In this document: piece after piece, positions 1-64,000 of the stretch | Layout: each line of letters begins with the position of its first letter | Numbering within the stretch: position 1 is the first letter of the stretch | DNA from: Eledone cirrhosa | Taxonomy: Eukaryota | Direction: 5' to 3' | DNA: 64,000 nt | Assembly (NCBI GenBank): GCA_964016885.1 | Contig: OZ024742.1 | Span: forward strand, 352,594,001 to 352,658,000 | The notes under the pieces: model-generated | The model's input: the letters and a program-made list of their open reading frames with translations, nothing else | The model's database searches: none | Told to the model about the DNA's origin: nothing | Made by a program: the position numbers and the translations under genes

Positions 1-3000
1 AGTCACCAAAAAGCGAAACAGAAACAAACCCACAACAAACGCAAACAAGACAAAACAACCAAAACGATACACACTACACAGCATTAAATTTGAACAACAA
101 TCCATTATTACACTACATCCAACACAACACCAGCATCACAGAAAAAGACTACACAACAGCCCAAAAGTTCACACCGCCTCCACACATAGAATTCACTCGC
201 ATCACACAGAAAACGTACGAGAAACTAAAACAAAAATTCCCCAAAGACATCGGAGACTTCCGACAAGCACTCTCCAGGAGGATTTATAAGGTTATCCTTC
301 CGGAGGAGACCACAAGCAGTGAAAAGGATGGGGAAACCATCCTTCCTCTACGAGAAATAAGGTAAGTGGTCTTTCCCATCTTTTCCACTCCATTCCAACA
401 TGACCTCACTCAGAATAGGCAGCTTACCTGCGTATGGATTGGGGTCGTCATGGAAGCCGGGCCACCTGCTCAACGACCTCAGGTAACTAAACATAGATGT
501 AGTGGCCATCAGCGAAACCAGAATCTCCGAAGCACAGGCCTTCGCACCGATCTTCGGCGGCTATCATGTATACGCATCTCCAGCCGTCCTGGATCGGGGG
601 GTGGAGTTGCTGTGTTTTTTCGGTGAGGTTTGGATCTCGCCTTACGGGCCATCTTCCTGGACCCAGAGGGTAAGTTGGCGGTGCTGGACGTGACCACCGG
701 AGACAGGACATATTTCAGTCTAGTGGCCGTTATGCCGGGACAGGAACAGGGCGGCCTGATTTCTTCCGGCGTCTGGAGATGTTTCTTGGAACGTCCTGCT
801 CTTTAGTGATAGTGGACAACTGAAACGCGATAGTAATTGAACGCTGGGATTAGCAAATAGGGGAGGAGGATGCAAGACCCTCACCAACCTGCTCAGGTGT
901 TTTGAACTGTCTGACAGATAACGATTGGATTGCCCGAATGCGCAAATCTAGACTTGGACCAACCGCATCGGGTCATCCAGATAATAACTAGATAGAGTAT
1001 TTTGTAGGGAAATAGATAGGTCTAGCATAGGCTGTCCACAATTCAAGATAGTCAGCTATACAGACCACAAATTCGTGTTCTGTGTGCTTGACTTAGATAG
1101 GCTTCATAGACGTGGGTCCGGCTACTGGAAGATAAACGCGTCCTTACCAGCAAGGCCTACAGAGACCGGATTAGCGAACCAGTTAAGCGGGCGTTGACGG
1201 GGGCCACCGTCAATAACAAGTGGTGGTTTGCTCTGCAAACCGCGATTACAATAGAGTTATTTAGGTTTAGTAAGGCTTTAACTATAGAGAAAAAGAGAGC
1301 AGAGGGAGAACTAGTTAGAAAATTAGACGAAGCTCTTAGGAAAGGCATCACGACCGACGTACTTGCGGCGAAATTGGCCCTTGACCAAGTCTTCAACGCA
1401 AATGACGAAGGCTGCGTTGTCAGAGCTAGGGTGCGTGCTCTCAGACACGAGGGGACGAAAGCCGTTCAATGGGCCAGAGTGGCGGAGGCGCGTCGTTGCA
1501 ACAAAGCCAAATTCTGTCTTTGGTGGACCACGACGGGCGCATACTACTCAATCCCGGGCAAATGTGTGAAACTTTTAAGCGACACTTCGCTCAGCTGTTC
1601 GGGGTCAGCGGCGCGCCGGATCAAGGGATGGACTTTAGTGTCTACCTCGACGGACTGCCGCCTCTCTCGGCCGCTGAGGCGGAGTGTTGCGAAAAGCCGA
1701 TGGTCTGGTTTGGAGCGGCGCAGAGATGCGCCATTCCCGACAGATCCATCCACGATAACCTCCACCTCATGCGATACATTGTGGTGAGGGTAGCTAGGGA
1801 ACCTGGCACGCGTGGGTCCTTGATAAATTGCGATCAGTCGAAAGCTTTCGATAGGGTCGACCTTCGTAACACTGCGGCAGTCCTGAGGGTGGCTGGCTTT
1901 GGGCCCGTCTTCAGAGGCTGGATCTATGCTATGCTCAGTGACATCTGCTCTGTTGTGAGTGTGAACGGTCACCTTTCGAAACCGTTTAACATCATGCGCT
2001 CGGTCCGCCAAGTATGTCCCCTCTCGTCCCTGTTGTACGTATTGACTCTCGAGCCATTACTGCATAAGCTGGAGAGGTTGAGTGGGATCCCGCGCGAACT
2101 AGGATTCGAAAGATCCGTGTCAGCGTATGCGGACGATGTCACCGTAGTGGTGTCGAACGCCAAACACATCGAGGAGATCGGCACTACACGAAGAGAATAC
2201 GAACCGGTGACAGGAGCAATGCTCAACCAGGAAAAGTCCGTGGGCCTGCGGCTAGGCACCTGGAGAGGCAGGTCCATGTCGTCCAACAGCGTCGTCGGGC
2301 GTTGGACGGACGGAACGTTTAAATTGCTAGGGGTGTGGTTCGGTCCCGACCTCCAGACGGACAAAAACTGGGACGAGGTGACGAGCAGGGTGGCTTCTCT
2401 CACCGACAAAAGCGCGGAGAGGAAGCTATCCCTGAAACATCGAGCAGAGGCGGGTAATGCGAATGCCGCGTCCGTCATCTACTGACCGTCGTACCTTGTT
2501 CTAAGCCTCGCCTGACTAAGCTGGAGCATTTGTTCTTTCGCTTTTTGTGGAAGGGACGCGCTCCGATTGTCAGGCGGTCCATCTGCTATCAACACCCGCT
2601 ACGTAGAGGGCTGCGCATTCCGTGGCTGATGATGCGTAGACACGCACTCGGGCTACGACATCTCCCTCTCTTCCTCGACGGTGATCAGGTGTGATCGCCG
2701 TTTGCTAGACGCGTCTTTCAACAGATCGTCTCATTGGCGGAGCTGCAGTGCTGGGTCAAGCATAGACCGAGAGGGAGCGCTTGGAGAATGGAATATCTTC
2801 AGGCTCTCACAAACCTCGACCAATCGGGCAATGTGATCGGTGGAAAATCTACCTTGGCGTTATAAAGAGGATGGGTGGAGGAGAAGAGCGATGACGTACT
2901 TGGCGAAACTCTAGGCGTCGACGAAAATCAACTAGCCAATCTCTTCGGAAGAATTTTCGGGCCGGGGTCTATGGACAACTTCCAGAAATAGCTGGCCTGG

Positions 3001-3716
3001 CAGTGCTATCGAGGAGTTTGCCAGTTAGGGATATACTCTACAGGAATGCAGGTGCCGTCAGCCGGGCATGTCCGAGATGCGCGCCGGGCGACGAAACCGT
3101 CATGCGCGGACTCGTCCAGGGTCCGAGCATTGCTGACTTGTGGGTTTATGTCGAACACCTGCCGTCGCGTGTAGGTCGGATCCAGCTATCAGCTGAGTCC
3201 ATCGTGAGGTTTGCCCCGCCCTCTTCCTTTATCCGGGAAGGGCAGGCAATTTTTATCTGTCTGGTCACCATGGCGAAAGACACGTTTGAAAGGGCTGAAT
3301 ACGCGCACTTACCTCTTCGGCGATGCCCTGATTAACTTTTTCAAATTTCATTTGAAAAGGAATATCAGGGTAGAGAGGGAAGCGCTCTCTTCCCACCATT
3401 TTGTTGAAAGATGGGTGAGAGAGGCAAGCATGGCCCGAGAGAATGGGCCTAATCTGAGTATGTGTCTGTAAATTAAAGGTGGAAAACTGGGAGAGGGCAC
3501 TTGCCCTGGTGGTCAGGATCACTGTGGCTTTTTAATGGGCTTTCTCCACGAATGTCCCTCGGAGTCTCCCCCCTAATGGGGAATTTTTCATTGTTATTTT
3601 TTGTTACATCCTCTATTTTTGTTTTTTACACGCAGAAATGCCCATTGTACCGTCCTGTATTGTCCTGGACTGTCCTTAATGTCTACGTTATGTAAACCCT
3701 TGTGGTTAATAAAGAA
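1..3716 (+). mobile_element. Tx1/L1-clade non-LTR retrotransposon, type-B ORF1, decayed, begins before the window
   Basis: ORF1 C-terminus (90-365) matches type-B copies. ORF2 from ATG at 400 is broken by stops, frameshifts and an internal deletion near 1700, but keeps RT motifs (RQxCPLS, YADD) and CPRC. B-type end ASMARENGPNLSMCL; 3'UTR ends AATAAAGAA. Confidence 0.93.
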
Positions 3717-4642
3717 ATGTGTGCGGATGTGTGAGCTTTTCAGCAGCACTTTGCTGAACCATACAGGAGCAGCGGCGGCCCTGATCCGGGCATGGACTTC
3801 AGTGCATACCTCGACGGCCTGCCTCGACTCTCGACGACCGCCGCCTAGTGTTGCGCAAAGCCATTAACAGCCGGTGAAATAAGGGTTGCGATCGCTAACT
3901 GCACGAGGAGTAAATCGCCAGGTTTGTATAGTCTACCCTACGAGCTTTATGCATTTATGCCAGACTTGTTCGGTGACGTTTGGCAGACGTCTACTGAAAA
4001 TGGCAGTAGAACTGGAGCATTCGCAATTGTGTGAGCCGGGAGCAGTGGTGCTGCTGATAAAAGACCCGAACAAGGGGTACTTTATCGATAAATTCAGGCC
4101 CATAACCCTGCTAAACGCAGAGTTCAAGATTTTGGCCAAGGTGTTAGCAACGAGGTTGGCGCTTGTCGTCAAGTGTCTGGTGGGAGGCGCATACATGCGC
4201 CATTCCGGAGAGATCCATAGACGGACCTCCTCCTCATGCGATACATCATAGAGAGGGTGGTTAAGGAACCTGGCACGGGTGGGGCCCTGATCTAATTGGA
4301 TCAATCCAAAGCATTCGATAGGGTCGACCATCGGTACCTGGCAGCGGTCCTCGAGGCAGCCGCTTTCGGGCCCGTTTTCAGGGGTTGGATCGCAGCGATG
4401 TACAGCCATGTACAGTGGTGATGGTAAACGGTCATCTGTCGTAGCCGTTCAACATCATGCGCTCAGTCCGCCAGGTTTGTACCCTCTCGTCCCTCTTGTA
4501 CGTATTTGCTCTCTATTTTTCATTGTTATTTTTTTATTACATGCTCTGTTTTTTTTACATGCAGAAATTCGTACTGTCCTGTATTATCCTGTACTGTCCT
4601 TAATGTCTACGTTATGAAAACCCTTGTGGTTAATAAAGAAAA

Positions 4643-4643
<1 letters not shown>
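3717..4643 (+). mobile_element. 5'-truncated, internally deleted fragment of a diverged Tx1 subfamily (RT part joined to the 3' terminus)
   Basis: FRPITLLNAEFKILAKVLA motif, then an abrupt jump near 4505 to the Tx1 3'-terminal sequence ending AATAAAGAAAAC before (ATT)n. Confidence 0.85.
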
Positions 4644-4693
<50 letters not shown>

Positions 4694-4709
4694 GATTATT
4701 ATTATTATT
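4644..4709. repeat. (ATT)n microsatellite shared tail-to-tail by a Tx1 (+) and a Dong-like (-) element
   Basis: Read directly from the sequence. Confidence 0.97.
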
Positions 4710-7472
4710 CTTAGAGTCTCAGTCATTGATGTTAGGTAACTGGAAAGTTTGTTGAAATGAATATCAAGCCACTACCTGCAGCCACAGATATTCAGGACGT
4801 ATCGGAGGATTCTTACTGTTCCCAGCAAGCATGCCTTTTGAAGCTTTCCAAAAAGCTTGGCGGGGCCAATTTTCTTTAACCATCCCTGCAAACTTTTTGA
4901 GATAGTTCCTGGTGCGCCCATGACAATCGGGACCACTTGACTTCATGGCAGTTCTAAATCCTTTTTCCCTCCGACTTTAAGTCCTGGTATCGGTTAATTT
5001 TCTCCCTCTCCTTCTCTTGCACTCTCGTGTCGAATGGGCAGGCCAGATCCACAATCAGGCTCGATATTATTTCATTATCCAAAACCACCAGGTCAGGTCT
5101 ATTGTGTTCCAGTTTCTTGTCCGTCTGTATCCTAACATCCCACAGCACCTTCACCTGATCGTTTTCTATAACCGACCCTGGCTTATGCTCATACAACTTC
5201 TCAGAATGTGGTAAATTGTCTACTTTGCGTAGGTGCCAGTGGATCACCCTGTCCATCACATCATGTCTCCATCCCTTATAGTGAGTCTGGGCTAGGTGTT
5301 TACACTCGGATACAATGTGAGCCACAGTCTCCTCTATCTCTCTCCACAGATCCTGCAAGGTGGGCTAGCCTCCTCCTTGTAAATATGGTGTTTCAACCAC
5401 TTCGTTTTGAGGGCCTGCTCTTGCGCAGCCATTAACATTCCTTCTGTAGCCTTTTTAATGTCTCCTCTTTTCAACCAGTTCCATGTCTGTGGATCTCTGA
5501 ATTAATTTTTCTCAAAAAAGGTACTATGAAGGGATTTTTTCATGAAGGCTGCTCTTTCTCCTTGTTGTTATTTCCTCCTTGGACATCCCCTGGTCTATTG
5601 TCCTCTCCTTCAGTACAGTTCTGAGCATTGGCTCCTTACTATCGGTCACGTATTTGTGTAGGTTGTTTTCTCCATCTCAACACAGTCCTCTATGCTGATA
5701 AGACCTCTTCCCCCATCATATCTCCTTAAGTAGAGTCTATCGACATCACTCCACTTGTGGAACATGTTGTACATAGTCAATAGCTTCCTAGTTTTCCTAT
5801 CCATTTCTTTTTGTTCAGCAACATTCCATCTCAGATTTACCGCACTGTACCTAATAATAGACCCAGCTCGGGAATTTACTGCACTTATGGCATTCCTATT
5901 GTTCAGATGTGAGATTAATACGCTCCTTTCTCTCCGACTGTATTCAGATCATATCAATTCCTTCATTGTTGTGTTCTGGATGTCATCAGCATCCAGAACA
6001 CCCAAACACTTGTATCCTTCTTCAGTGTCAATTTCCTTTATCATCTCACCTATTGGTACCTGGATTCCGTTGCTTCTGCTCAATTTACCCCTCTTCATCA
6101 CAAGGACTCCACACTTACTCATACCAAATTGCATACATATATATACGGTCTCCTCTCTCTCTCCACAGATCCTGCACAGTGGGCTAGCCTCCTCCTTGTA
6201 AATATGTTGTTTCAACCACTTCGTTGTGAGGGCCTGCTCCTGCGCAGCCATTAACACTCCTTCTGTAGCCTTTTTAAGGTCTCCTCTTTTCAACCAGTTC
6301 CATGTATGTGGATCTCTGAATTAATTTTTCTCAAAAAAGGTACTATGAAGGGATTTTTTCATGAAGGCTGCTCTTTCTCCTTGTTGTTATTTCCTCCTTG
6401 GACATCCCCTGGTCTATTGTCCTCTCCTTCAGTACAGTTCTGAGCATTGGCTCCTTACTATCGGTCACGTATTTGTGTAGGTTGCTTTTCTCCATCTGAA
6501 CACCGTCCTCTATGCTGATGAGACCTCTTCCACCCTCAGATCTCCTTAAGTAGAGTCTATCGACATCACTCCTCTCATGGAACATGTTGTAGATAGTCAA
6601 TAGCTTCCTAGACTTCCTATCGATTTCTTTTTGTTCAGCAACATTCCATCTCCGAATTCCCGCACTGTACCTAATAATAGACACAGCTCGTGAATTTACT
6701 GCACTTATGGCATTCCTACTGTTCAGATGTGACTTTAATACGCTCCTTACTCTCCGAATGTATTCAGTTCTTATCAATTCCTTCATTCTTTTGTTCTTGA
6801 TGTCATCAGCCTCCAGAACACCCAAATACTTGTATCCGTCTTCAGAGTCAATTTCCTTTATCATCTCACCTGTTGGTACCTGGATTCCGTTACTTCTGCT
6901 CAACTTACCCCGCTTCATCACAATGACTCCACACTTACTAATACCAAATTGCATACATATATCATTGCTGAAAATACGGACAGTGTCAACAAGCACATCC
7001 AACTCCTTCTCACTCTTCCCGAAGAGCTTAAGATCGTCCATGAAGTGGAGGTGATTGATGGTAAGCCCTCCCTTTCCCAATCTGTATCCTGCTCTCACTT
7101 TTCGCAGTACACTGGTGAGGGGCATCAGGTCAAGGACAAACAGCAGAGCGCACAGACTATCTCCCTGGAAGATACCTCTCTTGATATTCACGCTTCCCAA
7201 GGATTCTCCAGTTGATGTTATCTCTGTTTCCCAGGACTTCATACTTTTTCCCAACAACTGTCTGATGTTATTTGCCACCTTGAAGATCTCCAGGCTTTTG
7301 GTGATCCAAGAATGAGGCATGTTGTCAAATGCCTTTTTGTTTGTCTATCTATCCCATGGCAAGACCAGTGTGTCTCCTCTTGCAATTCTTCATTACCATC
7401 TTATCAATAAGTAACTGGTCCTTTGTACCACGTGACCTCTTTCGGCATCCTTTCTGTTCGTACCCCAATAAC
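4710..7472 (-). mobile_element. R4/Dong-like RLE retrotransposon, family X, 5'-truncated, with an internal ~815 bp tandem duplication
   Basis: RT motifs RGIFQGDSL, HFMDDLKL, YKYLG (6343-7320); CCHC region; RPDLVVLD..VDLACP..EK nuclease motif (4954-5358). 5326-6141 is repeated at 6148-6961. Confidence 0.92.
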
Positions 7473-7990
7473 GTCATGGCAGAAGAAGAGTCCATCTCTA
7501 ACAGTGTAAAAGCCTGAGAAAGGTTTGTGTCGACTTCTCTGACTTGTCACCTGCATTTCCTCCTTAACCAAGTTCCACCGCTTCATCCTGGAGACGAATG
7601 CTTAAAACACAACTTACCGTTTATTCAGCGTGCGAAAATCCAGTTTCAATAAATCTCCTTAATCCACTTTTTAACAATGTTATACTTTATTGCACCTTTA
7701 TAATTTTCTTTAGGTATTACTCTCTATTTTATAATTTTAATTTAACCTGAAACATATATAAAAAAATTCATTTAACATAAGCAAATTATACTTACATAAA
7801 ACGTAAAATCCAGCATACAAATAATTCTAGTGAATAGGTTAGAATGTTTACAAACCCAAACATTTAACTGTTTAATAGCACTTTTTTTATTTATTTGGGA
7901 CCTAAGCAACACAAAAAGTGATTACAAGCCAGGAACAGAGAACATTCTTATTTTGTTTCACGGTGATAATGTTCAAATCATTTTATTTCT

Positions 7991-8036
7991 GACAATCGTT
8001 TCTTCCGAACATTTTTTTTAGAATCATCGGAGCACT
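7991..8036 (-). ncRNA. Degenerate type I hammerhead ribozyme, possibly from the terminal repeat of the neighbouring Penelope-like element
   Basis: Minus strand: agtgct CCGATGA ttct..ggaa GAAA cgattg TC agaaat. One core change (U4C) and a weak stem I. Confidence 0.4.
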
Positions 8037-8776
8037 AGCAATATTTGTACATATAATTAACCTCCTATTAAACTGAACAATCATAGAGATACATGGATAT
8101 TAATATTGTCAACAACAGTTTCATATTTACAGAGTGGAATGGATGTGACATAGATTACAAGATTTGTACAATAGTTAAAATTAAAAATTAAAAAGGCACA
8201 TACTGGAATGCATGCGACAGAGATTACAAGGGAATAGTATAATAATTAAAGAGGCATTAACGTAGAAAGTTACTCGTAAAACGAGGACACTAGCAGTACA
8301 TATGCAAGCGTATAGAGAGTACACATGCGTTGGGGATATACAGGAAGGAAACAAGCAATGGTACTAGGCATATATAATTACTGCATGGCAAATGTATCAG
8401 TTAAAATAACAGGTTTACAAGCATATTAAGCAGGCAAAGATGTTTGTGTATTACAATTATGCGTTTATGGTGGATCTAGTGTGATGATTGTTTCTGTAAT
8501 GTTGAAACGTGTAGGTGTTGAGAGTATCAATGTTATTGCTATATTTTCCATTACATTGGTATAATTTTATTTTAGTGAATGTTTTTAATTAGTTACACTA
8601 TGGATTGTATATTGGTCCTATTATATTGTTATCCAGAGTTCGAGTTGTTGTGGAGTGATTCTTCTAACGGTTTAATTTCCGGAAGTGAGTGTGAGATCTA
8701 TATTAAGGGGAGCTAATGTGAAAGAGGAGGTAACTAGCGAATAAATTGTATATGATAGAATAAATTAGAAAAAATG

Positions 8777-9187
8777 GGAAAAGTTTATAGTTGTTTACAG
8801 TTCCAATTAGTTAAATTCTTTGTGCTAATATACATTATATTGTGTTTCAAGTGAATACCTTTTATATAATTCTATTAGTTTATATTTAATTTGAAATACA
8901 ATCTATTTTCCTATAATACATTAAAGTCTCATTATATTGTTATGTATCCATTACTGAATAATGTATAAGTAAGCTATAGGAAAAATGCATAGTTGTTTAC
9001 AGTTCCAATCAGTTAAATCTCTTGTCTGATTAATATACATTATATTATGTTATAAGTGAATCTATTATATATAATGCTATTAATTTATATATTTAATTAT
9101 ACAAATAATTTATTTTCCTATGAAAAATTAAGTGTCTCATCATATTATTATCTGTCCATTACTGAATATAATATAAGCAAGCTATAG
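8777..9187. repeat. Two diverged tandem copies of a ~205 bp AT-rich unit
   Basis: ggaaaa..tagttgtttacagttccaat..aagctatag begins at 8777 and again at 8979. Confidence 0.85.
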
Positions 9188-9399
9188 TGGTTATATTAAA
9201 TGGTGTTAACTTTGTTTATTCCTAATAGTTATTGTAGAGTATAAGGTTTGATATAAATAGGAGATAGGTAGAGGGATGAGCTGATCATATAGTGTGATGC
9301 TGTGGGCGTAATACGTATATATGCTGATAAGACCTAGAGGTGAAGTGTTAATGGTGGTGAGGAATTCAGATCTGACATTGTTATATACTAGCAGCTAGG

Positions 9400-10825
9400 T
9401 TTAAAGCTATGGAAAGAGTGTCGCTGGTAGTGTTGGCACATTCAGAACATCTCCGATTTTCTATTTAGGAGGTCTAGTTTAGAATATATTATAGTGCGTG
9501 TCTCTAGAAGACAGAGGTTACATAATATATTCGGTGGTTTATACGATGTGGCCCTATCTACTACTTCCCATTGAAGTGTATATGGTCTATTCCTAGTTTT
9601 CAGAGAGTGTATGTAGCTAGATAAAGAATTGGAGTTGGCTAGATTGCGAATTTTCAAACTGTGGAGATGCGAGTATTATCTCGTCTTGAAGCAGTTCGAA
9701 GTTGAACCGATATATGATTTAGAAGAGTTGTTTGTGTAGACCGTGCATGAGTAAATGATGTCTTTGATTAAGCAATGTTTACCTAAGGGGAAAGTTCTAT
9801 TTGTTCGACAATTACAGTTACTCTGGTTGTTTGCTTGCCGGTTACTATGTTGTGTAGATGCCTGGTTGTTAGGGATAGCATTAGGGTAATGATGGCTGTC
9901 GTTCCCGTTGTTATTAATTTCATTAGTGCTATTATCGTTATTATTATTATTGCTACTAGACATCTCTGGTAGTATGTTGCTCTGTAAGTTTACCTCCTGT
10001 TGTGATTTAATGATTTGGAAATAATTATTAATCTTCCTTTTATTACTACTAGCTATATGGTATGCGATGTTAGGTGTGGTAGAGTAAGATTTTAATGGTA
10101 TTTGTAATGATAAGATTATGGTATTTGTGACCGGCTGGGAAGTTTTTTTTCAGGATTGAGAAGAAAACGTTAGGCAAGTTGGTAGAGACGTTTAAAGTGA
10201 AAGGGGGATTGAAGAATGTATTAGTTCTTCTCCTATTTTTGTTTTTTGTAAGGTTATTTGAGGTATTGTTTATATTTCTGGTTATAATATTATTGTGGTG
10301 TTTATTCTGATGCGAGTTAAGTTTGATATTACACTTCGTATTAGAGTTAGAGTGGCGAGTACTTTTATTATTTTCCCCCATGGCCATATTGTGAGAAATA
10401 TTGTTGTAACTAGTTGATTTTATAGGTAGAAATTTAATCTAATTTAATCTGATTTAGCTAAGGCCTCATGATTGTATTGGGAATTATTGTTAAATATGGT
10501 TTCGTTATATGATATATTAGAGATTCTATTTGATATTACTTTAGTAATTGAGTTTAATATGGATTTAGGGTGGTTAGAGTTGATATCTACATAACGTAGT
10601 TTTTCGTTTGTTTTATGAAAGGGTGTATATATTTTAAACCCCAGGTAAAGGGTAGTATCAAGGAAGTTAACGTTTTTAGTGTTTTAATACCTAAGTTGAA
10701 GTTTTTGAAAATGTTATGTAATTTTTTCCTAGTTCTTTCTATATTAATTTGTTTATAGTCTATAATAAGTAGTGCATCAACGCGGTATAAACCACCATCG
10801 AGCTAGGGTAGGTTCTTATGTCAAA
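9400..10825 (-). mobile_element. Decayed Penelope-like retroelement (RT C-terminal part plus GIY-YIG endonuclease, Naiad-like)
   Basis: GLYR(V)D and SNHP RT/thumb remnants near 10790-10565, FNPPF, CNCR..PLGKHCL..IIYSCTV..YIGST..FKTR, and terminal CNLCLLE..LLNRKSE. Confidence 0.85.
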
Positions 10826-10944
10826 GATGTTGTGGGTATCCTTGCGGGTCCATAATTGATCTTCAAATGTAATTATGGTTTTTCGGGCCGCAAGGATGAC
10901 ATCAATTTGGGATCTAGTAAGGTCATTGTTGTACATAGCGATAT

Positions 10945-11053
<109 letters not shown>

Positions 11054-11057
11054 TAAA

Positions 11058-11175
11058 TGCGCAGTGTAACAAGAAGCTTGTTTCCCAAGCACATGTGTCC
11101 GGGTTTAATCACACTGCCGGGGCTGACCAAAGCCCTGCGAGTGGATTTCATTGAGAGAAACTAAAAGCGCGTTAT
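11058..11175 (+). mobile_element. Degraded tRNA-derived SINE (resembles an abundant octopus SINE)
   Basis: aagaagcttgtttcccaagcacatg..ccgggtttaatcacactgc (B-box-like)..gaccaaagccctgcgagtggattt..gaaactaaaag. Family resemblance is from memory. Confidence 0.55.
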
Positions 11176-11344
11176 ATATAAGGATATATATATATATTTA
11201 TATATATGTGTGTGTGTGTGTGTTTATGTGTGTGTGTGTGTTTGTAGAAGAGGGGTTTCAAACTGAAGGACATAAGAGAGCCATTACGTCCTGGAGGATA
11301 AGCAAAGTGGGCCAAACGTGGTGGTGGGTGATGCTTTAACAATA

Positions 11345-11540
11345 GTTATAATCATTTCTACTATAAGCACAATCATGAAATTTAGAGTTTAGGGTCCCGT
11401 CGATTACATCGATGCCAGTTCACAAGTGATACTTAAGTTATCGACCTCAAATGGATGAAAAGCAAAGTTGAGATCAGCGGAATTTGAACTAAAACGAAAA
11501 AACAACCGAAGAACCGCTAAATATCTCGCCAAATGTAATA
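11345..11540 (-). mobile_element. Degraded tRNA-derived SINE, same family as 22012-22200
   Basis: Reverse complement has gttcaaattccg..ctttgcttttcatcc..gtcgataa..gtgcttatagtagaaat, matching the copy at 22 kb. Confidence 0.7.
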
Positions 11541-11683
11541 TCCATTCGACCAGCTCACGGACTTATTTTCCCCAGGTATAATGGAATCTGAAATATTCGT
11601 TCTACGATGGGAGATAGAAAAGTAGTTCGAGGGCCGCATGTTTGAGCCCACTGTTGGAGAGATACATAGAGAGATAGATATAT

Positions 11684-11725
<42 letters not shown>

Positions 11726-11812
11726 CCGTGTACCAAACACACACACACGTTTCTTATCCTCTGTCTCTCTTTGTTTCTCTCTTCATTTATATATATATAT
11801 ATATATATATAT

Positions 11813-11893
11813 AACGGAGAAAATGTGGTTAGGAACCAGGTGGACCATAACGCACCAAACTACTCAATACTTAGCGTAGTAGAGTGGGTAATA
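11813..11893 (+). repeat. ~75 bp dispersed repeat between (TA)n tracts; second copy at 18763-18838
   Basis: gtggt..aggtggaccat..gcacca..tactc.atacttag.gtagtagagtgggtaata occurs in both places. Confidence 0.8.
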
Positions 11894-12498
11894 GGAACGA
11901 GTAGGACCCCGACGGCTGAGCTCAAGCCCTTTCGACGGCTAATTCTGGACTAAATGAACATTTTTATCCTGGTATTTGAATAGCCGAGCTTCTCAAGGGG
12001 TAATTCCATATATGGTCAAAGTGATTGTCACAAGGATTGGTCAAAAGTTTGTTGTTGAGACATAATAATTCTATGATGGCAATTTGTGGAGAGAAGGGGT
12101 AGCTAAACCTGCCAGTAAGAGAAAGAGGGAGAGGGGGTGGAGGAGACCCATTCATGCGTTGATAGTGCCGACTACAGCTGGGCATGAGGTCAAAGAAGAT
12201 ACTAGGGAGGGGGAGAGGGAGGAAGTCGAAACAATAAGTAGAACAATAAGGGGTAAATATATCTCCCTCTTTCTCCTACAGGCAGGTTTAGCTACCTCTT
12301 CCCTCCACAAATTGCCATCATAGAATTATTATGTCTCAACAAAAAACTTTTGACTAATCCTTGTAACAATCACTTTGACCATATATGGAATTACCACTTG
12401 AGAAGCTCGGCTATTCAAATACCAGGATAAAAATGTTCATTTAGTCCAGAATTAGCCGTCGAAAGGGCTTGAGCTCAGCCGTCGGGGTCCTACTCGTT

Positions 12499-12500
<2 letters not shown>
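11894..12500. mobile_element. MITE-like element, 607 bp, with ~240 bp terminal inverted repeats, TA-flanked
   Basis: 11894-12131 is the near-perfect reverse complement of 12262-12500 (ggaacgagtaggacccc.../...ggggtcctactcgttcc). TA on both sides, no convincing ORF. Confidence 0.85.
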
Positions 12501-12535
<35 letters not shown>

Positions 12536-12539
<4 letters not shown>

Positions 12540-12570
12540 CAAGGGTTGAGATAGTACGTTGGTTTGACAG

Positions 12571-12603
<33 letters not shown>

Positions 12604-13200
12604 GATATATACACACACAAATCTCTCAAATCAACGTACTATCTCAACCCTTGTAATTTTAAACAGACAGTTTTCTGTGTTTAAAACTACATATATTATT
12701 ATAATGCTCCGTATTTATACTTTGAGCTTGTTAGTTACAGGGTATTAACATGAGTTTTTAAGTCTGCCCTTTATTTGAATTGCGGCTCCCTAACTTGGTG
12801 AGCATATAAGTTGAGTGTATTTAGGCTATTATTTCTAGCCAATCCACTCACGCCAGTTTGGAATTCTCGCGCACGAGGTGAAATATTCATTCGTGTAGCT
12901 TTTAGTTTTAGGTGTTTGTCACATTTGATCTTATCTCTCGCTGATGATACCTACGGATTATTTCTTACAAACACAATTCTCAAGGCGAAACAGATTAAAT
13001 CTCTAATCTGTCCGGGAGATGATTGTTTATTGAAACGGTCTGTACATTTTACTCTTTATTCTGTATTTTCCGTTTGCTTCAGGTTAAATCTGCCAAACCA
13101 ACGTGGTATCTCAACCCTCGTAATTTTAAGCACAACATCTACTCTGTTTATTACTACATATAATATTTTATATACACATATATATATATGTAAATAACAA
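12536..13200 (+). mobile_element. Non-coding hammerhead-bearing element (Penelope pLTR/retrozyme-like) with an inverted tail and a partial direct repeat
   Basis: Palindrome 12536-12657 centred on (TA)n; 12619-12665 repeated directly at ~13086-13130; hammerhead between the two repeats. Confidence 0.7.
12933..13020 (+). ncRNA. Type I hammerhead ribozyme
   Basis: atctctcg CTGATGA tacct...aaggc GAAA cagatta(aatctc)taatctg TC cgggagat. 8-bp stem I, 7-bp stem III, GUC site after 13012; base of stem II imperfect. Confidence 0.8.
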
Positions 13201-13221
13201 TGCCATATATATATGTATATG

Positions 13222-13272
<51 letters not shown>

Positions 13273-13408
13273 AGTGTAATTTTCTACACAAAACGAAGGT
13301 TATAGAGAAAATTGAGGTTGGTAATGGCACATGGAATATATAAGAGACAGAATACTTTTTTGTGAAAAAACATAATTTTATAAGGTAAGGAAATAATAAA
13401 GGGTATAA

Positions 13409-13456
13409 AAAATGACCGGTTTCGATGGGTCTGCAAAAGCCATCTTTTCAAATGTT
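13409..13456 (-). ncRNA. Minimal type I hammerhead (U3-A8 variant), inverted copy of 15035-15082
   Basis: Reverse complement of the plus-strand copy. Confidence 0.55.
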
Positions 13457-13686
13457 GATTAATATTAAGAAAAATTAATAATACGAAGAGTTAAAATTTG
13501 AGACTTGAAAATTCAAGTATAAAATTCATTGTGGGATTTCATAGCAGTTTTCATCTAGGTAGCAACAACAGGTTGACTGCTGTGTCCCTTTCTGGTAGTG
13601 AATGAGAAGTTATTTGGGGTGTGGGTTATTTTATAAAGGTCAGATTTAGCAATAGCCAGCTGCTGGTCAGTGAGGGGGTGGAAGCA

Positions 13687-13730
13687 ATATACACACACAT
13701 ATACCTTCATCCACACATACATACACATAC

Positions 13731-13779
<49 letters not shown>

Positions 13780-13848
13780 CACACATACATACACACACAC
13801 ATACATATACATACACACATACACACACACACACATATATATACACAT

Positions 13849-13909
<61 letters not shown>

Positions 13910-13976
13910 TATATATACATACACATACATCCAGATGCACACATACATACGCACACACACACACACACATATATAT

Positions 13977-14043
<67 letters not shown>

Positions 14044-14084
14044 TACACACACACATATATATATACATACACACATACAAACAT

Positions 14085-14115
<31 letters not shown>

Positions 14116-14290
14116 CACACATACACACACATATATATACACACACACACACACACATGCACACACAATACATACATCCACATGCACACACATACTCACA
14201 CACACACACACACACATACATACACCCACACACAGAGAAATGGCCTTCAAATATATATATATATATATATACATACAGACACATATATTT
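13687..14290. repeat. Compound (CA)n/(TA)n microsatellite
   Basis: Read directly from the sequence. Confidence 0.96.
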
Positions 14291-14695
14291 TTTCCATAAT
14301 ATAAGAAGTTGGGGCAGTGAAATTAAAATAATTCTGTGTGCGCATATATATATAGATATACGTGTGTGCACGTGCAGGGTTTAACATGGATGTGTTGGTC
14401 ACACAAAGGCATGGTCTGTCAATGAATAAACCTGATTCTACAGAATTGGTCTCTGGTCTTTAATAGTAGTGATTCCGTGCGTATGTGTGTTTATATTTTA
14501 TGACAATTCTATTGGGGTGATAACCCGTTTAGTTTTGGTTTAAATTTGTTAAGGAATAGATTTTCTTTGTTTATTCTTTGTTGTTGTGTGAACGAATCTG
14601 AGCACTTGTAGAAGGGGAAGATTTTAAAGTTGGGTAGTGTCATTCCTGCGCAGTTCGCAATATGGCTGCTCAAGGGGATTTTTCTTGTGTTAGCG

Positions 14696-14760
<65 letters not shown>

Positions 14761-15034
14761 GTATGTGTATGTATGTGTGGATGAAGGTATATGTGTGTGT
14801 ATATTGCTTCCACCCCCTCACTGACCAGCAGCTGGCTATTGCTAAATCTGACCTTTATAAAATAACCCACACCCCAAATAACTTCTCATTCACTACCAGA
14901 AAGGGACACAGCAGTCAACCTGTTGTTGCTACCTAGATGAAAACTGCTATGAAATCCCACAATGAATTTTATACTTGAATTTTCAAGTCTCAAATTTTAA
15001 CTCTTCGTATTATTAATTTTTCTTAATATTAATC

Positions 15035-15082
15035 AACATTTGAAAAGATGGCTTTTGCAGACCCATCGAAACCGGTCATTTT
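15035..15082 (+). ncRNA. Minimal type I hammerhead (U3-A8 variant)
   Basis: aacat TTGAAAA gatgg(cttttgcagac)ccatc GAAA ccgg TC atttt. Perfect 5-bp stem II, palindromic CCGG stem III, GUC site after 15077, stem I 4/5 paired. Confidence 0.6.
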
Positions 15083-15182
15083 TTATACCCTTTATTATTT
15101 CCTTACCTTATAAAATTATGTTTTTTCACAAAAAAGTATTCTGTCTCTTATATATTCCATGTGCCATTACCAACCTCAATTT

Positions 15183-15279
<97 letters not shown>

Positions 15280-16359
15280 ATATGTTTGTGTGTGTGTGTG
15301 TGTGTGTGTAAAATGTAAAGAGAAATAAAAAACACAATCGGTCCAGTATGGCGTTGTTATTTGACGTTGTTGAAAAGAGCAGTGTCTTTCGACCCGTTAA
15401 TAACAGCTGGAGACATAATTCTTTCTGTACCAAAAACAAGGCACTCACACACTCATGCACACACACAGACGCATGCACAGACATACCTACACACACACAC
15501 ACAAGTTTGTGTGTGTGTGTGTATGTGTGTATATCTGTGTGCGTGTATATATATATGTGTGTGTGTTTGTGTATATATAAGGGATACGTATATTGTTTGC
15601 TCACTATCACCTAGCATCTCAATTCATTCGTTGCAACTAAGTTTGTGATCGAGGCACTTTATTTTCCCTTTAGTTTGTGATTCAAGAGAAAGGTAAGAAA
15701 TTCTTCATATTTTGCATCTTTTGTATTTTGAATTTACCGTTTGAATTGTAGAATTGTCTATCTACTCAAAATATTGCGACAGCTAACAGTGAAATATAGA
15801 ATTAAAAAAAAAAGCTTTTTCGACTGAGATCAACTATTTTAGAACATTTACGTCTATTTTTCAAAAATATATAATTTGAAACACTTTTGGACTATCACTT
15901 TTTTAAAGATCTATTTAGAGATTCTAACATAACTTGATTTTGCCCATTAATCTACTATAATCAAAATAAGTAGTATATTGAAAAATGGAAAAATAGGGGG
16001 GGGGGAGGCGTTTAGTGATTTCGACGGGGAAAAGGGGGCGTTTGGCCGAAATGGATCGAGTACCTGTTCTCTAAAGTTATGATATATGCATTTGAATAAA
16101 TTATAAACACATGTTTGTTGATTATGAAATATTGTACAAAGTGAAAATAAAAATGTGTTGAACAATAAATGTTTCAATGATATCAATCATCAGACACAAC
16201 AATGTATCTCTCATACGATGATATTGTATGATATAAAGATAATTCCTATGTACTTTGTAACAGAGAAATAATAGCTGATATTTTATGTCATTTTCTAATA
16301 ATTTGCTTGAAAAAGGTCTGTATACTTAAAGAATATTAATACAGTTAATACATTCTCCC

Positions 16360-16903
16360 TCCTCTTCTTCTTCTTCTTCTTCTTCTTCTTCTTCTTCTTC
16401 TTCTTCTTCTTCTTCTTCTTCTTTTTCTTTTTCTTCTTCTTCTTCTTCTTCTTCTTCTTCTTCTTCTTCTTCTTCTTCTTCTTCTTCTTCTTCTTCTTCT
16501 TCAGGATCATCATCATCATCATCATCCTCTTTTTTTTCTTCACCATAATCTGCTTCTTTTTCTTCCTCTCCTCCCCCTCCTCCTCCTCCTTCTTCTTCTT
16601 CTTCATTTTCTTTTTCCTTTTCTTTTTCTTTGTCTCTTTCTTTTTCTTTTTCTTTTTCTTTTTCTTTTTCTTTTTCTTTTTCCTTTTCCTTTTCCTTTTG
16701 CTTTTCCTTTTCCTTTTCCTTTTCCTTTTCTTTTTCTTCTTCTTCTTCTTCTTCTTCTTCTTCTTCTTTTTCTTCTTCTTCTTCTTCTTCTTCTTCTTCT
16801 TCTTCTTCTTCTTCTTCTTCTTCTTTTTCTTCTTCCCCATCGTCATCATCATCATTATCATCCGCTTCATCATTGTCATCATCATCATCATCGACATCAT
16901 CAT

Positions 16904-16934
<31 letters not shown>

Positions 16935-17110
16935 TTCTTGTTCTTCTTCTTCTTCTTCTACTTCTGCATCTTCTCCTTCTTCTTCTTCTTGTTCTTCTTG
17001 TTCTTCTTCGTATTCTTCTTCTTCTTCTTCTTCTTCTTCTTCTTTTTCTTCTTCTTCTTCTTCTTCTTCTTCTTCTTCTTCTTCTTCTTCTTCTTCTTCT
17101 TCTTCTTCAC
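16360..17110. repeat. Compound (TTC)n/(TCA)n/(TTTTTC)n microsatellite
   Basis: Read directly; it explains the poly-E/K/F/S ORFs in the track. Confidence 0.96.
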
Positions 17111-17199
17111 CATCTTCTATAATCTGATACACACAAACACCTGGAAATCAAATATACTAAAATAAATATCGAAAAAAATACAAAAATAAAATACAAAAA

Positions 17200-18330
17200 A
17201 GCACAATATTAATTGTCATTGAAATATTTCAGACAGCAAACCATTTAGAAACATTGATCAACATGAAAATATTAGAAAATATAATATAAAAGGGACATTA
17301 TTGAACCAGAGCAAATCCGAAAATCACAAATATGTATAAAGATATAATGGAGCTTATGATAAGAAAACCACCAATTTCACTCAAAATCAAAATGCTTCTA
17401 TCAGGTACGTAATCGAAGCAAAATAAAAGTATATGAAGCTTCAAAATAAAACAAAAGGCGGAAGAGCTGATGGGGGAGGGGAGTCAGAGAAATCGCCACT
17501 CATAGGATTGGTAAGAAGAAAATATACAAACACTGAACATTTAGGGGCAAACACCACAATAGAAGTATCTAAAACACTGAAATCAAATGCAACTTGAAAG
17601 TACTGGAACATGACAAAATCACGGATTCTGGTTGAAATATTTAACAGGGACAGATGGTATGTTTACAAAAATATTTAGCGAGATTTTGATGGGGCTAAAA
17701 ACTATACATTACAAAAGGTAAATTCATCCTCTTCTCTACGAATGATGACAATTCAATCATACGAAATTATAGACACAATGCATGCATTCTTACCACCTAC
17801 AATTCGTTGACCACTACAATATCACAGAAATTGGCAAAGCACTTGGAATAAATAACCTTCCACCAGAAGAGCGGAAATGATACTACAAAAGCTAATATGA
17901 GAGGAAAGATAATATAGTAAGCAACAAAACCTTATCGTAAATGTGCAGAAAATATAATCTAAAACTCAGCAGGGTATACATTTGTTACCAGAAAGCTTTT
18001 AACCGAGTTTCCTAAGAATGGATACTGAACACGCTAGCTATAAACATAATAGAGCCAACGATAAATACATACATTAAACATCCCTTGAGTTAATGGCAAG
18101 ATTTTCTCCAGATACAAACATAAGATTGATATACATAAAGCCTGAGCCCATCCCAATTAACAGAGGGGCATATCACGAGGACAACCTTTCACTACTCCTC
18201 TTGTGCTTAACTTTGCTACCATTATCTGAGATAATAAACAGGATTGGACATGGTTGTAAAACTAGTTGCAAGAGGATCAGCCATCCCTTGCACTTGGTCG
18301 AGCTACGGCTATAGGTACCAAATGAAACAC
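17200..18330 (+). mobile_element. Ancient, heavily decayed R4/Dong-like RT relic (third family)
   Basis: Ordered motif remnants G.DKI..FWLK, NYR, YQKAF..V..WI, INRGAYHEDNLSLLLLC, ISHPLHLVELRL, collinear with the RT of families X and Y. Confidence 0.7.
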
Positions 18331-18833
18331 TACTTGAAGCACTGCCTCAGTCAGTATAACATTTGATACAATAAATAAACATACAATTCGGGTGTAAATC
18401 TGCGTATTTGTTTCAAATAATGTAACATAACTCGAGATAATGAAACTGACGAAAGAGAAATTGAACACCGGAATAAACATATCTAGAAAGGGATTTATAT
18501 CATTTTTAGTTTGGGTCCTTATACCTGATAGTAAACCTCATGAATTCAAACTAAAATTAGGAAAATAACACAAGTACTTGTTCTCATATATAAATGTGTG
18601 TATTTACGAAGTTTATTAATCTAATAACTTATAGATAAGTGCAACATTGTTGTTAATATTCCTGTTAAACGTGTAGCGGTAGGCTGCTTAAATACCATGA
18701 CGAAGCACGAATGAGCTAATATCATTAATAAAGAGTAAATAAAATATGATATATATCTATATAACAAGTGTGGTAAGAAACTAGGTGGACCATTATGCAC
18801 CAGAGTACTCGATACTTAGGGTAGTAGAGTGGG

Positions 18834-18893
<60 letters not shown>

Positions 18894-18920
18894 ACTAGAA
18901 CTTGATTGGCATATATAAAA

Positions 18921-19421
18921 TATATTTAAAACAAACACATGAAACAATCACAGGGGATAATTTGGAAAGTGTGTAATCACACACAGCTAGGTAGGAAACT
19001 AATTAAAGTTTAACTAGAGCTTCAAATATTACCTTTTATGAAATGATTAATCCTCCTTGTATATATTTCATTAAATAAATATATTTCACTAAAAATCCGT
19101 AAAGTCACAGTAATTAAATCTTAGATTATCAGCAAGGAGGAAGAAATAACTGTCTGTGTTTACACATCAAATGCAAATCTGCGAGTGACCCGTCGCACGT
19201 GCTGCAATTCTAAAACTACTAACAACATGCTAGCGTCCTCCCATTGGCGTGAATATGGTGGTCGACAGCTTTAAATAGCAGCCAAGTCCTTTCAACCGAT
19301 TTAGCTCTACAATTAAGGCAATATTTGAAGCTCTAGTTAAACTGTAATTAGTTACCTACCTAGCTGTGTGTGATTACACACTTTACAAATTATCCCCTGT
19401 GTTTGTTTAATGTGTTTATTT

Positions 19422-19430
<9 letters not shown>
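18921..19430 (-). mobile_element. Non-coding element with ~115 bp inverted ends and a central hammerhead, in (TA)n context
   Basis: 18921-19035 is the reverse complement of ~19315-19430; hammerhead at 19052-19140. Confidence 0.75.
19052..19140 (-). ncRNA. Type I hammerhead ribozyme with G8A core change
   Basis: Minus strand: cctccttg CTGATAA t ctaaga...ttttag t GAAA tatattt(atttaatg)aaatata TA caaggagg. Stems of 8, 6 and 7 bp. Confidence 0.7.
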
Positions 19431-19506
<76 letters not shown>

Positions 19507-19513
<7 letters not shown>

Positions 19514-20488
19514 AAATGTAATCCTGGTATGTGTATATGCATTTCTTCTAACATTAATTTTATACCTAATTGTGCATGGTTGACGGTATATTTAATCGAT
19601 TTTCACGTGCTGTTGAAATATTCGATATATATTCTATGGCGGTTGGCCGCTAAGAGATTGCTGTCGTTTATTTATCCACTATTTCTTCATAGGTACCTTT
19701 TAATCTTATAGCCTGGTCTGATTGGTTTTTGTGACGTTAATTATGCTAATTGGGAGAGGAAATGGTGTATATATATTATCAAATGATTCTATGGACATAC
19801 TTTATAGTATATTGCTCTGAATATTTAATTTATTAATTCATCATTGAGTCACATCGTGAATAGTTGCCAAAACACATATATATCTGTGACTTTGTCTTGT
19901 TTATGTATATGTACATCTTTTTATTTAATAAACTCCCATAAGGTTGAGATGCAATTTGGGCAATATTGGGCTGCGCTTTCTAGCAACCAGCCCACTCACC
20001 GTAAGCAACCAATCACATTCTTTCTGACTTGACCACTGCTACGTCAGAATTCTTAGCCATTTTGAATTCGTTTCTGACGGAGATAACTTAAAAAAATCAT
20101 TTGTCCAAACGAGTTTATTTCCTGATGAGTTCGAAGCTCGGGATTTTATCCTTAATAGAATATTTCCAAATGCGACGAAACCCGAGGGTAGAAACGTAAT
20201 CCTGGTATGTGTATATGCATTTCTTCTAACTTTAATTGTATACCTAATTGCGTATGATTGACGGTATATTTAATCGATTTCCACGTGCTGTTGAAATGTT
20301 GGGTAAATTATATGGCGGTTGGCTGCGAAGAGATTGGTGTCGTTTATTTATCCACTATTTCTTCATAGGTGCCTTAATCTTATAGCCTGGTCTAATTGAT
20401 TTTTTGTGTGGTTAATTATGCTAATTGGGAGAGGAAAAGGTGTATATATATTATCAAATGATTCTATGGACATACTGTATAGTATATA
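19507..20488 (+). mobile_element. Retrozyme/Penelope pLTR-like element: ~305 bp direct repeats (period 678 bp) with a hammerhead at the repeat boundary, between (TA)n tracts
   Basis: agggtagaaa.gtaatcctggtatgtg...ggacatact.tatagtatat at 19507-19811 and 20185-20488. Confidence 0.8.
20118..20194 (+). ncRNA. Minimal type I hammerhead ribozyme with intact core
   Basis: tttc CTGATGA gttcg...cgac GAAA cccgaggg TA gaaa; GUA site after 20190. Confidence 0.75.
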
Positions 20489-20534
20489 TATATATATATA
20501 TATATACATATGTATAAATATGAATGCATGTATG

Positions 20535-20669
<135 letters not shown>

Positions 20670-21802
20670 ATAAGCTATCGTAACGACCGGAGCTCAGCCA
20701 TCGGGACCTTGACTCTTTTCCTATAAATATATATATATATATGTGTGTGTCTGTGTGTATGTGTGATTATATAATCATTCATATATTTGCAGACAGTTTA
20801 TATGGGTATGAATACATCAAGTATGAAGAGGTAGTGTCTATAAAATGTTATCTCATCAAAACTTACTGAGGGTGATTCAATTAAATGGCCTTATCTCAGG
20901 CTGTTTTTAAATCACATATCATTAGTAGTGGTTACGGTTTGAATAATAAATGTATATATTATAGAAGAAGTCAGTACAAGTCCTTAAGTCCCATATAATA
21001 AACATGTTTTAACTGATGCAACATTAACACCAGTATAGAAGTAACCTCCTATACTGACATATTCACCACCACAGTTACAATCACAATGATTTAAGGACTA
21101 AGAACAACGCACTTGAAAGAAATAGTACAAAAGGAATTTGCAAACAATGAATACAAGGCATTGGCACTATAAATATTAAGAAAGTATATCGCTAAGATAC
21201 TTTCAAAGAAAGCAATGAAAATATTGGAAAAACAATACGAAATCGCAGAATAAGTATATAATGGTGAAAAAAAACATAGACTCAAAGAATATAGGAATTG
21301 CTGAATATGAAAAAAGATCTAAGAGAAACATGTTATAAAGCTGGAAATTTTGAATATAACAATAATCTAAGGATGGGAATATTTAACGCAATAAAATCGA
21401 TTGGAAATATGCACATGAACCAAGTAAAATCTTTTAGAGATAAAATGAAAATTTGTAGTTGCAGCATCAATAAATAAAGATGAACACGACCATTGTTGAT
21501 AGAGAAGAACGAGCCACTAGTTAGAGTATTACGAGGATTCAGAAAATATGTTACACCAATGAGACTGTAGACAAAATATATAGTAAATGCTTATGTACTA
21601 TATATGTAAACGTGTGTAAAATTGGATCTAACCACAAATAAAATGCAAATTCACATTTTGTAGTAATACCCAACACATAATGCATATGAACATTGCATCA
21701 ATTCGATGACATTTTAAGATTTTATTGCGTTAAATATTCCCATCCTTAGATTATTGTTATATTCAAAATGTCATCTACCTTCTCGTGCATGATACAAATT
21801 AA

Positions 21803-22690
21803 GGCTTTTGACAGGGTTGATCAAATCATTTTACTTAAAAAAACTACCCAACATTGGTGTACCTGGAAAGTTACTGCAATGCATTAAGTGTTACCTGACA
21901 GGTAGAGACCAAAATGTAGTCGAAGGAGTAAAATCAAGCCAAGCCAAATTCAGTACTGGTGTTCCACAAGGCACTGTGTTGGGCCCACTTCTTTTCATTA
22001 TTTATATAAATTATAGGGCGGTAGATTAGCAGTATTGGTAGAGGGTTGGACGCCATGCTTTCCAGCATAGTTACGTCCCTTTACGATCTGATTTCAAATC
22101 CCGTCGAGGTTGACTTTGCCTTTCATCCTTACGTGGTCGATAAAATACAGTACCAGTAATGCACTGGGTAATTGCTGGCCTTGTGCCTAAAGTAGAAACA
22201 ATTATTTATATAAATGATGTTACTGACATCATCAAACACAGAAACCGACGTATCTCTGCAGATGTTTCCAAGCACCAGAAAGTCATCAATGGATTGGATC
22301 ACTAGAAATGCCTTCAATCTGATCTACTTGTTGTTATCGAATGGGCAACAGGACCAATTCTATTAATTTTAGAAAATAGAAACTTCCGACGATGTCATGG
22401 TTTATATTATATACACACATCCCCTACAAATACATTATACGTTCTCATAGAGTCAGCCGGTATATCTCTGTCAATGATGGCACGATTAAAACCCGAATAA
22501 ACAGGACTATGGAATCTATGGACAAGGTTTCATCGGCTGGGACTAACAACGATAACTCTTAGAATTCAAGAATACTCTTCTAATCTAACTCTTAGAATTA
22601 CATTACTTAATAAGGAATTCTCTTTAAGGGGACTTGTTCATCCTTACAAGCATTGTACGGTATTATATATTTGAGGCTATAAATGTTGTA
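21803..22690 (+). mobile_element. 5'-truncated CR1/Jockey-group LINE fragment with a 23-bp target-site duplication
   Basis: KAFDRVD, YLTGRDQ, GVPQGTVLGPLLFIIYIN(D); ttctcgtgcatgatacaaattaa at 21780-21802 and 22691-22713. Confidence 0.8.
22012..22200 (+). mobile_element. tRNA-derived SINE inserted in the LINE fragment, 15-bp TSD
   Basis: B-box-like tttcaaatccc; attatttatataaat at 21997-22011 and 22201-22215; it interrupts the IYIN|D motif. Confidence 0.85.
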
Positions 22691-24025
22691 TTCTCGTGCA
22701 TGATACAAATTAATTTACTATTTTTATAACATAGTTATTTCAATTCTTCATTTATACTGACATATTATATATGTAAATATATAACATTCCATATATTGCC
22801 TTACAAATGTGAAATTCCCATATGATTCTCTGATATAAAATGCATCCTCCTCTATATTCTATTATTAGTAGGGATATGAATTATGGATACATTTGGATAG
22901 AGGTAATCTATTCACTTCCCTACATATTCCGAAATACGCTTGTAGCGTGGCAATGTCGTCAGATAATGTTATTTCTTCGTTATATAGATATTGCATGATT
23001 TAAACAAATTTGTACAGCCATATCACATAGTTGATAAAATCTGTTTCTCTTTCACTATATTCGCAATGATATTTCAATGCATTATTTACGATCCACAACT
23101 ATAACACATAGAAAATATGTTGTATGCCTTTATCTGTAGATTATTTTAAGATCGTGGAAGTCATTGAATTCTTTCATTGCACTTCTTTTATACGATGGGC
23201 GATATCCTTCATCAAATTTTCTAGGAGGTTTTGAACATATTGATTATAGAACTTCATCGATTCTCTGTATATATCTGAACGCATACGACTGTGAGATACT
23301 CGATTCGTAGGATATTTAAAATATAATATTCTGTCAACTTGACGTCTAATTCTGGTCAACTAGTGTGGTGCCGGAGTGTCGTCACTGCCATTTAAACTCA
23401 GAACGTCAATATCCAATACAAATAACGCTATTAATCAGTCAGATGATTACAAAATAACAAAATAAATAATCGCCTAGCAATCCACTCTAAATTATATCAA
23501 ATACATTTTCAGAATCGTCAACATTTTTGATATTGATTAAATATCTTAATCTTTAACCAAGAGTATATGTCTATAATTAATTTATTGGTATCTCAACAGC
23601 ACATTCCAGGAAAAAGTAGATTATGTTGTCATCCATTAGCTATGATCATGCTTCTCAATTTAACAGTGGAAGTTTGTGGTATCTTTGGCCTTATTCACCA
23701 CAATCACCAATGTGAACCTCATCATCTGAAATGACTCTTCCAGCGCCTCTCCCTCACCATCCTCTGGTGGATCGATTTCTCTATTCTTCCCATCATGGCC
23801 GCAGGAAAACAAGCTTGTGGACTACCATTTGCTTATAATAGTAACATATTGGAAGAGCAAGAGAGATGGTGGCAGTGACAATGGTTATTTGATTCCATTA
23901 TGTTAAGGCCTAATGAGAAACTGTTTATGTTTCAGTGTGTAATACTAATAATAAATTGTTATTCATTCTCTTAAAACAGCCTTAGTATATATTTGTTTCC
24001 CCGAAGTAAACCTACTTGAAGCTTA

Positions 24026-26084
24026 CACAGGTAGTTGAATTCACTGCACTTATGACATTCCTACTATTCACATGTCATTTTAATACGCTCCTTATTCTCC
24101 TAATGTACTCAAATCTTATCAACTCCTTCATTTTCTTGTTCTTGATGCCATCTGCCTCCAGACCACCTAAATATTTGTATCCTTCTTCAGTGTCAATTTC
24201 CTTTATCATCTCACCTGTTGCTACCTGGATTCCGTTGCTTCTGCTCAATTTCATCTCTATGACTCCACACTACTTAATACCAAATTTCATACATGTATCA
24301 TTGCTGAAAATACGAACAGTGTCAACAAGTACATCGAACACCTTCTCACTCTTCCCAAAGAGTTTAAGATCGTCCATGAAGAGGAGATGATTGATGGTAA
24401 GCTCTCCTTTTTCCAACTTGTATCCTGCTTTCATTTTTCGCAGTATAAGGTTCAGGGGTATCAGGGCAAGGACAAACAACAGAGGGGACAAACTATCTCC
24501 CTGGAAGATACCTCTCTTGATCTTCAGGCCTCCCAAGGATTCTCCACCCGATGTTAATTCTGTTTTCCAGGACTTCATACTTTTGCTCAACAACTGTCTG
24601 ATGTTATCTGCCACCTTGAAGATATCTAGGTTTTTGGTAATCCAAGAATGAGATACCATGTCGAAAGCCTGTTTGTATTCTATCCATCCCATGGCAAGAC
24701 CAGTGTGTCTCATCTTGCAATTCCTCATTAGCATTTTATCAATAAGTAACTGGTCTATTGTACCACGGGACTTCCTTCGGCATCCCGTCTGGTCGTCCAG
24801 TAACGGGTTGTTTATGTGGAGGTGATGGTATATTTCCTCAGACACAATGCTTGTTAATAGTTTCCACATTACGGACAGACATGTGATAGGTCTATAGTTG
24901 GTACCATCATTACCCTTGATTAGGTCTTTCATTACCAGAACTGTGGTACTTTTTGTCAATCAACCATTCTGGTACCTCACCCGACATCAAGCAGTCATTG
25001 CAAATGATTTCCAATTGGTTAGCTTTTAGGCTTGCCCTTTAAGAGTTTCAACTGTGATACTCAAATAAGTTTGTTGGTGTGCTTGTTCACTATTCTCCTT
25101 TTGTACTGTCTCAATCCACACTGCCTGTTCATTATGTTCAAAATCCTGCTCCCATATTCCTTTCCAAAATGTCTTAGACGGTTCCGCTTCAGGGATCAGG
25201 TCGTTGCCTCTTTCTTTTTCCTACAAGCTGTCCCAACAACATCTTCTGGTTGTTGTCAAACATGCGGCTCTTTCTATACTGACTGACTCTGCTCTCATAC
25301 CGTCTAATGTTTACATACTTTGCTTCAATGCGTTGCTTAAGTTCCTCTATGATAATATTTAGCTTTTCCTCCTAGTTTTGTACTTTATTTCCACTCTATG
25401 TTTAGTGTGTATGTTTTGTAATTTCTCATTTCCTTGATTTGACCATTCATTCGTTCCTTTCACCAAGATTCTGATCTTTTTTGTTTGTTGTTTTCTCTCA
25501 TTGTTATGCTAAGTAATTTCCTCACCGCATTTGCTGTTGCTTTGAAGATATTGTTGCATTGGTGAAGGTTCCTCGCCTCAAAGTATGGGATGACTTTGTT
25601 TACCTTAGCTGTTGTTTCCTTTAACCTTTTACTGTCTACAAATAGGTTTTCCTCTATCATTGTTCATTTCATCTACCACTAAGTTTAGGATATCAACTAA
25701 ATCTTGTCCTAGCCCGTCAGCATTCATTTTCTCAATGGCCCTATCTTTGTTCCAGATGTTATATATTTCAGCAATCAGATCATTGTTTGATTTGGATGTT
25801 TTCTCCTTTCTCTCAACCTCTTGACCTTCATTTCACACTGGCTCATTTGTCTGGCATACTCCACTCTTCATTTCTAACCTAATCTCTCTGTTCAGTTCCT
25901 CCAGTTCCAACACGCTTATCCATTCATTAGTTCTTATTACCCGAGCCTGTCCGGTCAATTTTTGTTCATCTAATTTAAATAGTCCAATCTCGTTCCAGAT
26001 GTTATGCATAAGTTTCCTATAGCCTTTCTCCTTGGGGTTAATCTTCAGCTAACATTCCATGACAGTTCTGTTCAATTCTTTCGT
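24026..26084 (-). mobile_element. R4/Dong-like family X, old copy lacking both ends, with internal deletions
   Basis: NYRPITCL, QGDSLSP, FMDD (24270-24959); N-terminal region collinear with the copy at 32-37 kb. Confidence 0.9.
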
Positions 26085-26105
26085 TATTATTATTATCATT
26101 ATTAT

Positions 26106-26230
26106 GAAAGGCAAAGTTAACCTCAAATCCCAACGAGGTTAACTGTGCCTTTCATCCTTACAGGGTCGATAAAATAAAGTACCAGTAATCTACTGGCTAA
26201 TAGCTAGCCTTGTGCTTAAAGTAGAAACAA
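26106..26230 (+). mobile_element. SINE 3' fragment (family of 22012-22200) within an (ATT)n tract
   Basis: caaatccc..gaggtt..gcctttcatccttac..gtcgataaaata..gtagaaacaattatt. Confidence 0.75.
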
Positions 26231-26247
26231 TTATTATTATTATTGTT

Positions 26248-27976
26248 CTTTGAGTCTCAGTCATTGATGTTAGTTAAGTGGTAAGTTTGTTGAAATGAAT
26301 ATCAAACCTGCAGCCTCAGATATTCAGGACGTATAGGAGGGTTCTTGCTGTTCCCAGCAATCATGCCTTTTGAAGTGTTCCAAAAAGCGGGGCGGGGCCA
26401 ATTTTCTTTAACCATCCCTGGAAACCTTTTGAGATAGTACCTAGTGCGCCTATGACAATCAGGACCACTTTGATTTCATGGCAGTTCAAATCGGTTTTAC
26501 CTCCCACTTTAAGTCCTGGTATCGGTTAATTTTCTCTCTCTCCTTCTCTTGTCTTGCAATCTCGTGTCAAATGGGCAGGCCACATCCACAATCAGGCACG
26601 ATCTTTTTTCCTTGTCCAAAACCACCAGGTCAAGTCTATTGTGTTCCAGTTTCTTGTCCGTCTGTATCCTAAAATCCATAGCACCTTCACCTGATCGTTT
26701 TCTATCACCGACTCTGGTTTATGCTCATACAACTCAGAATGTGGTAAATTGTTTACTTTGCATAGGTGCCAGATCACCCTGCCCATCACATCATGTCTCC
26801 AACCTTTATAGTGAGTTTGGGCTAGGTGTTTTAAGTCGGATACAATGGGAGCTACAGTCTAATCTCTCTCTCCACAGATCCTGCACAGTGGGCTACCCTC
26901 CTCCTTGCAAATATGGTGTTTCAGCCACTTCGTTTTGAGGGCCTGCATTCGTTTTAGCATTCCTTCTGTATCCTTTTTAATGTCTCTTTTCAAACAGTTC
27001 CATGTCTGTGGATCTCTGAATTCATTTTCCTCAAAAAAGGTACTATGAAGGGATTTTCCTGAAGGCTGCTCTTTCTCCTTGTTGTTAATTTCTACTTGAA
27101 AATCTCCTGGTCTATTGTCCTCTCCTTCAGTACAATTCTGAGCATTGACTCCTTACTATCGGTCACGTATTTGTGTAGGTTGTTTTTCTCCATCTGAACA
27201 CAGTCCTCTAAGCTTATAAGACCTCTTCCACCTTCAGATCTTCTTAAATAGAGTCTATCGACATCACTTCTCTTGTGGAACATGTTGTAGATAGTCAATA
27301 GCTTCCTAGTCTTCCTATCGATTTATTTTTGTTCAGCAACATTCCATCTTAGAATTCCCGCACTGTACCTAATAATAGACACAGCTCGGGAATTTAGTGC
27401 ACTTATGGCATTCCTACTGTTCAGATGTGACTTTAATACGCTCCTTACTCTCCGAATGTATTCAGATCTTATCAATTCCTTCATTTTTGTGTTATTGATG
27501 TCATAAGCCTCCAGAGTACCTAAATACTTGTATCCTTCTTCAGTGTCAATTTCCTATATCATCTCACCTGTTGATACCTGGATTCCGTTGCTCCCGCTCA
27601 ATTTATCCATCTTCATCACAAGGACACTAGACTTACTAATACCAAATTGCCTACATATATCATTGCTGAAAATACGGACAGTGTCAACTAGCACTTCCAA
27701 CTCCTTCTCACTCTTCCCGAAGAGCTTAAGGTCGTCCATGAAGAGGAGAAGATTGATGGTAAGCTCTCCCTTTCCCAACTTGTATCCTGCTCTCACTTTT
27801 CGCAGTATAATGGTCAGGGGCACCAGGACAAGGACAAACAACAGACGGGACAGACTATCTCCCTGGAAGATACCTCTCTTGATCTTCACGCCCCCCAAGG
27901 ATTCTCCAGCTGATGTTAACTTTGTTTTCCATGACTTCATACTTTTACTCAACAACTGTCTGATGTTATCTGCCAC
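26248..27976 (-). mobile_element. R4/Dong-like family X, 5'-truncated, decayed
   Basis: RT 27554-27976, RLE remnants, family-X 3' end next to (ATT)n, with (TTA)n on the 5' side as well. Confidence 0.92.
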
Positions 27977-27997
27977 GTTATTATTATTATTATTAAA

Positions 27998-28951
27998 CCT
28001 GGAGACTGGAATGTCTTCAGGCGCTCACAGCCCTCGACCAATCGGGCAATGTGATCGGTGGAAACTCCAACTCGGCGTACTTTAGAGGATTAGTGGAGGG
28101 GAAGAGCGACGACGTACATGGGGAAAATCTAGGCGTCGACGAAAATCAACTAGCCAATCTCTTAGGAAAAACTTTCGGGCCGGGATCTATGGACAACTTC
28201 CAGAAATCTCTGGCCTGGCAGTGCTACCGAGGAGCCTTTCCAGTTCGGGATAAACTCTACAGGCATGGAGGTGCCGTCAGCCGAGCATGTCCGAGATGCG
28301 CGCAGGGCGATGAAACCGTCCTGCACGCACACGTCCAGTGTCCGAAAATTGCTGACTTGTGGGTTTATGTCGAACACCTGCTGTCGCGTGTAGGACGGAT
28401 CCAGCTATCATCTGAGTCAATCGTGGGGATTACCCTGCCCTCCTCCGTTAACCGGGAAGGGCAGGCAGTTTTTATCTGTCTGGTGGCCATGGCGAAAGAG
28501 ATAGTATGGTGGACAAGTTTGAAAGGGCTGAAGACGAGCACTTACCTCTTCGGTGATGCCCTGATTGACTTTTTCAAATTTCATTTGAAAATGAAAATCA
28601 GAGTAGAGAGGGAGGTGCTCTCTTCCCAGCATTTTGTTGAAAGATGGGTGAGAGAAGCAAGAATGGCCCGAGTGAATGGGCCTACTCTGAGTACGTATCT
28701 GTAAATTAAAGGTGGAAACTGGGAGAGGGCACTTGCCTTGGTCGTCAGGGTCACTGTGGCCTTTTATTGGACTTTCTCCACAAATGTTCCTCCGAAGTCT
28801 CCCCACTATTGGGGAATTTTTCATTGTTATTTTTTTGTTACATCCTCTATTTTTGTTTTTTACACGCAGAAATGCCCATTTTTACCGTGCTGTATTGTCC
28901 TACACTGTCCTTAATGTCTACTTTATGTAAACCTTTGTGGTTAATAAAGAA
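27998..28951 (+). mobile_element. 5'-truncated Tx1 copy (A-type 3' end) between (TTA)n tracts
   Basis: ORF 28051-28704 with CPRC..H..C and ARMARVNGPTLSTYL; 3'UTR ends AATAAAGAA. Confidence 0.93.
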
Positions 28952-28994
<43 letters not shown>

Positions 28995-28995
<1 letters not shown>

Positions 28996-31900
28996 AGTTG
29001 CATTTATCTTGCTTTATGTTCATACGAGTTATCACCAAGTCACAACCAGTGACCTCAAGAGACAACAAGGTCCGCCATGTTCAAGAAAGAACATAAATAC
29101 TCACACATGCATCTTTAGTGTTTAGACTTGTGATGTACTTATATTGACAGAATCTTCCTTAGTATATGGGCAGTTGCCATTAGTACTATCTTTTGTATTT
29201 CTCCTATACGCGGGTTTCCTGGGATTTGCGATAAGTAATCATTAGACCCCTTAGGTATCTTCCCAGAGCGCCTACAACCACTGGTATTGTTTTAGTTCTC
29301 AATTTCCACATTTTTCCAATTTCTATCTCCAGGTCCTTATACTTGCTCAATTTTTCAAATGTTTTTATAGATACATTCTTGTCTATTGGAACAGACATAT
29401 CTATTAGCAGGCATACCCTCTTTTTAAAGTCCTTCAATATTATATCAGGTATATTTGCATCTATATTTCGGTCTGTTTGGATACTAAAGTTCCACAAGAT
29501 TGAGATGTGATCTTTTTCATGTATGGGAGGTGGTTGATGCTCCCACCAATTTTTTTGATGGGGCAGGTCAAAATTCTTACACATTATCCAATGTATATAT
29601 TGTGCAGCTCTGTCATGCCTGTTTATGTATTCGGTTGGAGCTATATGACTGCACATTGAAATTATATGGTCAATGGTCTCTGGTTTTGCATACACGGCAT
29701 AATGGGCTGCATCCATTTTTTATTATGTTGGTTTGGTAATTTTTTGTTGGCAGACAATGATCTTGTACTGATATAATCAGTCCTTCAGTCTCCGATTTCA
29801 GTCCAGAGGATGCCAACCACTGGTGAGTTAAAGTTTTGTCAACATCAGGATTGTTAGCTGGTTCTGGGTATTTTCCATACAGAGGCTGTTCTTGCCATTT
29901 CTTAGCCAGTTTCTGTAGCAGTTCTTTCTTTGCAGTTACTTTTACCTGCTTTGCTTTTTCTGAGTTTTCCATTTCAGCAGTAAATGGGACTTCTGAAATT
30001 TGTAGTCTATTACTGTATCTTTGTGCATCTTTTGTAATGGAGTATGATCTTTTGATGCTTTCGTGTTTCAAAACGAGTTTGATCATCCAATCATGTGATT
30101 CCCTTAGATATGTAGATAATCCAATTGTTGCAGTTTTCAACGCAACGTCTAACTGGATTAACCCACGTCCTCCTTCTTTCCTAGGGAGATATATTCTATC
30201 TGTATCTGCCTTAGGGTCATGCATTCTGTGCATGGTTAAGAATTTTCGAATTTTTTTATCGAGCCTACGGATCTCTGTGCTTGACCAGTTGATGACATTG
30301 TAACTGTAGGTTACTACTGGTATGGCAAGCGTGTTTATGGCATCGATCCTATTCCTTGCATTCAATTCCGTACTTAAGATTGCTCTTACTCTGCGGTAAC
30401 ATTCCTTCCTTATCCTTTCCCTCATTGTCGAATGCTTGATTCCGTCTCCTTCACAAAGACCTAGATATTTGTAAGTTTTTTCTTGATCAAGTTCTCTTAT
30501 CACGTTCCCCCGATCAAGATTAATGTCTGAACTCTTCAGCAGCTTACCTCTGGTGAACATTGCTTTGGCGCCTTTATCTAGTCCAAACTCCATTTTAATG
30601 TCATCACTGAACTGCTCCACATTGGATAATAGCCCTTGCAATTGTTCATCATTTTTTGCAAATAGTTTCAGGTCATCCATGTAGAACAAGTGATTAATGG
30701 TTTTGTCATAGACTCTATATCCATGTTTCATTGAGCATTTTACTTAATGGTATAAGTGCGATGCAGAATAAAGGCAGTGATAAAGAGTCACCCTGAAACA
30801 TTACACAGTTAATATTAATTTCTCCAGCTTCCAGTGATTTTGTTTCACTATTCAAAAGGAGTGTCGTTTTCCACGTCTTCATACTGAATGACAAAAACTC
30901 CTGACAACGGGGGATATTTTGAAAATCTCTAAACATTTTTCAATCCAACTGTGTGGCAAACTGTCGAATGTTTTTTTATAATCTATCCAAGCAATTGATA
31001 GATTTGTGTGTCTATCATGACCATCTTCCAGTATCATTTTGTTAACCAGAAGCTGATCCTTACAGCCATATGAGCCTCGTTTACACCCTTTCTGCTCAAT
31101 GGGAAATAGGTCATTTGTTATCAGGTGGTGATATATATATTCAGTTAGGACTGATGTTAAAATTGTATACATTGTGGTCAAGCAAGTTATCGGTCTGAAA
31201 TTTCTGGGATTGTTTGTCTCATCATTCTTCGGAAGAAGGAATGTAATGCCGTTAACTAGCCATGATGGTATCTTTTCTGGCTCCTTAACTATTTCATTGT
31301 AAAGTTGGGCTAACAGCTCATGAGACTCTGTGAAGGCATTTATCCAAACATTTTGTATTTTGCCTTTTCCTGGGGATTTCCATTTGCTGGTCTTTCTAAG
31401 AGCTCAACGCAACTGTTCAACTGTTATATTTTCCCATATTTGTTCTTCAAGGTGAGCTGTATCTTTCATTTGTCTGTCTGTCCATGGGGCATGTATGTTA
31501 TGAACTTTTTCTTCGGACTAGATCTTTTTCCAGAATTCTTGCACTTCCTCCTTGGGTTGTATTGATTGACCAATTGTTGACTTACCAATTTTTCTGTAGA
31601 AGTTGTTTTGGTTGTTTTTGAACATTTTATTGTCCTTATAGAATCTATATCGTTTTTCAAAGCGCCTTATACGAGCAGCTTTGGCAGACACTTTTTGCTT
31701 CATTATTTCTATCAGCATGTCTATGTCACTTGTTGATTTTATACTGTACTTTCTTTTCAATTTTCTAAGATTAGTTTGTTTAACATGTTCACCTACTTTA
31801 TAGTTTGTTAAAATTTCTATGTCACATCGGAGAAGGTTTATTTTGCGATTGATGTTCTCTTGCCAAGTAGATTTCTTGTGGGAATTCCTTTGTGTTTTCA

Positions 31901-32274
31901 TCTTCACTCCACATAAGTGAGTGGTGACTTTAGAGATGATTTGAATCAGTAATGTTTAGTTTGTTTGTGATGATAATGTTTTTGAGAATTATGTTAGTCT
32001 TGTGTATTATCTTTTAGTTCTGTTTGGAGTTCTGGATCTTAGGGAGGGTGTCTCGTTGCCCCATGTCAGATTCTTTCATTTTCATCCATTCGATCATAAT
32101 TTCATCCTTCAAGTTGGCAAGTTCATTCTCATTCATTTCTTTATCATTTACGATCTCATTATTTTCATTTGGTGTTTCATCTTGAGCATCCACTCCCTCC
32201 ACTTTTTCGATCCTTTCTTTAATTTGTTCTGTTGCCAGTGATTCCGCCCCAACCCTGGGATTCGAAGTGTTACA

Positions 32275-32277
<3 letters not shown>
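28995..32277 (-). mobile_element. R4/Dong-like RLE retrotransposon, family Y, 5'-truncated, frameshifted
   Basis: EQKGC, QGDSLS, YMDDLKL, YKYLG, CRVC..H..C, PDIILKD..IDMSVP..EK..KY. Distinct 3'UTR; (TTA)n on both sides. Confidence 0.93.
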
Positions 32278-32310
<33 letters not shown>

Positions 32311-32323
32311 AATTATTATTATT

Positions 32324-35300
32324 CCTTGAATCTCAGTCATTGATGTTAGTTAACTGGAAAGTCCGTTGGAATGAATATCAAGCCACAACCCTCAGCCTCA
32401 GATATTCAGGACGTATCGGAGGGTTCTTGCTGTTCCCAGCAAGCATGCCTTTGAAGCATTCCGAAAAGCGTGAAGGGGCCGATTTTCTTTAACCATCCCT
32501 GGAAACTTTTGGAGATAGTCCCCAGTGCGCCTATGACAATCGGGATCACTTTGACTTCATGGCAGTTCCAAATCCTTTTTACCCCCCACTTTAAGTCCTG
32601 GTATCGGTTAATTTTCTCCCTCTCCTTCTCTTGCACTCTCGTGTCGAATGGGCAGGCCACATCCACAATCCTGACACGATCTTTTTTCTTTGTCCACAAC
32701 CACCAGGTCAGGTCTATTGTGTTCCAGTTTCTTGTCCGTCTGTATCCTAAAATCCCACAGCACCTTCACCTGATCGTTCTCCATCACCGCCTCTGGCCTA
32801 AGCTCATACCATTTCTCAGAATGTGGTAAATTGTTTACTTTGCACAGGTGCCAGTGGATCACCATACCGTCACATCATGTCTCTAGCCCTTATATTGGGT
32901 CTGGGCTAGGTAGTTTACTCTCGGATCCAATGTGAGCCACAGTCTCCTCTCTTTCTCCACAGATCCTGCACAGTGGGCTAGCCTCCTCCTTGTAAATATG
33001 GTGTTTCAACCACTTCGTTTTGAGGGCCTGCTCCTGCGCAGCCATTAACATTCCTTCTGTAGCCTTTTTAAGGTCTCCTCTTCTCAACCAGTTCCATGTC
33101 TGTGGATCTCTAAATTCAGTTTTCTCAAAGAAGGTACTATGAAGGGATTTTTCCTGAAGGCTGCTCTTTCTCCTTGATGTTATTTCCTCCTTGGACATCC
33201 CCTGGCCTATTGTGCCCTCCTTCAGTACAGTTCTGTGCATTGGCTCCTTACTATCAGTCACGTATTTGTGTAGGTTGTTTTTCTCCATCTGAACACAGTC
33301 CTCTATGCTGATAAGACCTCTTCCACGCTCAGATCTCCTTAGGTAGAGTTTATCGACATCCCTCCTCTTGTGGAACATGTTGTAGATAGTCAATAGCTTC
33401 CTAGTCTTCCTATCCATTTCTTTTTGTTCAGCAACATTCCATCTCAGAATTCCCGCAGTGTACCTAATAATAGACACAGCTCGGGAATTTACTGCGCTTA
33501 TGGCATTTCTGCTGTTCAGATGTGACTTCAATACGCTCCTTACCCTCCGAATGTATTCAGTTCTTAACAACTCCTTCATTTGTTTGTTCTTTATGCCATC
33601 AGCCTCCAGAACGCCCAAATACTTGTATCCTTCCTCAGAGTCAATTTCCTTTATCATCTCACCTGTTGGTATCTGGATTCCGTTACTTCAGCTCAACCTA
33701 CCCCTCCACATCACAATGACTCCACACTCACTAATACCAAACTGCATACGTATATCACTGTTGAAAATACGCACATCCAACTCCTTCTCACTCTTCCCGA
33801 AGAGCTTAAGATCGTCCATGAAGAGGAGGTGACTGATGGTAAGCCCTCCTTTTCCCAACCCCTATCCTGCTCTCACCTTTTGCAGTACACTGGTCAGGGG
33901 CATCAGAGCAAGGACAAACAACAGAGGGGACAGGCTATATCCCTGGAAGATACCTCTCTTGATCTTCACGCTTCCCAAGGATTCTCCAGTTGATGTCAAC
34001 TCTATTTCCCAGTACCTCATACTCTTGCCCAACAACTGTCTGATGTTATCCGCCATCTTGAAGATCTCCAGGCTTTTTGTGATCCAAGAATGAGGCAGCA
34101 TGTCAAATGCCTTTCTGTAGTCTATCCATCCCATGGCAAGATCAGTGTGTCTCCTCCTGCAATTCCCCATTACCATCTTATCAATAAGTAACTGGGCCTT
34201 TGTACCACGTGACTTCTTTCGGCATCCTTTCTGTTCGTCCGGTAACAAGCTGTTTGTGTGGAGGTGATGTTAGATTTCCACAGACATTATTCTTGTCAAC
34301 AGTTTCCACATTACGGACAGACATGTAATAGGTCTATAGTTGGTAACATCATTACCCTTCATTCTGTCTTTCATTATCAGAACTGTGGTACCTTTTGTCA
34401 ACCACTCTGGTACCTCACCTGACATCAAGCAGTCATTGAACATGGTTGTCAGTTTCGGGTGGAGGGATGTTATATTTTTAATCCAATACCCCTGCACACC
34501 ATCTGGGCCTGGTGATTTCCAGTTGGTTAGTTTGTTGGCCTGCCCCTTAATAGTTTCAACTGTGATACACAAATCAGTCTGTTGGTGTGCCTGCTCACCG
34601 ATCTCCCACTGTACTGTCTCAATCCACCCTGCCTGGTCATTATGTCTAACATCTTGCTCCCATATTCCTCTCCAGAATGTTTTAGTTTGTCCGCCACAGG
34701 GATCAATTCGTTGCCTCTTTCTTTCCCCTCAAGCTGTCCAAACAGCATCTTCTGGTTGTTGTCGAATATGCGGTTCTGTTTATACTGACTGACTCTGTTC
34801 TCGTATCGCCTGATTTTTGCACTCTTTGCTACAATGCGTTGCTTCAGTTCCTCTATGATAATATTTAGTTTTTTGCTCCTAGTTTTGTACTTTATTTCCA
34901 GTCTATTTTTAGTGCCTATGTTTTTTAGTGTCCCATTCAGTATTGACTCAAGCTTTCCAATGTCATTTCTCATTTCCGTGATTTGACCTCTCAGTCGCTT
35001 CTTCCACCAAGGCTCTGCTCTTTCCTGTCTGTTGTTTCCTCACGCTTTTATACCAAGTAGTTTCCTCACCGTATTTGCTGTTGCTTTGAGGATATTGTTG
35101 CACTGGTGAAGGCTCCTCGCCTCAAGGTATGGGATGACTTTGTTTACCTTAGCTGTGTTTTCTTTTAACTTTTTCCTGTCTACAAATCTTAGGTTCATAG
35201 GTCTCCCACTATCATTGTTCAATTCATCTACCACTAAATTTAGGATGTCAACCGAATCTTGTCCTAGCCCGTCAGCATTCATCTCCTCAGTGGCCGTATC

Positions 35301-36925
35301 TCTGTTCCAGGTATTATTTATCTCAGTATTCAGATCATTGTCTGCTTTGGGTGGTTCCTCCGTTCTCTCGATCTCTTCACTTTTATTTCCCACTGGCTCG
35401 TTTGCCTGGCATACTCCACACTCCATCTCCAAGCTAATCTCTCTGCTCAGTTCCTCCAGTTCCAGCTCGCTTATCCACCCATTAGTTCTTATTACCCGAG
35501 CCTGCCCGGCCAATTTTTTTCATCTAATTTAAATAGACCAATCTCGTTCCAGATGTTATGCATCCGTCTCCTATAGCCCCTCTCCTTGGGGTTACTTTTC
35601 AGGTAACATTGCATAACAGTTCTATTCAATTCTTTCGTCCAGTTCGTTCTGGTCCCTTTCCTTCTTCTTCTTCCTCCGACACCAGCAGTATTGGTTGACA
35701 GCCAGGTTCCTGCTGCTGAGCCAGGGAGCACCTGCTGGGTGAGAGTCTGTCACATGTCGTTCTCGTCTCCATTTCACCGTTATTCGAACTGTTTAGGTTC
35801 GATATTTAAACACTCTTATCGAGGATTGGCGAATGTATGGTTACATAACCATCTGTGGATTCACCGTCTCCGGTGGTTGCGTCGCTCCACTTGGCTCTTG
35901 TGTGGAATTATCAACACGCTGTAGACGAACACAAATAAACAAACAAACAAACAGGCAGAAAAAAACCTAAAAATGAATAAGCATAAGTTTCATTGTAATG
36001 TACTGTTCGAATGTCTGACTTAGTTTTTCCCTTCTCTTCTCAGTCTGTCCGCTTGTTTCTCTCTTCATTCTTATTTTCTTTACGTTTTTTTTGTTTTTGT
36101 TTTTCTCTGTGTGTTTGTTTTTTGTTTTTTTGTTGTTGTTGTTGCTGTGCTGCTTTGGTTTTGATTTTTGTTTTTTTTTCTTTTGAGTCTATCTATATAT
36201 TTTGATGCCTTCCTCTTTTTTAGTAGGAATTCTAAAATGTGGTGGCAGTGCTGTGCTAGCAGCAACTAGCAGGAAGCAATGGGAGAGAATAGCGGCGGTA
36301 GCGATACTGAGACAGTGGTGGTGGTGATGTCGATAATGAGGCAGTGGTGGTGGTGATGTGATCGTGTTTCTGTAGTGATGGTGTTGTAGCGGTGGTAGCA
36401 ATGAAGGAGTGGTGGCGGCGGTGTTGGGATAGTGGTAGTAATGGTGGATGGGCGGCGTTGTCGTTACTGATGTCCGTTCGGTGAATTTATGGGGTTAGTC
36501 GCGTACATGTGTTGACATAAATTCTCTTAATGTTGGAATTAAACATTTTGTTAAAACTTGGGACAATAATAATAGTATTTATTATTATCATTATTATGTT
36601 GAGATTGGTTGTGGTGGTGGTGAAGTTGCCGTTATCAGTCTGCTGTGTTTAGTGTAAGCAGAGAAGTGATGGGGTAGGTGGTGTATCTAGTTTCTGGTGT
36701 TGGTGAGATTGGTGTTGTTTGGCTGTTCTATATAGTATAGACAGAGGAGGGGGGTTCTTCTTCTTCCATTTATAGCCATTTTCTTTTCTTGAATATACAA
36801 TGTACAATACAAAGTTGAATATTTGAATATTTGAGCCTTATAACAATATATTTTGGGTCCGAATTTTTTTGGGGCTCAAGCCGGATGCTTTACGTAACAT
36901 TTGTACTAAGAGTTGTTATTTCACA
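32324..36925 (-). mobile_element. R4/Dong-like family X, apparently full length (~4.6 kb), frameshifted
   Basis: N-terminal WTKELN..VMQCY..GYRRRM domain, RT, CCHC, RLE. The ~1.2 kb leader ends in the same terminus that recurs at 38537-38774; (ATT)n on both sides. Confidence 0.93.
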
Positions 36926-36949
36926 ATTATTATTATTGTTATTGTTATT

Positions 36950-38774
36950 CCTTGAATCTCAGTCATTGATGTTGGTTAACTGGAAAGTCCGTTGGATTGA
37001 ATATCAAGCCACTACCTGCAGCCTCAGATATTCAGGACGTATCGGAGGGTTCTTGCTGTTCCAAGCAAGCGTGCCTTTTGAAGCGTTCCAAAAAGCGTGA
37101 AGGGGCCGATTTTCTTTAACCATCCCTGGAAACCTTTGGAGATAGTCCCCAGTGCGCCTATGACAATCGGGATCACTTTGACTTCATGGCAGTTCCAAAT
37201 CCTTTTCACCTCCCACTTTAGGTCCTGGTATCGGTTAATTTTCTCCCTCTCCTTCTCTGGCACTCTCGTGTCGAACGGGCAGGCCACATCCACAATCAGG
37301 CACGATCTTTTTTCTTTGTCCACAACCACCAGGTCAGGTCTATTGTGTTCTTGTTTTTTGTCCGTCTGTATCCTAAAATCCCACAGCACCTTCACCTGAC
37401 TGTTCTCCATCACCGCCTCTGGCCTATGCTCATACCATTTCTCAGAATGTGGTAGATTGTTTACTTTGCACAGGTGCCAGTGGATCACCCTGCCCATCAC
37501 ATCGTGTCTCCAGCCCTTATAGTGGGTCTGGGCTAGGTGTTTACACTCGGACACAATGTGAGCCACAGTCTCCTCTCTCTCTCCACAGATCCTGCACAGT
37601 GGGCTAGCCTCCTCCTTGTAGATATGGTGCTTCAACCACTTCGTTTTGAGGGCCTGCTCCTGCGCAGCCATTAGCATTCCTTCTGTAGCCTTTTTGAGGT
37701 CTCCTCTTCTCAACCAGTTCCATGTCTGTGGATCTCTAAATTCAGTTTTCTCAAAGAAGGTACTATGAAGGGATTTTCCCTTAAGGCTGCTCTTCCTCCT
37801 TGATGTTATTTCCTCCTTGGATATCCCCTGGCCTACTGTCCCCTCCTTCAGTACAGCTCTGAGCATTGGCTCCTTACTATAGGTCACGTATTTGTATAGG
37901 TTGTTTTCTCCATCTGAACACAGTCCTCTATGCTGATAAGACCTCTTCCACCCTCAGATCTCCTTAGGTAGAGTCTATGGACATCACTCCTCTTGTGGAA
38001 CATGTTGTAGATAGTCAATAGCTTCCTAGTCTTCCTATCCATTTCTTTTTGTTCAGCAACATTCCATCTCAGAATTCCCGCACTGTACCTAATAATAGAC
38101 ACAGCTCGGGAATTTACTGCGCTTATGGCATTTCTGCTGTTCAGATGTGACTTCAATACGCTCCTTACTCTCCGAATGTATTCAGTTCTTAACAATTCCT
38201 TCATTTTTTTGTTCTTTATGCCATCAGCCTCCAGAACGCCCAAATACTTGTATCCTTCCTCAGAGTCAATTTCCTTTATTATCTCACCTGTTGGTATCTG
38301 GATCCCGTTACTTCTGCTCAACCTACCCCTCTTCATCACAATGACTCCACATTTACCAATACCAAACTGCATACATATATCACTGCTGAAAATACGGACA
38401 GTGTCAACAAGCACATCCAACTCCTTCTCACTTTTCCCGAAGAGCTTAAGATCGTCCATGAAGAGGAGGTGATTGATGGTAAGCTCTCCCCTTCCCAACT
38501 TGTATCCTGCTCTCACTTTTCGCAGCATAATGGTCAAGTTTCTGGTGTTGGTGAGATTGGTGTTGTTTGGCTGTTCTATATAGTATAGACAGAGGAGGGG
38601 GGGTTCTTCTTCTTCCATTTATAGCCATTTTCTTTTCTTGAATATACAATGTACAATACAAAGTTGAATATTTGAATATTTGAGCCTTATAACAATATAT
38701 TTTGGGTCCGAATTTTTTGGGGGCTCAAGCCGGATGCTTTACGTAACATTTGTACTAAGAGTTGTTATTTCACA
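36950..38774 (-). mobile_element. Family X internal-deletion derivative retaining both termini
   Basis: 38537-38774 matches 36689-36925 (5' end) and is fused to mid-RT at ..ggtca|ag|tttctgg; the RLE ORF 37024-37887 is open. Confidence 0.92.
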
Positions 38775-38826
38775 ATTATTATTATTAATATTATTATTAT
38801 TATTACTATTATTATTATTATTATTA

Positions 38827-39312
38827 CAGCTGCATTTATCTTGCGTTAAGTTCATACGATTTATCACCAAGTCACAACCAGTGACCTCAAGAGACAACAA
38901 GGTCCGCCATTTTCAAGAAAGAACATACATACTCACACATGCATCTTTAGGTGTTTAGACTTGTGATGTACTTATATTGACAGAATCTCCCTTAGTATAT
39001 GGGCAGTTCCCATTAGTACTATCTTTTGTATTTCTCCTAGACGCGGGTTTCCTGGGATTTGCGATAAGTAATCATTAGACCCCTTAGGTATCATTCCTAG
39101 GGCGCCTACAACCACAGGTATTGTTTTAGTTCTCAATTTCCACATTTTTCCAATTTCTATCTCCAGGTCCTTATACTTGCTCAATTTTTCAAATGTTTTT
39201 ATAGATACATTCTTGTCTATTGGAAAGGACATATCAATTAGCAGGCATACCCTCTTTTTAAAGTACTTCAATATTATATCAGGTCTATTTGCATCTATTT
39301 TTCGGTCTGTTT
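38827..39312 (-). mobile_element. Family Y, short 5'-truncated copy
   Basis: RLE C-terminus (38972-39271) and the same 3'UTR as at 28995; (TTA)n on both sides. Confidence 0.93.
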
Positions 39313-39384
39313 ATTATTATTATTATGATTATTATTATTATTATTATAATTATTATTATTATTATTATTATTATTGTTGTTATT

Positions 39385-42215
39385 CCTTGAATCTCAGTCA
39401 TTGATGTTGGTTAACTGGAAAGGCCGTTGGATTGAATATCAAGCCACTACCTGCAGCCTCAGATATTCAGGACGTATCGGGGGGTTCTTGCTGTTCCAAG
39501 CAAGCATGCCTTTTGAAGCGTTCCAAAAAGCGTGAAGGGGCCGATTTTCTTTAACCATCCCTGGAAACTTTTGGAGATAGTCCCCAGTGCGCCTATGATA
39601 ATCGGGATCACTTTGACTTCATGGCAGTTCCAAATCCTTTTCACCTCCCACTTTAGGTCCTGGTATCGGTTAATTTTCTCCCTCTCCTTCTCTTGCACTC
39701 TCGTGACGAACGGGCAGGCCACATCCACAATCAGACACGATCATTTTTCTTTGTCCACAACCACCAGGTCAGGTCTATTGTGTTCCAGTTTTTTGTCCGT
39801 CTGTATCCTAAAATCCCACAGCACCTTCACCTGATTGTTCTCCATCACCGCCTCTGGCCTATGCTCATACCATTCCTCAGAATGTGGTAAATTGTTTACT
39901 TTGCACAGGTGCCAGTGGATCATCCTGCCCATCACATCGTGTCTCCAGCCCTTATAGTGGGTCTGGGCTAGGTGTTTACACTCGGACACAATGTGAGCCA
40001 CAGTCTCCTCTCTCTCTCCACAGATCCTGCACAGTGGGCTAGCCTCCTCCTTGTAAATATGGTGCTTCAACCACTTCGTTTTGAGGGCCTGCTCCTGCGC
40101 AGCCATTAGCATTCCTTCTGTAGCCTTTTTGAGGTCTCCTCTTCTCAACCAGTTCCATGTCTGTGGATCTCTAAATTCAGTTTTCTCAAAGAAGGTACTA
40201 TGAAGGGATTTTCCCTTAAGGCTGCTCTTCCTCCTTGATGTTATTTCCTCCTTGGACAGCCCCTGGCCTACTGTCCCCTCCTTCAGTACAGTTCTGAGCA
40301 TCGGCTCCTTACTATAGGTCACGTATTTGTATAGGTTGTTTTTCTCCATCTGAACACAGTCCTTTATGCTGATAAGACCTCTTCCACCCTCAGATCTCCT
40401 TAGGTAGAGTCTATCGACATCACTCCTCTTGTGGAACATGTTGTAGATAGTCAATAGCTTCCTAGTCTTCCTATCCATTTCTTTTTGTTCAGCAACATTC
40501 CATCTCAGAATTCCCGCACTGTACCTAATAATAGACACAGCTCGGGAATTTACTGCGCTTATGGCATTTCTGCTGTTCAGATGTGACTTCAATACGCTCC
40601 TTACTCTCCGAATGTATTCAGTTCTTAACAATTCCTTCATTTTTTTGTTCTTTATGCCATCAGCCTCCAGAACGCCCAAATACTTGTATCCTTCCTCAGA
40701 GTCAATTTCCTTTATCATCTCACCTGTTGGTATCTGGATCCCGTTACTTCTGCTCAACCTACCCCACCTCATCACAATGACTCCACATTTACCAATACTA
40801 AACTGCATACATATATCACTGCTGAAAATACGGACAGTGTCAACAAACACATCCAACTCCTTCTCACTTTTCCCGAAGAGCTTAAGATCGTCCATGAAGA
40901 GGCGGTGATTGATGGTAAGCTCTCCCCTTCCCAACTTGTATCCTGCTCTCACTTTTCGCAGCATAATGGTCAAGGGCATCAGGGCAAGGACAAACAACAG
41001 AGGAGACAGGCTATCTCCCTGGAAGATACCTCTCTTGATCTTCACGCTTCCCAATGATACTCCAGTTCATGTCAACTCTGTCTCCCAGGACCCCATACTC
41101 CTGCCTAGCAACTGTCTGATGTTATCTGCCACCCTGAAGATCTCCAGGCTTTTGGTGATCCAGGAATGAGGCACCATGTCAAATGCCTTTCTGTAGTCTA
41201 TCCATCCCATGGCAAGATCAGTGTGTCTCCTCCTGCAATTCCCCATTACCATCTTATCAATAAGTAACTGGTCCTTTGTGCCTCGTGACTTCTTTCGGCA
41301 TCCTTTCTGTTCGTCCGGTAACAAGTTGTTTGTGTGGAGGTGAAGGTAGATTTCCTCAGACACAATGCTCGTCAACAGTTTCCACATTACGGACAGACAT
41401 GTGATAGGTCTATAGTTGGTAACATCATTACCCTTGATTCGGTCTTTCATTATCAGAACTGTGGTACCTTTTGTCAACCACTCTGGCACCTCACCCGACA
41501 CCAAGCAGTCATTGAACATGGCCGTCAGCTTCCGGTGGAGGGATGTTAAATGTTTAATCCAATACCCCTGCACACCATCTGGGCCTGGTGATTTCCAGTT
41601 GGTTAGTTTTTTGGCTTGCCCCTTAAGAGTTTCAACTGTGATACTCAAATCAGTCTGTTGTTGTGCCTTCTCACCGATCTCCCTCTGTACTGTCTCAATC
41701 CACCCTGCCTGGGCATTGTGTCTAACATCCTGCTCCCATATTCCTCTCCAGAATGTTTTAGCTTGTTCCGCCCCAGGGATCAAGTCGTTGCCTCTTTCTT
41801 TCCCCTCAAGCTGTCCAAACAGCATCTTCTGGTTGTTGTCGAACATGCGGTTCTGTTTATACTGACTGACTCTGTTCTCGTATCGCCTGATTTTGGCACT
41901 CTTTGCTACAATGCGTTGCTTCAATTCCTCTATGATAATATTTAGCTTTTTACTCCTAGTTTTGTATTTTATTTCCAGTCTATTTTTAGTGCCTATGTTT
42001 TTTAGTGTCCCATTCAGTAGTGACTCAAGCTTTCCTATGTCATTTCTCATTTCCCCGATTTGCCCACTCAGTCGCTTCTTCCACCACGGCTCTGCTCTTT
42101 CTTGTCTGTTGTTTCCTCTCGCTTTTATACCAAGTAGTTTCCTCACCGTATTTGCTGTTGCTTTGAGGATATTGTTGCACTGGTGAAGACTCCTCGCCTC
42201 AAGGTATGGGATGAC

Positions 42216-42221
<6 letters not shown>
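39385..42221 (-). mobile_element. Family X, 5'-truncated, least decayed copy
   Basis: ORF pieces 41067-42146, 39741-41054 and 39459-39728 are nearly contiguous (RT, CRIC..H..C, RPD nuclease). Confidence 0.95.

Positions 42222-42290
<69 letters not shown>
42222..42290. repeat. (TTA)n spacer; others at 27978, 28952, 32278, 36926, 38775, 39313, 47796, 52984 and 59004
   Basis: Read directly; nearly every element boundary from 26 to 59 kb carries this repeat. Confidence 0.97.
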
Positions 42291-45200
42291 GAATGCTATG
42301 GTTGACGGTGGCTCGGCTCTGTAAGGTATTGTACATTTTGACGGCTATGACAATTGTAAATTGTTTAAAACTTTAACCAAACTGTAGACAAAAACACCCT
42401 CCTCCTCGTGAGAGGAGTATTTCTGCCCGTTATTTGGCCTTCCGGGGTTAAATAACCGCTTATTGGGGTTTTGTGCCCAATATTTATTTAAAACAAAAAA
42501 AAACATGGTTACGAAAAATTATTTTCATAGGTCACTCCCACTCATTCCGTCCTATTCTTCCTCAATCGTCACTACAGCAGAGAGAAGATTGTCTCTCTCC
42601 CTCCCTTCTCTAAATGTGTCTCTCTCCCTCCCTTCTCTTTTGCAAGCGACGCCAGAAAAGAAAAATCACGTGCAAAGCGTGCAATATTTCTCCACGACGA
42701 CGACAACAACGACGAAAAAGGAGTCCGGGAAATACGAAAACCCATTTCATTCGGCTGACGTCAGGAATAATAGCAGTATCAGCCGTAATAACAGCAGCAG
42801 CAGCAACAGTGACAAGGAAAACAACAGTAGCAGCCGCAACAGCATCAGCAGCAGCATAAACAACAACAGCATTAGCAGCAACAACAACAGCCACAGCAAC
42901 AGCGGGTGGCGGCAGTAGTCGTAGTACCTGCAGCAACAACAAAAGTAACAGCAGCTCTGACGACAACAACAACAACAGCAGCAAAGAAAAACCAATCTTG
43001 TTTGCAGATATCGCAAAGAACCTGGAAACCATCCTCATAACAAATGAGGAATTAGAGGAAGCGAAGAAGATGGTGACAAAATCTGGACACCGAGCAATCT
43101 GCAAGGCAGCCGAAGAATGTTCCGAAACCCAACAGCACTGTACGGTCACGTACCCTACAGTAAGCACAAAATCCTGTAGGGTTGAAAGAGCCACATAGGC
43201 TCAAATACAAAAAGCCTTAGTGTCTGTGTGGCAGCGGAAAACGCACATCACCCGAGGCAAGAAATATGCCACCGTAGAGGTGCTTTTTTCCACACCCCAG
43301 GAGGCAAAGGCTCAATCCTTAGTGTTCCTAAGGAGCGAGGAAATGGCGTTGTTGCCTTCCTACTGCGGGCAAAACATTGTGACGGTCAAACTGACCCACG
43401 TCCACCCCCTCGGGATGGCCCCTTCTTGGCTGGCCGCGTCTGTCCTCGTCGGAATCGAGGACAAAACAACTGTACTGCAAGTACAGAAAAAAGTAAGAGA
43501 AGATTGGGTCGGCACCTCCATTGAGATGTTAATCCAAACCAACCAGGAGTGAGTGCATCGAAGCTATCCCGGGTGTGATAGACTTCGATACCGGAACTCA
43601 ACTGTCCATAAGTGTTGAGGGCAAACGCCCGAAATGCTTTCGCTGTGGATCGAAGACTCACCTCAGGGCCTTCTGCAACGAGAAGACCCTGAGAAAGGAG
43701 AAAACCCCCTCATTCCGAAACCGGCCCCACGGCTACCAGCAACAGGACAAGCGGCAACCAGGAACTATAGGTCCGTGGCACCCATACCCACGGCACGGAA
43801 ATCAAAAACAGCAGCAGCAGTGGAAGTATTAACAACAACAACAGCAATACCAAATGCAGCTGCAACAGAGATTCCAGTGCAAACATCATCAACAACAACA
43901 AGTGAAATAGTGGAGCTGGTACCCCTACCCGACCTCACATAATCAGACATGGAGTGTGAGGTGGGAGAGGGATGGCAAAAGGTCGTAAGAAGGCACAAAC
44001 GCAGAAGCAGCGCATCGTCGCCTTCGAAAAGCGAGGAAAGAAATGAAAAAAGGGTAAAGGCTATTGCAAAAAGACTCACAACAGCAACACCACCAACACC
44101 ATCACCACCCACACTAGCACCACCATCACCACCTGCGACAACCGCACCGCCAACAACAACAACACCTTCAACACCACAAGCACCAACATCGCAAACACAA
44201 CAAAACACACACACCCAGCAACAACAAAAAAAAATAGCAGAACCACACCACACCCCCAGAAAAACAAATGCACGGCAATAAATACACACAAGAAACTAAT
44301 GACTTACATAATTGAACACACAGACATTTCACAGCACGACTACATAATACCAGCACCAATCAAAACGCCAACTAACATAATACTGCTAAAAATAGCACAG
44401 AAACAATACACAAACATTAAAACGAAGTTCCCCAACGCAGTTGGTGATTTCAGGGACCTAGGAGGGACTCTCAACCGGAGAGTATATTCGGACATACTCA
44501 TAGAAGAGCCGACGACCAGCCGAAGGGAAGATTCAACGGTCCCTTCACTAGACGATCAAGTGAAAATGGATGGAAAAACCATCCTTCCTATACGAAAAGT
44601 ATGCTAAGTGGTCTTTCCCATCTTTTCCACTCTATTTTAAACATGACCTCACTCAGAATAGGCAGCATAACTGCGCGTGGCTTGGGGTAGTCATGGAAGC
44701 AGGGTCACCTGCTCAACGACCTCAGGTCACTAGACATAAATGTAGTGGCCATCAGCGAGACCAGAATCTCCGAAGCCTCACCAACCTGCTCAGGCATTTT
44801 AACTGTTTGACAGGTACCGATTGGATTTCCTGAATGTGCCAATGTGCATAGGGTCATCCAGATCATATCTAGATTGAGTATTTTGTAGGGAAATATATAG
44901 GTCTAGCATAGGCTTTCCACAATGCAAGATAGTCAGCTACACGGACCACAAATCCGTGATCTGTGTGCTTGACTTAGATAGGCTTCATAGACGAGGACCG
45001 GGCTACTGGAAGCTTAACGCGTCCTTACCAGCGCGCAAAGCCTACAGAGAACGGATTAGCAAACTAGTTAAGCGGGCGTTGACGGGGTCCATCGTCAACA
45101 ACAAGTGGTGGTTTGCTGTGAGAAGAGCGATTAGAATAGAATGCATTAGGTTTAGTAAGGCTTTAGCAATAGAGAAACATAGAGCAGAGGGAGAACTAGA

Positions 45201-47794
45201 TAGAAAATTAGACGAGGCGCTTAGCAAAGGCATCGCGACCGACGTGCTTGCGGTAAATTGGCCCTTGACCAATTCTTCAATGCCATGCTAATCGATCCCG
45301 GGCAAATGTGTGAAGCTTTTCAGCGACACTTCGCTCAGCTGTTCGGGGGCAGTGGTGGGCCGGGTCAAGGGATTGACTTTAGTGTCTACCTCGACGGACG
45401 GGTGCGGCTCTCGTCCACTGAGGCGGAGTTTTGCGAAACGCCGATAAAAACCCCTGAACTACGGGAGGCAATGACTGGCTGCACAAGGGGTAAATCGCCT
45501 GTTTGGATGGTCTGCCCTATGAACTTTACGTACAGATGCCATACTTGTTCAGAGGCCTCTTGGCGGACGTCTGCTGCAACTGGCAACAGAACGGGAGAAT
45601 TCTCTGCTCTGTGAGCCGAGGAGCGGTGGCACTGCTGAGAAAGGTTCCGAACAAGGGGGATAACATAGACAATTTCAGGCCCATATCTCTGCTAAACACA
45701 GAGTTCAAGATTTTGGCCAAGGTGCTAGCAAAGAGGTTCGCGCTTGTCGTTGGTGGTCTGGTGGGAAAGGCGCAGACATGCGCCATTCCCGAAAGATCCA
45801 TCCACGACAACCTCCATCTCATGCGATACATCATAGAGAGGGTTGCTAGGGAACATGGCACGGGTGGGTCCTTGATTAATTTAGATCAGTCGAAATCTTT
45901 TGATAGGGTCGACCATCGTTACCTAGCGGCAGTCCTGAGTGCGGCTGGCTTTGGGCCCGTCTTCAGAGGCTGGATCGCTGCCATGCACAGCGAGATCTGC
46001 TCTGTGGTGAGAGTGAACGGTCACCTTTCGGAACCGTTCAACATCATGCGCTCGGTCCGCCAAGGATGTCCCCTCTCGTCCCTCTTGTACGTATTGACTC
46101 TCGAACCATTACTGCACAATCTCGAGGCGTTGAGGGGCGTCCCGTGCAAACTAGGATGCGGAAGATCCGTGTCAGCATATGCAGACGATGTCACCGTAGT
46201 GGTTTCGAACGCCAAACACATCGAGGCGATCGGCATTACACTAAGAGAATACGAAGCGGTGACAGGAGCTATGATCAACCATGAAAAGTCAGTGGGCCTG
46301 CAGCTCGGCACCTGGAGAGGCATGTCCATGCAGTCCAACAGCGTCATCGGACGCTGGACGGACTCACCGGTTAAATTACTAGGGATCTGGTTCGGTCCGG
46401 ACCTCCAGACGGACAAAAAATGTGACGAGTTCACGAGCAGGGTGGCTTCTCTCACCCAGAAATGGGCGGAGAGGAAGCTATCCCTGAAAGGTCGAGCGGA
46501 GGTGGCTAATGCGTACATCGCGTCTGTTATCTGCTACCGCCTCACTGTCGTACCTTGTCCTAAACCCCGCCTGACTGCGCTGGAGCGTTTGCTCTTTCGC
46601 TTTTTGTGGAAGGGTCGCGCTCCAATGGCCAGGGGGTCCGTCTGCTGTCAACACCCGCTACGTTGAGGGCTGGGCATGCCGTGGCTGGTGATGCGCAGAC
46701 ACGCGCTCAGGCTACGACATCTCCACCTCTTCCTCGACGGTGATCAGGTGTGGTCGCCGTTTGCTAGACACGTCTTTCCCCAGCTCGTTTCCTTGACGGA
46801 GCTGCAGTCCTGGCTCAAGCGAAGACCGAAAGGGAGCGCCTGGAGACTGGAATGTCTTCAGGTGCTCACATCCCTCGACCAATGGGGCAATGTGATCGGT
46901 GGAAACTCGACCTCGGCGTACTATAGACGATTAGTGGATGGGAAGAGCGACGACGTACATGAGGGAAATCTAGGCGTCGACGAAAATCAACTAGCCAATC
47001 TTTTCGGAAGAACTTTCGGGCCGGGACATAAGGACAACTTCCAGAAATCTCTGGCCTGGCAGTGCTACCGAGGAGTCTTGCCAGGTCGGGATAAACTCTA
47101 CAGGCATGGAGGTGCCGTCAGCCGGGCATGTCCGAGATGCGCGCAGGGCAACGAAACCGTCCTGCACGCACTCGTCCAGTGTCCGAAAATGGCTGACTTG
47201 CAGGTTTATGTCGAACACCTGCTATCGCGTGTAGGACAGATCCGGCTATCTTTTAAGTCCATCGTGTAGATTGCCGCACCCTCTTCCTTTAGCCGGGAAG
47301 GGCAGGCAGTTTTTATCTGTCTGGTGGCTATGGCGAAAGAGATAGTATGGTGGACACGTTTGAAAGCGCTGAAGACGAGCACATACCTCTTCGGTGATGC
47401 CCTGATTAACTTTTTCAAATTTCATTTGAAAAGGAAAATCAGGGTAGAGAGGGAAGTGCTCTCTCCCCAGCATTTTTTTGAAAGTTGGCTGAGTGAAGCA
47501 AGAATTGCCTGAGTGAATGGGCCTATTCTGAGTACGTATTTGTAAATTAAAGGTGGAAAACTGGGAAGGGCACTCGCCTTGGTGGTCAGGGTCACTGTGG
47601 CCTTTTACTGGGCTTTCTCCACAAATGTCCCTCCGAATTCTCCCCCCTATTGGGGAATTTTTCATTGTTATTTTTTTGTTACATCCTCTGTTTTTGTTTT
47701 TTACGCGCAGAAATGCCCATTTGTACCGTCCTGTATTGTCCTGCACTGTCCATATTGTCTACTTTATGTAAACCCTTGTTGTTAATAAAGAAAC

Positions 47795-47795
<1 letters not shown>
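42291..47795 (+). mobile_element. Tx1 element type A, both ends present, decayed (copy A1)
   Basis: Type-A 5'UTR and ORF1 with stops (knuckle CFRCGSKTHLRAFC); ORF2 has deletions near 44775 and 45283. Confidence 0.95.
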
Positions 47796-47852
<57 letters not shown>

Positions 47853-50800
47853 GGCGTTCTACGTAGGAAATCGTATCATCGTGATCTCCGCAAATGTTTG
47901 TTATTTCCGTTTGTTAAAAATTGCCATTTATGGAAAATGTTTAATGTTAACTGTATATAAGCGCACATACATTGTTTTCCGAAAAGGACACCCAAAAAGA
48001 TTGGGCATTTGTGCCCAAAATTTAAACTTTTATGATTATCAAAAAAATTGTTTGAAAAAATCATGGCTAATTCAACTCTGCCCCAAGCAGCTGAGAGCTT
48101 TCCTCACAAACTAACACTTCAGACCGACACCACCAATGTAAATATTACTACGTTTGCCCACATTAAAAATTTAAGCAGTAGCAATATTTTAGATTTGTCT
48201 CAGGCAGACATTCATTTCCCGCCATTACCAATGACTGCAGGTGTTAAAGCCGCCACCACCACCGCGACAACCACCACCATCACCACCCCCGCGACAACAG
48301 AAACAAAATAAAAAAAAAATAAATTAACTCGTGATGTCCAAATGAATTCAACCAAAATGGACACTTCCACACCAAACACCAATGACGTCACCACCAGCAC
48401 AACTGAAACTAAAATTAATAATAACAAAAATAACGATAACAACAACAACAACAATGACATTAAAAAAACCACCCTGAGTTTTGCCATAGTAGCAAAACAG
48501 TGCGAAGCATTTCAGGTAACTCAGGAGGAATTAGAAAATGCCAAGAAAATGGTAAAGAAAGATGGGTACAGGGACAGCCTCACCCCCCAACCCCCCACGT
48601 AATAAAATGGAGCATCGGCGCCTATGCACCGTGTGGTATCGAACAATTCATGTAATATCGCGCCGAGTGAAACGGGCATCCGAGTCCCAAATCCCAAAAG
48701 CTTTGGGACATGTGTGAGCAAGAAAAACCCACATCACACGTGGGCAGAAGTATGGAACCGTGGACGTGTTCTTTGAAACAGCAGAGGAGGCTAGAGAACA
48801 CTGCATGGCCCCCATTAAGAAGTGACGACTTCACACTCGTCCCAAGATATTGTGGACAGAGAATCGTAAAGATCAGGGTCACCCACGTTCCACTGGCCAT
48901 CGAAATTCCCTGGCTAATAGCGGCCGTCCACGCAGGCACCGAAGCCAACACCAAGAAAATAGCAATAGCAAAAGAAAAGCAGGAGAACTGGTCCGGATCT
49001 GGGATGGAGCTCCCGATCCAAGCGGAACAAAAAAGCATTGAGGAGATACCAAAGGTAATAGACCTCACCGACGGCAGCGACCTCACCGTAATTGTCGAGG
49101 GCAGAAGGCCTAGGTGTGTCGTTTGTGTTGAAGGAACCCACCTAAGGGCTTTCTGCCCTCAAGCTAAAAGGTTGAGGCCACCTCTCCTAACTACACCAGT
49201 GACTCAACCATCAACGCCACCAGTAGCAGAGATGGCAGCAACAACTGTAGCAGCAACAAAAGGAGCAACTATAACAGAAACAACCCCAGCAACAGTAGCA
49301 AAACCAACACCACCACCACCCAACGCTTCAGAACTAGCACCAGCGCCTACACCATCCACCACGCCACAACCAAAACTAACGCCTGTGGAGGATTTACCAC
49401 TCCCCGGCCTATCACAACTGGAGAGAGATTGTGACGACGAGGAGTGGGAAACGGTATCAGGAAAAAAAAAAGAAACTAAAAAAGAAAAAAATTCTCTTCC
49501 GTCCCCCTCCAAAAATAAAATACAGAGGGAGACAAATAAACTATCAAACAAAAAAGTTAGTACAGGCATGCCACCATCCACACCAACATCACCAACCCCA
49601 TCACCCCAAACACCAACACCATCACCACCATTAACCCCAACACCACCATCACCTACACCACAAAAGTCACCAAAATACGAAACAGAAACAAACCCACAAC
49701 GAACGCAAACAAAACAAAACAACCAAAACGATACACACTACACAGCATTAAATTTGAACAACAACCAATTATTACACTACATATAACACAACACCAGCAT
49801 CACAGAAAAATACTACACAACAACCCAAAATTTCACACCACCTCCACACATACAAATCACTCGCATCACACAGAAAACGTACATGACACTAAAACAAAAA
49901 TTTCCCAAAGACATCGGAGATTTCCGACAAGCACTCTCCAGGAGGATTTATAAGGACATCCTTCCTGAGGTGGCCACAAGCAGTGAAAAGGATGGAGAAA
50001 CCGTCCTTCCTCTACGAGAAGTAAGGTAAGTGGTCTTTCCCATCTTTTCCACTCCATTTCAACATGACCTCACTCAGAATAGGCAGCATAAATGCGCGTG
50101 GCTTGGGGTCGTCATGGAAGCAGGGCCACCTGCTCAACGACCTCAGGTAACTAAACATAGATGTAGTGGCCATCAGCGAGACCAGAATCTCCGAAGCACG
50201 GGCCTTCGCACCGATCTTCGGCGGCTACGATGTGTACGCAACTCCCAGCCCTCCGGGATCGGTGTTAGGAGTTGCTGTGCTATTTCGGAGAGGTTTGGAT
50301 CTTGCCATACAGGCCATCTTCCTGGACCCAGAAGGTAAGTTGGTGGTGCTGGACGTGACTAGCGGAGACGGGCAAGCTTTCAGGTTAGTGGCCGTCTATG
50401 CCCCGACAGGAGCAGGGCGGCCTGATTTCTTCCGGCGTCTGGAGACCTTTCTTGGAACGTCCCGCTCTTTAGTGTAAGTGGGCGACTGGAACGGGATCTT
50501 AGATGCACGTTGGGATTGTGTGGGATTAGTGGATAGGGGAGAAGCGTGCAAGAGCCTCACCAACCTGCTCAGGTGTTTTACTGTATGACAGCTACCGATT
50601 GGATTTCCCGAATGTGCCAATGTGGAGTTGGACAAATAGCATAGAGTCATCCAGATTATATCTACATATATTATTTTGTGGGGAAATAGATAGGTGTAGC
50701 CTAGGCTGTCCACAATTCGAGATAGTCAGCTACACGGACCACACATTCGTGATCTGTGTGCTTGACTTTTATAGACTTCATAGACGAGGACCCGGCTATT

Positions 50801-52983
50801 GGAAGCTTAACGCGTCCTTACCAGCGCGCAAGGCCTACAGAGACCGGATTAGCGAACTAGTTAAGCGGGCGTTGACACAGAGTTCAAGATTTTGGCCAAG
50901 GTGCTAGCAAAGAGGCTGGCGCTTGTCGTTGGTGGTCTGGTGGGAGAGGCACAGACATGCGCCATTCCCGACAGATCCATCCACGACAACCTCCACCTCA
51001 TGAGATACATCGTAGAGAGGGTAGCTAGGGAACCTGGCACGGGTGGGTCTTTGATCAATTTAGATCAGTCGAAAGCCTTCGATAGGGTCGACCATCGTTA
51101 CCTAGCGGCAGTCCTGAGGGCGGCTGGCTTTGGGCCCGTCTTCAGAGGCTGGATCGCTGCCATGCACAGCGACATCTGCTCTGTAGTGAGAGTGAACGGT
51201 CACCTTTCGGAACCGTTCAACATCATGCGCTCGGTCCGCCAAGGATGTCCCCTCTCGTCCCTATTGTACGTATTGACTCTCGAGTCATTACTGCACAAAC
51301 TGGAGACGTTGAGGGGTGTCCCGCGCGAACTAGGATGCGGAAGATCCGTGTCAGCATATGCCGACGATGTCACCGTAGTGGTGTCGAACGCCAAACACAT
51401 CGAGGCGATCGGCACTACACTAAGAGAATACGAAGCGGTGACAGGAGCAATGATCAACCAGGAAAAGTCAGTGGGCCTGCAGCTCGGCACCTGGAGAGGC
51501 AGGTCCATGCCGTCCAACAGCGTCGTCGGGCGCTGGACGGACGGACCGGTTAAATTGCTAGGGGTCTGGTTCGGTCCAGACCTCCAGACGGACAAAAACT
51601 GGGATGAGGTGACGAGCAGGGTCGCTTCTCTCACCCAGAAATGGGCGGAGAGGAAGCTATCCCTGAAAGGTCGAGCGGAGGTGGCGAATGCGTACATCGC
51701 ATCCATCATCTACTACCGCCTGACCGTCGTAGCTTGTCCTAAGCCCCGCCTGACTGCGCTGGAGCGTTTGCTCTTTCGCTTCTTGTAGAAGGGAAGCGCT
51801 CCGATGGTCAGGCGGTCCATCTGCTGTCAACACCCGCTACGTGGAGGGCTGGGCATGCCGTGGCTGATGATGCGCAGACACGCGCTCAGGCTACGACACC
51901 TCCACCTCTTCCTCGACTGTGATCAGGTGTTGTCGCCGTTTGCATGACACGTTTTTCCCCAGCTCGTCTCCTTGACGGAGCTGCAGTCCTGGGTCAAGCG
52001 AGGACCGAGAGGGAGCGCTTGGAGACTGGAATGTCTTCAGGCGCTCACAGCCCTCGACCAATCGGGCAATGTGATCGGTGGAAACTCCACCTTGGCGTGC
52101 TATAGGGGATTAGTGGAGGGGAAGAGCGACGACGTACTTGGAGAAACTCTAGGCGTCGACGAAAATCAACTAGCCAATCTCTTCGGAAGGACTTTCGGGC
52201 CGTGGCCTATTGACAACTTCCAGAAATCCCTGGCCTGGCAGTGCTACCGAGGAGCCTTGCCAGTTCGGGATAAAATCTACAGGCATGGAGGTGCCGTCAG
52301 CCGGGCATGTCCGAGGTGCGCGCAGGGCGACGAAACCGTCCTGCACGCACTGGTCCAGTGTCCGAGCATTGCTGACTTGTGGGTTTATGTCGAACACCTG
52401 CTGTCACGTGTAGGACGGATCCAGCTATCAGCTGAGTCCATCGTGAGGATTGCCCCGCCCACTTCCTTTAGCCGTGAAGGGCAGGCAGTTTTTATATGTC
52501 TGGTGGCCATGGCGAAAGAGATAGTATGGTGGACACGTTTGAAAGGGCTGAAGACGAGCACTTACCTCCACGGTGATGCCCTGATTAACTTTTTCAAATT
52601 TCATTTGAAAAGGAAAATCAGGGTAGAGAGGGAAGTGCTCTCTTCCCAGCATTTTGTTGAAAGATGGGTGAGAGAAGCAAGTATGGCCCGAATGAATGGG
52701 CCTTCTCTGAGTATGTGTCTGTAAATTAAAGGTGGAAAACTGGGAGAGGGCACTTGCCCTGGTGGTCAGGGCCACTGTGGTCTTTTAATGGGCTTTCTCC
52801 ACAAATGTCCCTTGGAAGTCTCCCCCCTATTCGGGAATTTTTCTTTGTTATTTTTGTTTATTTTTATTTTATTTCAACCTCTGTTTTTTTACACGCAGAA
52901 ATGCCCATTTGTACCGTCCTGTATTGTCCTGTACTGTCCTTAATGTCTACTTTATGTGAACCCTTGTGGTTAATAAAGAAAAC
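47853..52983 (+). mobile_element. Tx1 element type B, both ends present, decayed (copy B1)
   Basis: Type-B 5'UTR and ORF1 (CVVCVEGTHLRAFC) with stops; ORF2 has a ~760 bp deletion near 50876 plus stops. Confidence 0.95.
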
Positions 52984-53222
52984 ATTATTATTATTATTAT
53001 TATTATTGAATGCCATGGTTGACGGAGGCTCGGCTCTGTAAGGTATAGTAATTTTTAACCGTTAAAACAATTGTAAATTGTTTAAAACTTGAACCAAATT
53101 GTTGATAAAGACACCCTCCTCCTCGTGAGAGGGGTCTTTCTGTCCGTTATTTGGCCCTTCGGGGTTAAATAACCAGTTATTGGGGTTTTGTACCCAAAAT
53201 TTCATTTTAAACAAAAAACAAC

Positions 53223-55286
53223 ATGGCTACAAAAAAGAAATTTCATACGTCACTCCCACTCATTCCGTCTTCTTCTTCCTCAATCATCACTACAGCAGAG
53301 AGAAGATTGTCTATCTCCCTCCCTTCTTTAAATGTGTCTCTCTCCCTCCCTTCTCTTTCGCAAGTGACGAAAGAAAAGAAAAGTCTCGTGCAAAGCGTGC
53401 AAGGTTTCTCCACGACGACGACGACAGCGACGAAACAGGTGTGCGGGAAATACGAAAACCCAGTTCATTCGTCTGACGTCAGGAATAATAGCAGTAGCAG
53501 CCGTAATAACAACAGCAACAGTGACAATGAAAACAACAGTAGCAGCCGCAACAGCATCACCAGCAACACCAACAACAACCACAGCAACAGCGGCGGAGGC
53601 AGTAGTCGTAGTACCTGCAGCAACAACAAAAGTACCAGCAGCTCTGACGACAACAACAACAGCAGAGAAAAACCAATCTCATTTGCAGGTATTGCGAAAA
53701 ACTTGGAAACAATCCTCATAACCAATGAGGAATTAGAGGAAGCGAAGAAGATGGTGACAGAGAACGGACACCGAGCAATCTGCAAGGCAGCGAAAAATTT
53801 TTTCGAAACCCAAGAGCACTGTACGGTCACGTACCGTACAGTAAGTACAAAATCCCGTAGGGTGGAAAGAGCCACAGAGGCCCAAATACAAAAAGCCTTG
53901 GGGTCTGTGTGGCAGAGGAAAACGCACATCACCCGAGGCAAAAAATACGCCACCGTAGACGTACTTTTTGCCACACCCCAGGAGGCAAAGGCCCAATCAG
54001 TAGTGACCCTAAGGAGCGAGGAAATGGTGTTGGTGCCCTCCTACTGCGGGCAAAAAATTGTGAGGGTCAAACTGACCCACGTCCCCCCCGGAATGACCCC
54101 TTCTTGGCTGGCCGCGTCTGTCCTCGTCGGAATCGAGGACAAAACAACTGTACTGCAAGTACAGAAAAAAGTAAGAGAAGATTGGGTCGGCTCCTCCATT
54201 GAGATGCTAATCCAAACCAACCAGGAGTGCATCGAAGCTATCCCGGATGTGATAGACTTCGATAACGGCACTCAACTGCCCATAAGTGTTGAGGGCAAAC
54301 GCCCGAAATGCTTTCGCTGTGGATCGAAGACTCACCTCAGGGCCTTCTGCAACGAGAAGACCCTGAGAAAGGAGAAAACCCCCCTCCTTCCGAATCCGGC
54401 TCCACGGCTACCAGCAACATGACAAGCGGCAACCAGGAACGATAGGTCCGTGGCACCCATACCCACTCCACGGAAATCAAAGACAGCAGCAGTGGAAATA
54501 TTAACAACAACAACAGCAATACCAAATGCAGCTGCAACAGAGACTCCAGTGCAAACATCACCAACAACAACAAGTGAAAGAGTGGAGCTGGTACCCCTCC
54601 CCGACCTTACAGAATCAGACATGGAGTGTGAGGTGGGAGAGGGATGGCAAAAGGTCGCAAGAAGGCACAAACGCAGAAGCAGCGCATCGTCGCCTTTGAA
54701 AAGGGAGGAAAGAAATGAGAAAAGGGTAAAGTCTACTGCAAAAAGATCCACAGCAGCAACACCACCAACACCATCACCACCCACACCAGCACCACCATCA
54801 CCACCGGCGACAACCCTACCGCCAACAACACCTTCAACACCACCACCACAAGCACCAACATCGCAAACACAACAACAAAACACACACACCCAGCAACAAC
54901 GACAAGAAAACAGCAGAACCACACCCCACCCCCAGAAAAACAAATGCACGGCAATAAACACACACAACAAGAAACTAATGACTTACATAATTGAACACAC
55001 AGACATTTCACAACAGGACTACATAATACCAGCACCAATCAAAACGCCAACTAACATAAGACTGCTAAAAATAGCACAGAAACAATACACAAACATTAAA
55101 ACGAAATTCCCCAACGCAGTTGGTGATTTCAGGGACCTAGGAGGAACCATCAATCGAAGAGTATATTCAGACATTCTCTTAGAAGAGCCGACGACCAGCC
55201 GAAGGGACGATTCAACGGTCCCTTCACCAGACGATCAAGTGAAAAGGGATGTAAAAACCATCACTCCTCTACCAAAAGTACGATAA
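53223..55286 (+). pseudogene. ORF1 type A (~687 codons; RRM-like core, CCHC knuckle, Pro/Thr-rich linker) with a single premature TGA at 54420
   Basis: 53223-54422 and 54450-55286 are in one frame; copy A1 has GGA at the homologous codon. Confidence 0.88.
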
Positions 55287-55321
55287 GTGGTCTTTCCCAT
55301 CTTTTCCACTCTATTTTAAAC

Positions 55322-58300
55322 ATGACCTCACTCAGAATAGGCAGCATAAATGCGCGTGGCTTGGGGTCGTCGTGGAAGCAGGGTCACCTGCTCAACGACC
55401 TCAGGTCACTAAACATAGATGTAGTGGCCATCAGCGAGACCAGAATCTCCGAAGCACGGGCCTTCGCACCGATCTTCGGCGGCTACGATGTGTACGCATC
55501 TCCCAGCCGTCCTGGATCGGGTGGAGGAGTTGCTGTGCTTTTTCGGAGAGGTTTGGATCTCGCCATACGGGCCATCTTCCTGGACCCAGAGGGTAAGCTG
55601 GTGGTGCTGGACGTGACCAGCGGAGACGGGCAAGCTTTCAGGCTAGTGGCCGTCTATGCCCCGACAGGAGCAGGGCGGCCTGATTTCTTCCGGCGTCTGG
55701 AGACCTTTCTTGGAACGTCCCGCTCTTTAGTGTTAGTGGGCGACTGGAACGGGATCTTAGATGCACGCTGGGACTGTGTGGGATTAGCGGATAGGGGTGG
55801 AGGGTGCAAGAGCCTCACCAACCTGCTCAGGCGTTTTGAACTGTCTGACAGGTACCGATTGGATTTCCCGAATGTGCCAATGTGGACTTGGACAAACCGC
55901 ATAGGGTCATCCAGATCATATCTAGATAGAGTATTTTGTAGGGAAATAGATAGGTCTAGCATAGGCTGTCCACAATTCAAAATAGTCAGCTACACGGACC
56001 ACAAATTCGTGACCTGTGTGCTTGACTTAGATAGGCTTCATAGACGAGGACCCGGCTACTGGAAGCTAAACGCGTCCTTACCAGCGCGCAAGGCCTACAG
56101 AGACCGGATTAGCGAACTAGTTAAGCGGGCGTTGACGGGGGCCATCGTCAACAACAAGTGGTGGTTTGCTCTGAAAAGAGCGATTAGAATAGAATCGATT
56201 AGGTTTAGTAAGGCTTTAGCAATAGAGAAAAATAGAGCAGAGGGAGAACTAGTTAGAAAATTAGACGAGGCGCTTAGCAAAGGCATTGCGACCGACGTGC
56301 TTGCGGCGAAATTGGCCCTTGACCAATTCTTCAATGCAAAGCACAAAGGCTGCGTTGTCAGAGCTAGGGTGCGTGCTCTCAGACACGAGGGGACGAAAGC
56401 CGTTCAATGGGCCCGAGTGGCGGAGGCGCGTCGTGGCAACAAAGCCACGATCCGGTCTTTGGTGGACCACGACGGGCGCATGCTACTCGATCCCGGGCAA
56501 ATGTGTGAAGCTTTTCAGCGACACTTCGCTCAGCTGTTCGGGGGCAGCGGGGGGCCGGGTAGAGGGATGGACTTTAGTGTCTACCTCGACGGACTGCCGC
56601 GGCTCTCGGCCACTGAGGCGAAGTGTTGCGAAAAGCCGATAACAGCCGCTGAAGTACGGGAGGCAATGACTGGCTGCACAAGGGGTAAATCGCCTGGTTT
56701 GGATGGTCTGCCCTATGAACTTTACGTACAGATGCCAGACTTGTTCGGAGGCCTCTTGGCGGACGTCTACTGCAACTGGCAACAGAACGGGAGAATTCCC
56801 AGTTCTGTGAGCCGAGGAGCGGTGGCACTGCTGAGAAAGGATCCGAACAAGGGGGATAACATAGACAATTTCCGGCCCATAACTCTGCTAAACACAGAGT
56901 TTAAGATTTTGGCCAAGGTGCTAGCAAAGAGGTTGGCGCTTGTCGTTGGTGGTCTGGTGGGAGAGGCGCAGACATGCGCCATTCCCGACAGATCCATCCA
57001 CGACAACCTCCACCTCATGCGATACATCGTAGAGAGGGTAGCTAGGGAACCTGGCACGGGTGGGTCCTTGATCAATTTAGATCAGTCGAAAGCTTTCGAT
57101 AGGGTCGACCATCGTTACCTAGCGGCAGTCCTGAGGGCGGCTGGCTTTGGGCCCGTCTTCAGAGGCTGGATCGCTGCCATGCACAGCGACATCTGCTCTG
57201 TAGTGAGAGTGAACGGTCACCAGTCGGAACCGTTCAACATCATGCGCTCGGTCCGCCAAGGATGTCCCCTCTCGTCCCTCTTGTACGTATTGACTCTCGA
57301 GCCATTACTGCACAAACTGGAGACGTTGAGGGGAGTCCCGCGCGAACTAGGATGCGGAAGATCCGTGTCAGCATATGCGGACGATGTCACCGTAGTGGTG
57401 TCGAACGCCAAACACATCGAGGCGATCGGCACTACACTAAGAGAATACGAAGCGGTGACAGGAGCAATGATCAACCAGGAAAAGTCAGTGGGCCTGCAGC
57501 TCGGCACCTGGAGAGGCAGGTCCATGCCGTCCAACAGCGTCGTCGGGCGCTGGACGGACGGACCGGTTAAATTGCTAGGGGTCTGGTTCGGTCCGGACCT
57601 CCAGACAGACAAAAACTGGGACGAGGTGACGAGCAGGGTGGCTTCTCTCACCCAGAAATGGGCGGAGAGGAAGCTATCCCTGAAAGGTCGAGCGGAGGTG
57701 GCTAACGCGTACATCGCGTCTGTCATCTGCTACCGCCTAACCGTCGTACCTTGTCCTAAGCCTCGCCTGACTGCGCTGGAGCGTTTGCTCTTTCGCTTTT
57801 TGTGGAAGGGTCGTGCTCCGATGGTCAGGCGGTCCATCTGTTGTCAACACCCGCTACGTGGAGGGCTGGGCATGCCGTGGCTGATGATGCGCAGGCACGC
57901 GCTCAGGCTACGACATCTCCACCTCTTCCTCGACGGTGATCAGGTGTGGTCGCCGTTTGCTAGACGCGTTTTTCCCCAGCTCGTTTCCTTGACGGAGCTG
58001 CAGTCCTGGGTCAAGCGAAGACCGAGAGGGAGCGCCTGGAGACTGGAATGTCTTCAGGCGCTCACAGCCCTCGACCAATCGGGCAATGTGATCGGTGGAA
58101 ACTCCACCTCGGCGTTCTATAGAGGATTAGTGGAGGGGAAGAGCGACGACGTACTTGGGGAAACTCTAGGCGTCGACGAAAATCAACTAGCCAATCTCTT
58201 CGGAAGAACTTTCGGGCCGGGGCCTATGGACAACTTCCAGAAATCTCTGGCCTGGCAGTGCTACCGAGGAGCCTTGCCAGTTCGGGATAAACTCTACAGG

Positions 58301-58741
58301 CATGGAGGTGCCGTCAGCCGGGCATGTCCGAGATGCGCGCAGGGCGACGAAACCGTCCTGCACGCACTCGTCCAGTGTCCGAAAATTGCTGACTTGTGGG
58401 TTTATGTCGAACACCTGCTGTCGCGTTTAGGACGGATCCAGCTATCATCTGAGTCTATCGTGAGGATTGCCCCGCCCTCCTCCTTTAGCCGGGAAGGGCA
58501 GGCAGTTTTTATCTGTCTGGTGGCCATGGCGAAAGAGATAGTATGGTGGACACGTTTGAAAGGGCTGAAGACGAGCACTTACCTCTTCGGTGATGCTCTG
58601 ATTGACTTTTTCAAATTTCATTTGAAAAGGAAAATCAGAGTAGAGAAGGAAGTGCTCTCTTCCCAGCATTTTGTTGAAAGATGGGTGAGAGAAGCAAGAA
58701 TGGCCCGAGTGAATGGGCCGACTCTGAGTATATATCTGTAA
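55322..58741 (+). CDS. ORF2 polyprotein: APE endonuclease, reverse transcriptase, C-terminal CCHC finger (Tx1/L1 clade), 1139 aa
   Basis: SINARGL, ISETR, VYAP, GDWN, YLDR, TDH; GPGYWKLN; SPGLDGLP, FRPITLLN, KAFDRV, RQGCPLS, YADD; CPRC..ETVLH..C. Confidence 0.97.
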   Translation: MTSLRIGSINARGLGSSWKQGHLLNDLRSLNIDVVAISETRISEARAFAPIFGGYDVYASPSRPGSGGGVAVLFRRGLDLAIRAIFLDPEGKLVVLDVTSGDGQAFRLVAVYAPTGAGRPDFFRRLETFLGTSRSLVLVGDWNGILDARWDCVGLADRGGGCKSLTNLLRRFELSDRYRLDFPNVPMWTWTNRIGSSRSYLDRVFCREIDRSSIGCPQFKIVSYTDHKFVTCVLDLDRLHRRGPGYWKLNASLPARKAYRDRISELVKRALTGAIVNNKWWFALKRAIRIESIRFSKALAIEKNRAEGELVRKLDEALSKGIATDVLAAKLALDQFFNAKHKGCVVRARVRALRHEGTKAVQWARVAEARRGNKATIRSLVDHDGRMLLDPGQMCEAFQRHFAQLFGGSGGPGRGMDFSVYLDGLPRLSATEAKCCEKPITAAEVREAMTGCTRGKSPGLDGLPYELYVQMPDLFGGLLADVYCNWQQNGRIPSSVSRGAVALLRKDPNKGDNIDNFRPITLLNTEFKILAKVLAKRLALVVGGLVGEAQTCAIPDRSIHDNLHLMRYIVERVAREPGTGGSLINLDQSKAFDRVDHRYLAAVLRAAGFGPVFRGWIAAMHSDICSVVRVNGHQSEPFNIMRSVRQGCPLSSLLYVLTLEPLLHKLETLRGVPRELGCGRSVSAYADDVTVVVSNAKHIEAIGTTLREYEAVTGAMINQEKSVGLQLGTWRGRSMPSNSVVGRWTDGPVKLLGVWFGPDLQTDKNWDEVTSRVASLTQKWAERKLSLKGRAEVANAYIASVICYRLTVVPCPKPRLTALERLLFRFLWKGRAPMVRRSICCQHPLRGGLGMPWLMMRRHALRLRHLHLFLDGDQVWSPFARRVFPQLVSLTELQSWVKRRPRGSAWRLECLQALTALDQSGNVIGGNSTSAFYRGLVEGKSDDVLGETLGVDENQLANLFGRTFGPGPMDNFQKSLAWQCYRGALPVRDKLYRHGGAVSRACPRCAQGDETVLHALVQCPKIADLWVYVEHLLSRLGRIQLSSESIVRIAPPSSFSREGQAVFICLVAMAKEIVWWTRLKGLKTSTYLFGDALIDFFKFHLKRKIRVEKEVLSSQHFVERWVREARMARVNGPTLSIYL

Positions 58742-59001
58742 ACTAAAGGTGGAAAACTAGGAGAGGGCACTTGCCTTGGTGGTCAGGGTCATTGTGGCTT
58801 TTTACTGGGCTTTCTCCACAAATGTCCCTCCGAAGTCTCCCCCCTATTGGGGAATTTTTCATTGTTATTTTCATTGTTATTTTTGTTACATCCTCTGTTT
58901 TTGTTTTTTTACACGCAGAAATGCCCATTTGTACCGTCCTGCATTGTACTGCACTGTCCTTAATGTCTACTTTATGTAAACCCTTGTGGTTAATAAAGAA
59001 A

Positions 59002-59042
<41 letters not shown>

Positions 59043-62000
59043 GGCGACCTACGTAGGAAATCGTATTATCGTGAGCTCCGCAAAGGTTTGTTATTTCCGT
59101 TTGTTTAAAAATTGCCATTTATGGAAAATTTTATTGTAAACTGTTTATAAGCACACATACATTGTTTTCCGAAAAGGACACCCAAAAAGATTGGGGCCTT
59201 GTGCCCAAAATTTTAACTTTTATTATTATCCAAAAATTTCTTTGAAAAAAAATGGCTAATTCCCCTCTGCACGAAGCAGCTGAAAGCCTTCCTCACAAAA
59301 TAACACCTCACACCGACACCACCATTGTAAATGTTACTACGTTTGCCAACACAAAAAAAAATATAAGCAGTAGCAATATTTTAAATTTGTCTCAGGCAGA
59401 CATTCATTTCCCGCCATTACCAATGACTGCAGGTGTTAAACCCTCCACCACCACCACCACCGCGACAACCACCACCACCACCACCACCACCGCGACAACA
59501 GAAACAAAAGAAGAAAAAAATAAATTAACTCGTGACGTCGAAATGAAATCAAGCAAAATGGACTCTTCCCCACCAAAGACGACTGACGTCACAACCACCA
59601 CAACTGAAAATAAAATTAATATTAACGATAGCAACAACAACAACAATGACATTATAAAACCGACCCTCAGTTTCGCCATCGTAGCAAAACAATTCGAAGC
59701 GTTCACGGTAACCCAAGAAGATTTAGAAAATGCCAAACAAATGGTAAAGAAAGATGGGTACAGGGTCAGCCTCAACCCCCCCCCCCCCCCCACCTAATAA
59801 AATGGAGCATCGGCGCCTGTGCACCGTGTCGTATAGAACAATAAATGTAAAATCGCGCCGAGTGGAACGGGCATCCGAGTCCCAAATCCAAAAAGCTTTG
59901 GGACATGTGTGGGCAAGAAAAACCCACATCAGACGTGGGCAAAAGTATGGAACCGTGGATGTGTTCTTTGAAACTCCAGAGGAGGCTAGAGAACACTCCA
60001 TGACCCCATTAAAAAGTGACGACCTCACACTCGTCCTAAGCTATTGTGGCCAGAGACTCGTAAAGATCAGGGTGACCCACGTTCCACCGGCCATCGAAAT
60101 TCCCTGGCTAATAGCGGCTGTCCTCACCGGCATCGAAGCCAACACGAAAATAATAGCAGTAGCAAAAGAAAAGCAGGAAAACTGGTCCGGATCTGGGATG
60201 GAGCTCCTGATCCAAGCGGACCAAAAAAGCATTGAGGAGATCCCAGAGGTAATAGACCTCACTGACGGCAGCCACCTCACGGTAATTGTCGAGGGCAGAA
60301 GACCTAGGTGTGTCGTTTGTGGTGAAGGAACCCACCTAAGGGCTTTCTGCCCTCAGGCTAAAAGGTTGAGGCCACCTCTCCTACCCACCCCAGTGACAAA
60401 ACCATCAACACCACCAGTAGCAGAGATGGCAGCAACAACTGTAGCAGCAACAACAGAAGCAACTATAACAGCAACAACCCCAGCAACAGTAGCAAAACCA
60501 ACACCACTACCACCACCAGCAAAACCAACACCACCACCACCCAACGCTTCAGAACTAGCACCAGCGCCTACACCATCCACCACACCACAACCAAAACTAA
60601 CGGCTGTGGAAGATTTTCCACTCCCCGGCCTATCACAACTGGAGACAGATTGTGACGACGAGGAGTGGGAAACGATATCCGGAAAAAAAAAAGAAACCAA
60701 AAAAGAAAAAATTCTCTTCCTTCCCCCTCCAAAAACAAATTACAGAGGGAAACAAATAAACTAAGAAACAAAAAAGTTAGGACAGATATGCCACCATCCA
60801 CACCAGCATCACCAACCCCATCAACCCAAACACCAACACCATCACCATCATTATCCCCAACACCACCATCACCTACACCACAAAAGTCATCAAAATACGA
60901 AACAGAAACAAACCCACAACAAACGCAAACAAAACAAAACAACCAAAACGATACACACTACACAGCATTAAATTTGAACAACAAGCAATTATTACACTAC
61001 ATCCAACACAACACCAGCATCACAGAAAAAGACTACACAACAACCCCAAAATTCACACCACCTCCACACATACAAATCACTCGCATCACACAGAAAACGT
61101 ACATGACACTAAAACAAAAATTCCCCAAAGACATCGGAGACTTCCGACAAGCACTCTCCAGGAGGATTTATAAGGACATCCTTCCTGAGGAGGCCACAAG
61201 CAGTGAAAAGGATGGAAAAGCCGTCCTTCCCCTAGGAGAAGTAAGGTAAGTGGTCTTTCCCATCTTTTCCACTCCTTTTCAACATGACCTCACTCAGAAT
61301 AGGCAGCATAAATGCGCGTGGCTTGGGGTCGTCATTGAAGCAGGGCCACCTGCTCAACGACCTCAGGTCACTAAACATGGATGTAGTGGCCATCAGCGAG
61401 ACCAGAATCTCCGAAGCACAGGCTTTCGCACCGATCCTCGGCGGCTACGATGTGTACGCATCTCCCAGCCGTCCGGGATCGGGGGAGGAGTTGTTGTGCT
61501 TTTTCGGAGAGGTTTGGATCTTGCCATACGGGCCATCTTCCTGGACCCAGAAGGTAAGTTGGTGGTGCTGGACGTGACCAGCGGAGACGGGCAAGCTTTC
61601 AGGTTAGTGGCCGTCTATGCCCCGACAGGAGCAGGGCGGCCTGATTTCTTCCGGCGTCTGGAGACCTTTCTTGGAACGTCCCGCTCTTTAGTGTTAGTGG
61701 GCGACTGGAACGGTATCTTAGATGCACGCTGGGATTGTGTGGGATTAGTGGATAGGGAAGGAGGGTGCAAGAGTCTCACCAACCTGCTCAGACGTTTTGA
61801 ACTGTCTGACAGGTACCGAATGGATTTCCCGAATGTACCAATGTGGACTTGGACAAATCGCATAGGGTCATCCAGATCATATCTAGATAGAGTATTTTGT
61901 AGGGAAATAGATAGGTCTAGCATAGGCTGTCCACAATTCAAGATAGTCAGCTACACGGACCACAAATTCGTGATCTGTGTGCTTGACTTAGATAGGCTTC

Positions 62001-64000
62001 ATAGACGAGGACCCGGCTATTGGAAGCTAAACGCGTCCTTACCAGCGCGCAAGGCCTACAGAGACCGGATTAGCGAACTAGTTAAGCGGGCGTTGACGGG
62101 GGCCATCGTCAACAACAAGTGGAGGTTTGCTCTGAAAAGAGCAATTAGAATAGAGTCCATTAGCTTTAGTAAGACTTTAGCAATAGAGAAAAATAGAGCA
62201 GAGGGAGAATTAGTTATAAAATTAGATGAGGCGCTTAGCAAAGGCATCGCGACCGACGTACTTGCGGCGAAATTGGCCCTTGACCAATTCTTCAATGCAA
62301 AGCACGAAGGCTGCGTTGTCAGAGCTAGGGTGCGTGCTCTCAGACATGAGGGGACGAACGCCGTTCAATGGGCCCGAGTGGCGGAGGCGCGTCGTGGAAA
62401 CAAAGCCACGATCCGGTCTTTGGTGGACCACGACGGGCGCATGCTACTCGATCCCGGGCAAATGTGTGAAGCTTTTCAGCGACACTTCGCTCAACTGTTC
62501 GGGGGCAGTGGCGGGCCGGATCGAGGGATGGACTTTAGTGTCTACCTCGACGGACTGCCGCGGCTTTCGGCCACTGAGGCGGAGTGTTGCGAAAAGCCGA
62601 TAACAACCGCTGAAGTACGGGATGCAATGACTAGTTGCACAAGGGGTAAATCGCCTGGTTTGGATGGTCTCCCCTATGAACTTTACGTACAAATGCCAAA
62701 CTTGTTCGGAGGCCTCTTGGCGGACGTCTACTGCAACTGGCAACAGCACGGGAGAGTTCCCAGCTCTGTGAGCCGAGGAGCGGTGGAGCTGCTGAGAAAG
62801 GATCCGAACAAGGGGGATAACATAGATAATTTTAGGCCCATAACTCTGCTAAACACAGAGTTCAAGATTTTGGCCAAGGTGCTAGCAAAGAGGTTGGCGC
62901 TTGTCGTTGGTGGTATGGTGGGAGAGGCGCAGACATGCGCCATTCCCGACAGATCCATCCACGACAACCTCCACCTCATGCGATACATCGTAGAGAGGGT
63001 AGCTAGGGAACCTGGCACGGGTGGGTCTTTGATCAATTTAGATCAGTCGAAAGCCTTCGATAGGGTCGACCATCGTTACCTAACGGCAGTCCTGAGGGCG
63101 GCTGGCTTTGGGCCCGTCTTCAGAGGCTGGATCGCTGCCATGAACAGCGACATCTGCTCTGTAGTGAGAGTGAACGGCCACCTTTCGGAACCGTTCAACA
63201 TCATGCGCTCGGTCCGCCAAGGATGTCCCCTCTCTCCTATTGTACGTATTGACTCTCGAGCCATTACTGCACAAACTGGAGACGTTGAGGGGGGTCCCGC
63301 GCGAACTAGGATGCGGAAGATCCGTGTCAGCATATGCCGACGATGTCACCGTAGTGGTGTCGAACGCCAAACACATCGAGGCGATCGGTACTACACTAAG
63401 AGAATACGAAGCGGTGACAGGAGCAATGATCAACCAGGAAAAGTCAGTGGGCCTGCAGCTCGGCACCTGGAGAGGCAGGTCCATGCCGTCCAACAGCGTC
63501 GTCGGGCGCTGGACGGACGGACCGGTTAAATTGCTAGGGGTCTGGTTCGGTCCAGACCTCCAGACGGACAAAAACTGGGACGAGGTGACGAGCAGGGTGG
63601 CTTCTCTCACCCAGAAATGGGCCGAGAGGAAGCTATCCCTGAAAGGTCGAGCGGAGGTGGCGAATGCGTACATCGCTCCGTCATCTACTACCGCCTGACC
63701 GTCGTACCTTGTCCTAAGCCCCGCCTGACTGCGCTGGAGCGTTTGCTCTTTCGCTTCTTGTGGAAGGGACGCGCTCCGATGGTCAGGCGGTCCATCTGCT
63801 GTCAACACCCGCTACGTGGAGGGCTGGGCATGCCGTGGCTGATGATGCGCAGACACGCGCTCAGGCTCCGACATCTCCACCTCTTCCTCGACGGTAATCA
63901 GGTGTGGTCGCCGTTTGCAAGACGCGTTTTTCCCCAGCTCGTCTCCTTGACGGAGCTGCAGTCCTGGGTCAAGCGAAGACCGAGAGGGAGCGTTTGGAGA
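59043..64000 (+). mobile_element. Tx1 element type B, young, runs off the window end (copy B2)
   Basis: Type-B 5'UTR; ORF2 from 61284 nearly identical to A2, with small indels near 61483, 63236 and 63677. Confidence 0.96.
59252..61249 (+). pseudogene. ORF1 type B (CCHC knuckle CVVCGEGTHLRAFC), two frameshifts at homopolymer runs (could be sequencing errors)
   Basis: Pieces 59252-59797, 59754-60764 and 60665-61249 switch frame at a long C run (~59776-59791) and A runs (~60683-60710). Confidence 0.85.

What the first reader, a model, noticed from the sequence alone, without database searches (positions are those of the whole stretch)
19507..20488. Retrozyme-like 1.45-mer whose repeat starts at the ribozyme cleavage site
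Seen: ~305-bp direct repeats with a period of 678 bp. The first begins at AGGGTA|GAAA, six bases before the predicted GUA cut, and the complete intact-core hammerhead reforms only at the second. Stem III (CCC-GA-GGG) is too tight for a monomer and suits a dimeric fold. Inference: reverse transcription of a ~678-nt self-cleaved, possibly circular RNA beyond unit length, inserted in (TA)n.
Basis: partly seen in the sequence, partly recalled or inferred. Interest (0 to 1): 0.72.

Follow-up and report, generated by a model that had tools for sequence, protein, structure and literature searches.

The report
Decayed hammerhead-bearing Penelope-type passenger element
This 980-base non-coding stretch, about one and a half head-to-tail copies of a repeat unit with a hammerhead-ribozyme motif, sits in a TA microsatellite and is likely an old copy of an abundant passenger element moved by Penelope-type retrotransposons, a known kind; its start five bases before the predicted cut site is real but probably coincidental.

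Summary
In detail: direct repeats at 19508-19812 and 20186-20487 (91% alike, period 678), one complete type I hammerhead motif (20118-20194), (TA)n on both sides. Two corrections. The element starts 5 bases before the predicted cut (6 with a shared A), so the template ran through the site twice. Helix III can also close as a monomer (3 pairs plus a tetraloop), although a dimer is more stable. Public runs show a high-copy family with head-to-tail junctions; this copy has drifted about 6% from the family majority, with weakened helices I and II. Its layout (partial tandem, sense hammerhead near the 3' end, helix III of 4 pairs plus 2 bases, TA target) matches Hydra-clade Penelope-like elements. 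A decayed Hydra-type element lies 8.6 kb away but shares no DNA similarity with it. Best reading: a non-autonomous Penelope-type element (retrozyme-like), copied beyond unit length and 5'-truncated. That model is already in print. Cleavage, circles and clustering of paralogue 5' ends at the cut are unshown, and the one indirect look gave no sign of clustering. New member of a known kind.

The parts
19425..19507 (.). Left (TA)n flank (41.5 units), shared with an inverted-repeat element further left; its last A is a 1-nt microhomology with the element
19508..19812 (+). Upstream partial unit (pseudo-LTR-like), 5'-truncated; begins GGGTA|GAAAT, i.e. the 3' strand of helix III, the cleavage triplet and the 3' strand of helix I, without a catalytic core
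19513..20190 (+). Predicted cut-to-cut monomer, 678 nt, 34% GC, non-coding; circular fold -155.6 kcal/mol, z -2.1 against 40 shuffles (modest)
19813..20185 (+). Single-copy part of the unit; differs from the family majority at 21-22 of 372 positions among the rows shown
20118..20194 (+). Type I hammerhead motif with intact core; predicted cut after GUA at 20190/20191; helix III ACCC-GA-GGGT
   Evidence: family variants
20186..20487 (+). Downstream repeat; 3' end 297 nt after the predicted cut, at an internal TATAT that merges into the (TA)n (5-nt microhomology); inferred start of reverse transcription
   Evidence: depth highest at 20388-20433
20483..20665 (.). Right (TA)n/(TG)n microsatellite flank; no target-site duplication can be resolved
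8774..10939 (-). Context, not part of the element: decayed, 5'-truncated Hydra-type Penelope-like element (RT C-half, CxC linker, GIY-YIG without CCHH) next to (TA)n, with two ~205-bp repeats at its 3' side

Best explanation
The stretch 19508-20487 is 1.45 head-to-tail units of a 678-base non-coding, high-copy repeat carrying one intact-core type I hammerhead motif, and is likely a non-autonomous Penelope-type (retrozyme-like) retroelement that was probably copied into a (TA)n tract by the reverse transcriptase and endonuclease of a Hydra-like Penelope element. Inferred steps: the endonuclease nicks (TA)n; the nicked DNA primes on an internal UAUAU about 297 nt downstream of the ribozyme site; reverse transcription runs through the site, through a full unit and through the site again, on a circle or an uncut multimer (the DNA cannot tell which); synthesis then stops, giving the usual variably 5'-truncated upstream copy. 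The stop 5 nt past the site is taken as an ordinary truncation. The two repeats were likely near-identical at insertion and have since decayed, and this copy's ribozyme is probably weak or dead.
For: Shown: repeats, period and motif. No ORF, and no remnant of the Hydra-type endonuclease (best E 0.011 for 150 homologues). High-copy family: 3174 contigs laid in X1, 3485 reads in X9, 53 contigs in X4, 4 in X8, with depth in all 30 bins for X1, X9 and X4. Head-to-tail joints 20487->19813 (X1 1 contig, X9 1 read), 20487->19822 (X1) and 20447->19813 (X4). Depth peaks near the 3' end (X1 322-438k at 20388-20433 vs about 50-70k at 19951-20065), as expected of 5'-truncated copies with a shared 3' end. 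Family variants improve the fold: G at 20117 in 193 of 203 X9 reads makes helix I GTTTC/GAAAC, and an A behind 20174 in 51 of 97 X9 reads makes helix II GTTCG/CGAAC. Age: at all 8 displayed positions where the repeats differ, the majority letter is that of repeat 1. Both repeats share a minority C at 20353 (T in 442 of 557 X9 reads), which fits one template. From papers: a full-length copy preceded by a variably 5'-truncated one is the standard Penelope layout (PMC2377424 passages; PMC8557442 section 6). Hydra-clade elements insert in (TA)n (26 of 27 families listed) and have sense hammerheads near the 3' end, with helix III of 4 pairs plus a 1-2 nt loop in 22 of 25 families and exactly 4+2 in 6 (PMC8557442 supplement, my count). 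A Penelope enzyme starts reverse transcription internally, downstream of the hammerhead, and prefers uncut RNA (PMC11167929). A decayed Hydra-type element sits in this window.
Against: No autonomous partner is identified: the unit has no DNA similarity to the neighbouring Hydra-type element's 3' region (local scores 24-27, below shuffle maxima 34-40), and four short words from it are absent from the published consensus files (an exact-word, weak test). Loop 2 is 39 nt against 3-10 nt in the listed Hydra hammerheads. Naiad and Neptune elements also favour (TA)n, so the Hydra assignment is only a lean. A random 5' end falls within 6 nt of the cut about 2% of the time (13/678, my arithmetic), so 'ordinary truncation' relies on this locus having been picked for that coincidence. 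Summed contig depth is no copy number, and the 3' peak may partly reflect related subfamilies. Only one locus was seen whole.
Confidence: 0.6

Rival explanations
1. Same element, but the ribozyme sets the 5' end: reverse transcriptase stops at the apex of helix III on its second pass over the ligated or nicked junction. The kept GGGUA|GAAAU is the minimal substrate strand that the downstream core could cut at long range.
For: The end lies exactly at the helix III apex, 5 nt from the cut; about 2% by uniform chance. Co-folding 19508-19524 with 20105-20184 gives the hammerhead three-way junction as the lowest-energy state (-18.5 kcal/mol). Depth rises across the site in three runs (X1 2.7k->11.3k->33.8k; X9 100->186->283; X4 2.6->5.0->19.8).
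Against: One copy, chosen after the fact. No (TA)n-clipped pile at 20185/6 among the 24 loose-end rows shown (393 hidden). The depth trough spans 20089-20203 and, like the other troughs, follows stretches where this copy diverges from the family. Depth upstream of the ribozyme (50-70k in X1) is close to that just downstream (57-92k). The long-range pairs have probability 0.00 in the whole 980-nt fold. In the one Penelope element studied in vitro, uncut RNA was the main substrate and no RNA ends were found at the site (PMC11167929).
Confidence: 0.22
2. The present ends were shaped after insertion: a longer tandem array or a local DNA duplication was trimmed by deletion into the unstable (TA)n tracts or by the neighbouring inverted-repeat insertion.
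For: Both ends touch long microsatellites, and the left one is shared with another (TA)n-flanked element (18837-19507). The copy is old (9% between repeats).
Against: The head-to-tail junction also occurs in runs of two organism labels. The 3' end falls at an internal TATAT that fits target priming. A partial tandem needs no later trimming in this class.
Confidence: 0.1
3. The same RNA was mobilised by a LINE-type reverse transcriptase rather than a Penelope-like one.
For: Several RVT_1-encoding repeats lie in the window. PMC7229834 names LINEs as possible helpers.
Against: No poly(A) or LINE-like tail, and no similarity of the element to any other repeat in the window. Partial tandem, hammerhead geometry and (TA)n target all point to Penelope-like elements.
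Confidence: 0.05
4. An ordinary small LTR element (TRIM-like, or like a plant LTR retrozyme) with 305-bp LTRs.
For: Sizes resemble plant LTR retrozymes (600-800 nt circles, as stated in PMC7229834).
Against: The ends are GGGTAG... and ...AGTATAT, not TG...CA. TGCTCTG, not TGG, follows repeat 1. No purine tract precedes repeat 2. The ribozyme is type I and straddles the repeat boundary instead of lying in both repeats.
Confidence: 0.03

Closest known systems
Non-LTR retrozymes of animals (Cervera and de la Pena 2020, PMC7229834; Li, Clavereau and Pollet, bioRxiv 10.64898/2026.07.22.740005)
   Same: Non-coding, low-GC (34%), type I hammerhead, head-to-tail units, no LTR/PBS/PPT; proposed circle-templated, more-than-unit reverse transcription; proposed dependence on Penelope-like elements.
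   Different: Only one complete ribozyme at this locus (the preprint requires two for an 'active' retrozyme). The 678-nt unit is longer than the 150-450 bp of the 2020 paper but inside the 51-972 bp of the preprint. Long loop 2. No RNA evidence here.
Hydra-clade Penelope-like elements (Craig et al. 2021, PMC8557442)
   Same: (TA)n target, sense hammerhead near the 3' end, helix III of 4 pairs with a 2-nt loop, partial-tandem layout; a decayed Hydra-type ORF lies in the same window.
   Different: No RT or GIY-YIG ORF in the unit; loop 2 much longer; no sequence link to an autonomous Hydra element shown.
Hammerheads with small palindromic helix III in Penelope pseudo-LTRs (Cervera and de la Pena 2014, PMC4209133)
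   Same: Near-palindromic helix III that favours a dimer; G10.1-C11.1 pair; the same circle/overlength model was proposed there.
   Different: Helix III here is long enough to close as a monomer; the motif lies in a free non-coding unit, not beside an ORF.
Plant LTR retrozymes (as described in PMC7229834 and the 2026 preprint; the 2016 paper seen only as a search listing)
   Same: Ribozyme-to-ribozyme span of about 700 nt; terminal direct repeats.
   Different: Those have type III ribozymes in both LTRs, PBS, PPT, a 4-bp target duplication and GC above 55%; none of these is seen here (the duplication cannot be resolved in (TA)n).

Membership tests
Type I hammerhead ribozyme | Conserved core CUGANGA, GAAA and NUH triplet in type I order | tested here: met
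   CTGATGA 20122-28, GAAA 20177-80, GTA 20188-90
Type I hammerhead ribozyme | Helices I, II and III can pair | tested here: met
   4, 4 (one bulge) and 3-4 pairs; family variants lengthen I and II; but this copy's active fold lies about 11 kcal/mol above its local minimum (-6.8 vs -17.6)
Type I hammerhead ribozyme | Match to an Rfam hammerhead model | tested here: inconclusive
   No hit; the 39-nt loop 2 probably explains the miss (inference)
Type I hammerhead ribozyme | Self-cleavage | not testable with these tools
   needs an in vitro assay
Non-LTR retrozyme | Non-coding unit with a type I hammerhead, GC under 50% | tested here: met
   34% GC; only short stop-to-stop frames in the unit
Non-LTR retrozyme | Tandem units, at least two with a complete ribozyme | tested here: not met
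   One complete motif at this locus; head-to-tail joints exist in the family but no multimer was seen whole. So this locus is not filed as an active retrozyme.
Non-LTR retrozyme | Lacks LTR termini, PBS and PPT | tested here: met
   read from the sequence
Non-LTR retrozyme | Expressed as unit-length linear and circular RNA | not testable with these tools
   no RNA run could be laid
Non-autonomous Penelope-like element (Hydra-type) | Partial tandem: full unit preceded by a 5'-truncated copy | tested here: met
Non-autonomous Penelope-like element (Hydra-type) | Sense hammerhead near the 3' end with short helix III | tested here: met
   297 nt from the 3' end; 4+2 geometry as in 6 of 25 listed Hydra families
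Non-autonomous Penelope-like element (Hydra-type) | Insertion in (TA)n | tested here: met
   (one locus)
Non-autonomous Penelope-like element (Hydra-type) | 3' end or pseudo-LTR homologous to an autonomous element | tested here: inconclusive
   No similarity to the one neighbour or to published consensus files by four exact words; the host genome was not available
Autonomous Penelope-like element | ORF with RT and GIY-YIG endonuclease | tested here: not met
LTR element / plant LTR retrozyme | TG...CA termini, PBS, PPT | tested here: not met
LTR element / plant LTR retrozyme | Type III ribozyme in both repeats | tested here: not met
   type I, one copy, straddling the boundary
LTR element / plant LTR retrozyme | Short target-site duplication | tested here: inconclusive
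   cannot be resolved inside (TA)n

The most novel reading that the evidence does not exclude
In this family reverse transcription ends by rule at the helix III apex, so each insertion carries a full ribozyme at one end and only its minimal substrate strand (GGGUA|GAAA) at the other. One core would then cut the upstream site at long range and its own site, releasing a unit circle from a 1.45-mer. That would be a ribozyme-defined terminus for Penelope-type insertions and a genomic footprint of a circular template.
Probability: 0.15. Interest if true: 0.68.

Novelty: new member of a known kind. Interest (0 to 1): 0.33.

Why it matters
How Penelope-like elements regenerate their pseudo-LTRs, and what their hammerheads do, are stated as open in PMC2377424 and PMC8557442. 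A short, ORF-free family with many copies is a good natural data set: the spread of its 5' ends around the cut site tests directly whether the ribozyme shapes insertions. It may also be a passenger of the little-studied Hydra clade. My search for Hydra + Penelope-like + non-autonomous + hammerhead from 2021 on returned two papers, and the parts I read of the relevant one describe no such passenger. As it stands, one decayed copy adds a family, not a mechanism.

Tried and rejected
Whole-genome search for paralogues: no genome held. Rfam: no hammerhead hit. Exact-pattern scans for relatives: metagenome contigs gave 2 hits, both chance 20-21-mers with no flanking similarity; viral contigs gave 0, 20 and 0 hits for three patterns, and the 20 show nothing beyond the seed except one 38-nt, 84% stretch that I treat as chance; prokaryote genomes gave 0. 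No RNA holder listed; this says nothing about expression. The six read-end piles shown for X9 (19953, 20068, 20237, 20246, 20394, 20397) all fall at AATT sites, so they are restriction ends of the library, not element ends. Free folding of 20100-20215 does not give the hammerhead (z +0.83). The neighbouring Hydra-type element as the partner: no DNA similarity and no intact hammerhead found there by strict or relaxed scan. A word-index protein search with an 84-aa piece found nothing; the full HMMER scan did. Pfam gave only a weak GIY-YIG match for the neighbour (E 0.0065, below cut-off) and no RT or GIY-YIG family for 5 long homologues, so its clade rests on motif comparison with the published description and alignment. 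A search for that protein family in viral contigs found none. The left inverted-repeat element as an inverted copy of this unit: no similarity. The Terminon paper was not held. Supplements of the 2026 bioRxiv preprint are closed and those of PMC4209133 and PMC7229834 were not opened; they may list similar families or end positions.

Full report
Observation. The two repeats are real: 19507-19812 and 20185-20487, 91.2% identical over 307 columns, 678 bases apart. Both ends run into (TA)n. A type I hammerhead can be read across the start of the second repeat: helix I TTTC/GAAA, core CTGATGA at 20122-20128, helix II GTTCG/CGAC around a 39-nt loop, GAAA at 20177-20180, helix III ACCC-GA-GGGT, and a predicted cut after GUA at 20190/20191. 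It is the only hit of my descriptor in the window, and none of 3000 shuffles of the unit gave a hit. Rfam misses it. The A at 19507 is also the last base of the microsatellite, so the element begins at G19508, five bases before the site. And helix III can close in a monomer as three pairs plus a CGAG loop (-1.5 kcal/mol), although two copies pair far more strongly (-13.2). PMC7229834 (passages) describes two pairs plus a tetraloop as typical of invertebrate hammerheads and reports efficient cleavage of a coral monomer; whether its count includes the A-U core pair I could not see.

The family. No host genome is held, so I laid four of eleven listed public runs on one unit, 19813-20492. The unit is highly repeated in organism A (3174 contigs in X1, 3485 reads in X9), present in organism B (53 contigs) and faint in organism E (4). 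All 30 bins are covered in three runs, and the head-to-tail junction appears as joints 20487->19813, 20487->19822 and 20447->19813. Depth is highest near the 3' end (X1 322-438k at 20388-20433 against about 50-70k at 19951-20065), as expected if many copies share a 3' end and are cut short at the 5' side; the tool warns that this depth is no copy number.

Age of this copy. In the single-copy part it differs from the majority at 21-22 of 372 positions among the 40 rows shown (222 hidden), and its repeats differ at 27 of 303 columns. At all eight displayed positions where the repeats disagree, repeat 1 has the majority letter, and both repeats share a minority C at 20353. This fits two repeats made from one template that then decayed. 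The family keeps a better ribozyme than this copy: G at 20117 (193 of 203 X9 reads) extends helix I, and an extra A behind 20174 (51 of 97 X9 reads, but only about a tenth of X1 depth) completes helix II. No change in the core is among the rows shown. In this copy the active fold lies about 11 kcal/mol above the local minimum and has near-zero probability in the whole transcript.

What it resembles. A full unit preceded by a variably 5'-truncated copy is the standard Penelope arrangement that creates pseudo-LTRs (PMC2377424 passages; PMC8557442 section 6). PMC4209133 (two of four parts read) reports hammerheads with a small palindromic helix III in these repeats, and already proposes circles copied beyond unit length as the source of the tandems. 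The 2026 preprint (three of five parts read) argues that animal retrozymes are non-autonomous Penelope derivatives with units of 51-972 bp. The closest structural match is the Hydra clade: in the supplement of PMC8557442, 26 of 27 families insert in (TA)n, 22 of 25 listed hammerheads have a four-pair helix III with a 1-2 nt loop, and 6 have exactly the 4+2 form seen here; their loop 2 is much shorter (3-10 nt).

The neighbour. On the minus strand at 10939 to about 8770 lies a decayed, 5'-truncated element next to (TA)n. Its frame read through two stops finds 1026 relatives at E<=1e-10, and long relatives align in order over the RT half, linker and endonuclease. Their motifs (DKT, CxC linker, no CCHH) fit the published Hydra description and alignment (comparison by eye). 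It shares no DNA similarity with the 678-nt unit, so it shows that such helpers exist in this genome, not that this one is the partner.

Mechanism. Shown: layout, motif, non-coding nature, family status, decay. Inferred: a Penelope-type endonuclease nicked a (TA)n tract, and the DNA primed on the internal TATAT at which the element ends (the unit itself reads AGTATATTGC at that point). Internal initiation downstream of the hammerhead, on mostly uncut RNA, has been shown for an anole Penelope enzyme (PMC11167929, two of four parts read). Because GGGTA precedes the site at both positions, the template was continuous across the site twice. A cleaved linear RNA would end at G19513 without those five bases. 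A circle, an uncut multimer or a jump to a second template all fit.

Is the 5' end set by the ribozyme? A uniform end falls this close about 2% of the time, it sits at the helix III apex, and the kept bases can complete a hammerhead junction with the downstream core when the two short pieces are folded together (-18.5 kcal/mol). Depth also rises across the site. Against this: the locus was picked for the coincidence; no (TA)n-clipped pile at 20185/6 is among the 24 loose-end rows shown (393 hidden); depth upstream of the ribozyme is about as high as just downstream; the depth dips follow this copy's divergent stretches; and the long-range pairs are not predicted in the full transcript. I give ordinary truncation 0.6 and a ribozyme-set end 0.22. 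An earlier AI note on another genome (unchecked) placed Penelope 5' ends just before the hammerhead core rather than at the cut; it is a lead only.

Verdict. Not an LTR element: no TG...CA, no primer site, no purine tract, wrong ribozyme type. Not an 'active' retrozyme by the two-ribozyme rule. It works like a non-autonomous Penelope-type, retrozyme-like element, probably of Hydra affinity; formal membership waits on an autonomous partner. My five answered paper searches showed no report of this family or of retrozyme 5' ends clustering at the cut, but the library lacks most subscription papers and Repbase was not available. New member of a known kind; interest 0.33.

Noticed in passing
window 8774-10939 (- strand): Decayed Hydra-type Penelope-like element, 5'-truncated at the (TA)n at 10941-11049, with two ~205-bp repeats (81% alike) at its 3' side; no intact hammerhead found.
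   Followed up: partly
window 18837-19507: (TA)n-flanked element with ~133-bp inverted arms (89%) that shares its right microsatellite with the finding; not similar to the 678-nt unit.
   Followed up: partly
window 11891-12503, 12536-12657 and 13204-15266: Three more inverted-repeat structures touching (TA)n (242 bp at 97%, 122 bp self-inverted at 92%, 584 bp at 94%); could be inverted 5'-truncated Penelope-type insertions or foldback elements.
   Followed up: no
window 11795-11893 and 18744-18838: A ~100-bp repeat (83% alike) that lies directly before an inverted-repeat element at both places.
   Followed up: no
window 1-7500 and 24000-64000: Large interleaved arrays of several-kb repeats, some with reverse-transcriptase or zf-RVT frames and (ATT)n ends; many near-identical copies between 44 and 64 kb.
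   Followed up: no
window 16363-17108: A 750-bp (TCT)n/(CAT)n low-complexity tract.
   Followed up: no
window 20181-20188, in reads of X1 and X9: Family variants of helix III exist: a GAA loop in 3 X9 reads and a TA insertion behind 20183 in 2 X1 contigs.
   Followed up: no

Follow-up and report, generated by a model that had tools for sequence, protein, structure and literature searches.

A mixed-age array of oppositely oriented Tx1-like and Dong-like LINEs around (ATT)n tracts, with a likely (ATT)n preference of the Tx1-like family

Introduction

How could LINEs of two classes, with unrelated endonucleases, come to share one microsatellite and yet always lie in opposite directions within it? 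The window, i.e., the whole 64,000-nucleotide stretch of Eledone cirrhosa DNA analysed here, raises this question, and a first-pass annotation of it had proposed an (ATT)n-specific Tx1 family that nicks the strand opposite to the one nicked by Dong. Parts of such a picture are already known. Dong targets (TAA)n in most insects, molluscs and cnidarians (PMC7998251, in part) and Dong-R4 elements are abundant in Octopus vulgaris (PMC13282606, in part); TRAS1/SART1 offer a known example of two families inserting with opposite polarity into one repeat; and microsatellite targeting by Tx1 elements has its precedent in Kibi and Koshi (available sections of PMC4494074, where a Tx1 family counts as target-specific when >20% of its copies are flanked by one target type). 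The two precedents on which the annotation relied, for Dong and for Tx1, are thus published. No description of an (ATT)n-specific Tx1 was found in the literature searched, a scope outside which Repbase, Dfam and Tx1 target lists fall, and an earlier description may exist elsewhere.

The reading towards which we lean, with slightly better than even confidence, is that the Tx1-like family likely targets (ATT)n and is predicted to use the (AAT)n strand for priming, Dong-like elements in the same tracts using the other strand, and that the mixed array was assembled by insertions differing in age.

Results

Layout of the locus

Positions 26085-64000 consist of five APE-type (Tx1-like) LINEs on the + strand, six RLE-type (Dong-like) LINEs on the - strand, one SINE fragment and 12 (ATT)n tracts, so that all of the 11 LINE pieces and the SINE fragment previously counted in these ~38 kb find their place. 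In + strand order the former are T1, A1, B1, A2 and B2, and the latter X2, Y1, X3, X4, Y2 and X5. All 12 tracts read ATT on the + strand and every one lies at an element junction, which bears out the polarity noted earlier, with (ATT)n on the sense strand of Tx1 copies and (TAA)n on that of family X and Y copies. The closest named match, Argonauta hians (69%), points to a probable octopod host. The features of the window are as follows.

1..3718, +, T0, Tx1-like copy in decay: B-type end of ORF1, a deletion in ORF2, 10 stops in 1017 codons
3719..4643, +, T0b, from a diverged Tx1 subfamily (16-27% in ORF2), 5'-truncated and with an internal deletion
4644..4709, +, (ATT)n tract
4710..7480, -, X0, 3' part of a Dong-like family X copy, containing an internal duplication; no tract at its 5' end (~7480)
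24020..26085, -, X1, Dong-like (family X), truncated 5' at TAA|, 3' end missing
26085..26103, +, (ATT)n tract
26104..26229, +, 3' fragment of a SINE bearing a 21-nt 5' fold-back; a fuller copy occupies 22016-22200
26230..26244, +, (ATT)5 tract
26245..27977, -, X2, Dong-like family X, 5'-truncated
27978..27994, +, (ATT)n tract
27995..28951, +, T1, Tx1-like, 5'-truncated, tract on both sides, 3 additional bases at the 5' junction
28952..28993, +, (ATT)14 tract
28994..32276, -, Y1, Dong-like family Y, tract on both sides
32277..32323, +, (ATT)n tract
32324..36925, -, X3, at 4.6 kb the longest copy of family X; leader of ~1.2 kb and one broken ORF encoding RT and C-terminal CCHC/RLE
36926..36949, +, (ATT/GTT)n tract
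36950..38774, -, X4, an X3 head of 240 bp fused to a 3' half like that of X5
38775..38825, +, (ATT)n tract
38826..39310, -, Y2, family Y, 5'-truncated
39311..39384, +, (ATT)n tract
39385..42219, -, X5, family X, 5'-truncated (2 stops in 919 codons)
42220..42290, +, (ATT)23 tract
42291..47795, +, A1, Tx1-like (5' type A), more decayed than the other three long copies
47796..47852, +, (ATT)19 tract
47853..52983, +, B1, Tx1-like, 5' type B, with an internal deletion
52984..53007, +, (ATT)8 tract
53008..59003, +, A2, full-length Tx1-like; ORF1 region with CCHC knuckle and one stop at ~54420
55322-58741, +, open ORF2 of A2 (1139 aa: APE, RT, zf-RVT)
59004..59042, +, (ATT)13 tract
59043..64000, +, B2, Tx1-like, 5' type B, continuing past the window end

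The arrangement had been said to recur at 4644, and there the order Tx1 3' end, tract, Dong 3' end (4644-4709) is indeed repeated. As an independent locus, however, the recurrence is less secure: the two clusters are 16.5 kb apart, their broken ends both face the gap, and the smaller cluster may be part of the same array. The 16.5-kb block that separates them showed no convincing terminal repeats.

Identity of the two element types

The Tx1-like ORF2 carries an N-terminal APE, an RT and a C-terminal cysteine-rich domain (Pfam PF03372, PF00078, PF13966) and is alignable to human L1 ORF2p over residues 5-855. The upstream ORF1 has a CCHC knuckle (CxxC-x4-H-x4-C) in both A and B, whose ORF1s are 54% identical over 202 aa; Pfam gave no significant family for it. 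Both the ORF2 domain set and the CCHC ORF1 make the element an L1/Tx1 group LINE. ORF2 scores 327 bits to Xenopus Tx1 ORF2 versus 183 to human L1, whilst in a quick tree, built with no L1 row, its only link to Tx1L is an open node (support 80). The family is a clade of its own with invertebrate-looking relatives, at ~29-31% identity to Xenopus Tx1 and fish proteins, and two of the eight loci scanned among the profile matches hold U2-inserted relatives. No relative was found in viral contigs, and the metagenome loci held only distant ones, the long matches being mostly at 21-33%; a repeat scan of these loci showed no (ATT)n run. A search with 52960-59130, using 4 of 24 listed runs and passing over the repeats at both junctions, returned 51,909 pieces from one contig run, i.e., a high-copy family, in a count that carries no flank information; two raw-read runs matched only a low-complexity patch.

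Family X has a single ORF with RT and C-terminal CRIC..H..C, RHD and RPD..D..K motifs; those of Y are similar, at 33-52% amino acid identity. Dong (R4 clade, RLE) likewise has a single ORF, an RT, a C-terminal CCHC/RHD/PD..D..K layout and sense-strand (TAA)n at both ends, and X and Y are assigned to R4/Dong by ORF and motif layout and by target; none of the 120 homologues listed bore an informative name. The N-terminus of X3 aligns with one relative (P0121) from residue 54. Its leader is not a reversed Tx1 5' end, being similar only to X4 and to simple repeats, and no HDV-like ribozyme was found by Rfam or a simple motif script at six 5' ends, X3 and Y1 included, of these decayed copies.

Junctions and tract association

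The common phase reported for the 5' junctions of the four full-length Tx1 copies is confirmed as ATT|G in 4/4. Over the whole window a tract is found at five of six Tx1 5' ends, the exception being T0b (3719), and at 5/6 Tx1 3' ends, where AATAAAGAA is followed by 3 nt and then (ATT)n in one register; poly(A) is absent from all six. Dong-like elements have a tract at 7/8 5' ends (exception X0), and (TAA)n on the sense strand at each of their seven intact 3' ends, that of X1 being lost. That truncated copies, too, are flanked on both sides holds for T1, X2, X5, Y1 and Y2 within 26085-64000, but not for T0b and X0 outside it, whose 5' tract is absent.

Orientation by itself is weak evidence (1/32 for five Tx1 copies). 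The flank at 7.5-24 kb is more telling, since none of its 31 other microsatellite tracts (16 AT, 7 AAG, 5 AC, 2 ATC, 1 AGAT) contains a Tx1 or Dong piece, and the association of both with (ATT)n is therefore not due to chance; the sole (ATT)4 in this flank is unoccupied by either. A loosely AT-preferring L1/Tx1 family could nevertheless have piled up in a tolerant repeat hotspot, the ATT link being a local accident, and both the small sample and the uneven distribution of octopus transposable elements, with 288 hotspots (PMC13282606, in part), speak for it. The 16 flank (AT)n tracts without a copy and the single phase of the four full-length junctions make this very unlikely.

A stronger challenge comes from the relatives of the family. 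Sister families (ORF2 41%) also form head-to-tail arrays, pure ones with 88 matches in one genome (G001), but with non-repeat spacers of 11-17 nt and with ATT at none of 47 junction contexts. At the three array ends seen, their 3' ends have AATAAA and then a short non-poly(A) spacer that runs into unique flank and resembles duplicated target. The (ATT)n could then be merely the tail of Tx1 and SINE, with Tx1 targeting the 3' ends of its own earlier copies, as the sisters possibly do, and Dong invading the tails later. Such self-targeting would account for T0b, which abuts the 3' end of T0 (AATAAAGAAA, with no ATT tract) directly and without 5' ATT, for the four long copies being consecutive with the most decayed leftmost, and for the dispersed SINE copy at 22016, which ends in a short ATT tail and has no upstream tract. 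It accounts poorly for the 5' tracts of T1 and A1, which now adjoin a Dong 5' end, for the closest non-Dong element upstream of T1, a SINE whose 3' sequence differs, and for insertion points invariably within the tract and in phase. We consider it decidedly improbable, whilst granting part of its case: with the Dong copies removed, the tract at every Tx1 5' end could represent the tail left by the preceding Tx1 or SINE, and the T0-T0b joint and the ATT-free sisters count against targeting, the evidence for which comes from one locus. In favor of (ATT)n targeting, the truncated T1 has a 5' tract and an upstream neighbor that is not Tx1; the target-like 3' spacers of the sisters and the U2-inserted relatives also speak for it. 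Given the sister arrays without ATT, the ATT link looks derived in the window lineage, and the new element is a Tx1 lineage tied to (ATT)n, likely by a target preference seen at one locus.

Ages of the copies

Had the array been built by multiplying an A-B unit at the DNA level, through tandem duplication or through unequal crossing-over, its copies should have decayed equally. The order A-B-A-B would fit, as would the B1-B2 changes, 22/69 of which fall at third positions, a neutral codon pattern by itself compatible with duplication. Relative-rate tests, however, give private changes of 115 in A1 versus 25 in A2 (p=5e-15), 107 in A1 versus 50 in B1, and 45 in B1 versus 23 in B2; ORF2 divergence is unequal between pairs (167/2889 versus 69/1947, p=4e-4) and the deletions are copy-specific. 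With ages so unequal, the Tx1 copies were inserted singly and not via DNA duplication, which is rejected for them and, as an account of the array, is extremely improbable. Of the 96 changes between A2 and B2, 64 are at third positions, and the two hence descend from separate active sources. Duplication survives only for X4, which differs at 2/240 positions from the X3 head and by 1.2-2.3% from X5 and is probably its local product, leaving at most 10 independent LINE insertions in 26085-64000. Together with the junction phases, these tests support the stepwise insertion put forward earlier, by two LINE classes of opposite polarity that leave target on both sides.

Discussion

From TPRT (target-primed reverse transcription) geometry, the Tx1-like elements would be primed from the (AAT)n strand, and the Dong-like RLE elements from the (TTA)n strand. 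The APE would nick TpA steps within the repeat, as AAT^AAT in the bottom strand and as ATT^ATT in the top one, and such nicks would yield ATT|element|ATT with a target duplication that is a multiple of three bases. As the TpA step, which junctions of both kinds fit, is present on both strands, polarity is most likely set by RNA pairing and not by the endonuclease: the RNA would run a few AUU units beyond its AAUAAA signal and pair only with the nicked (AAT)n strand. Its 3' end beyond AAUAAAGAA would then carry AUU units, and these, rather than an immediate poly(A), are to be expected after AAUAAAGAAA. Every insertion would divide one tract into two, with the result that targets become more numerous and the array is self-extending.

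For TRAS1/SART1, in contrast, the endonuclease and not RNA pairing is described as the main determinant (PMC7265360, in part), and the APE of the window family might likewise be strand-specific for (AAT)n, as those of TRAS1 and SART1 are on TTAGG. Endonuclease swaps between the two carry specificity over and the TRAS1 endonuclease nicks one T-A step (same source); available sections of PMC4494074 also hold target choice to be mainly endonuclease-determined, and the octopod endonuclease has a shorter stretch ahead of the SYLD motif than most sister rows. In the duplex, though, the TpA step is symmetric, and the 3' ends, with no poly(A) and a fixed register, suggest an RNA 3' end inside the tract. 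Strand specificity of the APE itself is in our view unlikely, if well worth keeping in mind, and pairing remains the preferred account of polarity; the open ORF2 of A2 offers a means of testing one determinant against the other on these symmetric steps.

A bolder extension, which we put forward tentatively as a possibility, is that octopod Tx1 elements switched to (ATT)n from short unique targets like those of their array-forming sisters, form with Dong a genome-wide APE/RLE counterpart of TRAS/SART, and owe the polarity of their self-extending arrays to an RNA read-through tail. In that case, the RNA 3' end could program the direction of insertion. Should the pattern prove general, (ATT)n would join the list of Tx1 targets, sister Tx1 families would illustrate a shift in target specificity, some LINE hotspots in octopus genomes would find an explanation, and two unrelated endonuclease classes using one microsatellite from opposite strands would have a natural example.

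The closest parallels differ from the array in instructive ways. Kibi, Koshi and the crocodilian (TTCC)n/(TTTC)n families are likewise APE-RT elements of the Tx1 group in microsatellites, but they insert into pyrimidine-rich repeats, (TC)n, (TTC)n and (TTCC)n (available sections of PMC4494074), whereas the target of the window family is likely (ATT)n. TRAS1 and SART1 of Bombyx (R1 clade) also insert in opposite directions into one simple repeat, yet both are APE elements of one clade, telomeric and, in SART1, with poly(A) (PMC7265360, in part), whilst here APE and RLE elements share an interstitial (ATT)n and poly(A) is lacking. Tandem arrays by double insertion arise when site preference places copies head-to-tail with duplicated target between them (PMC5932611, in part); in the present array the copies come from three LINE families, of two classes, plus a SINE, and a microsatellite able to expand serves as the spacer. 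Unlike Dong, the two families X and Y share their tracts with an APE element. Their 5' phase, TAA|, is that of the Bombyx mori Dong junction primer (PMC3774820, in part).

Results

The main structure is a real, well-formed array. Over the whole window, element junctions carry 13 (ATT)n tracts, every one with ATT on the plus strand:

4644-4709, ATT on plus: (ATT)n tract of the second cluster
26085-59042, ATT on plus: 12 (ATT)n tracts of the main array

Self-comparison of the window gives the order SINE, X2, T1, Y1, X3, X4, Y2, X5, A1, B1, A2, B2, where the T, A and B copies (Tx1-like; A and B are two 5′ types) are APE-RT elements on the plus strand, and the X and Y copies (two Dong-like families) are RT elements on the minus strand. 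The polarity reported in the first-pass annotation, with (ATT)n on the sense strand of all Tx1 copies and the opposite for X and Y, thus holds at 13/13 tracts. Its 11 LINE insertions were resolved as 11 pieces, but at most ten are independent, since X4 probably arose by local duplication (its head differs from that of X3 at 2/240 sites, its body diverges from X5 by 1.2-2.3% in a neutral pattern, and it shares GTT interruptions in the tract). The arrangement was also said to recur at 4644, where a tract does lie, but this cluster is not safely independent of the main array because the two face each other with broken ends: T0b is joined straight to the T0 3′ end via a short A microhomology, no tract borders X0 at its 5′ end, and the 3′ end of X1 is lost.

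Target on both sides, which the first-pass annotation inferred for each insertion, is found at most copies. Over the whole window, tracts touch Tx1 ends in 5/6 cases at 5′ and 5/6 at 3′, and Dong ends in 7/8 at 5′ and 7/7 of those intact at 3′, but not the 5′ ends of T0b and X0; all ends without tract lie outside 26085-64000. The single phase noted at the four full-length Tx1 starts is indeed ATT|G in 4/4. The Tx1 3′ end reads AATAAAGAA + 3 nt + (ATT)n in 5/6, the tract beginning 6 nt past AATAAA, and poly(A) is absent in 6/6. Truncated Dong 5′ ends (X1, X2, X5, Y2, Y1) show a TAA| phase, as does the Bombyx mori Dong junction primer (PMC3774820). No Tx1 or Dong piece sits in any of the 31 other microsatellite tracts of the flank at 7.5-24 kb, or in its one (ATT)4. 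A (TTC)n-type block of 750 bp there (16363-17108), a known Koshi-type target, is free of insertions, and the RT fragment at 17705-18219 is old and strongly diverged (~25% to a Dong-like protein).

The A-B-A-B order was an initial hint of duplication. In relative-rate tests with T0 as outgroup, however, private changes were unequal: 115 vs 25 for A1 and A2 (p=5e-15), 107 vs 50 for A1 and B1, and 45 vs 23 for B1 and B2 (p=0.01), which rules duplication out for the Tx1 copies. Third positions make up 64/96 of the changes between A2 and B2, which therefore come from different active sources; the 22/69 between B1 and B2 is neutral and does not discriminate insertion from duplication. The Tx1 copies were therefore inserted separately.

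The open A2 ORF2 (1139 aa) has Exo_endo_phos, RVT_1 and zf-RVT domains, and the best named match of the Tx1-like ORF2 is from Argonauta hians (69%), which makes an octopod the likely host. Types A and B have ORF2 in common (about 96%), but their 5′ UTRs are unrelated and their ORF1s agree at only 54% over 202 aa; comparison of 53008-55237 with 59043-61201 puts the swap point ~85 bp upstream of the ORF2 start. Families X and Y (33-52% identity) have C-terminal CCHC, RHD and PD..D..K motifs. X0 (4710-7460) holds an internal tandem duplication of ~820 bp (5324-6142 vs 6145-6962, 94%), and the SINE fragment starts with a 21-nt fold-back inversion (26104-26124).

Discussion

Half of the array is known biology. 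Dong elements target (TAA)n in most insects, molluscs and cnidarians (PMC7998251). Tx1 families also use microsatellites, with (TC)n, (TTC)n, (TTCC)n and (TTTC)n as the targets of Kibi, Koshi and their crocodilian counterparts (PMC4494074). Both points agree with the first-pass annotation; for the window Tx1-like family the target is likely (ATT)n. Insertion into one repeat in opposite directions, as by the two groups here, is also known for TRAS1 and SART1 (PMC7265360), and tandem arrays arise from site preference (PMC5932611). In Octopus vulgaris both Dong-R4 and L1-Tx1 were recently active, the main text holding no analysis of their targets (PMC13282606). The available portions of PMC4640811, PMC8869645, PMC9115989, PMC3747384 and PMC10294476 name no (ATT)n Tx1, and none was listed by literature searches that did not take in Repbase or, for PMC4494074, its figure and supplements; the specificity may be undescribed. 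The part that would be new is the likely use of (ATT)n as a target by a Tx1-like family of an octopod, in the orientation opposite to Dong, seen here at one locus only.

Established TPRT geometry makes (AAT)n the primer strand for an element that carries (ATT)n in sense; the Tx1-like elements would accordingly use that strand, and Dong the (TTA)n strand. Nicks at AAT^AAT (bottom) and ATT^ATT (top), which represent a single TpA step in the duplex, are compatible with the Tx1 junctions. Given the TT/AA nick preference of L1, an L1-like element that primes with poly(A) would probably insert with the polarity of Dong. The opposite polarity, the missing poly(A) and the tract 6 nt after AATAAA suggest instead a Tx1 RNA ending in AUU units, which would pair with the primer strand. 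In SART1 such pairing acts in part, with the endonuclease as the chief determinant (PMC7265360), so that a strand-specific nick by the Tx1 endonuclease, the mechanism first proposed, stays a close rival to RNA pairing. The other rival is self-targeting, in which the family would insert at the 3′ ends of earlier copies.

In a quick tree with no L1 row, 11 sister rows and two close proteins group with the window ORF2 in a clade of 14 rows (support 100), which joins Xenopus Tx1L weakly (support 80); the ORF2 bit score is 327 to Tx1L vs 183 to human L1. U2 snRNA, the Keno-type target, ends 2/8 related loci scanned, both distant Tx1-like relatives with a Keno-like insertion site (L005 4675-4885, L008 5815-5977). 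The sister families (41% identity, 88 matches) lie in animal-looking, microsatellite-rich contigs of a bacterial MAG (G001), likely host contamination, and may represent an undescribed array-forming Tx1 lineage:

G001 contigs C3-C19, loci L055-L090 and L093-L114: sister arrays

Their copies are mostly intact and head-to-tail, with a period of ~6.4-6.8 kb, up to ~11 per contig and several 5′ types, a mixture as in the window. They lack poly(A) and have an array-specific spacer after AATAAA; no (ATT)3, (TAA)3 or 10-A run occurs within 30 nt of the junctions in 47 distinct contexts. From these sequences, array formation and the lack of poly(A) look like shared traits of this lineage, and the association with ATT like a derived one. 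At 3/3 of the array 3′ ends seen, a spacer stretch of 11-17 nt runs on into unique flank, as a duplicated target would; the end may instead be element-encoded, since the sole outer 5′ flank seen matches the spacer only in part (n=1). A short GGCCT(T/C/A)GTGCC motif, which may reflect a SINE-LINE partnership, recurs in the 3′ end of the SINE, the 5′ UTR of type B and the 3′ ends of the sister families:

window 22016-22200 and 26104-26229, with loci L055-L114: regions compared for the motif
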